Source of the DNA: a virus
DNA: 64,000 bases
IMG/VR virus record: IMGVR_UViG_3300045988_137032
Location: 64,001-128,000 of that record
Direction: 5' to 3' (one strand)
Under the pieces are notes generated by a model that saw only the letters and a list, made by a program, of their open reading frames with translations, ran no database searches and was not told the origin of the DNA. Positions within the stretch are counted from its first letter, which is position 1. Every line of letters begins with the position of its first letter. The position numbers were made by a program, and so were the translations under genes. Positions 1 to 64,000 of the stretch are shown one piece after another.

Positions 1-662
1 CTTCTTCAAATATCTGGAATGGACGGACAGAAGGTTGCCCGTTCACTGCTGGTAAGAACTTCATTTCTGGTGCTACCGATATTTTGGACGAATATTTTAT
101 CGGTAAGGAAAGTCAGATTCATAATATCTACAATGCTATTCGGGAAGGCAATTATTCCAATAACTTGGTTTCTTGCATCGATCTCCCGGTAGTATTTGCA
201 AAGTATATGGAATATTATGCTGGTATGGTAGACTTTGTAAAAGCTGCTATGTCAGTCAATGATGAAGATGACATGAATCTCAGTGTAGCAGAAATGCGTC
301 TTGACAATATCCTCGAAAAGGATAATTCGTTTGTTGATAAACTCTTCTTCTCTGAAGATTCTGGTGAAGAAATGAGTATCAACGATGCAATGAAGAATGT
401 CGAGATGATTAGTGATCTGATTGATTTTGAGGGTAAAGCAAAAACACAGATTGGTGAGCTCATGAGTATTCCTATGTCTAAGGCATATGCCAGTGTGAAT
501 AAATCTGGTATTGGCTTATACATGCAGTCTGTGTGCACATTTGTCATGGACATGGTGATTAAGATCGCTTATACTTATCACTGTATTTGTGTCAGCATGG
601 CAACTGTTGCAAAATCCAACTTTATTCCCAAGAAGGAAACTCCTGAGTATCAGATCTTCTAA
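1..662 (+). CDS. hypothetical protein, 5' end outside the window
   Basis: Frame 3 is open from nt 3 to TAA 660-662, so the TTG at 84 in the ORF track is probably internal. Hydrophobic C-terminal stretch GIGLYMQSVCTFVMDMVIKIAY. Followed by a hairpin terminator. Confidence 0.6.
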   Translation, partial: SSNIWNGRTEGCPFTAGKNFISGATDILDEYFIGKESQIHNIYNAIREGNYSNNLVSCIDLPVVFAKYMEYYAGMVDFVKAAMSVNDEDDMNLSVAEMRLDNILEKDNSFVDKLFFSEDSGEEMSINDAMKNVEMISDLIDFEGKAKTQIGELMSIPMSKAYASVNKSGIGLYMQSVCTFVMDMVIKIAYTYHCICVSMATVAKSNFIPKKETPEYQIF

Positions 663-672
663 CGGATGACAA

Positions 673-714
673 AAGACGATATACGATGAATTTAATTCGT
701 ATATCGTCTTTTTA
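673..714 (+). terminator. intrinsic terminator
   Basis: 14-bp stem AAGACGATATACGA / TCGTATATCGTCTT followed by a T-run. Confidence 0.8.
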
Positions 715-741
715 ATTCCGTTACTACGGATATAGCTTGAA

Positions 742-753
742 AACAATGCTTTA
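742..753 (+). promoter_or_regulatory. candidate class B promoter motif AACA-N6-TA
   Basis: cttgaAAACAatgcttTAaag, about 110 nt upstream of ATG 852; the same extended motif recurs at 8 other intergenic sites. Confidence 0.45.
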
Positions 754-851
754 AAGTTTGAGCTACTATAGTTACTCTTAGCTAATGATTGCTCAAGCTT
801 TCGTTACTAAGATTAGCTATAATTCTAAATAATAAAGGAGGTAATATCCCT

Positions 852-2123
852 ATGACTTATAGCGAATATTCGCGTATCATGGAGATCACAGAAGCAGAGA
901 CTGATAACGCTATGATCGATATCGATTTTATGTGGGAAAGTGCTTGTGCTTCTCATCGTCTTGATGTAGCGGATCTTGAATATCAGTTTGAGTCTGTGGA
1001 TGGATACGATCAGGATACCATGGTGCGGATGTATACTGAAGAAGCCAATGGCTTTATTGCAAAAGTCAAGGCTGCTTGGGATAAGTTCTGTAAGTGGGTA
1101 AAGAGTATCGTTGATAAGATCTTTAAGAAAACTCCTGATGAGAAAGCAGTGAAAGCTGCATCGGATAATAATCCTGAAGGAATCAAGCTTCCTTTTGATG
1201 TTGAAAAGACATCAAATGAGATGGATAAGGTTTCTTCTATGATGAATCCATCGTACATGAAGCGACTGATGAAGGATGTTGATACGCTTTCTCGCAAGGG
1301 TATTAAGGTCAATATCAATGTGAAGACGAAAAATCATAATTATGAGCACACACCCCTGCTGAACCAGTTCATTACAGGTATCGGTAATCTTCTTTCCGCA
1401 GCAGCAGCTCCTGCTGCAGGAGTTGTAAGCGTTGCTCTTCTTATGAAGCACATCAAGAAGACCGTTAACTTCAGTAAAAAGATTGATGAATGCACTAGCG
1501 GTCTGAAAGATTTTGCTAGTGAATCTCTTGGAGTTATTATGGCTCCTATTCGTGAGCTTCTGTCTACCGCACAGGGTCTCATGACTACTCTTACCGCTGC
1601 GATCGCTGGTCATAATAAGCATGAGCATGATCTGACTAAGAAGCCTGAAAAAACTTATGAGGTTAAATCTTCTAAGGATGTAAAGGGTGCTGCTAGTAGA
1701 TTACTGCTTGCTGCGAAAAATCGTGGTAAGGCGACAGAAAAATATGTAATTGATAGAACCAAGCGTCGATACGATGAATGTGTTAGCACATTTGACAGTG
1801 TTATGAAGACTGCTGGTTCCATTGACGGATTCAATGCATCTGAATTTAAATCTCTTTGTAAGGCTATTTCGGAAAAGAAAACGACTGATAATGATCAGGA
1901 TGTTGTAAAAGCACAGCAGATGATTGATAGTCTCAAGGATGATCAGCCTGAAGAGAAAAAGCAAGAATCCGTCATTAACGATGATACTGTATTCTCTTCC
2001 ATTTTTGAGAATACTTTCGCTAATGCTGATGCTTCGAAATTTGCACCCGATACAACAAGTGCTTTCCTTTCTACTCCTGATCAGAACATGAATGAAATCA
2101 TGGCTCTGCTGGATAACTTTTAA
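852..2123 (+). CDS. coiled-coil protein, tandem paralog family member 1 (putative virion-internal or scaffold-like; function unknown)
   Basis: RBS AAAGGAGG precedes ATG 852; the ORF-track start at 789 has no RBS. Shared amphipathic motif IAKVKAAWDKFCKWVKSIVDKIFKK. Gly/Ala-rich hydrophobic helix AAAAPAAGVVSVALLM. Confidence 0.85.
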   Translation: MTYSEYSRIMEITEAETDNAMIDIDFMWESACASHRLDVADLEYQFESVDGYDQDTMVRMYTEEANGFIAKVKAAWDKFCKWVKSIVDKIFKKTPDEKAVKAASDNNPEGIKLPFDVEKTSNEMDKVSSMMNPSYMKRLMKDVDTLSRKGIKVNINVKTKNHNYEHTPLLNQFITGIGNLLSAAAAPAAGVVSVALLMKHIKKTVNFSKKIDECTSGLKDFASESLGVIMAPIRELLSTAQGLMTTLTAAIAGHNKHEHDLTKKPEKTYEVKSSKDVKGAASRLLLAAKNRGKATEKYVIDRTKRRYDECVSTFDSVMKTAGSIDGFNASEFKSLCKAISEKKTTDNDQDVVKAQQMIDSLKDDQPEEKKQESVINDDTVFSSIFENTFANADASKFAPDTTSAFLSTPDQNMNEIMALLDNF

Positions 2124-2140
2124 GGAAGGAGGGAAATACA

Positions 2141-3139
2141 ATGTTTGATAAAGAAATTCTCGAATATGAAAATCAACTTCTGCATGATGAAGTTGATTTT
2201 GAACAGGCTTGCTATGAGCAGACTTTGAATCTTCGTAGAATCAAGAATAAGCTTGTTTTTGAAGATGCTATCATGGAGTCTGCTGATGTGGAAGAACTCT
2301 ATCTTGCTGAAGCGAAGGAAACGAAGAATAAGAAACAGGGAATCATTTCCCGTCTTATTGACACCATTAAGAATTTTATTAAGAAGATTATTAATAAGAT
2401 CACTGGTGGTAAGTTTGAAGCGAAAGCAGATAAGAAGGTTCCTGGTAATCCTCAGGAGCTCATCAAGTATGGCCGTCAGCTTATGCTGAAGGCAAAGACT
2501 GCATTGACTTCTCCTACTGCTGCAAAGATCGGTAAGGCTGCCGGCATTACCGCTGGTGCTGCGGCTGCTACTGGTGGTACTCTTTTTGTTATTTCTAAGG
2601 CAAAACAGGGTCCTACTCTGAAAGAAATCAAAGAATTCATGAACGATTCAACCAGACAACTTAATGCTTGTCAGGAGATCGTAAATGGTAACTATGTCGG
2701 CAATGTTGATAATGCACAGGCATACATCAATGAATTTGGTACTATCACAAGTCGCCTTAGTAAGATTATGAATGCCATCATGAGTGGTGGAGAACTTGAT
2801 ACACGCTCCAAAGACGATATCCGTCTTGCTGAAGATGGAAAGTCTCGTCTGAATGGTATGACGACTGAAGAGCTCAAGAAGAAGTACAATCAGATCAGTG
2901 AAGAGATTGATATTATCACAAAGCGTAGTAAATCTCTTAGCGTCAAGTATAAGCAGATGAAGAGTGCTCATGCTGATAAGAGTGGATATACGGGAACATA
3001 TATTGGCACTCGTAGAGATGCTGATGCAGAGCGTCTGGCAAAACTTCAGAATCAGCTTACTCAGGTAAAGAGTCTGCTTGCAGCATCTGCAACACGTGAT
3101 GCTAGACGTGATGACGTGGACCTTAATAAAAAGGGATAA
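2141..3139 (+). CDS. coiled-coil protein, paralog family member 2
   Basis: RBS GGAAGGAGGG; motif GIISRLIDTIKNFIKKIINKITG; hydrophobic GKAAGITAGAAAATGGTLFVI. Confidence 0.85.
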   Translation: MFDKEILEYENQLLHDEVDFEQACYEQTLNLRRIKNKLVFEDAIMESADVEELYLAEAKETKNKKQGIISRLIDTIKNFIKKIINKITGGKFEAKADKKVPGNPQELIKYGRQLMLKAKTALTSPTAAKIGKAAGITAGAAAATGGTLFVISKAKQGPTLKEIKEFMNDSTRQLNACQEIVNGNYVGNVDNAQAYINEFGTITSRLSKIMNAIMSGGELDTRSKDDIRLAEDGKSRLNGMTTEELKKKYNQISEEIDIITKRSKSLSVKYKQMKSAHADKSGYTGTYIGTRRDADAERLAKLQNQLTQVKSLLAASATRDARRDDVDLNKKG

Positions 3140-3165
3140 TTCCGCTAATGGAAATAACCCTTAAA

Positions 3166-3177
3166 AACAATAAGCTA
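3166..3177 (+). promoter_or_regulatory. candidate class B promoter motif AACA-N6-TA
   Basis: cttaaAAACAataagcTAag, 61 nt upstream of ATG 3227; an 18-mer TAAAAACAATAAGCTAAG is repeated on the minus strand at about 20958. Confidence 0.45.
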
Positions 3178-3226
3178 AGTTTCTAGGCTATTTTTCTCAA
3201 TTCTAAGATAAAGGAGTTGTAATAAA

Positions 3227-4423
3227 ATGAACGAAATTTTACGTGAGATCAACAGCGCTTATGATATCAATACGATGCGCATCAACGCTGTTGTTGAAGC
3301 TGCTAACCGTCAGCGTGAAATCAACTTCCATGAAGCTGAGCTGAAGGTTATGCAGGAATCTGGTACTGATGACGAACTGGCCATGCTGATCGAGGCTGCT
3401 GAGTCCGACTTCGTTGAGAATATTCAGAAGGCTCTGGATGCACTGCGTCAGGCTGTCATTAAGTTCTTCTCTGAGTGCCGTCAGAAGCTGGTTGATCTGA
3501 TGAGTAAGCGTGATGACGCTAACAAGCTGGATCAGCTGGAGAAGCGTATGAAGCTGATTCCTCTGATCGGCAAGAAGAAGGTCATGATCGAGGATTACGA
3601 TGCTGAGGTTGCTCTGGCAAAGAAGCATCTGAAGGATCTGGCTGGTCTGACTGCTAAGCTGCGCGGTAAGCAGGAAGTTGACGCTTCTGCTGTCGCTGCT
3701 GTGAAGAAGTCTTATGACGATGAGCATGGTGATCTGATCGGTGCTTCTAATGCTAAGACTGTCTCTATCAATGATGCAGTTAAGATGGCTAAGAAGATGA
3801 TTGCTTCTGGTAACGCTGAGCTGAAGGAGCGTGAGGAAACCGCTCTGAAGGCATGTGACGATGCTAAGAAGGACGCTGAGAAGGCTAATGCAAATGTGGC
3901 TAACCAGATTGCTAATGTGATCTGCCATATTTGCAAGACCGCTCAGAACGACTATCATCGTTGTGTGAACGGTATCATGGCTTCTATCAAGAAGGCCATT
4001 GGTGGCTATAAGGCTGAGCAGAAGACCGCTGAGAAGCCCGGTGTTAAGAATGAGTCTACTGACGACAGCGATGCAGAGATGGAGAAGCTTGCTAAGCAGC
4101 AGGCAGATACCAACTCTAAGGATTCTGTCGATGAGGATGCTGACGATGACGATATCGACATTGGCTTCGATATCGCAGGTGATGACGCTCTGACTGATGG
4201 TTTCGGAATTGATGATGTTGATTCCGATGACGACACTCTGGATGATCTTTCCATCGATGTTGACGATGACGACGACGATGAAGATGATGACGAGGATGAG
4301 TCCTGCTGCCGTGAGTCTGCTGATGATGCTTATCTGGCATCTCTGGCAGGCGTTGCTCTGGAGTCTACTCATGAGCATGAGGCTGGTTACAGCTCCCTGC
4401 TCGATGACATCATGAGCCTGTAA
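3227..4423 (+). CDS. coiled-coil protein, paralog family member 3, with poly-acidic C-terminal tail
   Basis: RBS AAAGGAG; motif NIQKALDALRQAVIKFFSECRQKLVDLM; Asp/Glu tract at about nt 4121-4300; strongly GC3-biased codons (a full-length mirror ORF lies on the other strand). Confidence 0.85.
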   Translation: MNEILREINSAYDINTMRINAVVEAANRQREINFHEAELKVMQESGTDDELAMLIEAAESDFVENIQKALDALRQAVIKFFSECRQKLVDLMSKRDDANKLDQLEKRMKLIPLIGKKKVMIEDYDAEVALAKKHLKDLAGLTAKLRGKQEVDASAVAAVKKSYDDEHGDLIGASNAKTVSINDAVKMAKKMIASGNAELKEREETALKACDDAKKDAEKANANVANQIANVICHICKTAQNDYHRCVNGIMASIKKAIGGYKAEQKTAEKPGVKNESTDDSDAEMEKLAKQQADTNSKDSVDEDADDDDIDIGFDIAGDDALTDGFGIDDVDSDDDTLDDLSIDVDDDDDDEDDDEDESCCRESADDAYLASLAGVALESTHEHEAGYSSLLDDIMSL

Positions 4424-4430
4424 TACTCTT

Positions 4431-4475
4431 AACGTGAGTGAGTGACAAAACAAATCACTCACTCACGTTTTTATT
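4431..4475 (+). terminator. intrinsic terminator
   Basis: 15-bp stem AACGTGAGTGAGTGA / TCACTCACTCACGTT plus T-run. Confidence 0.8.
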
Positions 4476-4499
4476 TTATAAAGAAAGGATGAAAATCAT

Positions 4500-5495
4500 A
4501 TGGATGAATCCTTAGATTTCCTTTGTGAAGCAGCCGATTATTTGGATAAATTCATTCCGATCTCCGATACGGATGTTATCCTTGAAGCTACTCCATTTGC
4601 AAAGAAAGCAAATGCGAATAATCAGCAGATGGGTTCTGGTGCAATGGCTTCTATTAAGAAAGCGATCAATGCAATTATGCTTGTCGTTAAGAAAGCAATT
4701 GCAGCTGTTACGAATTTCTTACAGGAAGCTTTCATGAGTAAGGAAGATCGTACGAAGTTTGCATATTTCAAGAAGCTTGCGTCTCAGGATAAAGCATTCG
4801 CAAATAAGCCGATTCGTGTATCCGATTACCGTGCCTATGAGAAAACATATGATGGCGCTTTGAATGAATTGGATCGTCTCTATAAGAGCGGTGCAAGTAC
4901 AGATCAGGTTAGCCCTCTTATGTATAAGCTGAATAAAACTCTTGGTGATATCAAGAATCGTACTGGAAAAGCCGGTGCTGCTGCGATTGCTACTATCGGT
5001 ATGGGTGCTGCTGTAAAACTTGCAAATGATAATGTCATCTGTGCACAGGGTGTGAAAGCAGCTCTTAATGCTGAGAATGGTGCTCTTCAGGATCTTCTTG
5101 CTAAGGCCGCTGGAGATGATCAGGCTGCTAAGTTCAAGGGTAAGGTTGATAGCTATTCCCGTAATGCTTTCTTCCACCGTTGTAAGGTTAATCTTCTGAA
5201 TCGTAAGCAGAATGATATTGCTGCTTGTGGTAAAAGCCTTATGTCTCGTTTGGCTTCTTTTGTCAAGCAGGATGATAACGGTGGATTCCGTATTACTAAG
5301 GGATCTGTTGCAAAGGGTCTTATCCGAAATGCTGATGCTATTGGCGCTGCTGCTCGTGGTGCAACCGGTAATGTTAATAACTCTACCGGTAAGGGCATTA
5401 AGAATGCCGTTAAGGGTGCAGCTAGAACAGCAGATGCTGTAGGCCAAGCAAAGTCTTATGGTAAGGCTGCTAAACGAATCTTTGGAAAAGGCTAA
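4500..5495 (+). CDS. coiled-coil protein, paralog family member 4
   Basis: RBS AAAGGA; motif ASIKKAINAIMLVVKKAIAAVTNFLQEAF; hydrophobic GKAGAAAIATIGMGAAVKLA. Confidence 0.85.
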   Translation: MDESLDFLCEAADYLDKFIPISDTDVILEATPFAKKANANNQQMGSGAMASIKKAINAIMLVVKKAIAAVTNFLQEAFMSKEDRTKFAYFKKLASQDKAFANKPIRVSDYRAYEKTYDGALNELDRLYKSGASTDQVSPLMYKLNKTLGDIKNRTGKAGAAAIATIGMGAAVKLANDNVICAQGVKAALNAENGALQDLLAKAAGDDQAAKFKGKVDSYSRNAFFHRCKVNLLNRKQNDIAACGKSLMSRLASFVKQDDNGGFRITKGSVAKGLIRNADAIGAAARGATGNVNNSTGKGIKNAVKGAARTADAVGQAKSYGKAAKRIFGKG

Positions 5496-5506
5496 TTAAA
5501 CTACTT

Positions 5507-5558
5507 AATACATGAAGCACATTCGTATAAGCCGAATAGTGCTTCATGTATTATTCTT
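5507..5558 (+). terminator. intrinsic terminator
   Basis: 14-bp stem AATACATGAAGCAC / GTGCTTCATGTATT, T-rich tail. Confidence 0.7.
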
Positions 5559-5604
5559 TCGACACAAGAAACATTTGGAGACGGATAAGGAGTGAATTGT
5601 GTTT

Positions 5605-5787
5605 ATGAGGCAATGTCCGAATTGTGGATCTACTAAAGTTTATAAATGCAGTAAATTAAATAAGACCACGGGATATATTGATATCTGGTATGGGTGTATG
5701 CATTGCTCTTATACCAGTGATGCATATCCAAGTGACACTGATAAAGGGATTGAGCTTATGTCTGATTGGAACGATCTAGCATCATAA
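5605..5787 (+). CDS. small zinc-ribbon protein
   Basis: RBS AAGGAG upstream of ATG 5605; CPNC...CMHC cysteine pairs. Confidence 0.6.
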   Translation: MRQCPNCGSTKVYKCSKLNKTTGYIDIWYGCMHCSYTSDAYPSDTDKGIELMSDWNDLAS

Positions 5788-5802
5788 GCAAAATGACTTG
5801 AA

Positions 5803-5814
5803 AACACATCTTTA
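5803..5814 (+). promoter_or_regulatory. candidate class B promoter motif AACA-N6-TA
   Basis: cttgaAAACAcatcttTAat, 56 nt upstream of ATG 5859. Confidence 0.45.
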
Positions 5815-5858
5815 ATACTCCGAATTAAAATTCACTATAATAAAGGAAGGTGTTAGTA

Positions 5859-6671
5859 ATGGTAAGAACTGATCAAGCTTATATCAATCAGTACCTCGTC
5901 TATGACGAGGTGTTTGAAGCTTGTGAAGCATGTGAAAAAGCATGTGTAGAAGCTGATTATTTCCTGCGTAAAGAAGCTCGTAAGAGTTATCTTGATACTT
6001 ACTTTTCTGAAGCACTAAACGTCGGTGCTAAGAAGAATGATAAGACGGAAGATAACATCTTTGCTAAGATCGGTAAGGCTATCGTTGCTCTTATTGAGAA
6101 GATTAAGAAGGGTATCAAGCATATTACCGATGCTATTCTTGGTAGTGAGCGTCGCAATGCAAAAACAAATTCTGCCGTCCAGAAGATCATTGCTGAGAAT
6201 CCTGAACTGAAGAAGGATATCATCAAGGGTGTTCGTAATGAATGGTTCACATCATATGATGTTGCTGGCTATAAGAATGATATCATCGGTCTGATTAATA
6301 TGATTGATCAGGCTAAGATCGATAATGCTACAGCAATGGATAAGTTTAAGATGTCAACCGAGAAGTTCCGTAAAGGCACTGTTAAGGTTATTGCAGGTGC
6401 TGGTGCAGCAACTGCTCTCTTTAAATTCGTTACCGAATTGAATAATCAGCGTAAAGCTCTTCGTGATATGGCTACCGACGTCCAGAAGCTTTGTGAAAAG
6501 AAGAAGGAAGAAGCCGAGAAGAAGGGTAAGGATGCTGGTGTAATTAGCAACGTACTTCGTATTATCACCAGCACTATCCAGGTTCTTTTTGGTATTGATA
6601 AACAGCTTGAAGACAATACTAAGAATATCGAAAACCATGTCGAAAGTGCAACTGGTGTAAATAAATCTTAA
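5859..6671 (+). CDS. coiled-coil protein, paralog family member 5
   Basis: RBS AAAGGAAGGTG before ATG 5859; motif IFAKIGKAIVALIEKIKKGIKHITDAILG; hydrophobic VIAGAGAATALFKFV. Confidence 0.85.
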   Translation: MVRTDQAYINQYLVYDEVFEACEACEKACVEADYFLRKEARKSYLDTYFSEALNVGAKKNDKTEDNIFAKIGKAIVALIEKIKKGIKHITDAILGSERRNAKTNSAVQKIIAENPELKKDIIKGVRNEWFTSYDVAGYKNDIIGLINMIDQAKIDNATAMDKFKMSTEKFRKGTVKVIAGAGAATALFKFVTELNNQRKALRDMATDVQKLCEKKKEEAEKKGKDAGVISNVLRIITSTIQVLFGIDKQLEDNTKNIENHVESATGVNKS

Positions 6672-6693
6672 TCCGGAAAGGAGGTAATATCCA

Positions 6694-9438
6694 ATGGATA
6701 ATGGTCTCCGTATTTTGAACTCGTTTGTGGTTGATCATAAGCGAGCAGAGACTGGCTTCTCTCAGCAGAATTTCATTTCCAATATGAAGTTCTTCTCGGA
6801 AGCATATACTATTGATTCTAAGATCATCAATCAGCTTTACGATTCTACGATCTATGGTCGCTACATTGCTATGGCTGTTGATAATCTCAATGCAATGAAG
6901 TGCGTTGATTACGCATATCTGGATAAGTTCTTCTCTGATGTATATACATCTGCTCCTCTTGAAGGTAAAGGTATTACCATTGGCCTTCAGGATGTTAGTG
7001 AGATTGAGAAGATTCGTCCTGAATATCTTTCCTCTATTCCTGTCTTCTTTGATAATTACCTGAAGGCTATTCTGGCTGGTAATAAGAAAAAGAGCGACAT
7101 TGATAGAGAAGTTCTCAATGGCGCATTTAAGGATCGACTGAAGCGTCAGCTTGTCAAAACAACTCTTACTGTGAATGATACTCGTGATCTTATGAAGCTT
7201 GATTCTCCGAATCTGGTTAAGGTTGATGAGACATTCATTGCAAATAATATCATTCCCTTTATCCGTGCATATGCTCAGGAGGTTGATCTCCTTACTCGTA
7301 TTGCGGAACAGACGATTGCTCGTATTGGCGGTGCCAATGATGACATTAAGTCTTCCATTGAAGCGCTGAATGAGATGATTTCTTCCAATAAGCTGGATAA
7401 TGGTACCATTTATAATACGAAGTATTTTGCATTCAATATGCAGAGTCAGTATATGAGCATTTGTGCTTATATTTCTGCTATGCTGATTCGTAAGATTGCA
7501 TATTATACTTATAATATGCGTGCTATTCAGCATCTGTATAATGTCATCATTGCTTACTTCCCGGAAGCAGAATCTATTCTTCATGAGTCTGTGCTGGATG
7601 GCCGTCTTGATGATATTGATTCTACTGAACTTCTTGATTCTATGATTGGTGATGATCTTAGTATCATCATCCCTAAAATTCGGGATACAGTAAATCGCAA
7701 GAAGATTGAGATTGCCAATCTTGCAGCAAAGCACATGAATATGAAGCTTTCTGCTATGGATGACATCAATCACCATGAAGGTGATTATGACGATACTCCG
7801 TATCTGGAACTGAGTAATACTTTCAATCAGATTGCAAAAACTCTTCATGAGTTTGAGCTGGCTATCAAGAATCCGGAAGCCGTGATGGATGATGTAATCA
7901 CGAATCTCGGTCTTGATGAAAGCTTTGTCACAAAGTACATGGATGTTGTAAATAAGGCTCGTGATACTTCTGCATATGATTCTATGATTAGCAATCATAT
8001 GACGGATGCTGCTGCGAAATCTCTTTACAATGAGATTTCTGATTTTGAGAAGAATACTTCATCCATCTCTTCTACAGCAACCAAGGTGTATCTGTATATC
8101 CAGGCTCTTGAGAAAGCTTATGATGTAAACAATGGTCATCTTGATAATCCGACTTATATCGAGGCTAAGGAAGTCATCGATAACATCATGTCGGATTATA
8201 AGGAGTATTGCCTGTCGGTTGCACGTTGTATTGTGAATCGTCTGGATAACCTGTCTCATATTCTCATTGAGAACTTCGATGACGAGCGTCAGATGATTGA
8301 AGCAACTGTGTATCCTTCTGAGAACGTAGACTTCTATGAAGCAACCAATTTCGTTGCTGAGTATGATTATGTCTTGAAGGAATCTGCTGATCTGTTCACT
8401 GACCTCATGAAGGACTATAAGGCTATGAAAGCACAGCGTGACCGTGGTGTTAAGCTTGTCTATGAAGCTGAAGGTGATCAGAACGGCCAGCAGAATGGTC
8501 AGACAAATGGTCAGCAGAACGGCGATCAGAAGGCTGACGCTGCATCTGCTAAGACTGCTGAGGTTAAGGTTGATGGAACGTCAACTACTAAGGCAGAAAC
8601 TAATGCAAACTCCAATAATGGTAAGTCTGATGCTAATACCAAGGGTATCATTCAGGCATTCATTGACGCTATTAAGAAGATCAAGAATAAGTGGTTTGAT
8701 AAGGTGAAGATGCTTATTGCTAAGCATAGTAACTGGCTGAATAAGGTTAAGTACAAACTTCAAAACGTCGATGCCAATAAGATCACTATGAATCTTGCTG
8801 ATTATAGCGAAGTGAGCGAAAATATTATTACTGGTCATATCAATACTGCCGTTACGAAGATTAATAGTATCAATGCTGATAACCTTCCGAACGAGATTAA
8901 GAATGGTAGTAATAATGCTCAGAAGTTCTTGTTCCCGAATGTGCCGCAGATCAATGGTGCAGAGAATTTCAAGGAAAATCTTTCTCTGTATTATATCTGG
9001 GGTAAGAATGCAAAGTCTGATCCTAAGCAGAATAAGCTTACTACTTATACAGGCGATAGTGCAACTGAAAAGATCAATGGCATGATTGAATACTGTGATA
9101 AGTATTTCACCATGTGTGATAATCTGAATAAGCTGATGGATAATCTGATTAAGGCCGCTGGTGATAAGCAGAAGGCTGCTAATGATAGCAAGAAGGAAGG
9201 AAATACTGACCAGAATCAGGCTCAGCAGAATAACGATAAGACAAATCTGAATCGTGTTCTCACTGATACTTGCAGAGATTTCATGACTTCTACTATGACT
9301 GCTTGTGAGAAGAAGTACATGGACTACATGACAGTTCTTCGCAAGATTTCTCCTGAGAGTGCAGAAACACCTCCTGAGAATAAGGAAGAGAAGCCTGCTG
9401 AAGGTGAACAACCGAAGCAAGAAGAGTCTAAGGGCTAA
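6694..9438 (+). CDS. large (914 aa) protein carrying the family motif in its C-terminal third
   Basis: RBS GGAAAGGAGG; motif GIIQAFIDAIKKIKNKWFDKVKMLIAKH; NGQ-rich low-complexity linker; Lys/Glu/Pro-rich C-terminus. Confidence 0.85.
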   Translation: MDNGLRILNSFVVDHKRAETGFSQQNFISNMKFFSEAYTIDSKIINQLYDSTIYGRYIAMAVDNLNAMKCVDYAYLDKFFSDVYTSAPLEGKGITIGLQDVSEIEKIRPEYLSSIPVFFDNYLKAILAGNKKKSDIDREVLNGAFKDRLKRQLVKTTLTVNDTRDLMKLDSPNLVKVDETFIANNIIPFIRAYAQEVDLLTRIAEQTIARIGGANDDIKSSIEALNEMISSNKLDNGTIYNTKYFAFNMQSQYMSICAYISAMLIRKIAYYTYNMRAIQHLYNVIIAYFPEAESILHESVLDGRLDDIDSTELLDSMIGDDLSIIIPKIRDTVNRKKIEIANLAAKHMNMKLSAMDDINHHEGDYDDTPYLELSNTFNQIAKTLHEFELAIKNPEAVMDDVITNLGLDESFVTKYMDVVNKARDTSAYDSMISNHMTDAAAKSLYNEISDFEKNTSSISSTATKVYLYIQALEKAYDVNNGHLDNPTYIEAKEVIDNIMSDYKEYCLSVARCIVNRLDNLSHILIENFDDERQMIEATVYPSENVDFYEATNFVAEYDYVLKESADLFTDLMKDYKAMKAQRDRGVKLVYEAEGDQNGQQNGQTNGQQNGDQKADAASAKTAEVKVDGTSTTKAETNANSNNGKSDANTKGIIQAFIDAIKKIKNKWFDKVKMLIAKHSNWLNKVKYKLQNVDANKITMNLADYSEVSENIITGHINTAVTKINSINADNLPNEIKNGSNNAQKFLFPNVPQINGAENFKENLSLYYIWGKNAKSDPKQNKLTTYTGDSATEKINGMIEYCDKYFTMCDNLNKLMDNLIKAAGDKQKAANDSKKEGNTDQNQAQQNNDKTNLNRVLTDTCRDFMTSTMTACEKKYMDYMTVLRKISPESAETPPENKEEKPAEGEQPKQEESKG

Positions 9439-9440
9439 TA

Positions 9441-9484
9441 AATACAGGTAAGAATCTTATATTTAGATTCTTACCTGTATTTTT
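9441..9484. terminator. bidirectional hairpin terminator between convergent genes
   Basis: 17-bp stem AATACAGGTAAGAATCT / AGATTCTTACCTGTATT plus T-run. Confidence 0.8.
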
Positions 9485-10769
9485 AAGCCATTACGGTTTT
9501 CTTTAATACCACAGTACTAATTACATCAAACTCACAGTTGTTACCATTGAAGATATTTACACATGTTCCAATTCGATATGTACCACCATACTTACTATGA
9601 AGCAATTGGTTCTCAAAGATTACTGTGCATTCTTTATTCGGAGTTAATCCAAGAATATCGACATTTTGCATAGCAATTGTGAGCATCATGTTATTTCCTG
9701 TCTGGATTGCTTGATATACTGTGGACTTATATGGATTAGAAGAATTATTATACAGCGTCGTCTTATTTGCATTACCAACGATATTCTGTTTGCTTGCTTT
9801 TGCAGTAGATGCACTATTCGCTTTCATATCCACAATGTCTGCTTCTGTACCATCAATGACATTACCAGAAACACTTGCACTATGAATCGAAATACTACTA
9901 CTCGATACGTTGTAGTAGTAATGCTCATCTTTTGGCTTTTCGAGCATATTACTCATATAAGAATGAGTATTCTTCTTATCCATTACATAGAAGACAGATT
10001 CTTTCCATTCTTTCTTCTTGTATGTAGTACATCCGCCTTTACAGTCAATGATATATCCATTATTGAATCCAAAAAATATTGTAGTGCCATATTGATGGAA
10101 ACCTACGTTATTATTTAGATACTTTAATTGCTTATCAATTGACTGCGGAGGTAATACCATCTCAGAATAACTCTTTGTATTCTGCAATGGAGACATCAAT
10201 ACATCACTCACTCCTGCTTGAGAAAGTAAATACGAAATTGCAGTAGTCATATCAACTTCCTGCATAATCACATTTACTTGTTTCCGTAAGCCACTTACCC
10301 AATCTTTTTTGAATAAGAATAGCTCAACCATATTGAGTAGTTCTTCAAGCTTATTGACGTCTTTCTTTGTATCTCCCTCTTCTTTTAGTTGCTGCTCATA
10401 GTCCTGATTTTCATCATCTGCAAATAATACAAATTTTGTATTAAATACATCTCTATCACAGCTCTTACTTTCCGTAAGGGTATTACCGGAATACTTTCGA
10501 TAGAAAGACTGAAGTCTCACGATGATTTCTACTTTATTCTTATTCTTAATCATCGCGTAGTAACGAGATGCTTCAAGTAGCACATTTACTTTGAAGATGG
10601 GGAAAGTAGCATCATCATAATAATTCTCAATCTTGAATGTCTGGATTCTTTCCAGAGGAATTTCATCTTCTTTACCATCGATAGAAATCGTAAACTTTGA
10701 AATCTTGTATTTGTATTCAAGAAATCTATCTTTCTTTTCATCAATGGTAAGGGATTGTGTCGTAGCCAT
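9483..10769 (-). CDS. hypothetical protein (weak resemblance to gpD/gp27-type baseplate hub N-terminus)
   Basis: 428-aa ORF with an upstream GGAAGGAG. The N-terminal pattern IQTFKIENYYDDATFPIFKVNVLLEA is only loosely hub-like, so the function is not established. Confidence 0.7.
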   Translation of the reverse strand: MATTQSLTIDEKKDRFLEYKYKISKFTISIDGKEDEIPLERIQTFKIENYYDDATFPIFKVNVLLEASRYYAMIKNKNKVEIIVRLQSFYRKYSGNTLTESKSCDRDVFNTKFVLFADDENQDYEQQLKEEGDTKKDVNKLEELLNMVELFLFKKDWVSGLRKQVNVIMQEVDMTTAISYLLSQAGVSDVLMSPLQNTKSYSEMVLPPQSIDKQLKYLNNNVGFHQYGTTIFFGFNNGYIIDCKGGCTTYKKKEWKESVFYVMDKKNTHSYMSNMLEKPKDEHYYYNVSSSSISIHSASVSGNVIDGTEADIVDMKANSASTAKASKQNIVGNANKTTLYNNSSNPYKSTVYQAIQTGNNMMLTIAMQNVDILGLTPNKECTVIFENQLLHSKYGGTYRIGTCVNIFNGNNCEFDVISTVVLKKTVMA

Positions 10770-10808
10770 AAGAAAAAAATCATCTCCTTCCTTTTATGAT
10801 GATTTTTC

Positions 10809-11888
10809 TTAGTTTATTAACTCGTTTATCATGATAGGATAGAACTGATACACCGTACGATTCAGTTCTTCCAATGAGTTCCTATCATAACGATCTGTGA
10901 TTTGACTCTTTATTTCAAATGCATCAGATTCTGTCATATCAGAATATTGACTATCCAGATTAATGCACTTGCAATTTGTTTCCATATACTCATCCATCTC
11001 ATTGAAGATAGAACAGCATACTTTAATGGATCTACACTTACTGGTTAACTCTCCTTCTTTGATTGCTTTCTTAATCTTATTTGATACTGTCTTAGGCCCA
11101 ATTCCTCTTACCGAGTTAATATTACGTCTAGTATCACCAATGGATGCAAGGCACATAGAATAAAACATCTTATTGTAAAATACATCCACGTTATTTACTA
11201 CTGCCATATTATCTCGGAAGATCATCGGAATCACTTTACTGAAATCATTTAAGAATAATACTTGCCCAGAAGATCTCTTTACCAGTAGAGTAAAGAAGTT
11301 CTGATAGTTCATATACTGGGTGTCAATGATATCTCCAGTAATAATGAAATTCTTTCTATCTGGATATTCTTTACTAACTGCAATAGGGACCACAGATGAA
11401 TCAATTCCAGTTGTCTTTATGAAGTAAACATCAGGGATGAATTCCATGATAGCACTTACCGTAGGAATAATTTCATCCATGAATTTTCTTCCAATTGAAG
11501 CATATTTACCAGACTTGAATTTATACCGGTAGTATTCACGGTAGTGGTCAATATACTTCTTATTATTAAATTTCCTAGCATCAATGTAACTATAATACAG
11601 AAAGACTTTTGTATCAAGTCCATGCTTACGGAAGAATCGTTTGTAGTGCGCTGCTAGATTGATAATACCAGTTACACATATCTTATCAAAATTCTCATCT
11701 CCTAATGCAATCTCATCAACATCTTTTAGAGTTAATATACTATGAAGCAGAGTTTCAATATTGATGAATACACTCACTTTGTCATCTGGTGATAAGAACT
11801 TCTTTTCTCGTATTATCTGTGCATATTGAAGGTATCGTATCTTCATACTGGAAAAGCACACTTCATATGGGTTTGTGTCACTATTCAT
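10809..11888 (-). CDS. flap endonuclease / 5'-3' exonuclease (T4 RNase H-like)
   Basis: H3TH-type motif VRGIGPKTVSNKIKKAIKEG; acidic motif IITGDIIDTQY; RBS AAGGTGAAAG. Confidence 0.75.
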   Translation of the reverse strand: MNSDTNPYEVCFSSMKIRYLQYAQIIREKKFLSPDDKVSVFINIETLLHSILTLKDVDEIALGDENFDKICVTGIINLAAHYKRFFRKHGLDTKVFLYYSYIDARKFNNKKYIDHYREYYRYKFKSGKYASIGRKFMDEIIPTVSAIMEFIPDVYFIKTTGIDSSVVPIAVSKEYPDRKNFIITGDIIDTQYMNYQNFFTLLVKRSSGQVLFLNDFSKVIPMIFRDNMAVVNNVDVFYNKMFYSMCLASIGDTRRNINSVRGIGPKTVSNKIKKAIKEGELTSKCRSIKVCCSIFNEMDEYMETNCKCINLDSQYSDMTESDAFEIKSQITDRYDRNSLEELNRTVYQFYPIMINELIN

Positions 11889-11904
11889 TCTTTCACCTTC
11901 TTAT

Positions 11905-11953
11905 GAAAAAATAAAGAGACAGTCTGATCCTTAACGTGTCAGACTGTCTCTTT
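11905..11953 (-). terminator. intrinsic terminator of the 12024-12815 gene
   Basis: 15-bp stem AAAGAGACAGTCTGA / TCAGACTGTCTCTTT with a T-run on the minus strand. Confidence 0.8.
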
Positions 11954-12023
11954 CCTACTTACTGTCTACACCCGATAAGTAGTGCTAAATTTATTTGCTT
12001 GGATTAAATCACTTTCGTGTGAA

Positions 12024-12815
12024 TTACAGATTGGTCAGCGAGTTGCTGATCATCTCATTCTCGCTCATGTTGCCGCCATTGTGCTTACCCTTCTTATTCT
12101 TCTTGTCGTTGCGGGTAGCGCACTTAACGATATACTGCCACTTACCAGTAGCAGTTTGCTGATTTGCATGCAGATAGACCTCAAAGGGACGGTTGTTGAG
12201 ATCGGTGACATTCTTGTTTCCAGCTTCCACCATGTCCTTGAACACGGCTTTCGGATCGATCAGAACGATCACGCGAGTGCAACCTTTGTGGAAGCGATGG
12301 ATATGGGGCTTCGCATGCTTGCGAATCTTGTTGACAAGTTCGACATTCAGGTGCATACGACGCATGAAATCACGGTCATAGAAACCCTTCAGATCTTCCT
12401 TCTTGAACATATACTGCTCAATGATGGATGCATAAGGCTCACGCAGAGTAATGGTACCTGCACCAGTATCGCCCTCCTCATCACCCATGTAACGAGCTGC
12501 CATGTTCATCAGATCCACCGTTCCACCAGACTGCTTGTTGTTCTTCCGGTTATCCTGACCATCCTCGAGAGCACTCAGAGGAAGAGTCAGCCAGAAGGGG
12601 ACAAACACAGGTTTGGGATCCTTCTTCATGTAGCTGTAGACACGGGAGACGAGCTGCACTCCTTCATCAGGAATGCTGCCTCCTCTGTTCTTGTTCCAGC
12701 CTGCGATGGCTGCGGACAGACGGGCATTGATGAACTCTTCAGCAGCCTGCGTAGAGCTCTTATACTCGATCTCGTTGTCGATGCGGATCAGCCCGATGTT
12801 GTTGTTGATGTCCAT
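12024..12815 (-). CDS. hypothetical protein, monocistronic unit with strongly biased (GC3-rich) codons
   Basis: RBS AAAGGAGAAAA. Has its own class A motif upstream and its own terminator downstream. A full-length mirror ORF lies on the plus strand. Confidence 0.85.
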   Translation of the reverse strand: MDINNNIGLIRIDNEIEYKSSTQAAEEFINARLSAAIAGWNKNRGGSIPDEGVQLVSRVYSYMKKDPKPVFVPFWLTLPLSALEDGQDNRKNNKQSGGTVDLMNMAARYMGDEEGDTGAGTITLREPYASIIEQYMFKKEDLKGFYDRDFMRRMHLNVELVNKIRKHAKPHIHRFHKGCTRVIVLIDPKAVFKDMVEAGNKNVTDLNNRPFEVYLHANQQTATGKWQYIVKCATRNDKKNKKGKHNGGNMSENEMISNSLTNL

Positions 12816-12970
12816 AGTTGTTTTTCTCCTTTAATAATTAAAATAATTTGTGTTGCAGTATAGCAATTTCACTCGACGGGTAAAATTGTAACCTATACTT
12901 ACTTCCTATCGGAATTAGTTGTTTGTATGTGTAGACATTTGAAATTATACTCTCAACTTCATCCTATGTA

Positions 12971-12980
12971 TATAATATAT
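12971..12980 (-). promoter_or_regulatory. candidate class A promoter core ATATATTATA
   Basis: minus strand reads gattATATATTATAtacatagg; lies upstream of the 12024-12815 gene. Confidence 0.45.
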
Positions 12981-12982
12981 AA

Positions 12983-14287
12983 TCATAAGCCTGATTTGTA
13001 AATATAGTCATTTACAGAGCTTTTCTTAATGGTGATGATCTTCCGAGAATGATCGGGCATAGCATTCAGAGAGATACCATATACGCAATTCGACGGAGCA
13101 AACTTCAGAGTATATAGCAGATAGTTTGTCTTACGATCTTCGCTAACAGCAACGAACTTCGTAGCCATGCTGTTATTGATATCGACCGTTACGATGATAG
13201 AGAGATTGGTATTCCGGAGATTCCCAATATCATTCGCAGACAGTGCGAATTCAATGTCTCTACCACAAACATCGTCTTTGATGTATCGAGCAATTTCATC
13301 AGGAGTGATGAAACGCAATTGCTCAGTAACATCATACAGTTCATCGGAATCCAGAACCATATGGCTATGGACATTTTGGATGATAGAATAACCATTGATT
13401 GTCTGCATATTGCTTGTACGAATCTTCTTATCGGTTATTGAATAACCATATTTCTCTGGATATACCATATAGGAAAGCTGATCGAGTGTATCATCACGTT
13501 CCCAGCAACGCCATACAGCATCAACGAGTTCACGACTCTGACATTGCGGACGCATAGCTAAAAGGAAACGATTTGCATGAGGCTGAGCCTTAGCTCCAAG
13601 CATATGGAAATAGACTGCGATCAGAATTGCAATGTCATTGATATCAGCAGGACCTACATAATCCATCTTACAGATATTACTAAGGCCTGCAACGAAATTA
13701 TACTTCAGGCAGTCACTGTTAACACATGAATCAGGACCATTGCTATTCATCCAGCAGATTTTTGTGTATACATCCAGACAACGAACTTTCCAAGGCATGA
13801 TGTGCTGTGTGAGGAGCATTGCAGAAGTGCGCATTGCTTTAGCAGCCTTCTCATCATCACGACCATCGAAGTAGTGAAGGAATTCACTGACCTTATCTTC
13901 CAACTCATACATGAGCTGGTCCGTATGTGAAGGAGAGTTCATGATAGTCTTCAAGAACTTTACAGGATTCACATCGCCGATGGTAGGAAGTTCATCACTG
14001 AATCGGTCAATCATCAGCATGATACGAGAATATTTTGCCTGATAGGTAGCAGAATCATACAAATCATCATTGATATCTACTACCTTATAGGACATATACC
14101 GTGTAAAGTAATCACGAAGCGTATTATACTTTGCAAACTTTCGAGGACCGGGATGATCAAAAAGTATCTTATCAATCGTAAAGAGATTGAATCGAACGTA
14201 ATTCTCAAGGTCAGCAGGCATACTGGGAAGGCAATCCAATACCTCAGCAGCCAGCCATTTGTCTTTCAAGATAACCGAGTAGTCCAT
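12983..14287 (-). CDS. hypothetical protein
   Basis: 434-aa ORF; RBS GGAGGATCATAGAA before the ATG. Confidence 0.8.
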   Translation of the reverse strand: MDYSVILKDKWLAAEVLDCLPSMPADLENYVRFNLFTIDKILFDHPGPRKFAKYNTLRDYFTRYMSYKVVDINDDLYDSATYQAKYSRIMLMIDRFSDELPTIGDVNPVKFLKTIMNSPSHTDQLMYELEDKVSEFLHYFDGRDDEKAAKAMRTSAMLLTQHIMPWKVRCLDVYTKICWMNSNGPDSCVNSDCLKYNFVAGLSNICKMDYVGPADINDIAILIAVYFHMLGAKAQPHANRFLLAMRPQCQSRELVDAVWRCWERDDTLDQLSYMVYPEKYGYSITDKKIRTSNMQTINGYSIIQNVHSHMVLDSDELYDVTEQLRFITPDEIARYIKDDVCGRDIEFALSANDIGNLRNTNLSIIVTVDINNSMATKFVAVSEDRKTNYLLYTLKFAPSNCVYGISLNAMPDHSRKIITIKKSSVNDYIYKSGL

Positions 14288-14301
14288 TTCTATGATCCTC
14301 C

Positions 14302-15075
14302 TTATACCATGTAAATTGGTGTATTATCGTTCGCAGCAAATTTTTCTTTTGCTGTTTCTAAGTATCTTAAGAAGATTTCATTTTGCTTATTTGTGACCTT
14401 CAGGTAATTAAACTGATTGGAATTTGTCTTCATGACTTGATCTTTAAGTCTTTCTTTTACTTTATCAACATCCTGAATCTTATGGTGCATATTTGGATTG
14501 TCTCCACCATCTTTTACTTCAATCTCCAAATTAAGAGAAGGAATAAAGAAGTCAGGAATGTAAAAATGCTGCTTTCCATCATACATGTAGTTGTACGTAT
14601 GAGGGGAAGGAGCCATGACGTCAGAAGACGGAAAATCCATAATCTTATCAAGGAATTCAAGGAAGGATAATTCATAGCTTCCTGTATAAGGAAGCTTCTT
14701 ACTCCCATCACTCCATGTATAGACGCCGCTAATACTTCTATTAGCGAGCATTTTCTTCTGTTGATCCGGATCATTTAAGAGCGTAATCTTTCCATAGGAA
14801 CCAATCATACGCTTCTTAAACATTTCTCGATATGCAATTTTGCATTTCGGATTATCACAAAAACGCTTATACTTCTTCGTCTTTGGATTCCATCCAGTAG
14901 GTTTTTTGCACATGACACAATTACCATGTGTCCTACCGGTCTTCATATAATAGTAAAATTGATATGCATCCATGTCAGGTGGAATCATGTCAATATGTGC
15001 TTTCTCAAGATGAGCAGCCATTGCATCTGCGTCAGGAAATACTTTTCCGCAGAATTTGCATTTAATTGAAGGCAT
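14302..15075 (-). CDS. zinc-finger protein with TnsA-N/PD-(D/E)xK-like nuclease core
   Basis: C2H2-like CKFCGKVFPDADAMAAHLEKAH and CVMC...CDNPKC. Nuclease pattern GSYELSFLEFL ... YIPDFFIPSLNLEIEVKD (S-x-x-E, PDF, E-x-K). Confidence 0.5.
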   Translation of the reverse strand: MPSIKCKFCGKVFPDADAMAAHLEKAHIDMIPPDMDAYQFYYYMKTGRTHGNCVMCKKPTGWNPKTKKYKRFCDNPKCKIAYREMFKKRMIGSYGKITLLNDPDQQKKMLANRSISGVYTWSDGSKKLPYTGSYELSFLEFLDKIMDFPSSDVMAPSPHTYNYMYDGKQHFYIPDFFIPSLNLEIEVKDGGDNPNMHHKIQDVDKVKERLKDQVMKTNSNQFNYLKVTNKQNEIFLRYLETAKEKFAANDNTPIYMV

Positions 15076-15108
15076 TTATCTCACGTCCTTTCATTAGAAT
15101 TGTAAGCT

Positions 15109-15120
15109 TATTCCAGTGTT
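15109..15120 (-). promoter_or_regulatory. candidate class B promoter motif AACA-N6-TA
   Basis: minus strand reads cttaaAAACActggaaTAag, about 45 nt upstream of start 15075. Confidence 0.45.
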
Positions 15121-15205
15121 TTTAAGGGCTAAAATTATAAATCACCTAAATTACACTCATTTAAGCTTACAACTAGACATATTAATACAGGAGGTGATGA
15201 TACAT

Positions 15206-15619
15206 ATGGCATCTATTAAGAAAAGAGTAGAGCCTAACTTCGGATTAGACGATTTCGGAAAAGCCAAATATTTGAATGAGACGGAAGCATTAGCAAACGC
15301 CATTCTCAATCTGTTATTTGGCAAACCGGGATATTTTCCATCAATGCCGAATCTCGGTATTAATATACAGAGTATTCTATACTCATTCTGGGATGAGATT
15401 AATGTCGATCAGTTGAAAGCAGAGATCGTGGATCAGTGTCAATCGTTCTCTGAATATATTAAGACTGGTGAACTTGATGTCATCAAAACCTATAATAACG
15501 GCCAACCGTTGTTATTGATCGTACTTCCCACAAAGATTCTTGATGGCAAGAAAAGTCTTTCCGTCGGTGTCACCCAAGATAAAAGTGGAAATGTGTCGTA
15601 TAACTACGTCTATATTTAA
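15206..15619 (+). CDS. baseplate wedge protein, gp25/GPW-like
   Basis: RBS AGGAGGTG before ATG 15206. EALANAILNLLFGKPGYFPSMPNLGINIQSILYS matches the gp25 pattern (SIKNSLLGIITTRKGSRPFDPEFG in T4, from memory). Confidence 0.55.
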   Translation: MASIKKRVEPNFGLDDFGKAKYLNETEALANAILNLLFGKPGYFPSMPNLGINIQSILYSFWDEINVDQLKAEIVDQCQSFSEYIKTGELDVIKTYNNGQPLLLIVLPTKILDGKKSLSVGVTQDKSGNVSYNYVYI

Positions 15620-15642
15620 TACTCCAAGAAAGGATGATTACA

Positions 15643-17352
15643 ATGGCTGAAAATATGAATGAAACGGCTGGGACCGTCAATCCCACGATTAATCGGGATA
15701 CTGCAATGGATATTGCATCCCTAATTAAGACCGCAAAGAAGGAGGAGCCTGCTACCAATCCGGTTCCTACTGTGAATGGTCCTATGACTGCTCCGGAAGG
15801 TAAGACTGAGGAAGCGGTTGCTCATAAGACCAAGCTTGAGCAGATGATGGAAGCTCAGAAGACTCAGACTCTGGGCATGGTCGTCAATACTGCTGATCTG
15901 AACCATGATGAAAAGGTTCAGATGAAGAATAAGACTGCTGATGATGCTATGAGCGACGCAGATAAGTATCTGGCTGATATGGATGCTCAGATTGAAGTCG
16001 CTAAGCAGATCAAGGTCCCTCGTCCTGCTAATCCTCAGCAGATGGTTGGTATTATGGATGCTCTGGATCGTGCTGCTAAGAACCCTGAGATTCTGAAGAC
16101 TGGTGAAGCTCCCGCCGAGGAGACTCCGGCTACTGAATCTACTGAGCAGGCTCCTGTTGAAGAGAATAAGACTGAAGAAACTGCTCCTGCTACTGAAGCA
16201 GTAGCAGAAAAGACCGAGGAAGAGAAGAAGGCAGAGCTGAAGAAGCAGGTTATCAATGTCCTTATTGATAAGACTGGTATGGGCGCTGACTTTCACTTTA
16301 CTGATGAAGAGAAAGAGAAACTTACTGTATCAAATGAGATCCATGTAACTGAAGTCGAAGACGTTGATCTGGCTACTATCACCGTTAAGAAGCCTGAGAA
16401 GTCTTTCGTTGATTCTGTCAACGAGTATCAGCTGTCTTCTACTCGTGTTCCTGTGGTCTTTACTGTGTCTCGTTTCCGTGCATATATGACCGGTCTTACC
16501 TATGGTGAGATGTCTGATATCGTGCTGACGAATGAGGCAAATAACTTCGATAAGCTGAATAAGCGTCTGTCTATCATCTATAACAAGATGGTCAATCCTT
16601 CTTGTGGCAAGTTTGATAGCTACGACGACTTCCTGAAGAAGTTTGCATTTGCTGATATGAGCCTTGCTATTTACGGTCTTGTGATCGCAACCTTCCCCGA
16701 GGTTGATGAGATCGGTATGAACTGCAATAACGAGACTTGTAAGAAGAGCTTCACCCATAAGTTCTCTCCTCGTTCTCTCCTGCGATTCGAGGAGTGTGGT
16801 GATAAGTTCATCAGTGCAATGGATGAGATTGTTAATTGCCCTGCTGGTAAGGAAAAGGAGCTGCTTGAGACTTCTCCCTGCCAGAAGCATAAGCGCGTTC
16901 GTCTGCCGGATTCCAAGTACATCATTGAGATTGGCTTTGCATCTGCATACGAGTATCTGTATAATGTCATGGATAAGCTGGATGGCGATAAGTTCAAGGA
17001 AAATCATCCGGATGACGTCAATGGTGTTATGGCAGATATCGTTAGCCTGCTGCCTATCGTTCGTTCCGTGTACGTACCGAATGCCGATAGTTCTTACACA
17101 TGCTACACCGATGCAAACGATATGATCGAAGCACTCTATACCGTTAAGCCCGGTGAGATTAAGCTGATCGTCCAGCTGATGCGTCAGTATGTTGTTGGCT
17201 ACGAATTCGGCTTCTTCCTGACAAATGTCCGTTGCCCGCACTGTGGCTCTCTGTCTAAGATGGTTCCTCTGGATTCCATTGAGAACATGCTTTTTCGTCA
17301 GTATCAGCGTCTAACGAATACGAATCTCGACACAAGCAGTATTACGGAGTAA
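15643..17352 (+). CDS. hypothetical protein with Glu/Pro/Thr-rich linker and Cys clusters
   Basis: RBS AAAGGA before ATG 15643; CNNETCKKSF ... CPHCGS; GC3-rich codons. Confidence 0.8.
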   Translation: MAENMNETAGTVNPTINRDTAMDIASLIKTAKKEEPATNPVPTVNGPMTAPEGKTEEAVAHKTKLEQMMEAQKTQTLGMVVNTADLNHDEKVQMKNKTADDAMSDADKYLADMDAQIEVAKQIKVPRPANPQQMVGIMDALDRAAKNPEILKTGEAPAEETPATESTEQAPVEENKTEETAPATEAVAEKTEEEKKAELKKQVINVLIDKTGMGADFHFTDEEKEKLTVSNEIHVTEVEDVDLATITVKKPEKSFVDSVNEYQLSSTRVPVVFTVSRFRAYMTGLTYGEMSDIVLTNEANNFDKLNKRLSIIYNKMVNPSCGKFDSYDDFLKKFAFADMSLAIYGLVIATFPEVDEIGMNCNNETCKKSFTHKFSPRSLLRFEECGDKFISAMDEIVNCPAGKEKELLETSPCQKHKRVRLPDSKYIIEIGFASAYEYLYNVMDKLDGDKFKENHPDDVNGVMADIVSLLPIVRSVYVPNADSSYTCYTDANDMIEALYTVKPGEIKLIVQLMRQYVVGYEFGFFLTNVRCPHCGSLSKMVPLDSIENMLFRQYQRLTNTNLDTSSITE

Positions 17353-17360
17353 TCAGTGAT

Positions 17361-17534
17361 ATGCTTGCCCTTTTCAAGGGAGAGCTTTCGTACAATGATA
17401 TTATGCGAAGCATGGTATACAAAGACATGATTGCTCTGAGAGACGCCAGAGTTGATCAGATTTTGAAAGAGCGGGACGAACAGGAGAAAGCGGCTCGCGC
17501 TGCAAAGAATAATGCTGAAAATGGAGTAAAGTGA
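17361..17534 (+). CDS. small (57 aa) hypothetical protein missing from the ORF track
   Basis: ATG 8 nt after the upstream stop. Reads MLALFKGELSYNDIMRSMVYKDMIALRDARVDQILKERDEQEKAARAAKNNAENGVK. The overlapping 79-aa minus ORF looks spurious. Confidence 0.5.
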   Translation: MLALFKGELSYNDIMRSMVYKDMIALRDARVDQILKERDEQEKAARAAKNNAENGVK

Positions 17535-17605
17535 GAATACCAACCACCAAAGTTCCTATTTGAATTTTGAATTATTCTTCATTTTTGAATAGGAGTTATA
17601 ATCCC

Positions 17606-17932
17606 ATGGTGAATACATTAGACGCATTTGCAAATGCATTGTGCTGTGATTCTCTTGAAGGATTAGAATGTATTCTTCAGTATCATTATAGGAAACTTAA
17701 GTTCCTTCATAAGCTGGTTTCTTCTCAGTCAAAATTCATTGATGAGATTGCATCTGATTATGATGCAAATACATCATTAATGGTAAATATCACAATGAGT
17801 GATAATAAGGCTGCTAAGAAACTGCGTAAGATGATTGAAAATGCTATAGATGATATCGACGGATACGATCTTATCGTATCAATGAATAACGACACAATCA
17901 ATCTCATTATCGACTGCGATGAAATTCGATAA
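17606..17932 (+). CDS. hypothetical protein
   Basis: RBS AGGAG before ATG 17606. Confidence 0.65.
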   Translation: MVNTLDAFANALCCDSLEGLECILQYHYRKLKFLHKLVSSQSKFIDEIASDYDANTSLMVNITMSDNKAAKKLRKMIENAIDDIDGYDLIVSMNNDTINLIIDCDEIR

Positions 17933-17945
17933 TTGATGATAAAAT

Positions 17946-17992
17946 GAGAACCGAGTATAAGTTACATTAAGACTTATACTCGGTTCTCTTTG
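17946..17992 (+). terminator. intrinsic terminator
   Basis: 16-bp stem GAGAACCGAGTATAAG / CTTATACTCGGTTCTC plus TTT. Confidence 0.8.
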
Positions 17993-17994
17993 AG

Positions 17995-18006
17995 GACAGT
18001 ATCGTA
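17995..18006 (+). promoter_or_regulatory. class B-like variant GACA-N6-TA
   Basis: tgagGACAgtatcgTAat, about 50 nt upstream of ATG 18047; deviates at the first base. Confidence 0.25.
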
Positions 18007-18046
18007 ATTTGACACTATATCATAGAGAAAGGAATGATGAGTTACA

Positions 18047-19594
18047 ATGAGAATTGATTTATTCGATATGGATGAATTTGTTAAGATTAACCATCTTAAA
18101 GAAGTTACATCTCCAGTTCTTTTTGAACGTGGTGGAATTCCGAATCCCAATGGATTGATTTCCAATGAGATCTTTGGTGTTTCTGTGAAATCTCGTAAAG
18201 AGACGTTTGCATACATTAATCTGCATGGTTATTTCTTTCATCCTCATATCTATAAGATCATGAAACGCGTATTCCGTAATATTGATCAGATTGTGGATGG
18301 TAGTCAAACATTTTCCATTCAAGATGGTAAGCTTGTGAAAGATCCAAATGGCGATACTGGAATTAATTGGATCTATAACAACTGGAGTAAGATCAAGTGG
18401 GAAGGTAATGGCGGTATGTCATCTGAACGCTGTGACCTTATCGGTAAGACAAAGAAGAATGAAGTCTTCTTAACAAAGGAAATCGTAATTCCTGCATTCT
18501 ATCGTGATATCAAGACAAGCAAGGGCGGCGGTGGAGAATCCACTGAACTCAATAACCTCTATACGAGATTGATTCGTATGGGAGCTATGCTTGAGAATGC
18601 AGACATGTTTGATTTCTCTTTCCATTCTACAAATGCTACTATACAGAATACTCTGGTTGAGATTTATGATTTCTTCAAGAATAGTTTGGATAAGAAGAAC
18701 GGTATGCTCCGTAAGTATCTGCTTGGTAAGAACGTGGACTACTGTGTTCGTACAGTTATCTCTGCACCGTCCTATAACTGCGAGAATCCGAAAGATAATA
18801 TCGTTGACTTTAAGCACGCAGCATTACCTCTGTCCCAGGTCATCGTTGAAGCATATCCGTTCATTGTGGCATGGGTAAGAAACTTCATTGAGCGTGAAAT
18901 TCTGGAAGTCCAGAATAGTAAGGAAGGTCTTTCTGGTGGTAGCTATACACTGAAGAACCCTGAATCATACTTTAATGATGAATATATCAGGAAGCGTCTT
19001 GGCCAGTTTACCAAAGATCCTTCCAGCCGATATGATCTAGTTACAGTTCCTCTTACCAATGGTAAGGAACTTCCCTTGCAGTTTAAGGGAATGATGGTTG
19101 GTGTATCTGCTGATAAAGCATCAATTGCACGTCCTCTCACTTGGTGTGATGTTCTCTATATGGCAGCAGTTGAGTGTACTCAGGATAAGTATTGTATGAT
19201 TACACGTTATCCTGTCCTGAATAACTTTGGTTTCTTTATTGCAAAGATCAATGTGTCTTCTACGCTTCATACTATTCCTGTTAAGGTGAATGATACCATT
19301 TATAAGTGGTATCCTGACATTGATGTGGATATGCCTAGAAGTCAGGTTGCAAATAACTTCATTGATACAACTCGTTTCTCAGATTCTTACCTGAAGGGTC
19401 TGGATGGTGACTACGATGGAGACCAGGTTACTTCAAAGATTTTCTGGACTCAGGAAGCGAATGCTGAATGTGAGAGAGTTATCAATAGTAAATCTTTTGC
19501 ATTGAATCCGAATGGTTCCAATTGTCGTATTATCGACTTGGAGGCTATCCAGACTTTCTATGTACTTACGAAGGATGCGCCTAAAGTAAGTTAA
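18047..19594 (+). CDS. multisubunit RNA polymerase beta-prime-like subunit, N-terminal half (set 1)
   Basis: GLISNEIFG; LLGKNVDYCVRTVISAP (compare LLGKRVDYSGRSVI); catalytic GLDGDYDGDQV (compare NADFDGDQ). Confidence 0.8.
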   Translation: MRIDLFDMDEFVKINHLKEVTSPVLFERGGIPNPNGLISNEIFGVSVKSRKETFAYINLHGYFFHPHIYKIMKRVFRNIDQIVDGSQTFSIQDGKLVKDPNGDTGINWIYNNWSKIKWEGNGGMSSERCDLIGKTKKNEVFLTKEIVIPAFYRDIKTSKGGGGESTELNNLYTRLIRMGAMLENADMFDFSFHSTNATIQNTLVEIYDFFKNSLDKKNGMLRKYLLGKNVDYCVRTVISAPSYNCENPKDNIVDFKHAALPLSQVIVEAYPFIVAWVRNFIEREILEVQNSKEGLSGGSYTLKNPESYFNDEYIRKRLGQFTKDPSSRYDLVTVPLTNGKELPLQFKGMMVGVSADKASIARPLTWCDVLYMAAVECTQDKYCMITRYPVLNNFGFFIAKINVSSTLHTIPVKVNDTIYKWYPDIDVDMPRSQVANNFIDTTRFSDSYLKGLDGDYDGDQVTSKIFWTQEANAECERVINSKSFALNPNGSNCRIIDLEAIQTFYVLTKDAPKVS

Positions 19595-19612
19595 TGACCA
19601 AGGAGAAAGTAT

Positions 19613-19939
19613 ATGAATGAATTCATCGAATTCTGCAAACACATCGTTTCTGCATTGATCGATTACCGCGATACATTGAAAGAAGAGTATGAGAACGATG
19701 AGAATAAAATTCACCGTTCTAGGATGGATAATATTCCATTCGCATCCACATTCATATCATCGATTACTGCTAATATGTCCGTAACAGCACAAAGAATTGT
19801 GACTGTGGATAACGATATTAACGAGTTAGTTAAACTCATTAGTATTGGTGATATACCAAATATCCAATATTTCATTCAGAATAAACTAATGTATCGAGAG
19901 TATCTCTCTGATGCATTTGAGCAGTTTTTCTATCATTAA
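19613..19939 (+). CDS. hypothetical protein
   Basis: RBS AAGGAGAAAG; 108 aa. Confidence 0.7.
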   Translation: MNEFIEFCKHIVSALIDYRDTLKEEYENDENKIHRSRMDNIPFASTFISSITANMSVTAQRIVTVDNDINELVKLISIGDIPNIQYFIQNKLMYREYLSDAFEQFFYH

Positions 19940-19970
19940 TCCATTTACCGTATTTTCTCAAATTTCAATT

Positions 19971-19980
19971 ATATATAATA
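19971..19980 (+). promoter_or_regulatory. class A promoter core, variant ATATATAATA
   Basis: aattATATATAATAtatgtgaaataag; the same downstream ATGTGAA string follows the sites at 47385 and 51735. Confidence 0.4.
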
Positions 19981-20011
19981 TATGTGAAATAAGAGAAAGG
20001 AGGGATTAAGA

Positions 20012-20047
20012 ATGGATACCGAAGAAACTGTCATTATTGATGAATAA
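20012..20047 (+). CDS. 11-codon mini-ORF (MDTEETVIIDE) in its own transcription unit
   Basis: RBS AAAGGAGGG 7 nt upstream; sits between a class A motif and a strong terminator; coding status uncertain. Confidence 0.25.
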   Translation: MDTEETVIIDE

Positions 20048-20070
20048 TTAAAAGATTCCTCTAAAAGGAA

Positions 20071-20112
20071 AATAAGCCGTACTTGAATCTATATCAAGTA
20101 CGGCTTATTTTT
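20071..20112. terminator. bidirectional hairpin terminator
   Basis: 16-bp stem AATAAGCCGTACTTGA / TCAAGTACGGCTTATT plus T-run. Confidence 0.8.
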
Positions 20113-20571
20113 TTAGTTAACTTTGGTAAAATCACCGAGAAGATCAACGTCAACATCATCAGGATCAATCTCAATCGGATTATGAACAGGAGAAACTACC
20201 GGTTCCTTCTTTTTTTCATATCCAATCTTCTTGATGTTGTTGCGACGCTCCACAATCATACTAGGATTTTCAACTTCCTTCGGTGCGAAGTTGTTAGCAT
20301 TGACATTGGAAATGGTCAGAAGAATTCGTTCACTCGGATTCTTCGGATTGCATTCATACACCTTACGACGGCTATTCACGAGTGCCTGGACGATACCAAT
20401 GGGGAAATCCTGAGGGGTCAGGATAGGGCCACTGATACCACCAAGCTCAGGAATAATACCCATCGTCATAACAACGATTTTCTTAGTGGCAAGCACTTTC
20501 TGATTTGTATTTACCATGATATCGAATCCAGCCTTTCTCATTCCGTTAATTACGGTGCCGAATGTGCTCAT
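20113..20571 (-). CDS. hypothetical protein, ELGGIxGPIL family (paralog of 22302-22703)
   Basis: PELGGISGPILTP, VYECNPKNP and NNFAPKE are shared with the paralog. ATGA start/stop overlap with the upstream gene. GC3-rich codons. Confidence 0.8.
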   Translation of the reverse strand: MSTFGTVINGMRKAGFDIMVNTNQKVLATKKIVVMTMGIIPELGGISGPILTPQDFPIGIVQALVNSRRKVYECNPKNPSERILLTISNVNANNFAPKEVENPSMIVERRNNIKKIGYEKKKEPVVSPVHNPIEIDPDDVDVDLLGDFTKVN

Positions 20572-20891
20572 TCGTCATCCTCATCGTCAAGATCAGCATC
20601 GTCATCATCGGATTCATCACCGCAGATGTTCATCACATCATCGATGGACAGATTCTTCTTAGACTGAAGGATCTTCTCAACCTCCTGATCATCACCATCC
20701 GTAACGGGCAGCTTATCGATCAGGGCTTCGATATCAGCATCGGAAATATCAACGTCTTCCATCATGGTCTCAGGAACCAGAGCACAAAGCGCAGCTTCGG
20801 TTGATTCATCTTCCATCATAGACTCGATGTACAGGCGATCACGCTCAATACTAGCACGCTCTTTACGAACGGACTTAAATGCTTCGATCAT
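20568..20891 (-). CDS. acidic protein with poly-Asp/Glu C-terminus
   Basis: RBS GAAAGGA before ATG 20891 (MIEAFKSV...); ends GDESDDDDADLDDEDDE. Confidence 0.75.
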   Translation of the reverse strand: MIEAFKSVRKERASIERDRLYIESMMEDESTEAALCALVPETMMEDVDISDADIEALIDKLPVTDGDDQEVEKILQSKKNLSIDDVMNICGDESDDDDADLDDEDDE

Positions 20892-20957
20892 AGTTATGTC
20901 ATCCTTTCTTATTATAGTAAAATAGACGAGCAATCACTAGGGTAATACTCGTTAGCT

Positions 20958-20969
20958 TAGCTTATTGTT
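20958..20969 (-). promoter_or_regulatory. candidate class B promoter motif AACA-N6-TA
   Basis: minus strand reads tctaaAAACAataagcTAagc, about 78 nt upstream of start 20891. Confidence 0.45.
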
Positions 20970-21021
20970 TTTAGACCATATAATTAATGGCTCATAACTG
21001 TATTCATCCTATTCTATAATG

Positions 21022-21031
21022 ATATATTATA
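21022..21031 (+). promoter_or_regulatory. candidate class A promoter core ATATATTATA
   Basis: ctataatgATATATTATAttgatatc, 41 nt upstream of ATG 21063. Confidence 0.45.
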
Positions 21032-21062
21032 TTGATATCATAGAGGAAAGGAGGATACAGTT

Positions 21063-21251
21063 ATGAGTACTGTAAGCCATATGTGCCCGAGAGTATTCGC
21101 AGATTTATTCCTGCAATACTACCCGGGCACTGTGCAGCGTACACCTACGGGTAATAGTACCACCATCGCTATGCCTGAAGGATGTGTATTCGTTCCTGAG
21201 TATGAGGTATACAACCTCAAAAACGGAATGAGTTACATTAAGAAGGTGTAA
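21063..21251 (+). CDS. hypothetical small protein
   Basis: RBS GAAAGGAGG; 62 aa; own promoter motif and terminator. Confidence 0.65.
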   Translation: MSTVSHMCPRVFADLFLQYYPGTVQRTPTGNSTTIAMPEGCVFVPEYEVYNLKNGMSYIKKV

Positions 21252-21257
21252 CGCCGA

Positions 21258-21304
21258 GAAGAAAGGATGGATGTGCAACAACCACATTCATCCTTTCTTT
21301 TTTG
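21258..21304 (+). terminator. intrinsic terminator
   Basis: stem AAGAAAGGATG..ATGTG / CACAT..CATCCTTTCTT plus T-run. Confidence 0.7.
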
Positions 21305-21318
21305 TCGTTTTTATAATG

Positions 21319-21328
21319 ATATATTATA
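21319..21328 (+). promoter_or_regulatory. candidate class A promoter core ATATATTATA
   Basis: tttataatgATATATTATAcctatag, 51 nt upstream of ATG 21370. Confidence 0.45.
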
Positions 21329-21369
21329 CCTATAGAATGACCCATAGATATATTGAAAGGAGAGTCATC

Positions 21370-22245
21370 ATGAATAAAAATTCACAGGAAGTAATCGCAA
21401 AAATCAGATCTATTTGCGAAAGTAAAGCAGAAGTCACGCTTGCAAAACTCAATGGAGTTGATACAAGCATCATGAAGGGTAAGCTGAAAAGTGCAAAGGA
21501 GCTTACCAAAACTCTTATGGAATCTGAGAGTAAATTCTGGACGGACACAAAAGCTGCTCCGTCTTCCGCTGAGTTTAAAGCCCGGTTTGCTACATTGCTC
21601 ACTGGATACGTCATTTGCAATCTCGATCGATATATCGAGACTTACTATATGACGGTTACTCAGACAGAAGATGGAGAAAGCGTAAACCTGAAAGAACTAA
21701 TGAATGAGATTCTCGATCTCATTCAGGATATGTGCAAATCGGCAGTTAATGGAAGCAGCAGATTCTATGAGGTCATTTATACTCTGGCTGTCGTTGATGT
21801 CGTAGCCAACAAACCCGAATACAAGCGTTATAAGCGTCTCAAGAAGATCAGAGACAGTATGGAGTCTTTGACTCTTCGTCTGACTTCTGATGCAGATGAC
21901 GATGAAACCTTTGGTGGCCTTCTCAGGCTTACCTATGTATTCTGCACAAGAGTTCCTTCTGCAAAGAATGCGAAACTCTATGTGGAAGGGTATGAGTTTA
22001 ATCAGAAGGCTACTACCTATCGCATGATCGAGAAACTTGGCAAAGTTATCGAAGAAACGATTGCCAAGGTTGGTGTTTCCCGTATCTTCTATATCTTCAT
22101 GCAGTGTAATCCTGCGATTACTACTCGGTGGACTAGAGGAGTTGCTACGAACAAAGATCTTGCACTTGGTTGTTTGTCTCTTTCCTATATGAAGTTCCTT
22201 AACAACGGAACTCCCATTGGAGATCTTTGCTTCTGGTTGAAATAA
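21370..22245 (+). CDS. hypothetical protein
   Basis: RBS GAAAGGAGAG before ATG 21370 (MNKNSQEV...); the ORF-track start at 21271 lies inside the terminator/promoter region. Confidence 0.8.
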   Translation: MNKNSQEVIAKIRSICESKAEVTLAKLNGVDTSIMKGKLKSAKELTKTLMESESKFWTDTKAAPSSAEFKARFATLLTGYVICNLDRYIETYYMTVTQTEDGESVNLKELMNEILDLIQDMCKSAVNGSSRFYEVIYTLAVVDVVANKPEYKRYKRLKKIRDSMESLTLRLTSDADDDETFGGLLRLTYVFCTRVPSAKNAKLYVEGYEFNQKATTYRMIEKLGKVIEETIAKVGVSRIFYIFMQCNPAITTRWTRGVATNKDLALGCLSLSYMKFLNNGTPIGDLCFWLK

Positions 22246-22252
22246 ACCAGAA

Positions 22253-22296
22253 AAGAACCAACGAGTACTATCAAAATACTCGTTGGTTCTTTTTTG
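22253..22296. terminator. bidirectional hairpin terminator
   Basis: 15-bp stem AAGAACCAACGAGTA / TACTCGTTGGTTCTT plus T-run. Confidence 0.8.
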
Positions 22297-22301
22297 TAAT
22301 C

Positions 22302-22703
22302 TTACAGATCGATCGATACGGGATCCATATCCATCTTAGCTGGAGACTTCTGAACTACGCCGTCCTTCTTAATCGTCTTGACGATATCGACATAGATCTT
22401 GTCGTTCTCATCAATATAATTATCGTCCGGCATATCTTCAACGCCCATAACCAGATCACCACGGGGCTTATCCGCATCCGGAGCAAAGTTATTCTTTCTC
22501 CGATAATTCTTCAGAGTAAGCCGCTTCTTCTGCTTACGGTTTTCAGGATTGTGTTCATACACAATACGGCCATTGATCAGAAGCTTGTAAATGGTATTCA
22601 CATCCATAACCACAATAGTGAGGATAGGACCCTGAATACCACCGAGTTCGCTAAAACTACCAGTGCTAGGGACAGTGACCAGTTTAGTATAAACCATAGC
22701 CAT
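22302..22703 (-). CDS. hypothetical protein, ELGGIxGPIL family (paralog of 20113-20571)
   Basis: SELGGIQGPILT, VYEHNPENR, NNFAPDA; RBS GAAAGGAG; GC3-rich codons. Confidence 0.8.
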   Translation of the reverse strand: MAMVYTKLVTVPSTGSFSELGGIQGPILTIVVMDVNTIYKLLINGRIVYEHNPENRKQKKRLTLKNYRRKNNFAPDADKPRGDLVMGVEDMPDDNYIDENDKIYVDIVKTIKKDGVVQKSPAKMDMDPVSIDL

Positions 22704-22735
22704 ACTATTTTAGCTCCTTTCATATGACTTTGAAT

Positions 22736-22747
22736 TATAGACTTGTT
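22736..22747 (-). promoter_or_regulatory. candidate class B promoter motif AACA-N6-TA
   Basis: minus strand reads cttgAAACAagtctaTAat, 44 nt upstream of start 22703. Confidence 0.4.
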
Positions 22748-22792
22748 TCAAGGTCATCTAGGGCTGAAAATAGTATGGCTAAATTTATATAA

Positions 22793-24553
22793 TCAGAAAT
22801 CTGGTAATTCTACACTATTTGGATCAAAGCGATCATATTCGCTTCCATCACCAAGTTGATTCATTTCACTATCCTTTTTGGATTTCCCTACCGTAGGACG
22901 AGGTCTTGCATTTCTGGAAGACGGAGGAGTATCCGTAAACGAATTCGCCAAAGACAACTTACTGACGGGTTCTGGCATATAGATATCATCAATAAGACGA
23001 CTTCCTGTTTCATCGTAAGGATGAGTAAAGTAATCAATTTCACTAACAGCGACATGATACTTGGGATCTTTCTTTGTGTTGGTGGAGCGATAACGACGCT
23101 TCAAAAGTTTGAATGTCAGATACTTATCACTCGTATCAGATCTCGTTTCTGTATTGACCACAATGGTAACGTCGCAGTTCTCTTGGATTTCCCAAGCGCC
23201 TGCAATACCATCACGTCCAACCAGACGAGTAACATCGACTCTGTTAGACTGCAATGCGCCATCCACGATAGATGCTGCATTACGATTCAACTGCTGTGCA
23301 GTAATCACTGCAATGTCAAGTTCTTTCGCAATCGTTTTAAGTTCGTTGGTCACATTCTTTAATTCTTCTTTTTCTGTATCCGCTTTCTCAGAGGGACGAA
23401 TTCTCTTCAAGTAGTCGAGGATCAAAGTAACAACTTCTCTTCCATCATCAAATTCATCCTGAATAATCGTACGAAGATCATTCGTATCAATACTTCTATT
23501 CGGATAATACTTAATGACAATATCGATGTTGTTTTTATCAGTCAGAGTCATTTCACCTTCATCCTTGAGCATCTTTACAACCTGCTCAGGACTATAATTA
23601 CGAATATCGGTACTTGATACACGCATAGCAAAAATACGTTCGATGGTCTCATCAATATCATTCTCCATAGTGATGAGCAATACACAAGGAATCTTACCTG
23701 GATGCCGTGCTTTGACATCGGGATTGTATTTTTTGATATCAAGTGCAGATTTCAAAAGAATCTGACTTTTACCACCACCAGGAAGTGCCAGGAAGCAGTA
23801 AAGACGCTTGCTCTGGAAACCAGGTGCAAGCATGTAGTTTAAGAACTGGATACCAGTTCTAAACACACGGTTTTTATCACTTAAATGCGTAACAGCATCG
23901 CTGACAGCATTTGCAAAATTCTCTGTATCAAGAGAGAAAGTATCATTCTGATTCGTTGTATCGGATTTACGCTTGATATTAATAAGCTCTGTTGCTAATC
24001 TGTAGATGATATTCACACACTTTTTGTAGGAGTGATTATCTCCACCTTCCAAATCCATGGAATCCATTGCTTCGAATAACTTGTCACGGAAATACACGAT
24101 GTATCCATAACGGACTCTATCCTGAATACCTTCCAAAAGATATTTGATATCATCCGTGTCCAACTTCACCATGTTATTGGGAATATCATTCAGAAGTTCT
24201 GGAATGAATGGATTATTGTCTTCACATGCATTTCGTTCTGCAACATGCTCTTTCAATACGGTAAACCCGCTTAACTTATACTCAAACTTTCCCTCCAGTG
24301 TATAATAGATAAGTTTCACACGAGCCATTAACTCGTCATTCTTCTTATACACATCATAATCAATCATTTGAAAAAGTCTATACGTAGTCGAAAGAGCTTT
24401 TCGAGTACGTAAGATCGACGGGGTATAAATAAATGAGATGATGGAATTCAAAACATCCATACTCATTTTTATTTTAACGCGCTTCATAGTTACACCGTAG
24501 ATGGTTGTCGTTTCATCTGAGGTGTAAGATTTTTTAGTTTTCTTCGTTGCCAT
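22793..24553 (-). CDS. DnaB-like replicative helicase
   Basis: Walker A ALPGGGKSQILL; VVTLILDYLKRI (compare DYLQLM); ELKTIAKELDIAVITAQQLNR (compare the DnaB SQLNR motif); RBS GGAGGGA before ATG 24553. Confidence 0.75.
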   Translation of the reverse strand: MATKKTKKSYTSDETTTIYGVTMKRVKIKMSMDVLNSIISFIYTPSILRTRKALSTTYRLFQMIDYDVYKKNDELMARVKLIYYTLEGKFEYKLSGFTVLKEHVAERNACEDNNPFIPELLNDIPNNMVKLDTDDIKYLLEGIQDRVRYGYIVYFRDKLFEAMDSMDLEGGDNHSYKKCVNIIYRLATELINIKRKSDTTNQNDTFSLDTENFANAVSDAVTHLSDKNRVFRTGIQFLNYMLAPGFQSKRLYCFLALPGGGKSQILLKSALDIKKYNPDVKARHPGKIPCVLLITMENDIDETIERIFAMRVSSTDIRNYSPEQVVKMLKDEGEMTLTDKNNIDIVIKYYPNRSIDTNDLRTIIQDEFDDGREVVTLILDYLKRIRPSEKADTEKEELKNVTNELKTIAKELDIAVITAQQLNRNAASIVDGALQSNRVDVTRLVGRDGIAGAWEIQENCDVTIVVNTETRSDTSDKYLTFKLLKRRYRSTNTKKDPKYHVAVSEIDYFTHPYDETGSRLIDDIYMPEPVSKLSLANSFTDTPPSSRNARPRPTVGKSKKDSEMNQLGDGSEYDRFDPNSVELPDF

Positions 24554-24684
24554 GTGAGAGTCCCTCCTAGTTGAATATTTGGGTCGCACTAAGATAATAT
24601 GGAAAACTTTAAGGGAAAATAAGACACACTCTATATACTTTTAAGGAGGGTCTATTAAATCTATCAAAGTGTTACCCGGGGTGT

Positions 24685-24740
24685 AATAAACCAAAAGTAT
24701 AGTTACTGTATTTACTTCACGTATACTTTTGGTTTATTTT
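24685..24740. terminator. hairpin terminator
   Basis: 17-bp stem AATAAACCAAAAGTATA / TATACTTTTGGTTTATT; the T-run is on the plus strand, so the strand assignment is uncertain. Confidence 0.55.
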
Positions 24741-24747
24741 GTATCAG

Positions 24748-24963
24748 TCAGGGAATCACAATACCAATTGCACTCAATGCAGTCTTGATTGCAGTGATGG
24801 TGGTATCATGCTCTTGAAGAATTTTGTAAATCTCTTCTAAGCATGTGACAACTTTCTTTGAATATGTTTCACCAACAGGCTGACCGCTTTTTGAAATCGT
24901 CATTTCCATTACTTTAAGCTCTTGGATCTTGGCATATAAAAGCATCATACTGCCTACGCTCAT
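24748..24963 (-). CDS. hypothetical small protein
   Basis: RBS AAGGAGATG; 71 aa. Confidence 0.65.
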   Translation of the reverse strand: MSVGSMMLLYAKIQELKVMEMTISKSGQPVGETYSKKVVTCLEEIYKILQEHDTTITAIKTALSAIGIVIP

Positions 24964-25001
24964 AATTGCATCTCCTTATTTTTTGATAAGAGAAAAATCA
25001 T

Positions 25002-25013
25002 TACAGGATTGTT
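25002..25013 (-). promoter_or_regulatory. candidate class B promoter motif AACA-N6-TA
   Basis: minus strand reads ccagaAAACAatcctgTAat, 50 nt upstream of start 24963. Confidence 0.4.
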
Positions 25014-25136
25014 TTCTGGGCTATTTTATCCGGAGGGGGTGGATAATGAAATTCATTGAGTTTCAATATCCCGGTGACAGTATCCTAACCGATGGTTTTG
25101 AAAGATAAACCTTATAAGAAAGGAATGGTCCTTATT

Positions 25137-28100
25137 ATGAAATCAGTTAAGAAACGTGATAACCGGATAGTGGAATTCGACCGGGAAAAAATCGTCTCTG
25201 CAATCCAGAGAGCATTTATTGAGGTCGATGGTACACTATCCGATTCAGCCAAAAGTATCGCGGAATCTACTGCGACAAAAGTTGCCCTGATCCCTGAAGA
25301 TATGTCTGTGGAACAGATTCAGGATCAGGTGATCTATTCCCTTATGGATACTTCTCGGAAAGATGTTGCAAAAGCATATACGGAGTATCGGTTCAAACAC
25401 AATTTAGCTCGGGATTTCCGTAACACCACCGATCAAGCTATCATGGACCTGCTTGATCACAAGAACGAAGAAATCAATGGTGAGAATTCCAATAAGGATC
25501 CCGAGATCGTTTCTGTTCAGCGTGATTATATCGCTGGTATTACTTCTAAGGATATTACAAAGCGTATTCTGCTTGACGAAGATATTGTGAAAGCCGATGA
25601 AGCTGGTATTATCCATTTCCATGACTCTGACTATTTTGCACAGAATGTGCTTACCAACTGCTCTCTGTGCAATCTGGAGGATATGCTCCAGAATGGTACT
25701 GTCATTAACGGTACAAAAATCGATAAGCCTCACCGTTTTATCACAGCGTCGACTATTGCAACTCAGATCATCACTGCTGTGACATCTTCTCAGTATGGTG
25801 GTATCTCTATTACTCTGACACATCTTGCACCGTTTGTTCGTGAGTCCTATAATCGGTATCTTAGTAAATACCGTAGCTGGGGATTTGATGAGAAGAAAGC
25901 TGCCAAGTATGCTGATCTGGATACTCGTAAGGAAGTTGAAGACGGCTGCCAGACTTTCATCTATCAGGTGAATTCCATGTCTACAACCAATGGCCAGGCT
26001 CCGTTCCTGACTGTCTTTATGTATATCAATGAGACAGAGGAATATCGTGATGAACTGGTAATGCTGATTGAAGAATTCCTCCGTCAGCGTATTCAGGGTA
26101 TGAAGAATGAGCAGGGTGTATGGATTACTCCTGCATTCCCGAAACTCATTTATGTCCTCGATGAGGATAATATTAAGCCTGGCACAAAGTACTGGGACAC
26201 TACAGTTTTAGCTGCTCAATGTACTGCCAAACGCATGGTTCCTGACTATATTTCAGCAAAAGTGATGAAACAGCTGAAGGGGGACGTGTGGCCGTGCATG
26301 GGTTGCTTTGATGCAAAAGAGGTTGTTTCATATCAATTAAATAACGAGTCTCACGTGAGTACTTTTGAGGAAATGTGGAATTCGTTTAAAGGTAGATTTG
26401 ATATGGTATCTCAGGAAACTGGTGTTGCTGGTGATACCTACATGAATCTTACTGGAGTTAAGATTTACGACCATGTGAATGGATGGACTGATTGCAAGCG
26501 TCTTATCCATAATCATCACGATAAGATGCTTCGTGTCGTCTTTACGAATGGTCGTGTAGTTGAAGTCACTCCGAATCATCCGTTCACAGTTGAAACGAAT
26601 TCCAAGACTGAATCTATCGTCTATGCTGAGAAACTCAATGTCGGTGATACGATCAAGATCGATAGTGAGTTCAAGGCATTCAACGAAGATGATCTGAAGG
26701 TATATAATTCTCCGAATGATGAGAAGCCTGCTATTGCAGCAGAGAATTTCGTTATGAATAAGATTCGTGATGATGAACTTCTCACTCTGGATCTTATCTT
26801 CAATTACAAGAAGGATACTCGCCGTGAATTCCTGTATGGTCTGATTCAGACTATGCGTGACGATCTTGAAGTCGTTAAGAAGGAAGAGACTGATCCTCGC
26901 GATGAGAATCGTTCCTTCATCGATGACTATAATAAGACAAAGGTCATCGGCATTCATTATCTTACTAAGGATCGCGCACTGAAGATCATGATGCTTGCTC
27001 AAAGCGTTGATGTTCATGCGGATATTCATGTGGAAGATGAAGAGTCTCGTCATTATCAGGATCTATATAAAGTACAGATTGCTCCTACATACGAACTCAT
27101 TAAGCTCTGCACGAATGATCAGGATTCCTTCTGGGGAGTCTTCAGTGATTCCGTTATGAATGAACTGGAGAACTCTGAGCTGTTCCATCAGGAATATGCT
27201 TGTGTGGAATCCGTCACTCGTCGTTACGAACTTCGTGAAAGCTATGATGTTACGACTGCCTCTGAGCACTTCAGTGCATCCGGCATTTATACTCATAACT
27301 GCCGTAGTTTCCTTACTCCGTATAAAGATCCGAAAACTGGTAAGGGAAAGTATTATGGTAGATTCAACTGTGGTGTCGTAACCATTTCTCTCCCTGATCT
27401 TGCTTTCTCTTCCGGTGGAGACTACGATAAATTCTGGCAGCTCTTTGAAGAGCGTACTGAGCTTTGCCATAGAGCATTGCGTGCACGTATTGATCGTATC
27501 AAGGATACATCTGTTAACGTCGCTCCCATTCTTTGGCGTCATGGCGCATTTGCACGACTTCCTATGGATGCTAAGATCGGCGATATCATGTTTAATGGAT
27601 ATTCTACTATCTCACTTGGATATGCAGGTCTGTATGAGTGTGTCAAGTATATGACTGGTCATTCTCATATGGATAAGGGTATTGGTACTGAATTTGGCCT
27701 TAAGGTCATGCAAGCTTTGAATGATAAGTGTAATCAGTGGAAGACAGCAGAGCATATCGATTATTCTCTGTATGGTACCCCGATTGAGAACACCACTTAC
27801 AAGTTTGCCCGTTGCCTTAAGAAGCGTTTTGGTAATGATATCTTCGTCAAGCTTGATGGTAAAGACCGTGATTACATCACCAATAGCTACCACACAGCAG
27901 TCTTTGAAAAGATCAATCCGTTTGATAAGCTGATTCAGGAAGCTGAATTCCAGAAGCTTTCTCCGGGCGGCGCTATCAGTTATATTGAATGCTCTGATTT
28001 GACTCATAATATTCCTGCTGTTCTTCAGGTCATGCAGTGTATTTATGATAACATCATGTATGCTGAGCTCAATATCAAGTCTGATTATTGCATGTGCTGT

Positions 28101-28215
28101 GGATTTGATGGGGAGATCAAAGTTATTGACGACGGTGGTAAGTTGGTTTGGGAATGCCCGAACTGCGGCAACCGTGATCAGCATAAAATGAGCGTCGCTC
28201 GACGCACTTGTGGAT
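25137..28215 (+). CDS. nrdD: anaerobic ribonucleoside-triphosphate reductase NrdD, exon 1 (contains an in-frame intein)
   Basis: ATP-cone VKKRDNRIVEFDREKIVSAIQRAF; PCMG...CRSFLTPYKD...GRFNCGVVTISLP; C-terminal Cys4 CMCCG...CPNCG; glycyl-radical motif begins RRTCG at the exon end. Confidence 0.85.
26304..27299 (+). mobile_element. intein (332 aa) within NrdD
   Basis: Starts with Cys (CFDAKEVV). Block B is VEVTPNHPF. Ends YDVTTASEHFSASGIYTHN, followed by the +1 Cys of CRSFL. Degenerate LAGLIDADG-like REFLYGLIQTMRDD in the middle. Confidence 0.8.
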
Positions 28216-28527
28216 TGAATTATTCAATATAGTCCACGTTAAACCTGTTAAACTGCGGGAAGTTCCTTAGAGCTCTAGGTTACCAAGTATAGTTTGGTGA
28301 CAGCTATATGGCTGATTTTAACAGAATCGGATATGGTAAAAAGACTTAGAGATTGGATAATCATCGCATCGAAACTTCTGCGAGTAGAAATACTCGTATG
28401 GATTTATTCCACTTAGGGAAGGACGTTCAACGACTATAATACGGGCGCGCTACTTAGTGACTTCACTAAGCAAGTATGGTATAGTCTACTCCCGTACTTA
28501 AATATCGGGAAACCGAGGGTACAAAGG
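28216..28527 (+). ncRNA. group I self-splicing intron (no internal ORF) in nrdD
   Basis: Removing it restores RRTCG-YIGTHFWSQGRTDEIRNRYVH. The 5' exon end GUGGAU pairs with GUCCAC at 28232-28237, giving a U-G wobble at the splice site. The last intron base is G. AAACUGCGGGAAG and GGUUACCAAGUAU resemble group I core strings. Confidence 0.75.
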
Positions 28528-28637
28528 ATATTGGAACTCACTTCTGGTCTCAGGGTCGTACCGATGAGATTAGAAACCGTTATGTGCATCTGACAGATAT
28601 TCCTGCTGATGGTGAAGAAGTAGAGGAGACTGAATAA
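28528..28637 (+). CDS. nrdD: NrdD exon 2 (C-terminal 35 aa plus the split Tyr codon)
   Basis: T(28215)+AT gives Tyr, then IGTHFWSQGRTDEIRNRYVHLTDIPADGEEVEETE and TAA at 28635-28637, 1 nt before the nrdG ATG. Carries the nrdG RBS GAGGAG. Confidence 0.75.
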
Positions 28638-28638
28638 T

Positions 28639-29319
28639 ATGCGATATGCATCTATCCGAGAAATGGATATTAGCAATGGTTATGGTGTTGGTGTATCTTT
28701 CTTTACTCAAGGATGCCACTTCCACTGTAAGAATTGCTTTAATCAACAGACATGGGATTTCAATGGTGGTAAAGAATACACCAATGAAACGGAAGTAAAG
28801 ATCCGTTCCCTTGTTGATAGACCTTATATCCATAGATTCTCCGTTTTAGGTGGAGAACCTCTGGAATGGTGTAATATCTACGATTTGACAAATCTTCTCC
28901 TTCACATCAAAGAAGATGCTGATCTTACTTATAAGAAAATGGATGTCTGGCTTTATACCGGATATTCCCTTACCGATATTATTTGGAAAGCACTTTTACA
29001 GTTTAATCCACCACAGAAGCCGAAATCCAACTATACTACGGATGATAAAGAAGCTCAGATTATGAGTATGCTGTATTTCGTAGATCATTTGGTTGACGGT
29101 CAGTATGAAGAAGATAAGAAAGATTTTCATTTGAAATTCTGTGGAAGCAGCAACCAGAGAATTATTGATATGAAGAAAACCCATTATAATTATATGAATG
29201 ACGAAGTGATGTGCTACGTTCGTGGAAATCATAATTCAATGAATGCAGCTCAAATCCAGAATGTTATCGATTATATCAACAAGGAAGTAATCGTAACTAT
29301 TCCACAGGAATCGTTGTGA
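28639..29319 (+). CDS. nrdG: anaerobic RNR activating enzyme NrdG (radical SAM)
   Basis: GVGVSFFTQGCHFHCKNCFN (CxxxCxxC cluster); position directly after nrdD. Confidence 0.85.
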   Translation: MRYASIREMDISNGYGVGVSFFTQGCHFHCKNCFNQQTWDFNGGKEYTNETEVKIRSLVDRPYIHRFSVLGGEPLEWCNIYDLTNLLLHIKEDADLTYKKMDVWLYTGYSLTDIIWKALLQFNPPQKPKSNYTTDDKEAQIMSMLYFVDHLVDGQYEEDKKDFHLKFCGSSNQRIIDMKKTHYNYMNDEVMCYVRGNHNSMNAAQIQNVIDYINKEVIVTIPQESL

Positions 29320-29367
29320 TGGGTAATGGTTTTTTCTATTCATAAAACTTTCTCCTTGTTGTAATAC

Positions 29368-29418
29368 AAGAATCCGAGCTAGTAATGACCGCACATCATA
29401 CTAGCTCGGATTCTTCAT
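29368..29418 (+). terminator. intrinsic terminator
   Basis: 17-bp stem AAGAATCCGAGCTAGTA / TACTAGCTCGGATTCTT. Confidence 0.75.
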
Positions 29419-29446
29419 TGCCAGGATCATAGAAATACCACCTGAA

Positions 29447-29458
29447 AACAAACTCTTA
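29447..29458 (+). promoter_or_regulatory. candidate class B promoter motif AACA-N6-TA
   Basis: cctgaAAACAaactctTAag, 54 nt upstream of ATG 29501. Confidence 0.45.
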
Positions 29459-29500
29459 AGCCTTTAAAATTACGTAATTTAGAAAGGAGATACGAGATAA

Positions 29501-32500
29501 ATGGTTTATATTACGTCTCTCCCATATATGAATGCAACAGCACGGAAAGCGTATTTACCGAAGGAAGTAACTCTTCCTGGGGTAAAACCTATGTCTGGAC
29601 ATGGTAATCTTGCATTTATTATGGCTACTACTCCTGCCGAAGTAATCCATGTAATTGATAGGCCGAAGAACTGTATGGCGGGTACTTATTATAAGTATCT
29701 CTATCACAATCTTCGGTATCGTGGTAAGATCGGTAATAGAAGTTATAATTTAAGAGACCTTGATGGTCGTAATAATATTTATGACCGTATTAGTAATCCG
29801 AATATTCATCCTCATCCTCCCACATTACTTAATAAGACTCCTGACTACAATACACTCTTTGATATGTCAACTTACATCAAGCTGTATAATACCATGAGTG
29901 TAAAATTCCAGCCTTCTGCGAGAGTAAATCTCTACTGGAATTATATGAAGACTATTTGGAACGGTGAGCAGACTTCTCAGTATCCGAGTAAGTTTGTACT
30001 GATAGACGTTGATCTTTTTGACAACTTCAATAGTACAGACTTCATGAAGAATATTGAGAATCCACTCTTTATCTTCTATTACTCTATGTCGAGAGAACTT
30101 CCTGCATTCACATCCATCAATATGGACTTCTATTTCTATTCGGATAGCATGATTCTTCGTGTAAATCCGAGTAAGACTTCGAAGAGAGATGCAAGTAATT
30201 TCCGTACCCAGCTTAAAAAGGTATTTAAGCGGTCTACTCGTTGGGAAGATGTTACGGATGAGAAAGAAGTTAGTAGTGAAGTGACGAAGGCTTCCATTAC
30301 TGCTACTCTGAATACTCGTTATAATATGACGGGTAGAACAGAAAATACTCGCCCTGTGGCAACTGATCTTCCGCCTGCTAAGAATGTGGATAAGCCGGAA
30401 CCTGTTGTAAAGACAAGTCCGAAGATTATGCGCCCTGACGTAGTATCTCAGGAACAGAAGAAAGTTGCAGTAAGTCCTGTTACGAAGACTTCTTCTGCAA
30501 AAAATTCTTATGTTGCTACGGATGTAGAGAAAAAAGAAGACATTGAGCAGGCTAAAAAGGTAATTGCTACTAAGATTGATCAGAAGATTGATCAGACTAC
30601 TAAGGAGATTAAAGCAGTTACTGATGCTGCTAAGACTCCTGAAGAAGCAAAAGCTGCTGCGGATTACGTTAAGACAAAATCCGAAATGGATTTGGATAAT
30701 GATAAGGAACTGATTGAAAGCATGTATAAGGTTATGCAGGCTACAACAGTTCCTACCAAGCCTGTTAGTACTGCACGCGATGCTGCAATGCGTAAGCGCC
30801 AGGAAGAAATTAAGCTTGAGAATATGACATTCCAAGACGTCAAGAATATGAATGCCGCAAAGCGTCCTATTCCTGAAAAGGATATCTCTGGTGCTCTTCA
30901 TACCATCAATGATAATATGAAGACCGTGAGATTTGCGAATGTCAATAAGGATTACATTGAGAATGTCATGCCTGCTGACTTAATGAATGCATTCACTTGC
31001 CTTAATAACAAGAGCATGCCGTTCTATGTCAGAGACATTCAGACCAAGGATACATCGGATGAATTGAACTACAAGATGACTATGAAGGTTACTCTGGAAG
31101 ATGAGGCTCATCAGCGTCATGTTGTTACTGTCGATATTCCGAAATTCTTGGATGATAAGTTCCTGTACCTTGGTGGTAATAAGAAGCTTATCAATAAGCA
31201 GAATTTCTTGTATCCTGTTGTAAAGACTGCTCCTGATACTGTGCAGATCGTTTCCAACTACAATAAGATTTTCGTACGCCGTATTGGTGCAAAGAGTATT
31301 TCGTCAGTTGAACGTCTGATAAAATTGATTTATGCAAATCCCGATGCTATGAAACTCTTCACAGTTGGTAACGCATATATCACGAATAAGCAGTATCTTA
31401 CTACTCTTGAGTATGACGAGTTTAGTAAGGTTATTACGAAATTCAAAACTCCTACTTGTACGATTTTCTTCAATCAGGAAGAAGCTACGAAGTATATCTC
31501 AGATCACAATATCGAAGCACCGAAGTGTGATGTAGGTAGTGAGATCTTCATTGGATTCCGTGATAAGAATAGAGAGCTTTGGTTAAACTCTGAAACTCAG
31601 ATGGTTGGCGATGAGCCTCTTTGTGATATCATCGCTGCTGAACTTCCTGAGAATATCCGTGAAGAATACTTCAAGACTCGTAATACGAAGAAGGTTATGT
31701 ATTCCACTGCTACATTGATGAAGCAGTCTATGCCTCTCATTGTATATATGCTGTATTGGGAAGGAATCACTTCTGTATTTAAGAAGATGAATCTGAGGTA
31801 TGAATTCAGCAAGAGCTATCCGAAGTCTGTAAAACCTTCTCAGGGTGTTATCCGTTTCAAAGACTGCTATATGCTGTATGATGCTGATATGGCTACTGCA
31901 TTACTCATGAATGGTATGAAGGTTCTTGATACAGAATCTCATGACCTGAATGAGTATAATAGCGTAGAAGCATACGTGGATTACTTTAAGAAGGTATACG
32001 GTAAAGTATCTATCATGTCTGCTATTAGCAACTACTATGACTTCATGATCGATCCTATTACAGAAGAAATCCTTCGGGATATTAATCTTCCTACGGATTT
32101 GATTGATGTTTGTATCTATGCTAATAGTCTGCTTGTTGATGATAGCTATACCTTTGAATCTAGCCAGCGTATTGCGCGTGTGCGTTCTAGTGAAGTTATT
32201 CCTGCAATTCTCTATTATCAGCTCTCCCGTTCCTATCTTGAATATAAGAATAGTAACGGTAAGAAGAAACTGAGTCTTCCTAGAAATGCAGTCATTAAGG
32301 AACTCATGGCATTACAGACAGTGGAAGATTACTCTACACTGAATCCTGTCGTTGAACTTGAGAAGGATCGTTCCATCTCTGCTAAGGGATATCGTGGTGT
32401 CAACGTGGAACGTGCGTATACAGAAGAGAAGCGTTCTTACGATGCATCTATGATTGGTGTTATCGGTATGAGTACTTCTCCTGATGGTAACTGTGGTATC

Positions 32501-33847
32501 AATAGAACTCTTACTATGGAACCCAATATTACCTCTGCACGTGGATACGTTGATATCAAAGAGAATGAGCGTGATGATCTTAAGGACGTTAACGTATTCT
32601 CTCCCGGTGAACTTCTGTATCCTCTTGGCGCAACTCGTGATGATTCCATCCGTACTGCAATGGCTGTCAAGCAGTCTAAGCATGTTATTCCCGTTAAGAA
32701 TGCAGCACCTGCATTGATTGCTAATGGATCTGATGAAGCAATTCGTTTTGATCTGTCGAGTGATTTCGTTATTAATGCTGCTGAAGATGGTAAGGTTATT
32801 GACTACGATCCAAAGAGCAATATTCTTATGCTGGAGTATAAGTCTGGTAAGCATCAGGCAGTTAATCTTGCACCGAATATTGTGAAGAATGGCGGCGGCG
32901 GTTTCTATCTTTCCAATGAACTTATCACGAAATACAAAGTAGGCGATAAGTTTAAGAAGGATGACGCTATTGCATGGCATAAGGATTTCTTCAAAGACGA
33001 TGGTATGAATGGTCTTCGTATGAATGTGGGTGTTCTTGAGAAGGTTGCTATCATCTCTAGCTACAATACCTACAACGACTGTACCGTTATTACCAAGAAG
33101 CTTGCAGGTGATGCAGAAGCCAATATGACTTTCTGTAAATCTGTAGTTATTGGTAAGAATTCTAACGTCTATGACATTCGTAAAGTCGGTGATCATCTTA
33201 GCATTGGTGATCCATTGATCGCATATGATACTTCCTTTGAAGATAGTGATCTGAATAAGCTTCTTGCATCACTTTCTGATGATAATAAGGAGCTTATTGA
33301 TGAAGGAAGTAAGAATGTCATAAAGAGTAAATACGCTGGTAAAATTGTCGGCATCAAGATCTATTCTGCTGTAGAGCTTGAAGATATGAGTCCTTCTCTC
33401 CGTAAGATTGTGTCCAGTTACTATAACGGAGTTAAAGAAAAGAAGGGATTCCTCGATAAGTATGCCGAGGAAGGTAGCAGCATTGTCAAGTGTGGACTTC
33501 TCGTAAATGAAACTACTGGTAAGATTGAACCTAATATCTATGGCGTTATTAAGGGTCAAAAGATCAATGACGATGGCGTTCTCATTGAATTCTATATCGA
33601 ACACCCGGATATCTTAGGAGTAGGCGATAAAATCGCCTATTTCACAGCTCTTAAGGGTATTATCGGTGAGATTATACCTGAAGGCTATGAACCTTATAGT
33701 GAATTTCGCCCGGATGAAGAAGTTTCTTCGCTAATCCCACCGTCCTCAATTTTGAAACGTCAGGTTCCTTCTATTCTGATCACAGTTCTTGGTAACAAGA
33801 TTATGGTTGAATTGAAGAGAAAACTTGAGGAGATCTACAACTCCTAA
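29501..33847 (+). CDS. multisubunit RNA polymerase beta-like subunit (1448 aa) with a long N-terminal extension
   Basis: SAKGYRGVNVERAYTEEKRSYDASMIGVIGMSTSPDGNCGINRTL (compare ALGPGGL...RDVH..HYGR.CPIETPEG.NIGL); RTAMAVKQSKHVIP (compare NMQRQAVP); YFTALKGIIGEIIPEGYEPY (compare GRHGNKGV..I.P.EDMP). The first ~465 aa are not beta-like. Confidence 0.7.
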   Translation: MVYITSLPYMNATARKAYLPKEVTLPGVKPMSGHGNLAFIMATTPAEVIHVIDRPKNCMAGTYYKYLYHNLRYRGKIGNRSYNLRDLDGRNNIYDRISNPNIHPHPPTLLNKTPDYNTLFDMSTYIKLYNTMSVKFQPSARVNLYWNYMKTIWNGEQTSQYPSKFVLIDVDLFDNFNSTDFMKNIENPLFIFYYSMSRELPAFTSINMDFYFYSDSMILRVNPSKTSKRDASNFRTQLKKVFKRSTRWEDVTDEKEVSSEVTKASITATLNTRYNMTGRTENTRPVATDLPPAKNVDKPEPVVKTSPKIMRPDVVSQEQKKVAVSPVTKTSSAKNSYVATDVEKKEDIEQAKKVIATKIDQKIDQTTKEIKAVTDAAKTPEEAKAAADYVKTKSEMDLDNDKELIESMYKVMQATTVPTKPVSTARDAAMRKRQEEIKLENMTFQDVKNMNAAKRPIPEKDISGALHTINDNMKTVRFANVNKDYIENVMPADLMNAFTCLNNKSMPFYVRDIQTKDTSDELNYKMTMKVTLEDEAHQRHVVTVDIPKFLDDKFLYLGGNKKLINKQNFLYPVVKTAPDTVQIVSNYNKIFVRRIGAKSISSVERLIKLIYANPDAMKLFTVGNAYITNKQYLTTLEYDEFSKVITKFKTPTCTIFFNQEEATKYISDHNIEAPKCDVGSEIFIGFRDKNRELWLNSETQMVGDEPLCDIIAAELPENIREEYFKTRNTKKVMYSTATLMKQSMPLIVYMLYWEGITSVFKKMNLRYEFSKSYPKSVKPSQGVIRFKDCYMLYDADMATALLMNGMKVLDTESHDLNEYNSVEAYVDYFKKVYGKVSIMSAISNYYDFMIDPITEEILRDINLPTDLIDVCIYANSLLVDDSYTFESSQRIARVRSSEVIPAILYYQLSRSYLEYKNSNGKKKLSLPRNAVIKELMALQTVEDYSTLNPVVELEKDRSISAKGYRGVNVERAYTEEKRSYDASMIGVIGMSTSPDGNCGINRTLTMEPNITSARGYVDIKENERDDLKDVNVFSPGELLYPLGATRDDSIRTAMAVKQSKHVIPVKNAAPALIANGSDEAIRFDLSSDFVINAAEDGKVIDYDPKSNILMLEYKSGKHQAVNLAPNIVKNGGGGFYLSNELITKYKVGDKFKKDDAIAWHKDFFKDDGMNGLRMNVGVLEKVAIISSYNTYNDCTVITKKLAGDAEANMTFCKSVVIGKNSNVYDIRKVGDHLSIGDPLIAYDTSFEDSDLNKLLASLSDDNKELIDEGSKNVIKSKYAGKIVGIKIYSAVELEDMSPSLRKIVSSYYNGVKEKKGFLDKYAEEGSSIVKCGLLVNETTGKIEPNIYGVIKGQKINDDGVLIEFYIEHPDILGVGDKIAYFTALKGIIGEIIPEGYEPYSEFRPDEEVSSLIPPSSILKRQVPSILITVLGNKIMVELKRKLEEIYNS

Positions 33848-33900
33848 AAAAGAAAAAAAATAAAGAGTGCACTACCTGTTTATGATAGTGCACTCTTTAT
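33846..33900. terminator. bidirectional hairpin terminator
   Basis: 15-bp stem ATAAAGAGTGCACTA / TAGTGCACTCTTTAT; the upstream A-run gives a T-run on the minus strand. Confidence 0.7.
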
Positions 33901-33926
33901 GAATCCTATATAGGATTTTTTCTTTA

Positions 33927-34448
33927 TCATTCTTCCGTATCGCTTGCAATTATATTTGATGCTTCTTCATATTTCTTTCTGTACTCTGAATATACAGGAG
34001 GAATCTTTCCTGTAACTGCTGCCATATAGCAGTCGAGTACATAGCTCTTTAAGACTTCATCGTCAACGGATCGGATATATCCCTTGATGGCATCTGCCGG
34101 TAAATCAAAGAATTGGAATAACTTGATGCATCCAATTCTTGGTTTCGATTCATCTTTCAGATTCTCGCCAAGATCAACGAAAACGCGTAAGCGATTGACG
34201 ACTTCCTTATCTGGATTGCTTGTACCAACAAACTTGCTGGTTAACATTGCCACCTTAACAGTAGAACTTGATGCGTACCAGTTGTCGGTTGATATGACAA
34301 GTGCCGGATGAGGTTTGCAATTAGGAATAACGCTACTGAAATCACACCAGTAGATATTCCATTTTGAAACCTGTAATGGCTTACGGATTGTAGATACGAT
34401 ATCATCTTTTGTGATACCAAGCATCTGCATTTCTTCGGTTAATTCCAT
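33927..34448 (-). CDS. MazF/PemK-like fold protein (orphan, no adjacent antitoxin-like gene)
   Basis: WNIYWCDFSSVIPNCKPHPALVISTDNWYASSSTVKVAMLTSK compares with E. coli MazF GDLIWVDFDPTKGSEQAGHRPAVVLSP...CVPCTTQ (from memory); RBS AAGGAGAAAG. Confidence 0.45.
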   Translation of the reverse strand: MELTEEMQMLGITKDDIVSTIRKPLQVSKWNIYWCDFSSVIPNCKPHPALVISTDNWYASSSTVKVAMLTSKFVGTSNPDKEVVNRLRVFVDLGENLKDESKPRIGCIKLFQFFDLPADAIKGYIRSVDDEVLKSYVLDCYMAAVTGKIPPVYSEYRKKYEEASNIIASDTEE

Positions 34449-34464
34449 AAATTACTTTCTCCTT

Positions 34465-34526
34465 ATAAATAAAAAATTAACTCCGTGAAAGTAGTCATTA
34501 TTAGACTTACCTTCACGGAGTTAATT
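34465..34526 (-). terminator. intrinsic terminator of the 34538-36258 unit
   Basis: 15-bp stem AATTAACTCCGTGAA / TTCACGGAGTTAATT with a T-run on the minus strand. Confidence 0.75.
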
Positions 34527-34537
34527 ACTAATGATTA

Positions 34538-35398
34538 TTAAAAGCTGATTTTCTCGAGGCTCTCTGCAACAATGTCACACTCACTGTCACTGAACTTATC
34601 GATCTGCTTGTCGCGGATGATCATGCCTTCAACAACCATGTTGAGGATGTCGGTGTTGTAGATAGACTTGATCTTCTCACGGCTGGTCTTGGGCTTGGTA
34701 GCATCTTCAGCAACAACAGCATCCTCTTTGATGTGACGCATAGTTTCGAGAAGCTTTTTCTCGAAAGGATCGTATGCATCAGGATAGTTTTCCTGGACGT
34801 AATCCTTCCAATAGCCATCCATGCCAGGAATGATGTTACGGATTTTCCTGATAGCGTTGATATCCCCAGCAAGCTCAACGAGGTACTTAGCCATGTGATG
34901 TGCTTCGTCCTTCTTGATCTCGTTAATGGCGAGCTCCTCAAAGTCCAAAGGATCACCATCCTGATCGATATACCTGGCATTGATGATAGGCATACGATCA
35001 TTGGGAATGGCAATCTTGATGATGATGGAACTGATATACCTGGGGCTCGTAATGTTCTCGCCAAAGGAAAGCAGCTGATTCCGAAGGATATTGTCGATCA
35101 GAATCGAGAAGTTTCCCTCCGTGATCAGGTCACGGGAAATGCTGTAGTTGTGGATCTGCTTGCAGATCGTGATATGGACATTGATCATTGCAGGAACCAT
35201 GCCCATATCCTTGCTGTTTTCGTTATCCCAGCAAGCACAGACGATATGCTGGTCAACTACGTTGCCGATGAACGGAAAACCTTCGTCTTCCTCATCATCG
35301 TCAATCGGGTTGTAGTGGAGCATCGTTACAGGCCCCTGCCAGACAATGCTGTAGTTGTTACGGGTGAATTTCCATTCAGGTAACTGTTTCTCGCACAT
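34538..35398 (-). CDS. hypothetical protein (distant paralog of 35401-36258)
   Basis: RBS GGAGGAGG lies in the end of the upstream gene. CACWDNENSKDMGMVPAMINVHITI and PIINARYIDQDGD match IHCWQFPDPWDRKQYVPSSVNVNLEV and PIITCRYGLRSGD. GC3-rich codons. Confidence 0.8.
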   Translation of the reverse strand: MCEKQLPEWKFTRNNYSIVWQGPVTMLHYNPIDDDEEDEGFPFIGNVVDQHIVCACWDNENSKDMGMVPAMINVHITICKQIHNYSISRDLITEGNFSILIDNILRNQLLSFGENITSPRYISSIIIKIAIPNDRMPIINARYIDQDGDPLDFEELAINEIKKDEAHHMAKYLVELAGDINAIRKIRNIIPGMDGYWKDYVQENYPDAYDPFEKKLLETMRHIKEDAVVAEDATKPKTSREKIKSIYNTDILNMVVEGMIIRDKQIDKFSDSECDIVAESLEKISF

Positions 35399-35400
35399 AA

Positions 35401-36258
35401 TTATTCCTCCTCCTTGATTTCCTCGATGTCATATTCTTTGAGATTCTTGTTGATAGCGCATTTGGCAGATTCCTCATTCAACTTGAACTTATCGGGATAC
35501 TTCTTTGCCATGGCGGTCTCAATGTTCTTCATGAAGGCCTTGTACCACCTGAACAGCTCAGGGTACTTGGAACAGATCTTATCAGCTTCACGAGTACGAC
35601 TTTCAACGTTGTTGAGAAGTTCAATGACACAAGAATCATCATTACCGACATAGTTGCTACCGTCGTAGCGTGCAGTAATGGTGCTCTTCATGCAATCAAC
35701 ATCATTCTCACGATTGTCATGCCATGCTTCGCTCACAGAGCTTTCGAGGATATAGTCGTTATTGTAATCACCGCTGCGAAGCCCATAGCGGCAGGTGATG
35801 ATCGGATCCTGGCCAATGAAGAGGTACATGTAGATGTTGATGCTATTGAGCTTATAGGGAGCTGTGAGATCATCAAACGGCTTCAACAGCAGTAAAATCC
35901 GATCGATGTCAATCTTCGGAGTAAACTCCATGGTTTCGAACGGGATTTTCACCGTAGGCATCGTGACCTCCAAATTGACGTTCACGGAAGACGGGACGTA
36001 CTGCTTGCGGTCCCAAGGATCCGGGAACTGCCAGCAGTGGATGAGGAACTTCTGGGAGTAGCACTGAGTGGGAATAGAGCCGTTATAGCCATTGCCAGCG
36101 TTTGCTGCCAACTGAGCAGCGGTGGACACATCCGCGGTTGCATAGAAAACAGAGCCGTTGGTGGTTACCTCACGAATCGGGGTAGCAAACGCAACCTCAA
36201 AATTCTTCTCGTACTTATTGCTCTCCTTATCGAATTTACTTTCAAATTTCCATGCCAT
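35401..36258 (-). CDS. hypothetical protein
   Basis: RBS AAGGAGAAAG before ATG 36258 (MAWKFESKF...); GC3-rich codons. Confidence 0.8.
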   Translation of the reverse strand: MAWKFESKFDKESNKYEKNFEVAFATPIREVTTNGSVFYATADVSTAAQLAANAGNGYNGSIPTQCYSQKFLIHCWQFPDPWDRKQYVPSSVNVNLEVTMPTVKIPFETMEFTPKIDIDRILLLLKPFDDLTAPYKLNSINIYMYLFIGQDPIITCRYGLRSGDYNNDYILESSVSEAWHDNRENDVDCMKSTITARYDGSNYVGNDDSCVIELLNNVESRTREADKICSKYPELFRWYKAFMKNIETAMAKKYPDKFKLNEESAKCAINKNLKEYDIEEIKEEE

Positions 36259-36343
36259 AATACTTTCTCCTTGTCTCGCTTTCATTTGATTGATTTTCAA
36301 AATAAGTAAATCTTACATTGGATTCACTCCCTTTCTTCATAGC

Positions 36344-36353
36344 TATAATATAT
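36344..36353 (-). promoter_or_regulatory. candidate class A promoter core ATATATTATA
   Basis: minus strand reads agttATATATTATAgctatgaagaaaggg, about 86 nt upstream of start 36258. Confidence 0.45.
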
Positions 36354-36377
36354 AACTATGATTATTGATTGAATTGA

Positions 36378-37040
36378 TTACTTCTTGATGTCAGCGTAAT
36401 CGTCGCTGGACATGTACGAGAATCCGTTCGTCGCGTCATAATTGGGATCGAAATCATCGGACGAATATTCCTTGGTATCAGGAATGAAGACAAGATACCG
36501 AGTCTTATCAGGTACCTTTTCGTAGGTCTTGGGAGCAGTTTTCAGAACTCCAACGAGATCGGCATAGATTGTTTCACCGGATGCGATCTTGTTGACGAAG
36601 ACTCCCCAATTGTCAGGATTCAGGCCGAGATGTGCTGCGAGCATGTTGAAAGAATCGTATTCACGATCATCAAAATCACCCAGACCAGCATCGATCATGA
36701 TGAATGTCTTGAAGGACTCATTGCTGGCATCAACGAAGATAAATCTCCGATAGAAAAGCTGGAGATTGCCGGTGGGGTGATCAGAGACCAGACGATCGAT
36801 GATGCTGGAGTAAGGCTTCAGTACGTCAGGCAGTTTTGCCTTATCGTCGACATCAATCTGTTTGTCAGACTTCATGCAGCCATCAGTAGAGATCTGATAA
36901 GTGTTGTCGTTGACAACGAAATTCACGCTGTTGTCGATCGCCATACACCCTTCAAAAAGATCGATAGAGCGACCACGCGTGGAAGAAGTCACTTCCACAA
37001 AGTTGGTGGTGGGTTCGGTGTTAGTTACGATTTTACACAT
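36378..37040 (-). CDS. hypothetical protein (paralog of 37551-38222)
   Basis: Collinear matches: FYRRFIFVDASNESFKTFIMID vs FYHWRRFFLVDSDKDQYRIFTMLD, and LAAHLGLNPDNWGVFVNKI vs LAEYLGENSKDWKEFVEYI. Confidence 0.8.
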   Translation of the reverse strand: MCKIVTNTEPTTNFVEVTSSTRGRSIDLFEGCMAIDNSVNFVVNDNTYQISTDGCMKSDKQIDVDDKAKLPDVLKPYSSIIDRLVSDHPTGNLQLFYRRFIFVDASNESFKTFIMIDAGLGDFDDREYDSFNMLAAHLGLNPDNWGVFVNKIASGETIYADLVGVLKTAPKTYEKVPDKTRYLVFIPDTKEYSSDDFDPNYDATNGFSYMSSDDYADIKK

Positions 37041-37063
37041 AGTCGTTTCTCCTTTTTTATAAA

Positions 37064-37522
37064 TTATTTATTCTTTTTCTTCTTATCAGTCTTCTTTTCA
37101 TCGGACTTCAAAGTAGAACTGAAATCTGCGGCGCGGTCTTCGCCACGCACCCAGATATCGACATTGGGTTTCTTGTTACCGGACTGGGATTCTGCGAGAT
37201 TGATGTTGATGGCTTCCAGGGCACTGATATCAATCTCACCAAAGTCAATCCGATTCAGGATAGACTGGATGCGGTGCTTGTTACTCTTGACATCGCCGAG
37301 GATGCTGCAATTGATGGTATCCCGAACCTGAACGGTGATGGGATACTTGACAGGGAACTCACCATGGAGAACGAGGACATAGCTGTCCATCGTCTGGATG
37401 GTAAAGAGGTTGGTGAGATCACGGATAGCATTGCTCCATGCATTGTGCTCACGATAGATGACATCGTACTTAATGTCATCAATCTTAACGGTCTTGTATT
37501 TCTTTGTATCCTTCTTGCTCAT
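37064..37522 (-). CDS. hypothetical Lys-rich protein
   Basis: RBS AAGGAGAGAG; termini MSKKDTKKYK ... KKTDKKKKNK. Confidence 0.75.
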   Translation of the reverse strand: MSKKDTKKYKTVKIDDIKYDVIYREHNAWSNAIRDLTNLFTIQTMDSYVLVLHGEFPVKYPITVQVRDTINCSILGDVKSNKHRIQSILNRIDFGEIDISALEAININLAESQSGNKKPNVDIWVRGEDRAADFSSTLKSDEKKTDKKKKNK

Positions 37523-37550
37523 TTTTTACTCTCTCCTTGTGTTATTTACT

Positions 37551-38222
37551 TTAGCCCATAATGGATTTTACACCATCATGATTCACGTACATGAGTTTAT
37601 TGGCAACGGGATTCGGATCGAATTCAGCATTGTCATAGACTTTGTCATCAGGAATGATGAGAATCTCTCTATCATAGGAAGTGATATGCTCAATATTTCC
37701 TTTCCCAATCGGAACCTTGATTGCATACATCCGGTCACAGAATGGATCTCCTTTGTTGATATACTCAACGAATTCTTTCCAATCTTTGGAATTCTCACCG
37801 AGATATTCTGCAAGCAGGTTGATAGATTCAATATCACGAGCTTCCCGATTAGGAGCCTTGCTCGGATATGCGTATTTATCGAGCATCGTAAAGATGCGAT
37901 ACTGATCTTTATCCGAATCAACGAGGAAGAATCTACGCCAATGATAGAATACATCCATTCCATAAGGCGTATCAGACATGAACTCATGAATGACGTTACG
38001 GTGATGCTGTAATTCATCCGGGATCATACATTCGTTCGTGTTGTAACGCTGGGCAAAGTCATGAGACATGTAGCCATCCACGGTTATTTCATAACCATGA
38101 CCATCAACCATAAAGTCGATATGGTTGTTGATATACATGACTCCTTCCTTGTAGGTTGCGTTTTCACCAATCACCACAATGGATCCAGCGTTCTCAGGAA
38201 TCTGATCTTTCGTATTACTCAT
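37551..38222 (-). CDS. hypothetical protein (paralog of 36378-37040)
   Basis: TAATG overlap with the upstream gene; see the paralog evidence at 36378-37040. Confidence 0.8.
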   Translation of the reverse strand: MSNTKDQIPENAGSIVVIGENATYKEGVMYINNHIDFMVDGHGYEITVDGYMSHDFAQRYNTNECMIPDELQHHRNVIHEFMSDTPYGMDVFYHWRRFFLVDSDKDQYRIFTMLDKYAYPSKAPNREARDIESINLLAEYLGENSKDWKEFVEYINKGDPFCDRMYAIKVPIGKGNIEHITSYDREILIIPDDKVYDNAEFDPNPVANKLMYVNHDGVKSIMG

Positions 38223-38776
38223 TAGAGACTCTCCTTATAACCTTCAGCAAGAACCTCCGTATCAGATTTCTCCACCGGAACATTCTTATTTGCATCGCGA
38301 ATCATCTGGTCAATGACAGCGGCATCCTTCTCCTTATCACTCCAGAAGAGCTTGGAGCAAGAGTACATGAAGTCACCATTGACACCGACCATGAAGCCGA
38401 GATCGTTGATGTGAATGACGATGGCAACGGGAGCAAAGTCCTGAACGCTGAGAGAAGTGACAACCTTATGCAGGAACTGTTGGAACATGTTTTCCTGAGT
38501 GGAACGCTCAACAGCTTCCATGACCTTCTTGAAGTTCAAGGAAGAACCCTTTGCCTTGATTTCGTCGTTGATAACGACATAAGCACGGGTATTGTGCTTC
38601 TTGTTCTTGAAGTAATAGGTACGTGTGGTCTTGTTGCCCTTGACAGTGGCAACGCCATCATCATCCAACTTCATGTCACCGATCTTCACATCAAAGCCAT
38701 CCTTAGCCTTCTCGATCTTGATCTTCATCGCTTTCTTCTCATCTTTCTTGATCTCAACTGCATTTTTCTTAGCCAT
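38222..38776 (-). CDS. hypothetical Lys-rich protein
   Basis: RBS TAGGAGGAAA; preceded by two class A motifs; GC3-rich codons. Confidence 0.8.
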   Translation of the reverse strand: MAKKNAVEIKKDEKKAMKIKIEKAKDGFDVKIGDMKLDDDGVATVKGNKTTRTYYFKNKKHNTRAYVVINDEIKAKGSSLNFKKVMEAVERSTQENMFQQFLHKVVTSLSVQDFAPVAIVIHINDLGFMVGVNGDFMYSCSKLFWSDKEKDAAVIDQMIRDANKNVPVEKSDTEVLAEGYKESL

Positions 38777-38824
38777 TTTAATTTCCTCCTAGAATTTTTT
38801 ACTTGTGAATATACGGATAGATTA

Positions 38825-38834
38825 TATAATATAT
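38825..38834 (-). promoter_or_regulatory. candidate class A promoter core ATATATTATA (proximal of two)
   Basis: minus strand reads aggATATATTATAtaatc, 49 nt upstream of start 38776. Confidence 0.4.
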
Positions 38835-38851
38835 CCTCCTTTCTTCATGGA

Positions 38852-38861
38852 TATAATATAT
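38852..38861 (-). promoter_or_regulatory. candidate class A promoter core ATATATTATA (distal of two)
   Basis: minus strand reads gattATATATTATAtccatgaagaaaggagg; the same CATGAAGAAAGG tail follows the 36344 site. Confidence 0.45.
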
Positions 38862-38863
38862 AA

Positions 38864-39895
38864 TCAACCATACGGGTTGATTTCCATATCATCATCGTCA
38901 GAATCTTCGGCTTTTGCGATGTCAATTAGGATATCATGCCAGTTTTCTGGAGCAGAGATAATGGCATGCATGGTGCCATTGTATGTGATTGCCAAATTCG
39001 TCGGACTTAAGATATCCAGGAATACATAATGATTCTGTACTTCTGGTTCTCTCTTCACTGTTTCATGGATGATATTTTCGAAAATCTCCCGATTGAAGGT
39101 ATTTTTATCTCCATAATTAAGTGCATATACAACGAAGTCGACTGCATATTCATATGCAGATTGATAATCTTCTTTGCTTGCTCCAAAATCATCTGTGTAT
39201 GTGGTGAGAACACCAAAGATTCTACGATCTTTCGGAATCTGGAGATAAGTCCTTGCATTCTCAATGATACCTTTAAAGCATTCTCTTGCTTCTTTCCGAT
39301 GCTCTGCATCTTTGACATTTATGATGATATCAGAGCACTGATACGAATCAATGGAATTCTTCAGAAGATAGAAAGGAGTATCATGCTCCGGATTTCTTAG
39401 ACTATCATCCTGAGAAGGATGATCCTTATCCAAGATAGGAAGAATATTTGGAGATCCATGACAAGCAGGTTTACCATTGAGATAGAGATAGTAGTTATTC
39501 GGGGTTACAAAGATCATTGCTGGAAATGCTTTTGCTTTCGTTTTGCTGGCTTCTTTCACAGCCTCCAAGATGCAATTGTATCCATTATTCCAACGATCAT
39601 CTGGACGGGGAGAATTGGACATGCTGTAAATGATATTACGGCCAATAGACCACATATCATTTTCCGGACTATTGAAGATATGCAGGAACATCTGAATGTC
39701 GTTAGAATCCATGAAAGCTTCCTCTTCTTCAGGAGCAACATGATCAAATGCGTCCTTAGATATTTTTGCCATCTCTTCACGGAAACTTTGATCATGGATA
39801 CCCTTTCCGCCGAGTTCCATGCACATTACATTCTGAGAGTGAACGAAAACTTTATAGTTTTCAAATTCCATGTATCTATAAGTACATTCTTTCAT
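38864..39895 (-). CDS. hypothetical protein
   Basis: RBS GAAAGGAGAAAG before ATG 39895 (MKECTYRYMEF...); the longer ORF-track version (to 39967) would run through a terminator hairpin. Confidence 0.75.
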   Translation of the reverse strand: MKECTYRYMEFENYKVFVHSQNVMCMELGGKGIHDQSFREEMAKISKDAFDHVAPEEEEAFMDSNDIQMFLHIFNSPENDMWSIGRNIIYSMSNSPRPDDRWNNGYNCILEAVKEASKTKAKAFPAMIFVTPNNYYLYLNGKPACHGSPNILPILDKDHPSQDDSLRNPEHDTPFYLLKNSIDSYQCSDIIINVKDAEHRKEARECFKGIIENARTYLQIPKDRRIFGVLTTYTDDFGASKEDYQSAYEYAVDFVVYALNYGDKNTFNREIFENIIHETVKREPEVQNHYVFLDILSPTNLAITYNGTMHAIISAPENWHDILIDIAKAEDSDDDDMEINPYG

Positions 39896-39910
39896 ATTCT
39901 TTCTCCTTTC

Positions 39911-39955
39911 AAAAAAGAATCCGCTGTTGGGTGTTATTGGTTCCAACAGCGGATT
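39911..39955 (-). terminator. intrinsic terminator after the RNAP beta-prime gene
   Basis: stem AATCCGCTGTTGG / CCAACAGCGGATT followed by TTTTTT on the minus strand. Confidence 0.75.
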
Positions 39956-39960
39956 ATACT

Positions 39961-41376
39961 TTAACAAGTGCAGAAGTTGTACAGGTTGATCTTCTCACAC
40001 TTATCAATCATGAAGTAGTTATTCAGTTTACCAGTATCACGACTGATCATCATACGAGAGACGGGATCGAACTTGCGGAATGCATGTTCGAGTTCTTTGT
40101 CCATAAGGCCGATGATATTCAGAATATCACCATCGAAGTCTGCATTCAAACCAGGAAGAACGCTCAGAGGAACCGACAGAGTAAAGTCAGATACATCAGA
40201 CTTAATGCTGCGGATATCCATCAGAAGCATGCTGTAATAGTTCAGAGTAGGATTTCGGTTGATGATAATCTTTGGATGCTCCTTATTGACGATGAAGCAC
40301 ATAACCTGATAAATCTTCGGATCAAACTTATAAGCATTGCGATAACGCTCATAAGCTTTTGCCAGAGGAATATCATCCAGCTTCATCAGCCATTCAATGA
40401 TCTTGAACTTAAACATCTCAAGGAAGGTATTGTAACTCAGATCAACCTCAGAGTCACGCAGAGTAGGATTCGGGATAATGACATTACGAGAGGTGTAGTT
40501 TAATGCACCACCGAGAATCTGTCCACGAATCCAACCTTCCTTACCATTCAAGGCATCGAAGTTTTCATCCCAGATATCATTGACACGACCCTGGATGCTA
40601 TGCAGGATATATGCACGATCAATATCCTCGCTGTTCTTGAGCTTATCGCTCAGACTAAACAGCGGGTTGATATTACGGTCGATTGTATTGTAGTAGTAAG
40701 TATCAGTAGTCGTAGACTGAGGACGAAGAAGAGTAGAGTAGATAGGAATGTGTGAAGTAAACACAGCACTCTTTTCACTCTTAATGCGATCAAGTTCATT
40801 GATCGCACTCTTCTTTTTGGTCTTAACGAACTCAATGATTTCATCGAAGTTCTCTTTGAATTCGACAAGACCAATTCCACCAAATCCACCAAGAGCCGCC
40901 TGCTCTTCAGGATCAAAGTATCTCTTTCTCTGACCATCCACGTCAACGATGTACTTATCGTTGATCATGGCCTCCAACATACCTTTCTTCATACAAGAAG
41001 ACAACTTCTTATAGTAGAAAGGATTGATGATGAAATTATCACCCAGTGCAATCCAACCAGTGAATTCGATGTTGACATCTTCGTACTTCACAGGCTTTCC
41101 GCAGATGGGACAAATTTCACCAGCGAACATCTTCCCTTTGAATGCACCACATTCACAGCGATAACGCTCAATGAATGCGTTCTCGTCTTCGTAGTTCGTT
41201 CCGTACAGTGGCGAACGAGCACCATAAAGACTCTTCTGTTTCGTGTCATCAAACTTGATAACTGCGGGCTCCGTAATGGTAAACCCGTTATTCGTCAGGA
41301 TGTCATTTACATATTCAACGTCCCAATTCAACCGCTTAATACGCACACGGTTTTTCCCATGCTTGTGCTTGCCCAT
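39961..41376 (-). CDS. multisubunit RNA polymerase beta-prime-like subunit, N-terminal half (set 2)
   Basis: Zn finger CECGAFKGKMFAGEICPICG; RGQILGGALNYTSRNVIIP (compare LLGKRVDYSGRSVI); catalytic LNADFDGDILN. Confidence 0.85.
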   Translation of the reverse strand: MGKHKHGKNRVRIKRLNWDVEYVNDILTNNGFTITEPAVIKFDDTKQKSLYGARSPLYGTNYEDENAFIERYRCECGAFKGKMFAGEICPICGKPVKYEDVNIEFTGWIALGDNFIINPFYYKKLSSCMKKGMLEAMINDKYIVDVDGQRKRYFDPEEQAALGGFGGIGLVEFKENFDEIIEFVKTKKKSAINELDRIKSEKSAVFTSHIPIYSTLLRPQSTTTDTYYYNTIDRNINPLFSLSDKLKNSEDIDRAYILHSIQGRVNDIWDENFDALNGKEGWIRGQILGGALNYTSRNVIIPNPTLRDSEVDLSYNTFLEMFKFKIIEWLMKLDDIPLAKAYERYRNAYKFDPKIYQVMCFIVNKEHPKIIINRNPTLNYYSMLLMDIRSIKSDVSDFTLSVPLSVLPGLNADFDGDILNIIGLMDKELEHAFRKFDPVSRMMISRDTGKLNNYFMIDKCEKINLYNFCTC

Positions 41377-41399
41377 ATTAATCAGCCTCCAATCAAATC

Positions 41400-41445
41400 A
41401 AGTGACTAATCTATGCCTTCTCAGGGTAACATAGATTAGTCACTT
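41400..41445 (-). terminator. hairpin between the RNase H and RNAP genes (possible attenuator)
   Basis: 16-bp stem AAGTGACTAATCTATG / CATAGATTAGTCACTT; no clear T-run. Confidence 0.4.
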
Positions 41446-41455
41446 GTCGTTTGGG

Positions 41456-41983
41456 TTATTCGTTTTCATTCTTATCTTTCTTCTTCTCAACGTAAAAGTT
41501 TCCTTCTTTTACGAGAGTATTGCAAGGGTCACACATTGTAGAAGCAAGATAATCACATCTCTCATTATCTGGATTTCCATCATGGCCTTTTACCCAGACG
41601 AAAGATACCTTATGCGGCTCTTTTGCTTTCAGAAGTCTCTCCCAAAGATCCTGATTCTTTACGGGTCCTCCAGTTCTTGTCTTCCACCCATTCCGTTTCC
41701 AGTTATACATCCAACGCTTATTGAAAGCATTGACGATATAAGAAGAATCAGAATAGATACGAATCATGGAAGGCTCTGTGACTCTTTCAAGACCAATGAT
41801 AACTCCCATGAGTTCCATCTTATTATTGGTAGTTACAGGAGAACCACCAGCAAATTCTTCAATGGATTCAAACTCATTGGAATCTTTCTTGTATACCTTT
41901 ACGATTGCTGCATATCCACCAGGGCCTCTCGGATTTGCTTTTGCAGCACCATCTGTAAAGATATCAACGTGACGCATCTCCAT
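41456..41983 (-). CDS. rnhA: ribonuclease HI
   Basis: VDIFTDGAAKANPRGPGGYAAIV; ELMGVIIGLE; IRIYSDSSYIVNAF; VKGHDGNPDNERCDYLA (DEDD RNase H pattern). Confidence 0.85.
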   Translation of the reverse strand: MEMRHVDIFTDGAAKANPRGPGGYAAIVKVYKKDSNEFESIEEFAGGSPVTTNNKMELMGVIIGLERVTEPSMIRIYSDSSYIVNAFNKRWMYNWKRNGWKTRTGGPVKNQDLWERLLKAKEPHKVSFVWVKGHDGNPDNERCDYLASTMCDPCNTLVKEGNFYVEKKKDKNENE

Positions 41984-42165
41984 TAATCTACCTCCTTAGC
42001 ATCAATCGTTATAAATATTGGAACTTGCGGAATATATCCGCATTCTTTACATGGTATCATATCTAGTCCAGCGTGATATGTTTTACCACATTTACATTGG
42101 TAAAATTGTATAGATGTACGTATTCCTCCATCAATGATTTTTATAATTTGAGTTTCTACTTTCAT
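41983..42165 (-). CDS. small zinc-ribbon protein
   Basis: CKCG...CKECG; RBS AAAGGAGG; TAATG overlap with rnhA. Confidence 0.65.
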   Translation of the reverse strand: MKVETQIIKIIDGGIRTSIQFYQCKCGKTYHAGLDMIPCKECGYIPQVPIFITIDAKEVD

Positions 42166-42194
42166 ATTTCAACCTCCTTTCTAAGCTTCAAAGT

Positions 42195-42204
42195 TATAAC
42201 ATAT
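42195..42204 (-). promoter_or_regulatory. class A-prime promoter core ATATGTTATA
   Basis: minus strand reads gattgATATGTTATAactttg, about 30 nt upstream of start 42165 (operon: zinc ribbon, rnhA, beta-prime). Confidence 0.35.
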
Positions 42205-42275
42205 CAATCAAAAGTTTCATTGATTAAAATGAATATCATGTGATACTTGTAAGTAATTAAGCTACGTAGAAAGGA

Positions 42276-42707
42276 ATGGTTAGTGTGTTTACAGTAAAGA
42301 CTCCTCCCTATAATTATATGGCAGCAGATGATGACGAACTTGATAAACCTTTCAATTACAACATGGAGAATCATAGCGAGTGTCCATATAAACCTTATGG
42401 AAATAAACTTGATATCCATTACGCTTATGAGTATGATAGAGCAATAACGGATATCTTTCAGGATATGGAAAAGCGTACTAATGAAGGTGTTATGCTCGTG
42501 AGAAAAGATGTTGGTTCTTACTTCATTACAGTTCTCTATTATATCAGGAGATATGAATCGTATTTCGTAAGTAGAGTTTGTTTTGACAGGCTAAATGAGT
42601 TCAAAGAAGAATTAACTCGTCTTGCATTTGATAAAGAAGTCATGCATTACAGTGGACTGAGATATAGTATATTTACTGATGCATATTTTGAATACTGCCG
42701 TCGATAA
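42276..42707 (+). CDS. hypothetical protein
   Basis: 143-aa ORF; the RBS GAAAGGA abuts the ATG, so the GTG at 42285 may be the true start. Confidence 0.6.
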   Translation: MVSVFTVKTPPYNYMAADDDELDKPFNYNMENHSECPYKPYGNKLDIHYAYEYDRAITDIFQDMEKRTNEGVMLVRKDVGSYFITVLYYIRRYESYFVSRVCFDRLNEFKEELTRLAFDKEVMHYSGLRYSIFTDAYFEYCRR

Positions 42708-42710
42708 AAA

Positions 42711-42747
42711 AAGAAGTGCTATAGTTTCGACTATAGCACTTCTTTTG
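42711..42747 (+). terminator. intrinsic terminator
   Basis: 14-bp stem AAGAAGTGCTATAG / CTATAGCACTTCTT plus TTT. Confidence 0.8.
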
Positions 42748-42758
42748 ACATTAGTTTA
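42747..42758 (+). promoter_or_regulatory. class B-like variant GACA-N6-TA
   Basis: ttttGACAttagttTAag, about 45 nt upstream of ATG 42793. Confidence 0.25.
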
Positions 42759-42792
42759 AGCTTCATTTATTAGAGAAAGGAGAGATTCAAGT

Positions 42793-44019
42793 ATGGCTAT
42801 TTTAATCAATGAGCAAAAGCTCATGGATGATAATGCGTTTAAATTTGAGAATCGATTGAATACTCAGATTACACGCTTTCTCGATAAATCTCCTGTATTT
42901 GTCACATACTACCATGTGAGTGCAGATGAGGTCACAACTGATGGCGGATACAAAGACGTAGAAGAAATCTACGGTAAGAATTCACCTCTTCGTTATAAGA
43001 AGATTGAGAATTTCCCTCTGTATGGATTGGATACAGTCCAGCTTGCTATTCAGGATACAGATCAAGGTCTTGATACAGATTATCAGGGAGATGCAGTATC
43101 TCTTCCCAATACAATCAAACCTCTTCAGAATGACTTCTTTACCATCAATCATGTAAAGAAAGGAACTTTCCTTTTCCGTGTCATTCAGGTTGATTATGAT
43201 AATATTAGACCGGATAACTTCTATAAGATTACCTATCGTTTGGAATCTCTTGAAGAATCCGTTTTGAATAATATCAATGATCAAGTTAATGAGAAATACA
43301 CTTGCATCTTAGAGAATATTGGTAGTGAGAATAACTGTATCATCGAAGAAAGTTACTATGAGCAATTACAGAAAGTGGATGCACTTTACAATGACATGGT
43401 TGATACGTATAAGAGTATCTTCTATAGTCCTCGGTATAATTGCTTCTTAGGTGAGACTGCAATTGGTATGAAGATCTATGATCCGTTGCAGTCCGTTTTC
43501 ATGAATAAGCACGGCCTTCTCACACGAGCTACTGATCTGAGTGCTATCATGCTGACTGAGATGTTTGCTGATAGGAAGCGTCAGATTAAATACGAGAGAA
43601 GTATTTACCGTTTCTTTGAGCGTAGAGATCTCAGTATTATCAGTAACTTCAAGTATTATCTGTATCAGGGAATGGATCGAAAAGATTCTGCATTCTATAT
43701 GTGGCAGGATGAATCTGTCATGTATGTGGAAGTACCTGAGAAGGCTGTATTCGATAAGAATGCTCCAAATGAGCTTCTTCCTATCGAACTCGTAAATAGC
43801 TTCAAGATGAATGCACCTACAGTGTCTCCGTATGTAGATCTCATGCAGAAGTTTATCCGTAAGGATCCTCTTACCATTTACGATATTCCTCTTAACTTAA
43901 ATGAGGAACTTCTTAAATTGGATGCAAATGAGGAAGTGTATTTCTATACACCGATTCTTCTGTATATCATCAAATCTGTCACGGAAGAATTCCTTCATAC
44001 GAAGAAATCCATTTCATAA
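42793..44019 (+). CDS. hypothetical protein
   Basis: RBS GAAAGGAGAG; 408 aa. Confidence 0.8.
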   Translation: MAILINEQKLMDDNAFKFENRLNTQITRFLDKSPVFVTYYHVSADEVTTDGGYKDVEEIYGKNSPLRYKKIENFPLYGLDTVQLAIQDTDQGLDTDYQGDAVSLPNTIKPLQNDFFTINHVKKGTFLFRVIQVDYDNIRPDNFYKITYRLESLEESVLNNINDQVNEKYTCILENIGSENNCIIEESYYEQLQKVDALYNDMVDTYKSIFYSPRYNCFLGETAIGMKIYDPLQSVFMNKHGLLTRATDLSAIMLTEMFADRKRQIKYERSIYRFFERRDLSIISNFKYYLYQGMDRKDSAFYMWQDESVMYVEVPEKAVFDKNAPNELLPIELVNSFKMNAPTVSPYVDLMQKFIRKDPLTIYDIPLNLNEELLKLDANEEVYFYTPILLYIIKSVTEEFLHTKKSIS

Positions 44020-44020
44020 C

Positions 44021-44069
44021 AAAAAAAATCCACAGTGAGTAATCATTTAGATACTCACTGTGGATTTTA
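44021..44069. terminator. bidirectional hairpin terminator
   Basis: 16-bp stem AAATCCACAGTGAGTA / TACTCACTGTGGATTT flanked by an A-run and a T-run. Confidence 0.8.
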
Positions 44070-44073
44070 TCAG

Positions 44074-46368
44074 TTAGGCTTCTCCGCGAAGACCAGTCTC
44101 ATCAACTACGGTATCCTCCTTAAAGGCGGGTACATTATCGTACTCACTCTTATCAGGACCAATCACGTAGTCGGTGTTCTTAAGCTGCTCCATAACAAGC
44201 TTCTTGAACTCATCAGCATCCATAAGTCCCTGATTTGCAAGGACTTCTTTCTCGATTTCCTTCTTACGCTTGAGAAGCATGAATTGATATTCGGTGCACA
44301 TATACTCCTCATCATCCAGAGTATATACGTTGATGTGATCATCGTCATATTCCCGAATCTCATCTTCATCGTCTACGAATTCAATCTTGATGCCAAGACT
44401 CTTCAGATAGACAGCAAAGATTTCATTGACACGTGAAGTGTATGTCTTAGGCAGGACAAATTCATCCTTACCCTCAACAAGGTTCTTTGCGAGATCACGA
44501 CGAGCACCAGAAGATGCACGATAGAACAGGTTGAACAGCTGGATATCTTCAGGCTCCACCGCAATAGAGAAGTTGAGCGTCTCAAACTCGCCAAAACGAA
44601 TCGGAGTAGAAGACCGAAGCTCTGTGAAGTTCTTATTCCGGTAACTTCTTTCCGGAAGTCCCTTCGTATTCACAGAACCAGTGCTACGAACACTGAAGCC
44701 CTTACGAGAAGTCTGCTTCAGTTTCAAGATGTACATCTCTCCACAATACATGGGATTGAGCATCTTTATCTGACGACCAAACCGATTGATGTAAACATCG
44801 TAGGGTTTCAGGAAATCGTACTTATCGAAAATCTTAAGGAACCGATAGAAGATAGGTTCATGCTCCCACATAGGTTTCTGATGAATATAGATACGATTAT
44901 TCATTGCATCGTTGATATAATCATCTTTATCCTTTTCAGAGAGCTTGTCGTAGACTTCCTTCATACGATCGTGCTGTTCGGGGTTAAAGTCGTTGATGAT
45001 ATCGAAAAGAAGTTTCTCACGTTCTTTCCGAGTTTTCTTCATCTTCATCTGATCACGGACTTTATTGCAGATGAAGTTGATTGTGATTTCATAGATTGGG
45101 AATGCAGTCGTACGGTTAATGATTGCCAACACATTGAAGAGCAAGTCAACCGTCACCTTATTACCACAATCATCGAAATAATACGGCATCTGGTCATCCG
45201 GACGAATCTCGGAAATAACGCATTTATTACCGTATCGACCAGTAATCTTCTGACCGATATCCAGATGGACAATACCCTTTACCGTAATCTCGATAAAGAC
45301 ATTGGAGAAGAGAGAATCCTGATTCTTCCAGCGCTTCGTATCATCAAGGAACTCAACTGCTCTCTTGTAGATATAATTGATTTCTTTAGAATACTTTGCG
45401 CCAGAATCAAAGATCTTCTCACAGGCATCTTTGATCTGTTCATAGTAGACTTTCTGGCTATTCAGATACTTCAGAATCTGATGGTTAAACGGAGTATCTT
45501 CCATTTCCGGATTATTCGAATAGATGGTAATATCCACAACCTGACCATTCTTGAAATACGAGATATCGCCTTCTCCACTACGAGACAAAGAGTCGTCTTT
45601 AAATTCACTCAGAAGCTGATCTTTGCTAAGAGCACGTTTTGCTGCTACTTCGCCAGTAGCATATTCTCCAATATCAGGGAACGGCTTATACTCACCGTCT
45701 TCACCATAAAGATTCAGAAGGAATTCGTTGTCGTTCACACTAATAGGAACCTGATTGATTTCGATGCTGTCCATTTTATTCCGCATGCTCTCGGAAATAA
45801 CAGCAGCATCTTCGGACGTGGAGGAATCTGTCACATACATAATGTGGACGTTCTTACCATAACCATAGTTCATGGTTTCATCGTAAGAACGAGACTTCTT
45901 TACAACAGTACCCTTCGGAATCTTATCGCCAATATCGAGTCCATCAATGTACTCGTTATTGTATTCGTATCCGAAGACTTCTGTCAGAGATTCGGAATCT
46001 CCGCGTTTCCATACTTCGTAATAGTCGTTTTTCTTGTCATACACGAAAAGCATGTAAGTAGTAGGATGATCAACGATATCCTCATACTTTACAACTTTAT
46101 CAACGACAACATAGTTACCTTTTGCTTCCCGATAACCACTAGAATGCTTACCAACGACATTTTCGCCATTGGTAAAGACACCAGGAAAGTCAGGGTTTAA
46201 AAGGTTCACAGTCTGCCGAAGATGAGAGGTAAACATAATGGAACGCATTGATGAGTTATACTGTGGAATACCCATCATGGTCATGCCGATTAAGCTATTA
46301 GAACCTTGCAGTTCTTCATTTGCTCTAAGCAGCATTTCCTTGTTAGAATACTTGACGTTTTCTGCCAT
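44074..46368 (-). CDS. multisubunit RNA polymerase beta-like subunit, C-terminal half
   Basis: FTSHLRQTVNLL (compare NMQRQAVP); GRYGNKCVISEIRPDDQMPY (compare GRHGNKGV); MYILKLKQTSRKGFSVRSTGS (compare YMLKL.H.VDDK.HARSTGP); PIRFGEFETLN (compare GGQRFGEME). Confidence 0.85.
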   Translation of the reverse strand: MAENVKYSNKEMLLRANEELQGSNSLIGMTMMGIPQYNSSMRSIMFTSHLRQTVNLLNPDFPGVFTNGENVVGKHSSGYREAKGNYVVVDKVVKYEDIVDHPTTYMLFVYDKKNDYYEVWKRGDSESLTEVFGYEYNNEYIDGLDIGDKIPKGTVVKKSRSYDETMNYGYGKNVHIMYVTDSSTSEDAAVISESMRNKMDSIEINQVPISVNDNEFLLNLYGEDGEYKPFPDIGEYATGEVAAKRALSKDQLLSEFKDDSLSRSGEGDISYFKNGQVVDITIYSNNPEMEDTPFNHQILKYLNSQKVYYEQIKDACEKIFDSGAKYSKEINYIYKRAVEFLDDTKRWKNQDSLFSNVFIEITVKGIVHLDIGQKITGRYGNKCVISEIRPDDQMPYYFDDCGNKVTVDLLFNVLAIINRTTAFPIYEITINFICNKVRDQMKMKKTRKEREKLLFDIINDFNPEQHDRMKEVYDKLSEKDKDDYINDAMNNRIYIHQKPMWEHEPIFYRFLKIFDKYDFLKPYDVYINRFGRQIKMLNPMYCGEMYILKLKQTSRKGFSVRSTGSVNTKGLPERSYRNKNFTELRSSTPIRFGEFETLNFSIAVEPEDIQLFNLFYRASSGARRDLAKNLVEGKDEFVLPKTYTSRVNEIFAVYLKSLGIKIEFVDDEDEIREYDDDHINVYTLDDEEYMCTEYQFMLLKRKKEIEKEVLANQGLMDADEFKKLVMEQLKNTDYVIGPDKSEYDNVPAFKEDTVVDETGLRGEA

Positions 46369-46432
46369 AGTAACCTCCTAAAGAAAATAAGTTTCATGAT
46401 AGAAAGATTCCTTTATAGATCTATCACATGGG

Positions 46433-46442
46433 TATAACATAT
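46433..46442 (-). promoter_or_regulatory. class A-prime promoter core ATATGTTATA
   Basis: minus strand reads aattATATGTTATAcccatgtgatag, about 65 nt upstream of start 46368. Confidence 0.35.
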
Positions 46443-46490
46443 AATTTGAATGCTATATTGGTTGAAAATTATATGGATACCATTATAAAA

Positions 46491-46537
46491 TACGTCAATG
46501 AGAATATTGATTATCAGGCAATATTCTCATTGACGTA
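46491..46537. other. perfect 19-bp inverted repeat (9-nt loop) in a divergent intergenic region
   Basis: TACGTCAATGAGAATATTG attatcagg CAATATTCTCATTGACGTA followed by TTTT; no upstream gene on either strand for it to terminate. Confidence 0.7.
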
Positions 46538-46538
46538 T

Positions 46539-46571
46539 TTTACCGTAAAGTCTCGATTTATAATGATATAT
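46539..46571 (+). repeat. 33-nt promoter-proximal repeat, copy 1
   Basis: TTTACCGTAAAGTCTCGATTTATAATGATATAT, identical to 47358-47390. Confidence 0.85.
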
Positions 46572-46575
46572 TATA
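46566..46575 (+). promoter_or_regulatory. candidate class A promoter core ATATATTATA
   Basis: tataatgATATATTATAatggtgaataa, 85 nt upstream of ATG 46651. Confidence 0.45.
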
Positions 46576-46650
46576 ATGGTGAATAAAAAGAAGGGAATAG
46601 AAATATAACCTTCGAAAATTAACTTTGTATGATCCTAAGGAGGAATCACT

Positions 46651-47004
46651 ATGAGTGCAATCATTATCGTTAAGGAACAGATCAGCTGGAGCTACGACGT
46701 TTCTGATCCCCCTACTATCAGAAGCGTTGATGTATCCGCGTATACCACTCAGGAAGACGCGGTGAAAGGTCTTCACATGTTCATGAACCTTCAGCTCAAA
46801 GAAGATAAAGATCGTCCAACCAGCGTATACAAGCGTGAGGTTGTGTATGATAAAGGGGACCGGGCTAAGATTCGGATATACTATCACCCCAGTAAGCGAG
46901 AGCTGAAGCAGAACCCGGAATGCCCTGACCACATTAGAGAGATTCTGTACACGACCGATGTGATCGGCCTTAATGTAGGATCCGATCGCAATTACGAACT
47001 GTAA
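46651..47004 (+). CDS. small protein with the MKVYAI-type N-terminal module
   Basis: RBS TAAGGAGG; AIIIVKEQ...SAYTTQEDAVKGLHMF; GC-richer codons. Confidence 0.8.
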   Translation: MSAIIIVKEQISWSYDVSDPPTIRSVDVSAYTTQEDAVKGLHMFMNLQLKEDKDRPTSVYKREVVYDKGDRAKIRIYYHPSKRELKQNPECPDHIREILYTTDVIGLNVGSDRNYEL

Positions 47005-47017
47005 GGAGGAAATCACT

Positions 47018-47323
47018 ATGATGTTCGTTTACAACATGTTCCACAGCCTGCCCATGATTGATCAGGTTCTGATCCTGACGATCGTTTCCATCAAGCTCGT
47101 CGACGGTATCTTCTGGATACGTCGGCTTTTCTGGATCGTGAAGACGGTCCTCAACAAAAGCTATGAGCTTCATGGCAACTACGACTGCATCGATGATGAC
47201 GTCGAGCTATTCATGAGCCGCAAAGGCTTCAGCGCTGAGATTGATGGAAAGACAAAGACCTTCGTCCGTGGCACTGAAGTCCTGAGTGAAGGCGAAGCAA
47301 TGATTGCTTTCGCTGAAGCTTAA
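47018..47323 (+). CDS. small membrane protein
   Basis: RBS TAAGGAGG; hydrophobic IDQVLILTIVSIKLVDGIFWI. Confidence 0.75.
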   Translation: MMFVYNMFHSLPMIDQVLILTIVSIKLVDGIFWIRRLFWIVKTVLNKSYELHGNYDCIDDDVELFMSRKGFSAEIDGKTKTFVRGTEVLSEGEAMIAFAEA

Positions 47324-47357
47324 TGTCCGCATATTATTATAAATCGAGACAACGCGA

Positions 47358-47390
47358 TTTACCGTAAAGTCTCGATTTATAATGATATAT
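47358..47390 (+). repeat. 33-nt promoter-proximal repeat, copy 2
   Basis: identical to 46539-46571; here its GTCTCGATTT also pairs with AAATCGAGAC at 47341-47350. Confidence 0.85.
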
Positions 47391-47394
47391 AATA
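47385..47394 (+). promoter_or_regulatory. class A promoter core, variant ATATATAATA
   Basis: tataatgATATATAATAtatgtgaataataag, 113 nt upstream of ATG 47498. Confidence 0.4.
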
Positions 47395-47497
47395 TATGTG
47401 AATAATAAGAAAGGAATAATAAAGCAAACGGCTTTAAAATATCCTTTCTATGATCCTGATTAGAAAGATCAGGAAAAGTACTAGGAGGTACTATAAT

Positions 47498-47818
47498 ATG
47501 TTTACTTTCAACAAGAAGTCCGCTGACACCACCACCGCTATGACCACTGGCGATCGTTTCCACTATCATGCCAAGAAGGCCCTGCACGATACCGCCATTG
47601 CATATGGTGGCAAGTGCGTTGTGGCCGCTGGCTATGGTTGCATCGCCGGTGGCTGTGGCGACAAGACCGCAACCAAGATCGGCCAGGGCACTGTCATGGT
47701 TGGCGGTGCTATGGCACTGGCAGGCTCTGTTGGTGCACTGTACCATGGCTACAAGGCCACGGCTGCAGCCATCGACTACAGCGCCGACAAGATGAATGAG
47801 CTGTACAAGGATCTCTAA
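47498..47818 (+). CDS. Gly/Ala-rich small membrane protein, MF[TG]FNKKSA family
   Basis: RBS TAGGAGG before ATG 47498; MFTFNKKSAD...; glycine-zipper-like AAGYGCIAGGCG and VMVGGAMALAGSVGAL. Confidence 0.8.
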   Translation: MFTFNKKSADTTTAMTTGDRFHYHAKKALHDTAIAYGGKCVVAAGYGCIAGGCGDKTATKIGQGTVMVGGAMALAGSVGALYHGYKATAAAIDYSADKMNELYKDL

Positions 47819-47932
47819 TCCCGACAGTTCATTCATCAATTTCTATGATCCAAAAGATGTTGCGATTGCAACATCTCAAAAATTAAGATAGTGCGCCCGA
47901 CACTATAAAGACTGGGAGAAAGTGAGAAAATT

Positions 47933-48367
47933 ATGTTCGGTTTTAACAAGAAGTCCGCCGCTAACTTCGAGAAGGATGTCAAGAAGTTCAACACTGCATC
48001 CGCAGTTACTGTTGCGGCTCACAAGGTTGCACACATCGGCTTTGGTACTGCAGGCGCAGCTACCACTGTCGTAGCAGGAAACTGCTACTATGCTTCTCAG
48101 AAGAAGCACATGAGCCGCAAGCAGCGGAAGCAGGGTCAGAAGATCAACCAGATGGCTACCGGAGTTGCCATCATTGGTGCTGGCATCGGCAGCGTTGCGA
48201 CTGTGATCGAAGCAGTTGCACAGCCGCTCCCGTTCGACCAGAGCAAGTACCTTTTCGATGATGATATCGACGGCCAGGTCGCTGAAGCAGAGGAAGTAGT
48301 CGATGCAAAGATCGCTCCCGAAGATACTGAGGAGACTCAGGAAGGCGCTGAGCAGAATGCTCAGTAA
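47933..48367 (+). CDS. Gly/Ala-rich small membrane protein, MF[TG]FNKKSA family, acidic tail
   Basis: MFGFNKKSAA...; GFGTAGAATTVVAG; ATGVAIIGAGIGSVATVIEAV. Confidence 0.8.
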   Translation: MFGFNKKSAANFEKDVKKFNTASAVTVAAHKVAHIGFGTAGAATTVVAGNCYYASQKKHMSRKQRKQGQKINQMATGVAIIGAGIGSVATVIEAVAQPLPFDQSKYLFDDDIDGQVAEAEEVVDAKIAPEDTEETQEGAEQNAQ

Positions 48368-48426
48368 CCTTCACCATCCGCTATACGTGCTGGGAGTTGG
48401 ATACCCAGCACGTCCACCTTAATGAT

Positions 48427-48459
48427 AGAAGAGCTGCAATAGTGGCTCTTCTTTTTTTC
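48427..48459 (+). terminator. intrinsic terminator (preceded by a second hairpin at 48385-48413)
   Basis: stem AGAAGAGC / GCTCTTCT plus T7; upstream 10-bp stem ACGTGCTGGG / CCCAGCACGT. Confidence 0.75.
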
Positions 48460-48468
48460 TTTTCGTTT

Positions 48469-48478
48469 ATATATTATA
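48469..48478 (+). promoter_or_regulatory. candidate class A promoter core ATATATTATA
   Basis: cgtttATATATTATAtactagg, about 47 nt upstream of 48516. Confidence 0.4.
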
Positions 48479-48515
48479 TACTAGGTAATACTTACAGACA
48501 GATAATAGAAAGGCG

Positions 48516-48722
48516 GTGAATAATATCCTTATGAATATCCAAAAGATATTAGAACTACCTACCATAGAAATAGTGATTTGCATATTGGTTGCTATTAACA
48601 TGAGACTATTATCGCTCATATCAAAACAGCATATACGTAAGCCGAGGAGAACTTATTCCGGAGCATGCGTTATATTAATTCTATTTTATATGATCCTGTG
48701 GGTGTTGAGCAATATGCAATGA
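48516..48722 (+). CDS. small two-TM protein (holin-like topology; start uncertain, GTG 48516 or ATG 48531)
   Basis: hydrophobic IEIVICILVAINMRLLSLI and GACVILILFYMILWVLS; followed by a hairpin at 48724-48768. Confidence 0.5.
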   Translation: MNNILMNIQKILELPTIEIVICILVAINMRLLSLISKQHIRKPRRTYSGACVILILFYMILWVLSNMQ

Positions 48723-48809
48723 TGAATAGAATATCCCTCTGTATGAAAATACATGGGGATATTCTATTCTCATGTCCACATCAAGATAATGAAAGGAGTC
48801 TGATTATGT

Positions 48810-49154
48810 ATGCAAGAAATCAAATCAATCAAGTTCCACGGATACCTTGGATGGCTGGTGCTTAATACAGGAGAAGAGGTTCCATTGGATCCAGTAACGG
48901 ATAACAACATCATCGATCTTTGTTACAATAAGAAATCGAAGATATTGAAACCGTTACGGGATATCATGGAAGGAATTTACTTCTTAGTAGCCGAATCTCC
49001 ATTGTACCAGCATCCATTGAAAGGAAGAGCAGCTTTTGGCGTATACGTCATTCATTTGGCAACTATGAAATGTGCACCAAGTAAGTACAAAGAACTTGAT
49101 GGTACATACGTGCTATCGTACAACGATAATCGTGTTATGAAAGTGAGAAATTGA
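48810..49154 (+). CDS. hypothetical protein
   Basis: RBS GAAAGGAG; 114 aa. Confidence 0.7.
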   Translation: MQEIKSIKFHGYLGWLVLNTGEEVPLDPVTDNNIIDLCYNKKSKILKPLRDIMEGIYFLVAESPLYQHPLKGRAAFGVYVIHLATMKCAPSKYKELDGTYVLSYNDNRVMKVRN

Positions 49155-49156
49155 TT

Positions 49157-49489
49157 ATGGCTAACAACAACGCAGTATATCAGCAGATGACAAACGTCAG
49201 CATTCCTCGTGATCGTTTGATGTGGCTCGCAGCAGATGATGCTATGAGTAAGAAAGCATACAAGGTAATGCTTTGCTTATTTACTCAGCTGGATGGGTAT
49301 AATAAGATTACCCAAAGACGTACGAAGGATCCTCTCAACTTCAAGATGATCGATTTCAAGGCAATTTCCAGTGCAATCGGTGTTTCCAAGAAAGAAGTGA
49401 AAGAAATCGTCGGTGAACTCATTGATGCAGATTATATTGAGATGGGTTCTTCCGATACGATCAATGAGGGATATCGTTTTACCTTCTAA
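49157..49489 (+). CDS. putative winged-helix DNA-binding protein
   Basis: ATG 2 nt after the upstream TGA. KAYKVMLCLFTQLDGYN...FKAISSAIGVSKKEVKEIVGELIDADYIEM resembles a MarR/replisome-organiser-type wHTH, recognised by pattern only. Confidence 0.6.
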   Translation: MANNNAVYQQMTNVSIPRDRLMWLAADDAMSKKAYKVMLCLFTQLDGYNKITQRRTKDPLNFKMIDFKAISSAIGVSKKEVKEIVGELIDADYIEMGSSDTINEGYRFTF

Positions 49490-49490
49490 A

Positions 49491-49502
49491 AACAATGGTT
49501 TA
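49491..49502 (+). promoter_or_regulatory. candidate class B promoter motif AACA-N6-TA
   Basis: tctaaAAACAatggttTAat, 40 nt upstream of ATG 49531. Confidence 0.4.
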
Positions 49503-49530
49503 ATCTTTTTAGAAAGGAGATGAAATTTAT

Positions 49531-49977
49531 ATGTCTAAGAATAAGAACCGTTCTACGGTTACATTCTCAAATGAGAGCAAGAATACTTCTCCTGAAGTTG
49601 AAAAGCTCTCTGCTATGGTGGATAACGGACAAGTTAATATGGAAGCACTTGACGAAGTTACACCTATTATGGTTTCTGCGGAAGAAGTCCCTCCGATGGT
49701 TATTAACCCGGAAGTGGTAATCACACCGAAGCCTTTTACAATTCCTGATCCCATAATTGATACATACAATATCAAGATGGAGCCTAAGTTCTTTCAGATG
49801 GGCGATATCGTGCGGATTAAGGAAAATACCACAAAGACTGCAACTGGAGCAAATCTCCCTGATTTCGCTCTGAAGAATACTTATCGGGTTTCTAAGATTC
49901 TCGATGATCGTATTATCATTAAAGCTGGTTTCTACCAGACTGCAGTCACCATGAATGATTTAGTATTCGTGGATTAA
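49531..49977 (+). CDS. hypothetical protein (C-terminal SH3/KOW-like beta domain possible)
   Basis: RBS GAAAGGAGATG; FFQMGDIVRIKENTTKTATGANLPDFALKNTYRVSKI. Confidence 0.75.
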   Translation: MSKNKNRSTVTFSNESKNTSPEVEKLSAMVDNGQVNMEALDEVTPIMVSAEEVPPMVINPEVVITPKPFTIPDPIIDTYNIKMEPKFFQMGDIVRIKENTTKTATGANLPDFALKNTYRVSKILDDRIIIKAGFYQTAVTMNDLVFVD

Positions 49978-50003
49978 CCAATAAATAGGTTCGTTGAATA
50001 TTT

Positions 50004-50065
50004 GGTATAAGCGCTTAGACATATCTGATTTTCATCAGGAGTCTACAGCGCTTATACCTTTTATT
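50004..50065 (+). terminator. intrinsic terminator (long composite hairpin)
   Basis: GGTATAAGCGCTTAGAC...GTCTACAGCGCTTATACC followed by TTTTATT. Confidence 0.7.
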
Positions 50066-50108
50066 CGTTCAAACACACATGGTGTCAAAATACGAGGTGA
50101 TATAAACC

Positions 50109-51020
50109 ATGGTTACATTAATGCTTATTGTTTTAGCTTGTCTTTTCGTATTCACCGGCAAGCCCGTTATCAAGCATCTTGAGAAGAGCTATACTCGAAT
50201 GGCTATTGTCATTCTGTATGCTTGCTCTCTGTGGGTTGGAATCGCAACCATCAATCTTGTTGCTCCCACATTTTCTGAGAGCGTAGGTCTATTTAATTTT
50301 GGTCTACGCGCTTATGCATTGGAACCTTCCAATGTCGAAGATGATTCTGAAGAGAATGGAATCATGAATATTTTAAACTTCTTCAATATTTACAAGGTGG
50401 ATGTGAAATCGGATAGTGAGGTAGTAGAATCTATCGTAAATCCTAATCCGATTGTAGAAGAAATGGCTACATCCACAAATACAGATCCCCTTGCAGCGAA
50501 TACTACATACGAAGAAGAAGTAAACCCCGATGAAGTTCAAGGACCTCCGTGTCTTGGTTCTTTTGTAGATGAAGTTCCTGCAACTCCCACCACGAATGAG
50601 GTAAAGCAGGTTGCAACCGCTACGAATATTTCCAGCAAGAAGTCCTATAAATATAACCTTAGTGAAGCTGATAAAATTGCCCTTCAGAAAGTGGCTCTCG
50701 CTGAAGCTAAGTGTGATGGCGTGAAGGGTATGGCTCTCGTTATGAAAGTCATTCTGAATCGTCTTGATTCCCCGAAGTTCCCGAATAGTGTAACAGCAAT
50801 CGTTGCACAGAAAAATCAGTTCAGCACTTATTATAATGGAACTTATCATAAGGCAAAGCTTTGTGATGAAAGTTATGAAGCTTTAGAACTGGTACTTACC
50901 GGATGGGATGAAAGTAATGGTGCTCTGTATTTTGAGCATAATCCAAAAGGTAAAGCCACATGGCAGAGAAAGAACTTGACTACTCTGTTTACGTATAAGG
51001 GTCATACCTTTAGCAAATAA
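50109..51020 (+). CDS. SleB/CwlJ-family cell-wall hydrolase with N-terminal membrane anchor (endolysin candidate)
   Basis: LQKVALAEAKCDGVKGMALVMKVILNRLDSPKFPNSVTAIVAQKNQFS...NGALYFEHNP (Hydrolase_2 pattern); N-terminal TMs VTLMLIVLACLFVF and MAIVILYACSLWVGIATINLV. Confidence 0.8.
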   Translation: MVTLMLIVLACLFVFTGKPVIKHLEKSYTRMAIVILYACSLWVGIATINLVAPTFSESVGLFNFGLRAYALEPSNVEDDSEENGIMNILNFFNIYKVDVKSDSEVVESIVNPNPIVEEMATSTNTDPLAANTTYEEEVNPDEVQGPPCLGSFVDEVPATPTTNEVKQVATATNISSKKSYKYNLSEADKIALQKVALAEAKCDGVKGMALVMKVILNRLDSPKFPNSVTAIVAQKNQFSTYYNGTYHKAKLCDESYEALELVLTGWDESNGALYFEHNPKGKATWQRKNLTTLFTYKGHTFSK

Positions 51021-51035
51021 GTAGTCGTGAAATTA

Positions 51036-51082
51036 AAGTAAGCTAACGGTATAGATACATAAACCGTTAGCTTACTTTTTTA
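51036..51082 (+). terminator. intrinsic terminator
   Basis: 15-bp stem AAGTAAGCTAACGGT / ACCGTTAGCTTACTT plus T-run. Confidence 0.8.
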
Positions 51083-51101
51083 AATGAGAGGAGAATAGTT
51101 T

Positions 51102-51332
51102 ATGCCGTTTAAAGTATATATAGAATCTCTTAATACGGTATACACAAAATGTGAGTCATTTGACTCAAAAGACCTCGCACTGTCATACATGGATAATCTT
51201 GCAGAAGAAAAGAGAAATAAGAACGGTAATAAGTCCGTTCGTTATAATAGGAAAACTGGTCGTATGAAATACAGAGAGAAATCTGTATTCGGGACTTATG
51301 TGACTATTAAAGCATGGATTTCTGAAGAATAA
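51102..51332 (+). CDS. small protein with the MKVYAI-type module
   Basis: RBS GAGAGGAG; FKVYIESLNTVYTKCESFDSKDLALSYMDNL. Confidence 0.7.
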   Translation: MPFKVYIESLNTVYTKCESFDSKDLALSYMDNLAEEKRNKNGNKSVRYNRKTGRMKYREKSVFGTYVTIKAWISEE

Positions 51333-51333
51333 A

Positions 51334-51382
51334 AAATACAGACTGAGATTAGATTTATTTCTATCTCAGTCTGTATTTTTTG
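51334..51382 (+). terminator. intrinsic terminator
   Basis: 16-bp stem AAATACAGACTGAGAT / ATCTCAGTCTGTATTT plus T-run. Confidence 0.8.
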
Positions 51383-51406
51383 TCCGTGTAGTCTCCATTT
51401 TCATTT

Positions 51407-51416
51407 ATATATTATA
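51407..51416 (+). promoter_or_regulatory. candidate class A promoter core ATATATTATA
   Basis: catttATATATTATAgatgtaat, 43 nt upstream of ATG 51450. Confidence 0.45.
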
Positions 51417-51449
51417 GATGTAATATAAAATGAAAGGAGGTGAATGGAC

Positions 51450-51641
51450 ATGTGTATCATTTCAAATACATTTCCATATTGTACTTTTAAAAGTACAGGT
51501 GACATGGAAACATTTGCCAGAATTCACTGCGGACATTTCATCCCGGTGAAGACTGGCAATGCTTCTGTCAGGTCGTGTAATGGTGATAGTGTGACATACT
51601 ATTGCTTCGAACATGACCCGATCAAGCAGTTACAGATGTAA
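51450..51641 (+). CDS. small Cys-rich protein
   Basis: RBS AAAGGAGG 9 nt before ATG 51450; the ATG at 51444 is too close to the RBS. Confidence 0.65.
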   Translation: MCIISNTFPYCTFKSTGDMETFARIHCGHFIPVKTGNASVRSCNGDSVTYYCFEHDPIKQLQM

Positions 51642-51655
51642 TTGCTGACAAATGA

Positions 51656-51704
51656 AGAAAGGTTAGATTGGATCTAGCACATCTGATCTAACCTTTCTTT
51701 TTTG
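51656..51704 (+). terminator. intrinsic terminator
   Basis: 13-bp stem AGAAAGGTTAGAT / ATCTAACCTTTCT plus T-run. Confidence 0.8.
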
Positions 51705-51734
51705 TTGGCATACGTATTAAAACGAATATTAATG

Positions 51735-51744
51735 ATATATTATA
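51735..51744 (+). promoter_or_regulatory. candidate class A promoter core ATATATTATA
   Basis: attaatgATATATTATAtatgtgaaataaag, 67 nt upstream of ATG 51802. Confidence 0.45.
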
Positions 51745-51801
51745 TATGTGAAATAAAGCAGACAAAAGAGTTGCTTTAAAGTGAAAGAGAGGTTTTAAAT
51801 T

Positions 51802-53595
51802 ATGGCAAAGAATACGTGGAATAAAATGGTTTACCCTGAACGTGCTTACGAATGGATTCGCTACTATGTCCTTGACGGTCTGTTTGATTATATTAATGAG
51901 AAATATAATCCAGTCATCCTTCGTATCATTGAAGATTATATTCGTGAATCGGATAATATTAATGATCGTGAAAGAAAATTGTACGATCTATATATCATCA
52001 AGGGGTTAAACCAGGCTGAAATAGCTGTCGAGTTTGGAGTATCTTATGAGAAAATTAGACAGCTGCTTGCAAAACTTGGAAGAAAGATTCATGGTAGGAA
52101 GATAATTTGTGAGATTCGCAAAAGATATGATCTCATGGTAAATCCTGATGAAGTTATGTATAATGAAGAACTGGATCATTATACACAGGATATCTACATG
52201 CCGGAATGGGATAGCTATGCATGTAGAAAACTTCAGAGATATATTCTGACCAGAATCAATGAGTATCTCTATCCCGATTGCCAGATGCGTGAGCCGTCCA
52301 TTTCTGATATCTTGTCCATTATGGAAGATAAGAATATCACCATGGAGGATATGTTTAACGACATTGACGAAAATATGGCTGAGATGCTTAACTGGTACTT
52401 CTCTGAAAATCCTTATCGTACGGAAGAGTATGAGAAGGATGAACCTGCAACGGTTCTTTATCTCGATTATTCTGAAGTGTTACGTCATCGGAAACCGGTT
52501 TTGCCGAAAGGTAAAAAGAGTATCCGTCGTAAGAAGACATCGGAACAATACAAGTCTGAGTATCATTATGGTGAAATGTATCTTGGACCCGATAAAGTTC
52601 CTATGAAGGACGGCATTCCGAACATATCCTTCTACAAACTTGTCAACTATCCGACGAACGTTATATGGTTTCTGCGTGATGCTAAAGTCATTAGTGGAAT
52701 CGATCGGAGAGAGACTAGACTGACGGAGAAGGAATCGGCAGCAAACTTCATGGGATATGTCTACCGTAAGATGAACGATGATAAAGCTGCAGCTGCATTT
52801 ACCCAGTTCTTCATGCACAACGATGATTCACACATTGATGAGATGGCTATCTATAGTCTTTTCTGTGCTGTGAGAAAAGATCGTGATATCGTAAGACCTC
52901 TTGTCTTAGGTGAAACTGATGCTGCCCGTGCTCAGTTTATGCTTGAGTGCGATACTACCTACAAGAATAACTACAATAAGCACATTGATGATTTCTTTAG
53001 AGGTGTCAAGTCGACCAAATACATTGGCAGCTTCTTTAAAAATCATCCGGAGATTCGGTTTGTTGATGACTTCACATGTGGGATTATCAACGGAACCATC
53101 ACAACCGCAAGCTTCAATAATGATGAAGAAAGCGTCCGGATCATCAATACAGTTATCACACAAGCACCTTTTATCAATTACGATGCTGGCGGATTCGATA
53201 CGAGCAAGTTCAAATGCTATAATATCAAAATGCCACATCTGAAGTTCGTTAAGAATGAACGGGTTAGCCATAAGAGCTTTGATGAAATCGTCAATGACAA
53301 ATCAGTGAATGCCGATAAGTTTGATGCAACTCCTTTGACGATGGATACAGCTGTAGTTTATGATCTTAAGGTTTTCGAGAATGAGACTGAATACTATAAG
53401 ATTATTAATAATGCTGAGATCAAAACCATTGGAAACCTGGTACGTGCTGTCATGAAGGATTATGATTTCTGCGGAGATGCTGGAATTAGTATGGAAACTG
53501 CTCGTAGGATTTTCATCTATGTAGCATATCTTGAAGATGAAATCACTGCCGTTAAAACAAGAAAGGAGCAAAAATATGACCTTCTCGGAATTTAA
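51802..53595 (+). CDS. 597-aa protein with a sigma-70 region-4-like HTH near the N-terminus
   Basis: ERKLYDLYIIKGLNQAEIAVEFGVSYEKIRQLLAKLGRKI fits the region 4.2 / LuxR-type HTH pattern; the rest is unassignable. Confidence 0.6.
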   Translation: MAKNTWNKMVYPERAYEWIRYYVLDGLFDYINEKYNPVILRIIEDYIRESDNINDRERKLYDLYIIKGLNQAEIAVEFGVSYEKIRQLLAKLGRKIHGRKIICEIRKRYDLMVNPDEVMYNEELDHYTQDIYMPEWDSYACRKLQRYILTRINEYLYPDCQMREPSISDILSIMEDKNITMEDMFNDIDENMAEMLNWYFSENPYRTEEYEKDEPATVLYLDYSEVLRHRKPVLPKGKKSIRRKKTSEQYKSEYHYGEMYLGPDKVPMKDGIPNISFYKLVNYPTNVIWFLRDAKVISGIDRRETRLTEKESAANFMGYVYRKMNDDKAAAAFTQFFMHNDDSHIDEMAIYSLFCAVRKDRDIVRPLVLGETDAARAQFMLECDTTYKNNYNKHIDDFFRGVKSTKYIGSFFKNHPEIRFVDDFTCGIINGTITTASFNNDEESVRIINTVITQAPFINYDAGGFDTSKFKCYNIKMPHLKFVKNERVSHKSFDEIVNDKSVNADKFDATPLTMDTAVVYDLKVFENETEYYKIINNAEIKTIGNLVRAVMKDYDFCGDAGISMETARRIFIYVAYLEDEITAVKTRKEQKYDLLGI

Positions 53596-53797
53596 GCATA
53601 TTCAATCTGAATATGCGAGGCAATTGGAGAACCTTGAAGATTCGTACCAGAATAAGAAAATTTCTGATACGGACTTCAAGGTTCGTTTCCGTTCTCTTAT
53701 TGAGAACTATCTGATGCATACCAGACCAGATGATGTAATTGACACTGATGTTTACATCATCCAAAATGGTCATGTAGAACTGAAAGTGATTCACTGA
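53576..53797 (+). CDS. hypothetical small protein
   Basis: RBS AAAGGAGC before ATG 53576; overlaps the end of the upstream gene. Confidence 0.65.
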   Translation: MTFSEFKHIQSEYARQLENLEDSYQNKKISDTDFKVRFRSLIENYLMHTRPDDVIDTDVYIIQNGHVELKVIH

Positions 53798-53803
53798 GAA
53801 AAG

Positions 53804-53846
53804 AAAGAAGGTTGTGTATGCAAATTGTGCACAACCTTCTTTTTTA
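53804..53846 (+). terminator. intrinsic terminator
   Basis: 13-bp stem AAAGAAGGTTGTG / CACAACCTTCTTT plus T-run. Confidence 0.8.
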
Positions 53847-53909
53847 GGATCATAGTAAATAAGATCGCTTTTGACTATCCAGTAATCTGTATACTAGGAG
53901 GTCGATATC

Positions 53910-54230
53910 ATGCCATTCAGATGGGAAACTAGAGAAATCCATGATGAAAACGGAAACGCATACAAGCTATCATTTGAAGAAGCCCAAAAGAAGTATGGCT
54001 TAAAACTTGAATTAGCACCAGACTATATTTGTGATGAATTTAGTAATGATGTATCCGAATACTTCTGTAGCATAAATATAAATGCAAAATCTATTTATGA
54101 GCATAAGAAGTATATTGTGGAAAATTGGCCAGCCACTTCTATTGGCTATATGATTACATTCAAAGAGGCTCAAGATAAATATGGTTATCTTCTTGAAAAA
54201 GCACCGGATGCTGTAAAAAATAGCATTTGA
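53910..54230 (+). CDS. protein with two SFxEAQxKYG modules
   Basis: RBS TAGGAGG; LSFEEAQKKYGLKLELAPDY and ITFKEAQDKYGYLLEKAPDA. Confidence 0.8.
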   Translation: MPFRWETREIHDENGNAYKLSFEEAQKKYGLKLELAPDYICDEFSNDVSEYFCSININAKSIYEHKKYIVENWPATSIGYMITFKEAQDKYGYLLEKAPDAVKNSI

Positions 54231-54305
54231 GTGTGAAATAGAAGATGAATCTCAAGATATTACTTACGGTGATATGATCACTATATGATTAAGGAGGTTT
54301 TTATT

Positions 54306-55163
54306 ATGACTTATGAAAGCATTGAAATTATAAAAAAACCTGATGGTACTACAGAATCGCTTACCTTCAGTGAAGCACAGATGAGGTATGGCGATTTCCT
54401 TGAGAAAGGATACCATGAACTTTCGGAACGATTTGAGCCGTGCTTAGTCCATTTCAAAGCAATGAATGCCATTGGCAAAAATGGTTATGAGTTACAAAAG
54501 CTTTTGGCTACAAAGAGGTGTACTCTCATTGATAGCTTCGAAAAAGTGAATCTTACGTTCGGCGAAGCTCAAGAAAAATATGGATTCGATCTTGAGTTTC
54601 TTCCTAGCTATGCAAAAGATGTATGGAAAGACATCTTAGAGAAGTATAACTATCTTACTGGAAAAAAGAAAGATATTGATATCACTACAGTAGATATGAA
54701 GAATGTAAATGAAACTACTGAGACCAGTGATACCAAAATTACTTTTCCCAGTATTTATGTCATCACTTGTACACGTGTACAGATTCCTGACTATACGTAC
54801 GACAATCCTGACGTCTGTGTCAATAATCCAAATATGGAATTTATCTCCACAGAAATCTATGAGGGAAAATACTATACGTCTTCTCGTGAAGCATTAAAAG
54901 CATTGAATTACTCTTATGAACTGGATCTTGATCTTCAGAAGCGTAGGCCGAATTTCTTCCATGTAAGCAAACTCAATACGCACAACTACGTATATTCTGA
55001 AGTTAGTAAATCGCTTAATGGTAGAGATTACTATATCTATTCCATTTCCCAGCTTTCTAAGGAAGGAACTGCTCTTGACATTCAGCATATCTTTGATGAT
55101 ATTGAAGATACGATGTTTAAAGTGAGTGGTCATAAATATAGCAAGAAGGAGTTGTATGAATAA
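54306..55163 (+). CDS. protein with two SFxEAQxKYG modules plus a C-terminal MKVYAI-type module
   Basis: RBS TAAGGAGG before ATG 54306; LTFSEAQMRYGDFLEKG and LTFGEAQEKYGFDLEFLPSY; IYVITCTRV...YYTSSREALKAL. Confidence 0.8.
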   Translation: MTYESIEIIKKPDGTTESLTFSEAQMRYGDFLEKGYHELSERFEPCLVHFKAMNAIGKNGYELQKLLATKRCTLIDSFEKVNLTFGEAQEKYGFDLEFLPSYAKDVWKDILEKYNYLTGKKKDIDITTVDMKNVNETTETSDTKITFPSIYVITCTRVQIPDYTYDNPDVCVNNPNMEFISTEIYEGKYYTSSREALKALNYSYELDLDLQKRRPNFFHVSKLNTHNYVYSEVSKSLNGRDYYIYSISQLSKEGTALDIQHIFDDIEDTMFKVSGHKYSKKELYE

Positions 55164-55690
55164 TGGCAGTTATAGTTACCGATGATAATGGAAAATCCCG
55201 TAGTGTAGATATCTCTTTTGAGGAAGCCCAAAGAGTATTTGGACCTATGCTTGGTGATGCACCGGAATTTCTCAAAGCAAAATATGCTAGTCGAATTAAA
55301 GCTGTTCGGGATTGCTTATGTGAATTGGCTACATCTAATTCAAATAAAGAAACCTGTGGAGATAAAATGAAAACTATGTACATTATTAGCAAAGCAAACG
55401 TAACCGTTGATAATACAGGATGTATCCGTAATATTATATCTAGCATCCATGGTGATGCTTATAACACTATCGAATATGCTGCTGATGAAATTATAAAGCT
55501 AAGTAAGCATTATAGCACCATTAGCAGTGAGCTTGGTCTTAATCTTCAGATTTCTATGAGTACTGATGAAGAGACTGGCGAGAGATGTCTAACCGTTTCT
55601 CATGTATCGTATACTCCCCAAGGAAATGGAGATAAGATGTTTGAATGCGAAACGATGGTTGTCTTTAAGATCTGCGAGGTTACTGTATAA
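55163..55690 (+). CDS. protein with one SFxEAQ module plus a C-terminal MKVYAI-type module
   Basis: TAATG overlap; ISFEEAQRVFGPMLGDAPEF; MYIISKANV...AYNTIEYAADEIIKL. Confidence 0.8.
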   Translation: MAVIVTDDNGKSRSVDISFEEAQRVFGPMLGDAPEFLKAKYASRIKAVRDCLCELATSNSNKETCGDKMKTMYIISKANVTVDNTGCIRNIISSIHGDAYNTIEYAADEIIKLSKHYSTISSELGLNLQISMSTDEETGERCLTVSHVSYTPQGNGDKMFECETMVVFKICEVTV

Positions 55691-55965
55691 TGGATGAATG
55701 GTATCTCGAAAAATACACCATGCAGATGAAAGACTCCATTTGCATTTCCATACTGGCGCAAGCTATTATGAGTAGTTGGAATGGAATGGGTGCTGCTGCA
55801 TATGATGATGAAGCTACACGTAAAAAGCTGTCAAGAGCTATGGACATTGCAAAAGATGTCTATGATAAGAAACTGAGGACTTATCAAAAAGACAGTGATG
55901 GAAACTATATAGATAGTAATGGAGATCACAAAAATAAACCCGGAGTGTCTGTGACATTCAAATGA
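55690..55965 (+). CDS. hypothetical small protein
   Basis: TAATG overlap; 91 aa. Confidence 0.7.
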   Translation: MDEWYLEKYTMQMKDSICISILAQAIMSSWNGMGAAAYDDEATRKKLSRAMDIAKDVYDKKLRTYQKDSDGNYIDSNGDHKNKPGVSVTFK

Positions 55966-55970
55966 TAAAA

Positions 55971-56018
55971 ATCACCTAGATACGTTGAATATGCGTATCT
56001 AGGTGATATTATTTTTTT
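55971..56018 (+). terminator. intrinsic terminator
   Basis: 14-bp stem ATCACCTAGATACG / CGTATCTAGGTGAT plus T-run. Confidence 0.8.
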
Positions 56019-56048
56019 CATAAAGCATTTATAGATTTCAATTACATC

Positions 56049-56090
56049 TCAAAAAACCTAACAAATGCTATGCATTTGTTAGTTAAATAG
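56049..56090 (+). repeat. 42-nt cassette leader repeat, copy 1 (contains the 11-3-11 palindrome at 56058-56082)
   Basis: TCAAAAAACCTAACAAATGCTATGCATTTGTTAGTTAAATAG, identical in all three copies; palindrome CTAACAAATGC tat GCATTTGTTAG. Confidence 0.9.
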
Positions 56091-56122
56091 TTGACAAATG
56101 AATGCTAGAAAGAGGTGAGACT

Positions 56123-56443
56123 ATGAATGTACCTATAACACTAGCAAACGGAAATACCGTTGAACTTAATAACATCACTGAATCTGGTAATGGGTATATC
56201 AGATTCAGTGATGGTACCCAGATATGTTATGCTGTATATCAGCATAATAATGAATTATCAACGTATGTATCATTCCCAAGATCATATGCTAAACATATTC
56301 ATGTCATAGCAACACCAATAGATTATAATGATGGAGCTGAAACTATAGTTAATATAGGCCATATAGATCAATATGGGTTTTTATCATATTCGAATTCTAA
56401 TAGTGCAATCATTAACTATATTGCTATAGGTCGTTGGAAATAG
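56123..56443 (+). CDS. stand-alone tail-fibre knob-like domain protein, cassette 1
   Basis: RBS AGAGGTGAG. MNVPITLANGNTVELNNITESGNGYIRFSDGTQICY...VSFPRSYAKHIHVIATP...NYIAIGRWK resembles the gp53-like C-terminal knob pattern (G..IQWG...V.FP..F....V...IAIG). Confidence 0.75.
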   Translation: MNVPITLANGNTVELNNITESGNGYIRFSDGTQICYAVYQHNNELSTYVSFPRSYAKHIHVIATPIDYNDGAETIVNIGHIDQYGFLSYSNSNSAIINYIAIGRWK

Positions 56444-56453
56444 CCTCTTTATA

Positions 56454-56491
56454 AATGACAGTGTAGATTTTTTAGTCTACACTGTCATTTT
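56454..56491 (+). terminator. hairpin after cassette 1
   Basis: 14-bp stem AATGACAGTGTAGA / TCTACACTGTCATT. Confidence 0.65.
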
Positions 56492-56518
56492 AGCACTTGT
56501 ATAGTTTTCAATTGTATC

Positions 56519-56560
56519 TCAAAAAACCTAACAAATGCTATGCATTTGTTAGTTAAATAG
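56519..56560 (+). repeat. 42-nt cassette leader repeat, copy 2
   Basis: identical 42-mer; flanks also similar (tagttttcaattgtatc vs tagatttcaattacatc). Confidence 0.9.
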
Positions 56561-56599
56561 ATGTAATTGGTTGACAAATGCAAGAAAGGAAGTGGTAAA

Positions 56600-56986
56600 A
56601 TGAATGTACCGATGTCATTATCCAGCGGTAAATCCATTGAATTAAACAACATCACTGAATCTGGTACTGGGTATATCAGATTCAGTGATGGTACACAAAT
56701 TTGCTATGGAATATGTAATGCGTTGAATGAATCAGGAATAAAATCAGATAGAGTTGCTGGTAAGTTTACATATCCAAAGTCTTTTATTAGTACGCCTGTA
56801 TGTAGCGTCATTAGACAATATGACAACTATAGTGAAAATATTGATAGTCTTAATAAAAATCTTACAATTGATCGAATCGTATCAAGCAGTTCAATTTGTT
56901 TATTTGATATTGTATGTACAACAGGCGAAATCGTTTTTCCTGATATAACATCTGCTAAATATATAGCAATCGGCCGTTGGAAATAA
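56600..56986 (+). CDS. stand-alone tail-fibre knob-like domain protein, cassette 2
   Basis: MNVPMSLSSGKSIELNNITESGTGYIRFSDGTQICYG...FTYPKSFISTPVCSVI...KYIAIGRWK. Confidence 0.75.
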   Translation: MNVPMSLSSGKSIELNNITESGTGYIRFSDGTQICYGICNALNESGIKSDRVAGKFTYPKSFISTPVCSVIRQYDNYSENIDSLNKNLTIDRIVSSSSICLFDIVCTTGEIVFPDITSAKYIAIGRWK

Positions 56987-56995
56987 CTTCCTTAG

Positions 56996-57030
56996 ATTGA
57001 CACTGTAGATGTGTGTTCTACAGTGTCAAT
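56996..57030 (+). terminator. hairpin after cassette 2
   Basis: 14-bp stem ATTGACACTGTAGA / TCTACAGTGTCAAT, no T-run. Confidence 0.5.
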
Positions 57031-57075
57031 TATCATCCATTTTCTATCGTAGCATCGTTAGATTTCAAAACTTTT

Positions 57076-57117
57076 TCAAAAAACCTAACAAATGCTATGC
57101 ATTTGTTAGTTAAATAG
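57076..57117 (+). repeat. 42-nt cassette leader repeat, copy 3
   Basis: identical 42-mer. Confidence 0.9.
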
Positions 57118-57144
57118 ATGATAAACGGTTAAAGGATGTTTATC

Positions 57145-57549
57145 ATGATTACTAATATGCAACTATCAGATGGATCATGGTACCAAATTGGTGATATAGA
57201 ATCAGTGCATTATGACGATGGTCAAACTGTTATTCGATATAAAAATGGAATCCAAATATCTATGGTCGGTTCTAATATAGTATTAGGTGATGCGAGTTGT
57301 CATAAGATTAATCTAGTACGTCCTTTTGTTGAAGATTCTTTTGTTACGTGTGTTGTATCAGCGAATAACTCAAAGGCTAGTGATGAAAGCAATATCGTTG
57401 AATCAACGGCACACTTAAATTCTTATCTACAGATAGGATCTGTTTCAACATGGAATTGTTTATATGTCTATCCTCAGTGGCTACCAAATGTTCCTACAAT
57501 AGATATTCAGGCCGGAATCCACGCAATTTTATTCGGCCGATGGAAATGA
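57145..57549 (+). CDS. stand-alone tail-fibre knob-like domain protein, cassette 3 (most diverged)
   Basis: RBS AAAGGA 8 nt before ATG 57145; MITNMQLSDGSWYQIGDIESV...GQTVIRYKNGIQISM...HAILFGRWK. Confidence 0.7.
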   Translation: MITNMQLSDGSWYQIGDIESVHYDDGQTVIRYKNGIQISMVGSNIVLGDASCHKINLVRPFVEDSFVTCVVSANNSKASDESNIVESTAHLNSYLQIGSVSTWNCLYVYPQWLPNVPTIDIQAGIHAILFGRWK

Positions 57550-57594
57550 GTGTACACTATAGAACTCTACGGGAAGAAATTCTATAATGCACAC
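57550..57594. terminator. imperfect hairpin between cassette 3 (+) and the tRNA (-)
   Basis: GTGTACACTATAGAA / TTCTATAATGCACAC (2 mismatches). Confidence 0.4.
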
Positions 57595-57599
57595 TCAAA

Positions 57600-57673
57600 T
57601 GCGCTCGGTGGAAGTCGAATCCACACTGAACGAAGCTTAAGTTCGTTGCCTCTGCCAATTGGGCTACCAGCGC
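57600..57673 (-). tRNA. tRNA, anticodon UAA (Leu by the code) with a short variable loop
   Basis: Minus strand reads GCGCTGG TA GCCC AATTGGCAG AGGC A ACGAA CTTAAGC TTCGT TCAGT GTGGA TTCGACT TCCAC CGAGCGC A. The T arm and anticodon arm are perfect, with a TTCGA T-loop, GG in the D-loop and A73. There is one G-G mismatch in the acceptor stem (6:67), a 3-bp D stem, and no encoded CCA. Confidence 0.7.
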
Positions 57674-57711
57674 GTATCTTTTAACTAACTAATAGTTTGT
57701 ATTATAATAAG

Positions 57712-57758
57712 AAAAAAGAAGGAACCTAATCGTTTTGAATTAGGTCCCTTCTTTTTTT
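57712..57758. terminator. bidirectional hairpin terminator ending the small-ORF array
   Basis: stem AAGAAGGAACCTAAT / ATTAGGTCCCTTCTT (1 mismatch) with T-runs on both strands. Confidence 0.75.
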
Positions 57759-58113
57759 AATCCCTATTGTATCCTGTAGACAGTTTCACTCTCACAAGGA
57801 AACTTTCTCCATCCATACCGCTGTCTTTTACATCCATTTCATATTTACATCCATCCACTAATGCATTCACAGCACCAATGAAAATGTCATCATCGAATGC
57901 AATCACGTTCATGACATATCGTTCCGGGTTTAACGAAACACAGCGTCTTTTGTCGAAGTGCAATACCTTTGCATATGCATCTAAGATGATATCTTCTTTC
58001 TTACCATCTTTCTCATATTCCAGTTCATAGTTTTCGTCAGTAATCTTTTTGAATATGATCTTATCATATCCATGGAAATTACTCTCTTCACGAAATACAA
58101 CGGGTTTTATCAT
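57757..58113 (-). CDS. small protein, last gene of the array
   Basis: RBS AAAGGAGAAAG before ATG 58113 (MIKPVVFREE...). Confidence 0.7.
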   Translation of the reverse strand: MIKPVVFREESNFHGYDKIIFKKITDENYELEYEKDGKKEDIILDAYAKVLHFDKRRCVSLNPERYVMNVIAFDDDIFIGAVNALVDGCKYEMDVKDSGMDGESFLVRVKLSTGYNRD

Positions 58114-58126
58114 GTAGCTTTCTCCT

Positions 58127-58678
58127 TTAATGAATATCAAAATCCTCCAATTTCTTGGAAGCAGGTAATACCGGATGAATGAACCATGCTTTCACAATTC
58201 TTCCCTGAGGATCACGAATATACGTAACCATGCAATTCTTTGCATAGAGCATAATCTGAGGAGACACACTATTCTTGCCAAGACCCAGTTGCTTAGCTTG
58301 CTGATTAGCCTGCTCAAGCACATAGCTAGTAGCAGACTCACAAGTATATTCATACATAGGGAGAATCTTGGGATACCGGTTACTATAAGCAACAACAGCC
58401 ATATCATTCTCCATATCATAGTCTACGCTGGTAACGATATATCCAACCAAGGGAATATCACAGGGGTCTTCACCATCCAGTTCACATTCAAGTGTATAGT
58501 CGTAATTGCGAATGTATTCGTCTTCATCTTGTACGCGTGTTTTGCAATGCAAGTCTGCTCTTTCTTTATTCCCAAAGAAGAATGGGAATACGGTATCAAC
58601 GCAATGATCCGGAGTCATGTTATATGCGTTCATAGAAGTATTCCGGATGCAATGGTTAATCACAACGTATGCTTTCAT
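58127..58678 (-). CDS. small protein, MKVYAI-type family
   Basis: RBS GGAGGAAA before ATG 58678; MKAYVVINHC...FGNKERADLHC. Confidence 0.75.
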   Translation of the reverse strand: MKAYVVINHCIRNTSMNAYNMTPDHCVDTVFPFFFGNKERADLHCKTRVQDEDEYIRNYDYTLECELDGEDPCDIPLVGYIVTSVDYDMENDMAVVAYSNRYPKILPMYEYTCESATSYVLEQANQQAKQLGLGKNSVSPQIMLYAKNCMVTYIRDPQGRIVKAWFIHPVLPASKKLEDFDIH

Positions 58679-58710
58679 AATAAGTTTCCTCCATGTGTTA
58701 TATAAGTTGA

Positions 58711-59184
58711 TTATCCCCAAATAACAGCGTTATTTGGAAGATGTACGTTTTGAGCTACCAATTGATATTGGGTTCCTTCACTTACCATTTTCACATAATG
58801 GTCTTTTACAGTATGCTCATCATTGAGCATTTCAAACCCCTCATAAATACGATGTTCTACTTCCTCTTTGATGTCATTGACAACGGCTTCCTCTGTAGGA
58901 TATGCGTAGCACTTTGCATAGAAAGGAGAGATGATGCAACTAGCACCTAAGTATCTTGTATCGTAAAGAATCTCAATCCAGATATTTCTAGTCCATCCAA
59001 TCAGGGTATCAGAGAAATTCTTCTCATTAAAGATATCTACCTTAATCGGACATACTTTCCATAATACGGAATTTGAAATGGAATGAGAAGCATATTGGAT
59101 AGCTTCCGCTTCTGTAGTAAAGGTCTTGTCATGCGCCCACATGAAATCACCATTTCTACATACGATGGCATATACAGTCAGCAT
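58711..59184 (-). CDS. small protein, MKVYAI-type family
   Basis: RBS AAAGGAGAT; MLTVYAIVCRNGDFMWAHDKTFTTEAEAIQYASHSI. Confidence 0.75.
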   Translation of the reverse strand: MLTVYAIVCRNGDFMWAHDKTFTTEAEAIQYASHSISNSVLWKVCPIKVDIFNEKNFSDTLIGWTRNIWIEILYDTRYLGASCIISPFYAKCYAYPTEEAVVNDIKEEVEHRIYEGFEMLNDEHTVKDHYVKMVSEGTQYQLVAQNVHLPNNAVIWG

Positions 59185-59199
59185 TTATCTGTATCTCCT

Positions 59200-59715
59200 T
59201 TATTCGATATATCCAATTTGATCGATATTAGCAACTCGGATGGGAATGATCTTACACCAGCACTTCTTAGTCCGAGTGGAATCAGAAAGTACCGCACTGG
59301 TATCGTATTTCTCAATGACAGTGTCAAGACACTCATCAATACGATATTTGGGGCGATACACAATATCACCAAGCAATGTCATAGCCATTGTCTTAGTAGG
59401 AATGATCTTAGAGCAGAAAAGAGAATGGACCGGATTCAACGGGCCTCCTTCTCTCACATTGAAGTTTGTCTTAAAGACGATGACGTAAACAAAGTCGCTC
59501 CAAGGGATATCATTGAAAAGTTTAATCTCCTTTTCATAGCATGCATACTCAATGGTAGTATGATTCATATCAAGATCCGTCTGCTTTGTAAGCCATGTAT
59601 TATATTGCGCGATAGCTTCATCAGAAGATTTGTAGGTTTGTGTAAAACCACTAGGGCTATGATGATCGGGATTGTCATCCTTCACAATGTCAAGTAATAG
59701 AAGATAGACTTTCAT
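59200..59715 (-). CDS. small protein, MKVYAI-type family
   Basis: RBS TAGGAGGAAG; MKVYLLLLDIV...TYKSSDEAIAQYNTWL. Confidence 0.75.
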   Translation of the reverse strand: MKVYLLLLDIVKDDNPDHHSPSGFTQTYKSSDEAIAQYNTWLTKQTDLDMNHTTIEYACYEKEIKLFNDIPWSDFVYVIVFKTNFNVREGGPLNPVHSLFCSKIIPTKTMAMTLLGDIVYRPKYRIDECLDTVIEKYDTSAVLSDSTRTKKCWCKIIPIRVANIDQIGYIE

Positions 59716-59736
59716 AATACTTCCTCCTAGAGTTAT

Positions 59737-60012
59737 TTAAGATGCAATATATTCCACACAAATGTGCTCAAACGTATTGTTGCCTATGAAGTTATCGTAC
59801 TCCAGAGCAAGATCATTGATACGGTGAATATTATTCGCATCACTATCTTTCATGAGTACTTTCTCATCAAAGATAGATTGAATCACAGCTTCTTTTCTTG
59901 TATAATGCTGGCAAAAGTTTGTAGTAATGGTCTTAAGATTCCCATTACTATCTTTGAAAGATACCAGCTTCCTACAGAAATATTTCCTTCTCTTACTGGC
60001 TTTGAAAAACAT
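59737..60012 (-). CDS. small protein of the array
   Basis: RBS AAGGAGAAT; ...QHYTRKEAVIQSI. Confidence 0.7.
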   Translation of the reverse strand: MFFKASKRRKYFCRKLVSFKDSNGNLKTITTNFCQHYTRKEAVIQSIFDEKVLMKDSDANNIHRINDLALEYDNFIGNNTFEHICVEYIAS

Positions 60013-60026
60013 CTATCGCATTCTCC

Positions 60027-60323
60027 TTAATAATAGTAAATTTCGGTAGACTCAATGTGGTATTTATTCATACCCTTCTTTCCATCAACGTCATAGCTGA
60101 CAGTAAGAGTATTATCATCAGGACGATCGATGTCAAGCTTCATATCATGATACCCACGGAAAGTTTCTTCCAGAGAATCAAGATAATCAACTGCGTCATC
60201 CTTATTGTAATATCCATGAAGTACTTTACTGGGAACACAAACTACTTCATTCCCAGAAGTAGTATCATAGATATCGTACATGATAAGGTTGACGTTAATG
60301 GTTTTTACTTCAGGATTTTCCAT
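60027..60323 (-). CDS. small protein, MKVYAI-type family (diverged)
   Basis: RBS AAGGAGAT; LIMYDIYD...GYYNKDDAVDYLDSL. Confidence 0.7.
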   Translation of the reverse strand: MENPEVKTINVNLIMYDIYDTTSGNEVVCVPSKVLHGYYNKDDAVDYLDSLEETFRGYHDMKLDIDRPDDNTLTVSYDVDGKKGMNKYHIESTEIYYY

Positions 60324-60337
60324 AAATACAAATCTCC

Positions 60338-60619
60338 TTATACATATCCTTCGTCTTCTACACGAACTTTTTCAATTTGCACGGTATGGACTTCTTGAAT
60401 TACTTTAGATTCTGCTCCAGGAATCATATCGCATGCTGTGATACGTTTCGTATAAGTGAGGCCCATTCCATCCGGATGCATCATAGCGGTTAAATTATTC
60501 TTTGAAAACTTCTCCAACCACTTTTGTGCATTCAGCAAACGATAGAATGCGGAATTTACTTTTACTTCAATTCCGTATCCATATTCTTCTCGGTCGATGG
60601 TTTCAAGTATTACGTACAT
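60338..60619 (-). CDS. small protein, MKVYAI-type family
   Basis: RBS AAGGAGGA before ATG 60619; MYVILETIDREEYGYGIEVKVNSAFYRLLNAQKWLEKF. Confidence 0.7.
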   Translation of the reverse strand: MYVILETIDREEYGYGIEVKVNSAFYRLLNAQKWLEKFSKNNLTAMMHPDGMGLTYTKRITACDMIPGAESKVIQEVHTVQIEKVRVEDEGYV

Positions 60620-60645
60620 AAACAATCCTCCTTGTGTTAATATAA

Positions 60646-61143
60646 TCAATAAAGGTTCATACCTTTTATCAATTCAAAGTTAAAGCAATAATACGTATCA
60701 TCTCTTGACGTATATGCTTTAATCGTACGAGGAACCCCATAGGTTGCAACTACTTCAGGAGAAGCAAGATCAGCATTCTTATTGATCTTAAGAACGATAT
60801 GACCTTTTGTATTCATCAAAGAAACCATATTAGGAATTTTGATCATCATTCCTGCTTTATAATAAGTGACCTTATGAGATGGATCATATCCAGTGGATTT
60901 TCGGCGGAATGTAACGGTAGCAATCTCATTATCGGGAGCCACTTCTACATTCGTTTCGCCATTGTAATTGCGTTTGAAGTATTTATCTTCACAATCACAA
61001 ATCAGTTTATTCCATGTGATATTTCTTGCAGTAGGTTTCATATACAGCTTAGACTGATACAAAGAGAATTTAGGTGCATAAGAACCATCATAGGATTCTT
61101 TCTTTTGAAGAATGGCAAATACTGCCATTTCTGTTTCAAACAT
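60646..61143 (-). CDS. small protein of the array
   Basis: TAATG overlap with the upstream gene; 165 aa. Confidence 0.7.
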   Translation of the reverse strand: MFETEMAVFAILQKKESYDGSYAPKFSLYQSKLYMKPTARNITWNKLICDCEDKYFKRNYNGETNVEVAPDNEIATVTFRRKSTGYDPSHKVTYYKAGMMIKIPNMVSLMNTKGHIVLKINKNADLASPEVVATYGVPRTIKAYTSRDDTYYCFNFELIKGMNLY

Positions 61144-61415
61144 TATTCGTCCTCCTCAACAAGAGTTTCCTTCTTTACCATCACGCGGATATCAACCGTT
61201 TTATCCGGATATTCAAAAGTTTGATGCAATATGCGATTGAGAAGTTTATTCAATGTGATGAAAGGAGATTCACATCCATTCGCATAATACTCCACAAGTC
61301 TATCATGTGCCAGTTTAATGGAAGCATATTTCTTTCCTTCAGTATACATAATGACATGATCTTTTGAAGTATCTTTAATATAAACATGAATCTCATAGAT
61401 AGGTATTTCTTTCAT
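61143..61415 (-). CDS. small protein of the array
   Basis: RBS GAAGGAGAG in the end of the upstream gene; 90 aa. Confidence 0.7.
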   Translation of the reverse strand: MKEIPIYEIHVYIKDTSKDHVIMYTEGKKYASIKLAHDRLVEYYANGCESPFITLNKLLNRILHQTFEYPDKTVDIRVMVKKETLVEEDE

Positions 61416-61420
61416 AGAGT

Positions 61421-61711
61421 CTACTCTCCTTCATCAAATTCACATTCCTGAATTTGTGCTACTATGAGTATACAACCATACTTCTTGATATCACTGTAAT
61501 TGTAATAAGAAGCATAGCAAAACACGGTACCGTCATCTTCATTGACTTCAAATGGCGTATGCTTGAAAAGACTATGAACGGAATCACCATCTTTATTAAA
61601 GTCATCTTTAATGCGATAAAGAGCTTTAATTGCTTTCTCTCTATTCTTAAAGACTTTCTTTAAGATAGATGACGAATGGTTATTCGTAACCATAATGACA
61701 TAGGCTTTCAT
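61421..61711 (-). CDS. small protein, MKVYAI-type family
   Basis: RBS AAAGGAGG; MKAYVIMVTNNHSSSILKKVFKNREKAIKALYRI. Confidence 0.75.
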   Translation of the reverse strand: MKAYVIMVTNNHSSSILKKVFKNREKAIKALYRIKDDFNKDGDSVHSLFKHTPFEVNEDDGTVFCYASYYNYSDIKKYGCILIVAQIQECEFDEGE

Positions 61712-61742
61712 CTATTTAATACCTCCTTTAATGATCTATAAG

Positions 61743-61752
61743 TATAATATAT
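61743..61752 (-). promoter_or_regulatory. candidate class A promoter core ATATATTATA, internal to the array and embedded in a hairpin
   Basis: minus strand reads ttaatgATATATTATActtatag; flanked by the inverted repeat CCTTTAATGAT / ATCATTAAAGG (61727-61761). Confidence 0.4.
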
Positions 61753-61754
61753 CA

Positions 61755-62042
61755 TTAAAGGTTTCTTATTTCAACCCATACGGAAATCACTTCAGACGTA
61801 CTGGGTTCTTTTCCGTGATACACCATATCATGATAAATACACATCTTGTCATCATTTACTTTGTATTCAGAGAATTCAAAGTCTTTATGCTCAAGATGTG
61901 TATTATTTTCTTCATTGAGATTCAGTGTATCACAAATCTCATGAAGTGTATTGAGGGCTTGATCTTTTGAATAATACAGAGGATCATACAAATGATGGAT
62001 TCTGTCAGGATAATACCCTGATACGATAGCATAAACTTTCAT
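61755..62042 (-). CDS. small protein, MKVYAI-type family
   Basis: RBS GAGG; MKVYAIVSGYYPDRIHHLYDPLYYSKDQALNTLHEI. Confidence 0.75.
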   Translation of the reverse strand: MKVYAIVSGYYPDRIHHLYDPLYYSKDQALNTLHEICDTLNLNEENNTHLEHKDFEFSEYKVNDDKMCIYHDMVYHGKEPSTSEVISVWVEIRNL

Positions 62043-62054
62043 AATTAAACCTCA

Positions 62055-62339
62055 TCATTCTTTAGTAAATTCTGATGTATTTTCTGTATACATTTCTTTT
62101 GCAAATGCACTAATATTCGGTTCCTTAGAATCTTTCCAGGTTTCAATAACAGAAAGATCCTCTTCATCAACTGTGTAATACACATGACCATTTTCAACAG
62201 AAATAAGCTGTGACAGTGCGTTCTTTATTTCGTTAAGACGAGAAATACAGCTTTCTTTCGTTGTATAAACCATATCCTCTATCCGAGCAATATTCTTATA
62301 AGGCCCACCATAGGTATGGCAGATAGCATAAACTTTCAT
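62055..62339 (-). CDS. small protein, MKVYAI-type family
   Basis: RBS GAGGT; MKVYAICHTYGGPYKNIARIEDMVYTTKESCISRLNEI. Confidence 0.75.
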   Translation of the reverse strand: MKVYAICHTYGGPYKNIARIEDMVYTTKESCISRLNEIKNALSQLISVENGHVYYTVDEEDLSVIETWKDSKEPNISAFAKEMYTENTSEFTKE

Positions 62340-62341
62340 AA

Positions 62342-62617
62342 TTAGTTTACCTCAAATTCACGAATATATGCTACAATAATATTATGCTTAAGCTTAGGAT
62401 AATCTTTATATTTTATTGGGTAAAATATCGTCTCGGCCTTTTCATCAACTTCATACGGCTCATGTAATTCAGCAGCCGGTATACGAACCATTCCTTCATT
62501 ATACTGATTGCAAAGTTCATGAAGACGATCAATTGCTTTATCATGATCAAAATGGAATGATTTTATCTCAGGACCATTATTATTAATCAAACTAACTACA
62601 AAATAAACTTTCGTCAC
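62342..62617 (-). CDS. small protein, MKVYAI-type family, first gene of the array
   Basis: RBS GAAAGGA. A GTG start at 62617 gives MTKVYFVVSL...FDHDKAIDRLHEL. The ORF-track start at 62626 is an alternative. Confidence 0.7.
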   Translation of the reverse strand: MTKVYFVVSLINNNGPEIKSFHFDHDKAIDRLHELCNQYNEGMVRIPAAELHEPYEVDEKAETIFYPIKYKDYPKLKHNIIVAYIREFEVN

Positions 62618-62658
62618 GGTAAACACATCCTTTCATATTTAACCGTCTACTATGATAT

Positions 62659-62712
62659 GAAAAAATAAGCACACAAGCCGGATATAAAATCACAGCTTGT
62701 GTGCTTATTTTT
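62659..62712. terminator. hairpin terminator downstream of the tail-fibre gene
   Basis: 15-bp stem AATAAGCACACAAGC / GCTTGTGTGCTTATT with T-runs on both strands. Confidence 0.8.
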
Positions 62713-62854
62713 GCATTTCTTAGTTAGTTATTAGATGACTTTGTTAAAAGATGATAAAGGGGTTTTTGTTATATTTTTTTTTTGAAAAATTTATTGATCC
62801 TAAATGACAAAAATCAATAAATTGTTAACAATTTAAACGTGCATAAAAGTATAA

Positions 62855-64000
62855 TCATTCTCCGTTACCATTCGCTGTAATAATGCTTGTATTACCGAAT
62901 CCAATTTCGATATTCCAGGAATTGCACCAATGAGATACAATTTCAATATTACCTGATGGAAGCATTTCGGTTTTATAATCATTTGGTCTAAAGCCCAAGT
63001 TGCCGGTAAAATCAATAACAAGCTCTGTATTCGGCTTAACTAAGAATGACTCCTCAATATCCGTAACACTAATAGATTTAATATCCCTCTCTGTAAAATT
63101 AACCGTTGAATGATCTGATGATATTCTTCCTTTCACATACACATTAGATTTATATGATTTCAATAGATTTACAATTGTACTATTTTTAAATTCATCGCCT
63201 ATATTAAAAGTAAATTTTACCGTATCGGATTTATATCCATTATAATAGTAACCACCATCACTATCAGTTTTTATTGTATACATGTCAGCAGCCAATCCCC
63301 AATGAGACCTAAAATAGTTCTCATTTTTTGAAAGTTTTACATTTTCGACTATAATAAATCTTTCTTGAGCTGTATATTGCCCGCTTTTTACAGTGATCAC
63401 AGTATCGACTGTATTGCCTGTAACTTCACTATACGACATATCGCCAGTGGACGAATTTACATTGACAACTGAATTATTCGAGCTATACGAAATCGGACTT
63501 GATTGCGTGCATGTATCAGGTGTCGGCTTATACCTCAGGGTGCATGATTGCGCAATGCCAGGAATATAATATACACCACCAAAGTTACCATAATAGTATG
63601 GCCATGAACCACTTACTTTAGCAATACCAGTCTGAGCAACGCCCATATTATTCAAGTCAAGAATCTGAGAGAAAGTCTTCCCTCCATATTTATATGCAGC
63701 ATTCGATCCAGGATTGTCTTTCACCATGATATAATTTAAAACCCACTGCAATGTACTATAGTGGTCATTTGCGGTAGATATTGCATCAAATTTTGATTTT
63801 AAAGAATTTACAGCATCCGATATCGTAGAATCTTTCTGATCAACTTCGAATTGTGTGTAATATCTATCATCATGATTATGTGCTTCAGGAGGATATGCGG
63901 TAGGCTTATTGGTCACATTAGACCACGATATACCATCGGATGTTGTTACGATTTTAAACCATTCGCCAAACGAATTCGTTGAATCGCCATGTGCTTGTTT
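62855..64000 (-). CDS. tail fibre protein, N-terminus outside the window
   Basis: The frame stays open to nt 64000; the GTG at 63916 is internal. SDGISWSNVTNKPTAYPPEAHNHDDRYYT is the W-x-N-[IV]-x-x-KP...H-x-H motif common in phage tail fibres. Confidence 0.7.
   Translation of the reverse strand, partial: KQAHGDSTNSFGEWFKIVTTSDGISWSNVTNKPTAYPPEAHNHDDRYYTQFEVDQKDSTISDAVNSLKSKFDAISTANDHYSTLQWVLNYIMVKDNPGSNAAYKYGGKTFSQILDLNNMGVAQTGIAKVSGSWPYYYGNFGGVYYIPGIAQSCTLRYKPTPDTCTQSSPISYSSNNSVVNVNSSTGDMSYSEVTGNTVDTVITVKSGQYTAQERFIIVENVKLSKNENYFRSHWGLAADMYTIKTDSDGGYYYNGYKSDTVKFTFNIGDEFKNSTIVNLLKSYKSNVYVKGRISSDHSTVNFTERDIKSISVTDIEESFLVKPNTELVIDFTGNLGFRPNDYKTEMLPSGNIEIVSHWCNSWNIEIGFGNTSIITANGNGE

Follow-up and report, generated by a model that had tools for sequence, protein, structure and literature searches.

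Probable AR9-type late promoters in an uncultured jumbo phage from the human gut

Late transcription in AR9 and other described systems

Late genes of Bacillus phage AR9 are preceded by the consensus AACA-(6N)-TA/G, the final base of which is the transcription start (PMC5312081; PMC7598289). Numbered from that base it reads A(-11)ACA-N6-T-A/G(+1), and elsewhere it is quoted as AACA(N6)TW, the form given in an earlier note on this DNA, which agrees with the published consensus. Both dRNA-seq and primer extension have shown that the motif is a promoter, as has transcription in vitro with the purified non-virion RNA polymerase (nvRNAP), and AR9 transcription is independent of the host polymerase (PMC5312081; PMC7598289). 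The nvRNAP of AR9 and PBS1 has five subunits, gp270, gp154, gp105, gp089 and the specificity subunit gp226. Mapped late starts with AACA-N6-TA lie upstream of g233, g232, g189 and g145 (AR9 Table S3), while the late starts of g007 and g020 in the same table have a shifted or imperfect motif, and leaders are mostly 20-50 nt long. In a logo that we recomputed from 84 AR9 starts, AACA occupied positions -11 to -8 in 83 cases, with T at -1 in 91% and A at +1 in 78%.

Three other systems are relevant for comparison. Phage phiKZ also encodes two multisubunit RNA polymerases and has a very short late-promoter element at the start site, but its late promoters, used with the specificity subunit gp68, have another consensus, T-3 ATG+1, and lack an upstream AACA block. 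Bacterial sigma-70 promoters (-35 TTGACA / -10 TATAAT) likewise have a conserved element about 10 nt before the start, and the subunit recognising the AR9 element is sigma-like in structure, although this element is read on the template strand and not on the non-template strand. The Staphylococcus phages MarsHill, Madawaska and S6, which are relatives of AR9, have both polymerase sets and an AR9-like early motif, TATATTAT, whereas motif discovery in MarsHill yielded no late promoter.

A motif with fixed spacing upstream of genes in the window

The 64,000-nt stretch analysed here (the window) is part of an uncultured human-gut jumbo phage of ~260 kb. It contains exactly nine matches to AAACA-N6-TAA on the two strands (Table 1), and these are the nine sites that the earlier note had described as intergenic, co-oriented and 40-110 nt before gene starts. 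All nine match this description: intergenic DNA makes up 9.7% of the window, every site is intergenic and oriented towards the next gene, and the distance from AACA to the ATG is 40-110 nt. Their consensus, cTTrAAAACA-N6-TAAg, is extended relative to that of AR9. We refer to plus-strand sites (742, 3166, 5803, 29447, 49491) by the first A of AACA and to minus-strand sites (15109, 20958, 22736, 25002) by their lowest position, which is the A of TA and the predicted +1. The sites at 3166 and 20958 indeed share an identical 18-mer, TAAAAACAATAAGCTAAG, and the two GACA-N6-TA variants noted before 18047 and 42793 were located at 17995 and 42747.

We compared these counts with shuffled sequences. 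Dinucleotide shuffles of the whole window yielded a mean of 3.95 matches to AAACA-N6-TAA, and 1 in 100 reached nine. In gene orientation, nine copies of AACA-N6-TAA are present in the 55 zones upstream of genes (5,389 nt), as compared to 0-1 for each of the spacings N3-N5 and N7-N9, and none of 5,000 shuffles of these zones reached nine (mean 1.26); the motif signal depends on the 6-nt spacing. A weight matrix covering positions -6 to +13 gave 18.5-24.1 bits for the nine sites, while the highest score elsewhere in the window was 11.9. This ranking is circular, these same sites having served as the training set, although the gap is nonetheless large. With a matrix trained on AR9 promoters alone, the nine sites did not stand out, a result that speaks against a full match with AR9: specificity here rests partly on positions that are not conserved in AR9.

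Table 1. Late-type (class-B) motif sites, variants, early-type (class-A) motifs and nvRNAP genes in the window.
Feature	Sequence	Position	Strand	Predicted +1	Predicted leader (nt)	Downstream genes and remarks
Late-type core	AACAATGCTTTAA	742..754	+	753	99	852-2123, then 2141-3139; terminator-like hairpin immediately upstream of core
Late-type core	AACAATAAGCTAA	3166..3178	+	3177	50	3227-4423
Late-type core	AACACATCTTTAA	5803..5815	+	5814	45	5859-6671, 6694-9438; block follows left-flank homologues of AR9 virion proteins g214, g215
Late-type core	AACACTGGAATAA	15108..15120	-	15109	34	14302-15075 (orthologue of AR9 g233 Zn-finger endonuclease), then 12983-14287
Late-type core	AACAATAAGCTAA	20957..20969	-	20958	67	20568-20891, 20113-20571
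Late-type core	AACAAGTCTATAA	22735..22747	-	22736	33	22302-22703
Late-type core	AACAATCCTGTAA	25001..25013	-	25002	39	24748-24963, upstream of DnaB-like helicase gene 22793-24553
Late-type core	AACAAACTCTTAA	29447..29459	+	29458	43	29501-33847 (virion RNAP, beta-like; AR9 g189 orthologue)
Late-type core	AACAATGGTTTAA	49491..49503	+	49502	29	49531-49977, then cell-wall hydrolase gene 50109-51020 (AR9 g020-like)
Variant	TACACTCATTTAA	15152..15164	+			15206-15619 (gp25-like baseplate wedge; AR9 g232 orthologue)
Variant	GACAGTATCGTAA	17995..18007	+			18047-19594 (virion RNAP beta'-N; AR9 g145 orthologue)
Variant	GACATTAGTTTAA	42747..42759	+			42793-44019 (virion structural protein; AR9 g165 homologue)
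Weak candidate, putative	AACACTTTGATAG	24661..24673	-			120 nt before helicase gene 22793-24553; no upstream extension
Early-type motif	ATATGTTATA	46433..46442	-			74 nt before nvRNAP beta-C gene
Early-type motif	ATATGTTATA	42195..42204	-			Heads operon 41983-42165 / RNase H / nvRNAP beta'-N
nvRNAP beta-C gene		44074-46368	-			Orthologue of AR9 gp089
nvRNAP beta'-N gene		39961-41376	-			Orthologue of AR9 gp270

Orthology with AR9 and conservation among relatives

Several genes with mapped late starts in AR9 have orthologues in the window. Those of g233 and g189 are preceded by the full motif, that of g232 by TACA and that of g145 by GACA, and predicted leader lengths are similar, that of g233 being 34 nt as compared to 35 nt in AR9. 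The two 10-kb flanks of the window contain seven further AACA-N6-TAA matches, all upstream of co-oriented genes, including genes for a g214-like virion protein and a tail-fibre-repeat protein.

We also examined 22 non-redundant related loci (~410 kb), in which co-oriented upstream zones account for 3.9% of positions. These zones held 74 of the 152 AACA-N6-TAA copies, a 12.6-fold enrichment, whereas the controls gave 1.1x (N5), 1.3x (N7) and 1.2x (reverse-complemented core). The same pipeline was applied to AR9, the promoters of which have been validated by experiment; AACA-N6-TA was enriched 5.5x there, as compared to 0.4-0.6x with N5 or N7. Upstream of orthologous genes the motif was retained at protein identities down to 44%, while the N6 and the flanks varied. 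Phylogenetic footprints were observed before g233-like, g232-like and g145-like genes: the TACA core precedes the g232-like gene in 10 representative related loci (L006, L007, L014, L018, L037, L038, L039, L045, L046, L050), and the g145-like gene has AACA in L007 and GACA in L006, L054, L055 and L057. The median predicted leader for 124 family sites was 34 nt. Judging from these comparisons, an AR9-type transcription system is almost certainly common to a large family of gut phages.

The polymerase genes point in the same direction. The best GenBank relatives of the window nvRNAP beta-C are AR9/PBS1, and both subunits are much closer to AR9 than to phiKZ, beta-C (PDB 7S00_C, E=3.5e-103 vs 2.5e-16) as well as beta'-N (7S00_d, E about 5e-40 vs 4.7e-18). 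The AR9-like early motif ATATATTATA occurs in 14 exact copies, all of them intergenic, and copies with one mismatch stand before the nvRNAP genes. A search for a homologue of gp226, as advised in the earlier note, retrieved none for the window phage from the window and its +-10-kb flanks (~84 kb) or from scattered loci of its closest relatives, and its nvRNAP beta-N and beta'-C genes were likewise not found in this sequence. The same search was positive in many relatives, in several of which the gp226-family gene is placed directly after the early-promoter 17-mer or in an AR9-like GroEL-g227-gp226 arrangement.

Since the motif is conserved, the polymerase genes are orthologous, the mapped AR9 starts match and the early motif is present, the nine sites and the few N-ACA variants are very probably late promoters of the AR9 type, read by the multisubunit nvRNAP that the phage itself encodes. 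The earlier reading, an AR9-type late motif within a two-polymerase strategy, is supported by the same observations. As in AR9, a virion-packaged polymerase would transcribe the early genes, including the nvRNAP subunit genes, from AT-rich promoters of the early type. The new nvRNAP and a sigma-like specificity subunit resembling gp226 would then start transcripts on the first A of the conserved TAA, which lies 11 nt after the leading A of AACA (A-11 A C A-8, N6, T-1, A+1). This would produce leaders of 29-99 nt before virion-polymerase, baseplate-adjacent, virion-block, lysis-type and other non-early genes. We infer by homology with AR9 where transcription starts, that it is late, which enzyme reads the motif and that recognition is on the template strand. 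Some downstream genes are not obviously structural (the endonuclease and the helicase-operon leader); AR9 too has late promoters before g233 and g007.

The two systems are alike in the AACA core, the 6-nt spacer before TA, position, orientation and short leaders, in orthologous downstream genes (g233 and g189, with g232 and g145 as variants), in encoding orthologous nvRNAP beta-C and beta'-N, and in an accompanying AT-rich early motif with the core ATATATTAT in common. They differ in that the window motif is longer (C-T-T-r-A-A at -17 to -12, A at +2) and lacks the A preference of AR9 at -3. The +1 is A only (AACA-N6-TG 0.6x, as compared to 18% G starts in AR9), and position -11 may be G or T, varying by gene and lineage. 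The genome has a G+C content of 39% here and about 28% in AR9, and the host environment here is the anaerobic human gut.

DNA chemistry and alternative readings

Whether the parallel extends to uracil-containing DNA is a sub-case of the late-promoter reading and concerns the DNA chemistry alone. A strict copy of AR9, with dU for T in the genome and an nvRNAP that needs 3'-UUGU-5' on the template strand, seems doubtful. The closest cultured relatives by nvRNAP beta-C, which are AR9/PBS1, the Staphylococcus S6/MarsHill-like phages and Yersinia phiR1-37, all have reported or presumed dU genomes, and the promoter core and spacing equal those of AR9. Also in favour of dU, the residues R363 and K375 of the -10U pocket are conserved in a beta-N homologue from one related contig (L190), and the window revealed neither a thymidylate synthase nor a dUTPase. 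Against it, homologues of Ugi and the AR9 dCMP deaminase were not found, either in the window or in about 2 Mb of fragmentary related loci. The thymine-excluding valine V206 of AR9 gp226, invariant in the closest AR9-like Bacillus-phage homologues recovered (P0001-P0016), corresponds to a column that varies widely (I, P, V, L, T, A, S, K, M, G, R) over 181 aligned family members, the variability being alignment-dependent. Standard PCR-based libraries amplify dU DNA poorly, and the phage and its relatives nonetheless assemble as ~250-262-kb contigs in many ordinary metagenomes; the longer motif may also make a chemical self-mark less needed. The evidence leans mildly against dU, ordinary thymine DNA being somewhat more likely.

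The motif could alternatively be another oriented intergenic signal, such as an RNA processing site, a leader element or a site to which a phage regulator binds. A start and a processing site are indistinguishable by sequence alone, the motif reads in every case in the sense direction of the gene that follows, and two long leaders have additional sequence in common. We consider this highly improbable, given that the same motif is a demonstrated promoter in AR9, that terminator-like hairpins directly precede many sites, as expected at the heads of transcription units, and that an Rfam scan of the window identified no RNA family.

Recognition by the host RNA polymerase, either with one of the host's sigma factors or under the direction of a phage-encoded factor, is more improbable still. 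A candidate for such a factor is the early protein 51802-53595, the gene of which is placed behind an early-type promoter and which has an N-terminal sigma-70 region-4-like helix-turn-helix (aa 44-107), but its matches come from this domain only, and similarity to sigma region 2, gp226 or gp68 was not detected. The upstream cTTGAAA loosely resembles TTGACA, but N-ACA-N6-TAA persists in relatives without the cTTGAA extension. The conserved blocks are separated by 6 nt and not 17, a -35/-10 pair at a fixed position is missing from all nine sites (best matches with 2-4 mismatches at scattered offsets), and the core, spacing and gene set are those of the host-independent AR9 nvRNAP promoters.

Chance, A+T-rich intergenic composition or upstream regions inherited with duplicated paralogues, to which the paralogy of some downstream genes and the shared 18-mer might point, were rejected by the upstream-zone shuffles, the restriction of enrichment to the 6-nt spacing, the unrelated flanks of the nine sites outside the motif, and the orthologous sites of relatives, which keep core and spacing while the N6 changes.

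Unlike in MarsHill, the late motif of the gut family, here read as AR9-type late promoters, is recognisable from sequence alone. The anaerobic host supposed earlier is plausible: the phage has NrdD and NrdG and originates from human gut metagenomes.

Late-type motif in the window and in related phages

Our analysis supports the reading of nine intergenic sites in the window as late promoters of an AR9-type non-virion multisubunit RNA polymerase (nvRNAP) in a human-gut family of uncultured jumbo phages that is apparently abundant. The sites, reported in the earlier note as class B, are all present, and the pattern AAACA-N6-TAA matches these nine and nothing else on either strand of the window. 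We built a gene map of the window on codon usage and ribosome-binding sites, by which 9.7% of the sequence is intergenic. On this map each of the nine sites falls between genes and points towards the next one, for which a leader of 29-99 nt is predicted, and the AACA core is in every case followed by exactly six nucleotides and then by TA, never by TG. The short AR9 consensus AACA-N6-TA was intergenic in 15 of its 22 copies in the window, while 9 of 10 copies of AAACA-N6-TA were intergenic, co-oriented with the next gene and at most 110 nt from its start. For the control spacings, the intergenic fractions were 7/27 (N5) and 0/21 (N7). The aligned sites gave the consensus a-a-A-T-A-g-C-C-c-T-T-r-A-A-A-A-C-A-a-N5-T-A-A-g/t, and a weight matrix over positions -6 to +13 scored them at 18.5-24.1 bits and everything else in the window at 11.9 bits or less.

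The 10-kb flanks of the source contig contained seven further AACA-N6-TAA matches, all seven upstream of co-oriented genes, which include those for a homologue of the AR9 virion protein g214 and for a tail-fibre-repeat protein. Thus, 16 of the 17 copies over ~84 kb are in promoter position, the lone exception being the copy at 29278, which is inside the NrdG gene at its 3' end and precedes the virion-RNAP gene by 223 nt.

The two longest predicted leaders, 753-851 (99 nt) and 20892-20958 on the minus strand (67 nt), have TGATTGCTC in common, and in both the block ACTATAAT-A-AAGGA stands directly before the ribosome-binding site. Site 5803 likewise carries CACTATAATAAAGGA. A leader structure or a translation signal could explain the common sequence in the long leaders.

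Megablast with 9 kb of window sequence as query had no match among GenBank phages, and relatives were found at the protein level only. Scanning IMG/VR with the g233-like protein (g233 being an AR9 gene) yielded 58 loci from 200-266-kb phages with 44-92% protein identity. Nearly all lineages have [A/G/T]ACA-N6-TAA at about -40 to -60 upstream of the g233-like gene, where the six spacer bases and the flanks vary across lineages while the core is kept. Similar footprints precede the virion-RNAP beta'-N and baseplate-wedge genes in many lineages.

Enrichment was calculated for a set of 22 non-redundant related loci (~410 kb), in which the co-oriented upstream zone comprises 3.9% of positions. This zone contained 74 of the 152 copies of AACA-N6-TAA, a 12.6-fold enrichment, as compared with 1.1-fold for N5, 1.3-fold for N7 and 1.2-fold for the reverse-complemented core; [G/T]ACA-N6-TAA was enriched 6.9-fold and AACA-N6-TG 0.6-fold. 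The same pipeline applied to AR9 yielded 5.5-fold for AACA-N6-TA and 0.4- to 0.6-fold for N5 and N7, so the signal in the gut family is at least that of a phage with proven promoters. An excess in promoter position beyond the window, the lack of which would by the earlier note have spoken against its reading, is thereby seen in the flanks and in the 22 loci, in the latter at the N6 spacing and not at N5 or N7. The median predicted leader for 124 family sites was 34 nt.

Variants of the core were also found. The GACA sites noted earlier before 18047 and 42793 are present as N-ACA-N6-TAA versions, and the TACA core before the baseplate-wedge gene is kept in the window and in ten representative loci of related phages (L006, L007, L014, L018, L037, L038, L039, L045, L046 and L050). 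The recurrence of T at -11 (TACA-N6-TAA) before this gene in many lineages suggests that promoter strength or timing is tuned specifically for it and that this tuning has been conserved. The virion-RNAP beta'-N gene is preceded by GACA in the window and by AACA in an 89%-identical relative, and GACA is preferred in the G+C-richer lineages of the gut family.

Sequence motifs and genes of the window; AR9 counterparts (g-numbers) come from a local tblastn search of the AR9 genome with every window protein as query
Feature	Position	Strand	Remarks
Late-type motif, AACA core	742, 3166, 5803, 29447, 49491	+	five of the nine sites
Late-type motif, AACA core	15109, 20958, 22736, 25002	-	four of the nine sites
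TACA variant	15152-15164	+	N-ACA-N6-TAA before the baseplate-wedge gene
GACA variant	before 18047		N-ACA-N6-TAA, weaker than the nine sites
GACA variant	before 42793		N-ACA-N6-TAA, weaker than the nine sites
Late-type variant TACAAACTATTAG	57689-57701	-	TACA-N6-TAG before tRNA-Leu; predicted start 17 nt upstream
tRNA-Leu(TAA)	57600-57673	-
Early-type motif ATATATTATA	21022, 21319, 46566, 48469, 51407, 51735	+	with the next row, 11 of 14 copies
Early-type motif ATATATTATA	12980, 36353, 38834, 38861, 61752	-
Element CAAAAAACCTAACAAATGCTATGCATTTGTTAGTTAAATAG, ~40 nt	~56047-56090, ~56517-56560, ~57074-57117	+	three copies; perfect 11-bp inverted repeat
g218 counterpart	9483-10769	-
g220 counterpart	10809-11888	-
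Zn-finger endonuclease	14302-15075	-	g233, 44% identity
Baseplate wedge	15206-15619		g232
g231 counterpart	15643-17352
Virion RNAP beta'-N	18047-19594		g145
DnaB-like helicase	22793-24553	-	g007
NrdD, anaerobic ribonucleotide reductase	25092-28232	+	intein inside (Intein_splicing match, aa 451-736)
NrdG activase	28639-29319	+	downstream of NrdD
Virion RNAP beta	29501-33847		g189
RNase H	41456-41983	-	g241
Virion protein	42793-44019		g165
Cell-wall hydrolase	50109-51020		g020

Polymerase genes and comparison with AR9 promoters

The window has a G+C content of 39%, and identical copies of its proteins are located on human-gut metagenome contigs of 256-262 kb. Judged from its predicted genes, it belongs with the jumbo phages that have two multisubunit RNA polymerases of their own. 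The product of 44074-46368 on the minus strand matched chain C of the AR9 nvRNAP structures 7S00, 7S01, 7UM0 and 7UM1 with E=3.5e-103, as compared with 2.5e-16 for the phiKZ counterpart, and its tblastn matches were, best first, AR9/PBS1, the Staphylococcus S6/MarsHill group, Listeria LPJP1 and Yersinia phiR1-37. The product of 39961-41376 on the minus strand matches the AR9 beta'-N subunit gp270 (E about 5e-40). The nvRNAP beta-N and beta'-C subunits were not found in the ~84 kb of window and flanks; homologues are present in three related contigs (L190, L092 and L206).

For AR9, 118 non-early starts have been mapped, 94 of which have AACA-(6N)-TA/G with the last base as the start (Lavysh et al., PMC5312081), and the late motif is given in a review as A-11 ACA-(6N)-U A/G+1 (PMC7598289). 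The AR9 late starts in Table S3 include those of g233 (35-nt leader), g232 (36 nt), g189 (26 nt), g145 (22 nt), g007, g020 and the only tRNA of the phage. We recomputed the logo from 84 Table S3 sites re-extracted from the AR9 genome, and found AACA at -11 to -8 in 83 of the 84, T at -1 in 91%, A at +1 in 78% and G at +1 in 18%. The parallel with the AR9 late consensus drawn in the earlier note is borne out in that the published motif shares the core and the N6 spacing with the nine sites. Its description of the downstream genes as a late or virion-type set is probably right too; they include orthologues of g233 and g189, both with mapped late starts in AR9.

These two orthologues have the complete motif, and their predicted leaders measure 34 and 43 nt, whereas the g232 and g145 orthologues carry N-ACA variants, and the tRNA gene in the window has a late-type motif just as that of AR9 has a mapped late promoter. 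Unlike AR9, the window clade has additional conserved positions at -17 to -12 and at +2, and G at +1 is absent. A weight matrix trained on the 84 mapped AR9 late promoters alone ranked the nine sites from 4th to beyond 40th in the window; the A/T spacer preferences of AR9 add noise. Part of the specificity is thus lineage-specific, and the likeness to AR9 covers the core and the spacing and not the whole logo.

By analogy with AR9 biochemistry and structure, the nvRNAP core with a sigma-like fifth subunit would read the -11 to -8 block on the template strand, and the A of TAA would be the initiating base. Counted 11 nt downstream from the first A of the core, the predicted +1 positions are 753, 3177, 5814, 15109, 20958, 22736, 25002, 29458 and 49502. 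Late promoters of the AR9-type nvRNAP are of a known kind; their occurrence in an uncultured human-gut jumbo-phage family is new. Late promoters of such phages have been described as not predictable from sequence (PMC7598289); here the promoter is recognisable from sequence alone thanks to the extended consensus, and the motif is conserved across a large uncultured family of wide base composition. This yields a ready set of predicted transcription units for the gut family. It also provides a natural comparative series (AACA, GACA and TACA cores, with or without the upstream extension, and variable 2.1bis-helix residues) for the residues of the gp226-like and beta-N subunits that set promoter specificity.

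Specificity subunit, other readings of the motif and possible uracil in the DNA

No homologue of gp226, the specificity subunit of the AR9 nvRNAP, was found in the window or flanks by phmmer and tblastn, and three successively broader HMMs of the family gave no match among all ORFs of the window and flanks or in the nearest-clade loci. The homologue of the window clade was not reached by IMG/VR pattern scans with two gp226-family alignments (A1 and A2), by two profile searches of a set of 5.8 billion proteins or by a scan with GroEL as syntenic anchor; the recovered family members P0046, P0110 and P0088 belong to other clades. Genes of the family, encoding 460-600 aa, are common in relatives. 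Often the g233-like gene is less than 10 kb away, the arrangement GroEL-g227-gp226 resembles that of AR9, or the early-promoter 17-mer stands directly before the gene. The search for gp226 proposed in the earlier note has therefore produced family members in many relatives and none within ~84 kb of the window phage. Given that the window encodes beta-C and beta'-N of the nvRNAP core and that clades at 50-67% identity possess the subunit, its gene very likely lies in another part of the genome.

Two window proteins were considered as substitutes for gp226, the 434-aa product of 12983-14287, whose gene is co-transcribed with the g233-like one, and the 597-aa product of the early gene 51802-53595. 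Both were rejected, as neither resembled gp226-family members in profile-profile comparisons. An AlphaFold model of the latter (pLDDT 77) had its only PDB matches among small helix-turn-helix proteins, and not with gp226 (7S00) or phiKZ gp68.

A function of the motif at the RNA level or as an operator is unlikely, as the AR9 experiments speak against it; the window has zero matches in Rfam. Host-type sigma-70 promoters as the drivers of the nine sites would fit with the early protein encoded by 51802-53595 on the plus strand, which has a sigma-70 region-4-like helix-turn-helix at aa 44-107 (best match SigA of PDB 7L7B, E=7e-6), but such promoters are not present at the sites, where the best pairs of -35 and -10 hexamers, which in such promoters stand 16-18 nt apart at a fixed distance from the start, have 2-4 mismatches and inconsistent offsets. 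The protein moreover resembles gp226, gp68 and sigma region 2 neither in sequence nor in fold, and outside its N-terminus it has no match of either kind. Its family is tiny, with 10 matches among 1.84 billion representative proteins, and a 27%-identical paralogue or orthologue is located in a related locus (L118). Chance is excluded, since AACA-N6-TAA occurs nine times in gene orientation in the 55 upstream zones of the window, where each other spacing from N3 to N9 occurs at most once, and none of 5,000 shuffles of these zones attained nine.

For the AR9-type nvRNAP promoters supported here, the question of uracil-containing (dU) DNA arises. In AR9, the template-strand sequence that is read is 3'-UUGU-5', with a strict requirement for uracil at -10/-11. 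We consider a dU genome in the window phage possible but improbable. Each of the closest cultured relatives has a dU genome or is presumed to have one (PMC5312081, PMC7598289), and in one relative the beta-N homologue retains R363 and K375 from the -10U pocket. Searches of the window and of ~2 Mb of related loci, which are fragmentary, gave, however, no homologue of Ugi or of a dUMP-supplying dCMP deaminase, both expected of dU-genome jumbo phages (PBS1/AR9, S6, phiR1-37); unrelated Ugi folds would escape such searches. The phage and its relatives were readily assembled near-complete from many standard metagenomes; the dU DNA of MarsHill-type phages resisted standard library amplification. The position of V206, the gp226 valine that excludes thymine in AR9, is highly variable in the family, which would also count against dU; we discarded it as an uninformative proxy because C-beta, said to be the atom with which the methyl group of thymine collides, is retained in almost all substitutions. 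Neither thymidylate synthase nor dUTPase, whose absence would be expected of a dU-genome jumbo phage, was seen among the scanned window proteins or the precomputed Pfam hits of neighbouring loci.

That the widespread gut family as a whole (~200-266 kb, 24-44% G+C, many metagenomes) combines AR9-type template-strand recognition with dU genomes like all cultured relatives is in our estimate slightly less probable still. Alternatively, the AR9 mechanism may have been re-adapted to thymine DNA, a longer promoter (the -17 to -12 element and +2A) and a changed 2.1bis pocket replacing the uracil self-mark. Uracil DNA in gut relatives of AR9 becomes a concrete, testable question; if it were present, gut viromics would systematically mis-sample the family and the phages should encode new UDG inhibitors.

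Early-type motif and other elements

The early-type motif ATATATTATA has 14 exact copies in the window, all of them intergenic and often extended to TATAATGATATATTATA, and its core is common with the AR9 early consensus AAATATATATTAT-N6-G (PMC5312081). Copies with one mismatch head the nvRNAP beta-C gene and the operon of RNase H and nvRNAP beta'-N. The two motif classes thus split the genes as in AR9. Many contigs from related phages in IMG/VR have the exact early-type 17-mer, in several cases immediately upstream of a gp226-like gene.

The three copies of the CAAAAAACCTAACAAATGCTATGCATTTGTTAGTTAAATAG element each precede a small gene on the plus strand (56123, 56600 and 57145) by 35-60 nt, and two of the copies are followed by TTGACAAATG. 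The element differs from both the early and the late motifs and could represent a third class of promoter or an operator.

The 173-aa protein encoded at 33927-34448 on the minus strand has a precomputed Pfam match to the PemK toxin, a toxin-like gene in a phage genome. In one related locus (L311), a gene for an IS605 OrfB/Cas12f-like TnpB (17968-19224, minus strand) has been inserted beside a helicase gene; it is missing from the otherwise collinear locus L310.

What the first reader, a model, noticed from the sequence alone, without database searches (positions are those of the whole stretch)
28216..28527. ORF-less 312-nt group I intron inside the glycyl-radical motif of nrdD
The annotated ORF ends ...RRTCGLNYSI-TAG at 28232. 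This truncates the conserved RxCGY glycyl-radical motif and leaves 406 nt of apparent spacer before nrdG. Joining ...TGT GGA T (28215) to AT ATT GGA... (28528) restores RRTCG-YIGTHFWSQGRTDEIRNRYVHLTDIPADGEEVEETE-TAA. The W..G+..EI..R..H tail is typical of NrdD C-termini, and the new stop lies 1 nt before the nrdG ATG. Splice-site logic fits a group I intron. The 5' exon end GUGGAU can pair with GUCCAC at 28232-28237 (P1), placing the splice-site U in a U-G wobble. The intron's last base is G. Internal strings AAACUGCGGGAAG (about 28250) and GGUUACCAAGUAU resemble the P3-P4 and P6 core strings I remember from Tetrahymena and phage group I introns. No ORF is present, so the intron would depend on a trans-acting or lost homing endonuclease. 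T4 nrdD (sunY) also carries a group I intron; I cannot tell whether the insertion site is the same.
Basis: partly seen in the sequence, partly recalled or inferred. Interest (0 to 1): 0.7.

Follow-up and report, generated by a model that had tools for sequence, protein, structure and literature searches.

The report
Group I intron splitting phage nrdD
A 312-base self-splicing-type (group I) intron with no gene of its own interrupts a phage anaerobic ribonucleotide reductase gene one base after the codon for its radical-bearing glycine; this is a well-supported but ordinary kind of phage selfish element at an insertion site I did not find described.

Summary
Removing 28216-28527 joins ...RRTCG to YIGTHFWSQGRTDEIRNRYVHL..., which matches intron-less relatives and the full Pfam NRDD and Gly_radical profiles. 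Rfam's Intron_gpI model scores only 27.9 bits, below its cut-off of 50. However, two of three DNA-polymerase-gene introns in a related Bacillus phage also score below it.

Stronger evidence comes from 17 further copies at the identical site: 16 viral contigs, Enterocloster phage CB457P1, a human-gut scaffold and one Clostridia MAG.
- **Fold:** an alignment of 13 distinct copies supports the group I core (P1, P3/P7 pseudoknot, P4-P6, P9). 99.2% of cells are paired and 16 of 40 pairs show compensatory changes.
- **Splice sites:** the U·G pair at the 5' splice site and the terminal G never vary. P10 co-varies with synonymous exon changes.
- **Selection:** exon 2 shows only synonymous change between close relatives (13 nt differences, 0 amino-acid changes).

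The T4 nrdD intron sits about 400 codons upstream, so it is a different insertion. Near-identical or homologous same-site introns carry an HNH or a LAGLIDADG gene in the P8 loop. The window copy has none, and no HNH homologue was found in the 64 kb.

Verdict: real group I intron, new member of a known kind, moderate interest.

The parts
25092..28215 (+). nrdD exon 1 (ATP-cone + NRDD body, up to ...RRTCG plus the first base of the Tyr codon); it contains a 332-aa intein at 26304-27299
   Evidence: ORF. With the intein removed, the spliced product hits Pfam NRDD at 573.8 bits over profile 1-562/562, and also ATP-cone.
28216..28527 (+). ORF-less group I intron, 312 nt
   Evidence: Rfam Intron_gpI 27.9 bits. 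Seventeen further same-site copies. Covariation.
28210..28237 (+). P1: exon GUGGAU (28210-28215) pairs with the internal guide GUCCAC (28232-28237). U28215·G28232 sits at the 5' splice site. An in-frame UAG (28230-28232) lies in the P1 loop.
   Evidence: All 13 sequences pair. The A-U to G-C compensatory change in the CB457P1 type pairs a synonymous GGA>GGG change with a U>C change in the guide. The U·G pair never varies.
28223..28230 (+). P10 half of the internal guide (UUCAAUAU), pairing with exon 2 AUAUUGGA (28528-28535)
   Evidence: Duplex prediction gives 8 bp. L012 has exon ACAUUGG with guide ..CAAUGU.. (U-A to C-G). L002 has AUAUCGG/CCGAUAU. L021 has UUUAGG/CCUAAA.
28244..28248 (+). P3 5' strand CCUGU (partner ACGGG at 28441-28445); forms the pseudoknot with P7
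   Evidence: All 5 pairs show changes on both sides, and 100% of cells are paired.
28254..28259 (+). P4 5' strand UGCGGG (partners at 28365-28368 and 28361-28362)
   Evidence: The pairs are invariant, or show G-C/G-U variation.
28264..28357 (+). P5 (UCC 28264-28266 / GGA 28355-28357) and its extension: P5a CUCUAGG 28273-28279 / CUUAGAG 28345-28351, then two distal hairpins
   Evidence: P5 is supported. P5a comes from reading the sequence and the constrained fold. The equivalent helix in the MT835556 type is CACAACAA/UUGUUGUG. This region is 75% identical to Bacillus phage SIOphi polA intron 2.
28370..28425 (+). P6 (CG 28370-28371 / CG 28424-28425), P6a (CUUC 28375-28378 / GAAG 28418-28421) and distal hairpins, including one with a GAAA loop
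   Evidence: (three of the four P6a pairs show changes on both sides).
28432..28438 (+). P7 5' strand GACUAUA (partner UAUAGUC at 28480-28486), the expected guanosine-binding helix
   Evidence: 7 bp. Pairs 3 and 4 change on both sides in the MT835556 type (GAACAUA/UAUGUUC). The first two pairs never vary.
28453..28470 (+). P8 hairpin CUUAGUG-ACUU-CACUAAG. In relatives this is where the endonuclease ORFs sit.
   Evidence: Constrained fold. L012 has a 532-nt insert here in place of the 10 nt GTGACTTCAC.
28491..28519 (+). P9 (CCC 28491-28493 / GGG 28517-28519) enclosing hairpin UCGG-GAAA-CCGA (28505-28516)
   Evidence: all four hairpin pairs show changes on both sides.
28527..28527 (+). Terminal guanosine (omega-G) at the 3' splice site
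   Evidence: Invariant in the 13 aligned copies. Also G in L012 and L024.
28528..28637 (+). nrdD exon 2: (Y)IGTHFWSQGRTDEIRNRYVHLTDIPADGEEVEETE plus the stop codon
   Evidence: It aligns to residues 581-604 of T4 NrdD (PDB 1h78). It shows 13 nt differences and 0 aa differences against L012.
28639..29319 (+). nrdG (activating radical-SAM enzyme), starting 1 nt after the restored nrdD stop
   Evidence: Pfam Fer4_12 at 120.6 bits, plus a Radical_SAM match at 26.1 bits, below its 29.5-bit cut-off.

Best explanation
Window 28216-28527 is a group I intron in the nrdD gene of a large gut phage. It lies between the first and second base of the Tyr codon that follows the radical-bearing Gly (motif RRTCG|Y, equivalent to G580/Y581 of T4 NrdD).

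**Inferred mechanism (standard group I chemistry)**
1. The pre-mRNA folds so that exon bases GUGGAU (28210-28215) pair with the intron's internal guide GUCCAC (28232-28237) to form P1.
2. An external guanosine bound in P7 attacks after U28215, which sits in a U·G wobble.
3. The guide bases UUCAAUAU (28223-28230) then hold exon 2 (AUAUUGGA, 28528-28535) in P10.
4. The terminal G28527 enters the G site and the exons are ligated.

The result is an mRNA for a full-length NrdD whose C-terminal glycyl-radical domain is intact. Its stop codon lies 1 nt before nrdG.

**Shown here**
- The exact junctions.
- The fold, supported by covariation.
- Co-evolution of the guide sequence with both exons.
- Selection on exon 2 in the spliced frame.

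**Inferred**
- Catalysis itself.
- Whether splicing needs no protein.
- Mobility.

The window copy encodes no endonuclease. It is most likely a derivative or relative of an endonuclease-carrying form, and cannot home on its own.
For: **Junctions and product**
- Splicing gives an uninterrupted ORF.
- With the intein removed, the product matches Pfam NRDD end to end (573.8 bits, profile 1-562/562) and Gly_radical (66 bits).
- It aligns with T4 NrdD 484-604. The Gly of RRTCG falls on residue 580, which is Ala in the crystallised mutant (RRTCAYLG).
- The intron-less Enterocloster phage CB457P2 reads ARRTCGYIGTHYWNYGRTEEIRDRFVHL without a break.
- In the phage collection, 1416 records cover at least 80% of the 93-aa C-terminal query in one place. 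Only MT835556 and CB457P1, CB473P1 and CB473P3 stop at the G.

**Homology to known group I introns**
- Rfam Intron_gpI scores 27.9 bits, E 4e-5. The core strings align: AAACCUGU..CUGCGGGAA, GUUCAACGACUAUA, GGUAUAGUCUA.
- blastn shows 75% identity over 130 nt to Bacillus phage SIOphi polA intron 2. That intron passes Rfam at 66.7 bits.
- The other two gaps between the SIOphi DNA-polymerase CDS pieces score only 40.1 and 20.1 bits. Sub-threshold scores therefore appear usual for this group.

**Comparative structure**
- A DNA pattern search found 16 viral contigs, all with the element at the same nrdD position. One Clostridia MAG has it too.
- RNAalifold on its own recovers P1, P4, P5, P6, P6a, P7 and P9.
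- With P3 added as a pseudoknot, 99.2% of 517 cells pair. 16 of 40 pairs change on both sides. Slid controls pair at 34-42%. None of 500 shuffles reaches the observed value on four of the five measures; the count of further pair types was reached by 414 of 500.

**Guide sequence**
- P1 and P10 co-vary with synonymous exon changes.

**Selection**
- In the first 25 codons of exon 2, window versus L012 shows 13 nt and 0 aa changes, against 11 and 9 aa changes in the other two frames. L002 versus L014 shows 16 nt and 0 aa changes.
- No independent ORF covers exon 2.

**Endonuclease states**
- L012 has a 97-98% identical intron with an HNH_3 ORF in P8.
- L024 has a LAGLIDADG_2 ORF there.
- The window has no HNH homologue.
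Against: - The Rfam score is below the curated threshold (27.9 versus 50). The default gathering scan reported nothing.
- There is no RNA evidence of splicing for this genome, and none is obtainable here.
- The 13 sequences represent only about six lineages, so cell counts overstate the number of independent events.
- The structure was partly derived from these same sequences, which favours it over the slid controls.
- The subgroup could not be assigned. There is no room for P2 (6 nt between P1 and P3), and only one hairpin lies between P3' and P7', so there is no P7.1/P7.2. This differs from the IA2 architecture that I recall for the T4 and Twort introns.
- The guanosine-binding pair in P7 was not identified independently.
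Confidence: 0.9

Rival explanations
1. The element is a decayed group I intron that no longer splices. Under this view nrdD in this phage is a pseudogene, truncated before its radical glycine can function, and the downstream frame is a relic.
For: - The Rfam score is sub-threshold.
- No endonuclease gene is present.
- The gene also carries an intein, so it is heavily parasitised.
Against: - Every core helix is intact, and helices are maintained by compensatory changes across lineages.
- The guide sequence tracks synonymous exon changes even between 97%-identical introns.
- Exon 2 evolves only synonymously in the spliced frame.
- nrdG follows intact, 1 nt after the restored stop.
Confidence: 0.04
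2. It is a genuine group I intron, but in vivo it splices efficiently only with help. That help could be a host or phage RNA chaperone or maturase-like protein, or ribosome positioning. It would then not be strictly self-splicing.
For: - P2 and P7.1/P7.2 are absent.
- The MT835556-type relatives even lack P8, which suggests the scaffold may be marginal.
- All six lineages keep an in-frame stop inside the P1 loop, just upstream of or overlapping the guide strand. From my own knowledge, this resembles the translation-coupled splicing described for T4 introns.
Against: Nothing here argues against it. The intron retains large P5 and P6 extensions with GNRA loops, and these usually stabilise the core without protein.
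Confidence: 0.2
3. It is not an intron. The 406 nt would be an intergenic spacer, and NrdD in this lineage truly ends at ...CGLNYSI. Alternatively, the gap would be crossed by ribosomal bypassing or a frameshift.
For: Gene callers annotate the homologous Enterocloster phage CB457P1 gene as ending there.
Against: - The truncated protein would lack everything after the radical Gly.
- Intron-less relatives read straight through.
- The spacer folds into a group I core supported by covariation, with exact splice-site signatures.
- A 312-nt bypass has no precedent.
Confidence: 0.01

Closest known systems
Phage T4 nrdD (sunY) group I intron carrying I-TevII
   Same: - It is in the same host gene family (class III RNR large subunit).
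- It is the same class of ribozyme.
- It has U before the 5' splice site and G before the 3' splice site.
- It is found in a phage.
   Different: - **Site:** the T4 intron follows nt 538 of the CDS (codon 180..AYE|YEVNTLFSSNGQ..). The window intron follows the Gly580-equivalent codon, about 400 codons downstream.
- **Size and cargo:** T4's is 1033 nt and holds a GIY-YIG endonuclease gene. The window's is 312 nt with no gene.
- **Rfam score:** T4's scores 105 bits and the window's 27.9.
ORF-less gaps splitting the DNA polymerase genes of SPO1-like Bacillus phages (Herelleviridae), e.g. Bacillus phage SIOphi polA intron 2; also K/Twort-like Staphylococcus, Listeria and Enterococcus phage sequences
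   Same: - This is the best DNA similarity found: 75% over 130 nt across P3-P5abc-P4'.
- The 3' half (P7-P9) is 72-75% identical to Staphylococcus phage sequences.
- They share strings CUGCGGG, UCCUUAGAG, AUUGGAUAAUC-CGCA, GUUCAACGACUA and UAUAGUCUACUCC.
- The size is similar and there is no ORF.
   Different: - The host gene and the guide sequence differ.
- SIOphi intron 2 has about 70 nt between P3' and P7', and the window has 34 nt with a single hairpin.
- Homology here is inferred from sequence. I did not read the literature on these particular introns.
Unannotated same-site introns in Enterocloster phages CB457P1, CB473P1 and CB473P3 (e.g. OP172753) and gut scaffold MT835556
   Same: - The insertion point is identical (TGT GGN T | ... 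G | AY ATN GG).
- The core is homologous.
- The NrdD product is restored in the same way.
   Different: - These are different lineages, 275-293 nt long, with different peripheral helices.
- The records annotate nrdD as ending at the intron and list no intron.
- I found no paper mentioning an intron in these phages.
Fragmented nrdD of 'Jug' jumbo gut phages, with group I introns and inteins (PMC12880540)
   Same: - These are gut phages with nrdD split by group I introns and intein-type insertions.
- Splicing was confirmed there by metatranscriptome reads.
   Different: - Those phages are predicted to infect Bacteroides or Phocaeicola.
- I could not tell from the text whether any of their introns occupies this site.
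- No DNA match to the window was tested against them.
Intron plus intein in one RNR gene (SPbeta bnrdE; 'lightning strikes twice', as cited in PMC3653736)
   Same: [quoted passage not shown]
   Different: - That case is class Ib nrdE in a temperate Bacillus phage.
- This case is class III nrdD. The intein sits immediately before the Cys of MGCRSFL, and the intron one base after the radical Gly codon.

Membership tests
Group I intron (Rfam RF00028) | Score at or above the curated Rfam gathering threshold (50 bits) | tested here: not met
   27.9 bits, E 4e-5 on 601 nt and 0.0043 on the whole window. Calibration: the three SIOphi polA introns score 66.7, 40.1 and 20.1 bits.
Group I intron (Rfam RF00028) | P1 formed by the 5' exon end and an internal guide sequence, with U·G at the 5' splice site | tested here: met
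   GUGGAU/GUCCAC. The U·G pair is invariant in 13 of 13 sequences. One pair shows a compensatory change linked to a synonymous exon change.
Group I intron (Rfam RF00028) | Terminal G at the 3' splice site | tested here: met
   G28527. It is invariant in all aligned copies and is also G in L012 and L024.
Group I intron (Rfam RF00028) | Conserved core P3-P4-P5-P6-P7-P9 in canonical order, with the P3/P7 pseudoknot | tested here: met
   99.2% of cells paired, 16 of 40 pairs with changes on both sides, and all 5 P3 pairs co-vary. Slid controls pair at 34-42%.
Group I intron (Rfam RF00028) | P10 pairing between the guide sequence and the 3' exon | tested here: met
   8 bp in the window, with compensatory changes in L012, L002 and L021. 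It is weak in L008.
Group I intron (Rfam RF00028) | Precise excision restores a conserved reading frame | tested here: met
Group I intron (Rfam RF00028) | Guanosine-initiated self-splicing | not testable with these tools
   This needs in-vitro transcription with labelled GTP, or RNA from infected cells.
Subgroup IA2 (T4 td/nrdB/sunY and Twort type, as I recall its definition) | Extra helices P7.1/P7.2 between P3' and P8 | tested here: not met
   Only 34 nt with a single hairpin (P8, 28453-28470) lie between P3' (28441-28445) and P7' (28480-28486). P2 is also absent, with 6 nt between P1 and P3. The definition is recalled from memory and was not checked against a subgroup model.
Mobile (endonuclease-encoding) group I intron | Homing endonuclease ORF inside the intron | tested here: not met
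   The only ORF is 40 aa with a TTG start and no Pfam hit. Relatives do meet this feature: L012 HNH_3 at 28.7 bits and L024 LAGLIDADG_2 at 37 bits.
Orthologue of the T4 nrdD intron | Same insertion site in nrdD | tested here: not met
   T4's site is at codon 180. The window's site is at the G580/Y581 equivalent.

The most novel reading that the evidence does not exclude
The window copy belongs to an intron family caught at several stages of the homing cycle at a single hot spot, the Cys-Gly-Tyr codons of the glycyl-radical motif. The stages seen are:
- an HNH gene inside P8 (L012);
- a LAGLIDADG gene inside P8 (L024);
- a homologous HNH gene free-standing just downstream of nrdD (MT835556 type and L008 type);
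- no endonuclease (window, L018, L022, CB457P1 type);
- a sister intron shifted 5 nt upstream (L025).

On this reading the ORF-less window intron still spreads, mobilised in trans by the HNH enzyme of co-infecting relatives ('collaborative homing'). Between window and L012 the intron is 97-98% identical, against 81-88% for the flanking exons. That contrast would be the trace of recent lateral transfer rather than of structural constraint alone.

A side claim concerns the MT835556-type members, which lack P8 altogether. Judging by purifying selection on exon 2, they appear to splice. If so, they would be natural group I ribozymes without a helix usually treated as part of the core.
Probability: 0.3. 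Interest if true: 0.55.

Novelty: new member of a known kind. Interest (0 to 1): 0.35.

Why it matters
**Annotation**
- Gene callers truncate NrdD at ...CGLNYSI and leave a 406-nt 'spacer'. The same error is present in deposited Enterocloster phage genomes.
- Recognising the intron restores an intact glycyl-radical enzyme. It also shows that the nrdD-nrdG pair is functional.

**Biology**
- This adds an insertion site to the list of selfish elements that target the most conserved codons of ribonucleotide reductases.
- One gene carries an intein immediately before the Cys of the conserved MGCRSFL motif. From memory, that Cys is the active-site (thiyl-radical) cysteine.
- The same gene carries a group I intron one base after the radical glycine codon.

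**Follow-up material**
- The family offers a compact natural series: endonuclease in, next to, or absent; site shifted by 5 nt; P8 present or absent.
- That series could be used to study intron mobility and minimal ribozyme architecture.
- None of this changes the known principles.

Tried and rejected
- **Rfam gathering scan of the whole window:** no hit. Only the E-value mode shows the intron. It also shows a tRNA that the first scan missed.
- **Megablast of window 20000-44000 against 50,697 phage records:** no match. The genome itself has no close sequenced relative there.
- **Own covariance model of the family:** not attempted. A model of about 300 positions would also exceed the calibration time limit.
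- **Subgroup assignment:** could not be done. No subgroup models are available, and the IA2 features I recall (P2, P7.1/P7.2) are absent.
- **Literature:**
  - I found no paper on an intron at the glycyl-radical motif of nrdD, or in Enterocloster phages.
  - A search for group I introns lacking P8 returned only irrelevant papers.
  - The group I intron database paper does not mention phages or RNR.
- **Genome-collection hit L023 (GC-rich Clostridiales contig):** a chance match to the 20-base pattern, with no nrdD or intron context. Discarded.
- **P5a covariation:** could not be counted on alignment A1, because MAFFT puts the lineages one column out of register there. It is reported only from direct reading.
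- **tblastn of the L012 HNH protein against the window:** nothing at E up to 1. I did not screen the window for other endonuclease families.
Full report
**1. What is in the sequence**

The long ORF 25092-28232 encodes a class III ribonucleotide reductase large subunit. It stops as ...ARRTCGLNYSI-TAG.
- The next gene, at 28639-29319, matches Pfam Fer4_12 (120.6 bits) and, below its cut-off, Radical_SAM. This is the NrdG activase.
- Between the two genes lie 406 nt.
- Joining T28215 to A28528 gives one ORF ending ...ARRTCG-YIGTHFWSQGRTDEIRNRYVHLTDIPADGEEVEETE-TAA. The stop is at 28635-28637, one base before the nrdG ATG.
- The junction is unambiguous. The Tyr codon needs T from exon 1 and AT from exon 2, and the base before 28528 is G.

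**2. Is the restored protein right?**

Yes.
- After also removing an intein (see section 7), the product matches Pfam NRDD over the whole profile (573.8 bits, positions 1-562 of 562). It also matches Gly_radical (66 bits) and ATP-cone.
- The C-terminal 138 residues align with T4 NrdD 484-604 from PDB 1h78. The Gly of RRTCG falls on residue 580. That residue is Ala in the crystallised protein (RRTCAYLG). From established knowledge, it is the glycyl-radical site.
- Enterocloster phage CB457P2 has an uninterrupted gene ending ARRTCGYIGTHYWNYGRTEEIRDRFVHLGDNEN*.
- A tblastn of the C-terminal 93 residues against 50,697 phage records found 2485 records. Of these, 1416 cover at least 80% of the query in one place.
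- Only MT835556 and Enterocloster phages CB457P1, CB473P1 and CB473P3 stop exactly at the Gly. CB457P2, CB473P2 and PMBT24 read through.
- This patchy distribution among close relatives is what a mobile insertion produces.

**3. Is it a group I intron?**

Rfam's default scan found nothing. The permissive scan gives Intron_gpI at 27.9 bits (threshold 50). E is 4e-5 for the 601-nt stretch and 0.0043 for the window.
- The alignment places the canonical J3/4-P4 string (AAACUGCGGGAA), the J6/7-P7 string (GUUCAACGACUAUA) and the P7' string (GGUAUAGUCUA) correctly.
- It mis-places P1 in the exon.

As a calibration, I scanned the Bacillus phage SIOphi DNA polymerase gene. It is annotated in four pieces with three ORF-less gaps. 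The gaps score 66.7, 40.1 and 20.1 bits. The T4 nrdD intron scores 105 bits. A sub-threshold score therefore appears common for this group of phage introns.

blastn links the window intron to these sequences:
- Intron positions 36-165 are 75% identical to SIOphi intron 2, the one that passes Rfam.
- Positions 205-312 are 72-75% identical to sequences in Staphylococcus phages.
- About 300 records match in all, from Staphylococcus, Enterococcus, Bacillus and Listeria phages.

**4. Comparative proof**

*Copies found.* The pattern CACGTTAAANNNNNTAAACTGCGGG found 16 viral contigs. In every one the element sits at the same place in nrdD: TGT GGN T | intron | AY ATN GG (or AT TTA GG). Its removal yields RRTCG-Y(I/L)G....
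- With CB457P1 and the gut scaffold MT835556, these give 13 distinct ORF-less sequences. They fall into about six lineages of 275-407 nt.
- A Clostridia MAG carries another copy (L024).
- Relaxing the pattern so that it no longer included the guide bases found only one further viral contig (L025). This subfamily is therefore essentially specific to this gene.

*Fold.* On a MAFFT alignment (A1), RNAalifold alone predicts P1, P4, P5, P6, P6a, P7, P9 and the P9 hairpin. I added P3 as a pseudoknot and counted pairs:
- 99.2% of 517 cells form standard pairs.
- 16 of 40 pairs have changes on both sides.
- All five P3 pairs co-vary. The lineages read CCUGU/ACGGG, CCAUC/GGUGG, UCGAU/AUCGA, CAGGA/UCCUG, UCGGU/ACCGA and UUAAU/AUUAA.
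- P7 changes GACUAUA/UAUAGUC to GAACAUA/UAUGUUC.
- Sliding the partners by 1-3 columns drops pairing to 34-42%.
- None of 500 shuffles reaches the observed percentage paired, compensatory counts or covariation score. The fifth measure, the count of further pair types, was reached by 414 of 500 shuffles.

*Caveats.* Six lineages mean far fewer independent events than cells. The structure was also partly read from these sequences.

**5. The guide sequence tracks the exons**

*P1.* It is GUGGAU/GUCCAC in the window. In the CB457P1 lineage the exon has the synonymous GGG for GGA, and the guide has C for U, giving GUGGGU/GCUCAC.

*P10.* It pairs exon 2 AUAUUGGA (28528-28535) with UUCAAUAU (28223-28230).
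- L012's intron is 97% identical to the window's. There the exon reads ACAUUGG (Tyr TAC) and the guide reads ..CAAUGU.., a U-A to C-G switch.
- The MT835556 type has AUAUCGG/CCGAUAU.
- L021, whose exon encodes Leu (AUUUAGG), has CCUAAA.

These changes are hard to explain unless P1 and P10 form.

**6. Exon 2 is expressed in the spliced frame**

No plus-strand ORF of 30 aa or more ends at 28637. Yet exon 2 evolves almost only synonymously between close relatives:

| Pair | nt differences | Codons changed (of 25) | aa changes, spliced frame | aa changes, other two frames |
|---|---|---|---|---|
| window vs L012 | 13 | 12 | 0 | 11 and 9 |
| L002 vs L014 | 16 | 13 | 0 | 13 and 14 |
| L009 vs L014 | 17 | 14 | 0 | 14 and 15 |

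This is indirect but strong evidence that splicing happens in vivo.

**7. Anatomy in window coordinates**

| Element | Coordinates |
|---|---|
| P1 | 28210-28215 / 28232-28237 |
| P10 guide | 28223-28230 |
| P3 | 28244-28248 / 28441-28445 |
| P4 | 28254-28259 / 28361-28362 + 28365-28368 |
| P5 | 28264-28266 / 28355-28357 |
| P5a | 28273-28279 / 28345-28351, plus two distal hairpins |
| P6 | 28370-28371 / 28424-28425 |
| P6a | 28375-28378 / 28418-28421, plus distal hairpins |
| P7 | 28432-28438 / 28480-28486 |
| P8 | 28453-28459 / 28464-28470 |
| P9 | 28491-28493 / 28517-28519, enclosing UCGG-GAAA-CCGA |
| Terminal G | 28527 |

- There is no room for P2: six bases, GUUAAA, separate P1 from P3.
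- There is no P7.1/P7.2. I therefore do not assign a subgroup.
- The unspliced exon-1 frame stops at UAG 28230-28232, inside the P1 loop. All six lineages have such a stop before or overlapping the guide strand.

**8. Relation to T4**

The T4 nrdD CDS is joined from two pieces with a 1033-nt intron. The only junction that gives a sensible NrdD sequence (..AFQAYE|YEVNTLFSSNGQ..) lies after nt 538, at codon 180. It has U before the 5' site and G before the 3' site. The Rfam hit lies there too. The two introns occupy unrelated sites about 400 codons apart.

**9. Endonucleases and mobility**

- The window intron has no credible ORF.
- L012's intron is 97.5% (5' part) and 96.7% (3' part) identical to the window's. 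Its flanks are only 81% (exon 1), 86% (exon 2) and 88% (nrdG) identical.
- L012 has a 532-nt insert replacing the 10-nt tip of P8. The insert encodes a 160-aa protein with a Pfam HNH_3 domain (28.7 bits, cut-off 24.8).
- L024 has a LAGLIDADG_2 protein (37 bits) at the same place.
- Homologues of the HNH protein (46-52% identity) lie free-standing just after the nrdD stop in the MT835556-type and L008-type contigs. None is in the window.

My inference is that the window copy cannot home by itself. It either lost its endonuclease gene, never had one, or is carried along by recombination. It might also be mobilised in trans by a relative's enzyme. The direction of the ORF gain or loss cannot be told from these data.

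**10. Comparison with the literature**

- Group I introns in phage RNR genes are well known. RNRdb curated more than 100 in RNR genes.
- A survey of 128 phage genomes found nrdD to be the most often split RNR gene.
- Gut 'Jug' jumbo phages have nrdD fragmented by group I introns and inteins, with splicing seen in metatranscriptomes.
- I found no description of an intron at the glycyl-radical motif, nor of the introns in the Enterocloster phages. The library searched is incomplete.

**Verdict**

It is a new member of a known kind, with modest interest.

Noticed in passing
window 26304-27299 (+): A 332-aa intein sits inside nrdD exon 1...VWPCMG|CFDAKEVV...SGIYTHN|CRSFLTPY. It starts with Cys, ends in His-Asn and is followed by Cys. 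NCBIfam intein_Nterm scores 28.2 bits (cut-off 24.5). Pfam Intein_splicing scores 30.4 bits, below its 35.8 cut-off. The close relative L012 lacks it (..VYPPMSCRSFL..). The +1 Cys is the Cys of the conserved MGCRSFL motif, which from memory is the active-site Cys of NrdD. One gene therefore carries an intein and an intron at two key residues.
   Followed up: partly
L002 3492-3766 and L009, L010, L011, L014, L015, L017 (MT835556-type introns): These same-site introns have only 10 nt (AUCAUUAUUG) between P3' and P7', so they have no P8 hairpin at all. Yet their exon 2 shows only synonymous change (16-17 nt differences, 0 aa differences). They may be natural P8-less group I introns that still splice.
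   Followed up: partly
L012 2153-2635; L024 6617-7186: Homologous same-site introns carry different homing-endonuclease genes in the P8 loop. L012 has HNH_3, in an intron 97% identical to the window's. L024 has LAGLIDADG_2, in a Clostridia MAG from rabbit.
   Followed up: yes
L002 ~3900-4300, L009 ~5080-5460(-), L010, L011, L015, L017; L008/L016/L020: An HNH-type ORF, 46-52% identical to the intron-borne one of L012, lies free-standing just downstream of the nrdD stop. In L002, L009, L010, L011, L015 and L017 it carries an in-frame TAG (..DGHI*TTLAQGCRDRYD..) at the same position despite other sequence differences. This could be a shared pseudogene lesion, a downstream start, or stop-codon read-through or recoding.
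   Followed up: no
L025 (IMGVR_UViG_3300043003_000064), minus strand around 5850-6250: A clearly homologous intron sits in nrdD 5 nt upstream of the window's site...AGA ACG T | intron | GT GGA TAT TTA GG. It lies inside the Cys codon and has a matching guide (GAACGU/GCGUUC). The family thus has two insertion points flanking the Cys-Gly codons.
   Followed up: partly
window 18047-19594(+), 29501-33847(+), 39961-41376(-), 44074-46368(-): Four separate ORFs match PHROG families annotated as RNA polymerase beta subunit. This is typical of jumbo phages with their own split multisubunit RNA polymerases. Contigs holding window-type or MT835556-type introns reach 145-262 kb. There is also a DnaB-like helicase at 22793-24589(-).
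   Followed up: no
window 57600-57673 (-): ARAGORN finds a tRNA-Leu (anticodon TAA). The Rfam E-value scan also finds it at 48.3 bits, above the tRNA gathering score of 29. The default Rfam gathering scan of the whole window did not report it.
   Followed up: no
L001 (OP172753.1, Enterocloster phage CB457P1) 1364-3505 and 3788-3870: The deposited annotation ends nrdD at the intron and leaves exon 2 unannotated. CB473P1 and CB473P3 look the same in tblastn. This is a systematic annotation error caused by the unrecognised intron.
   Followed up: partly
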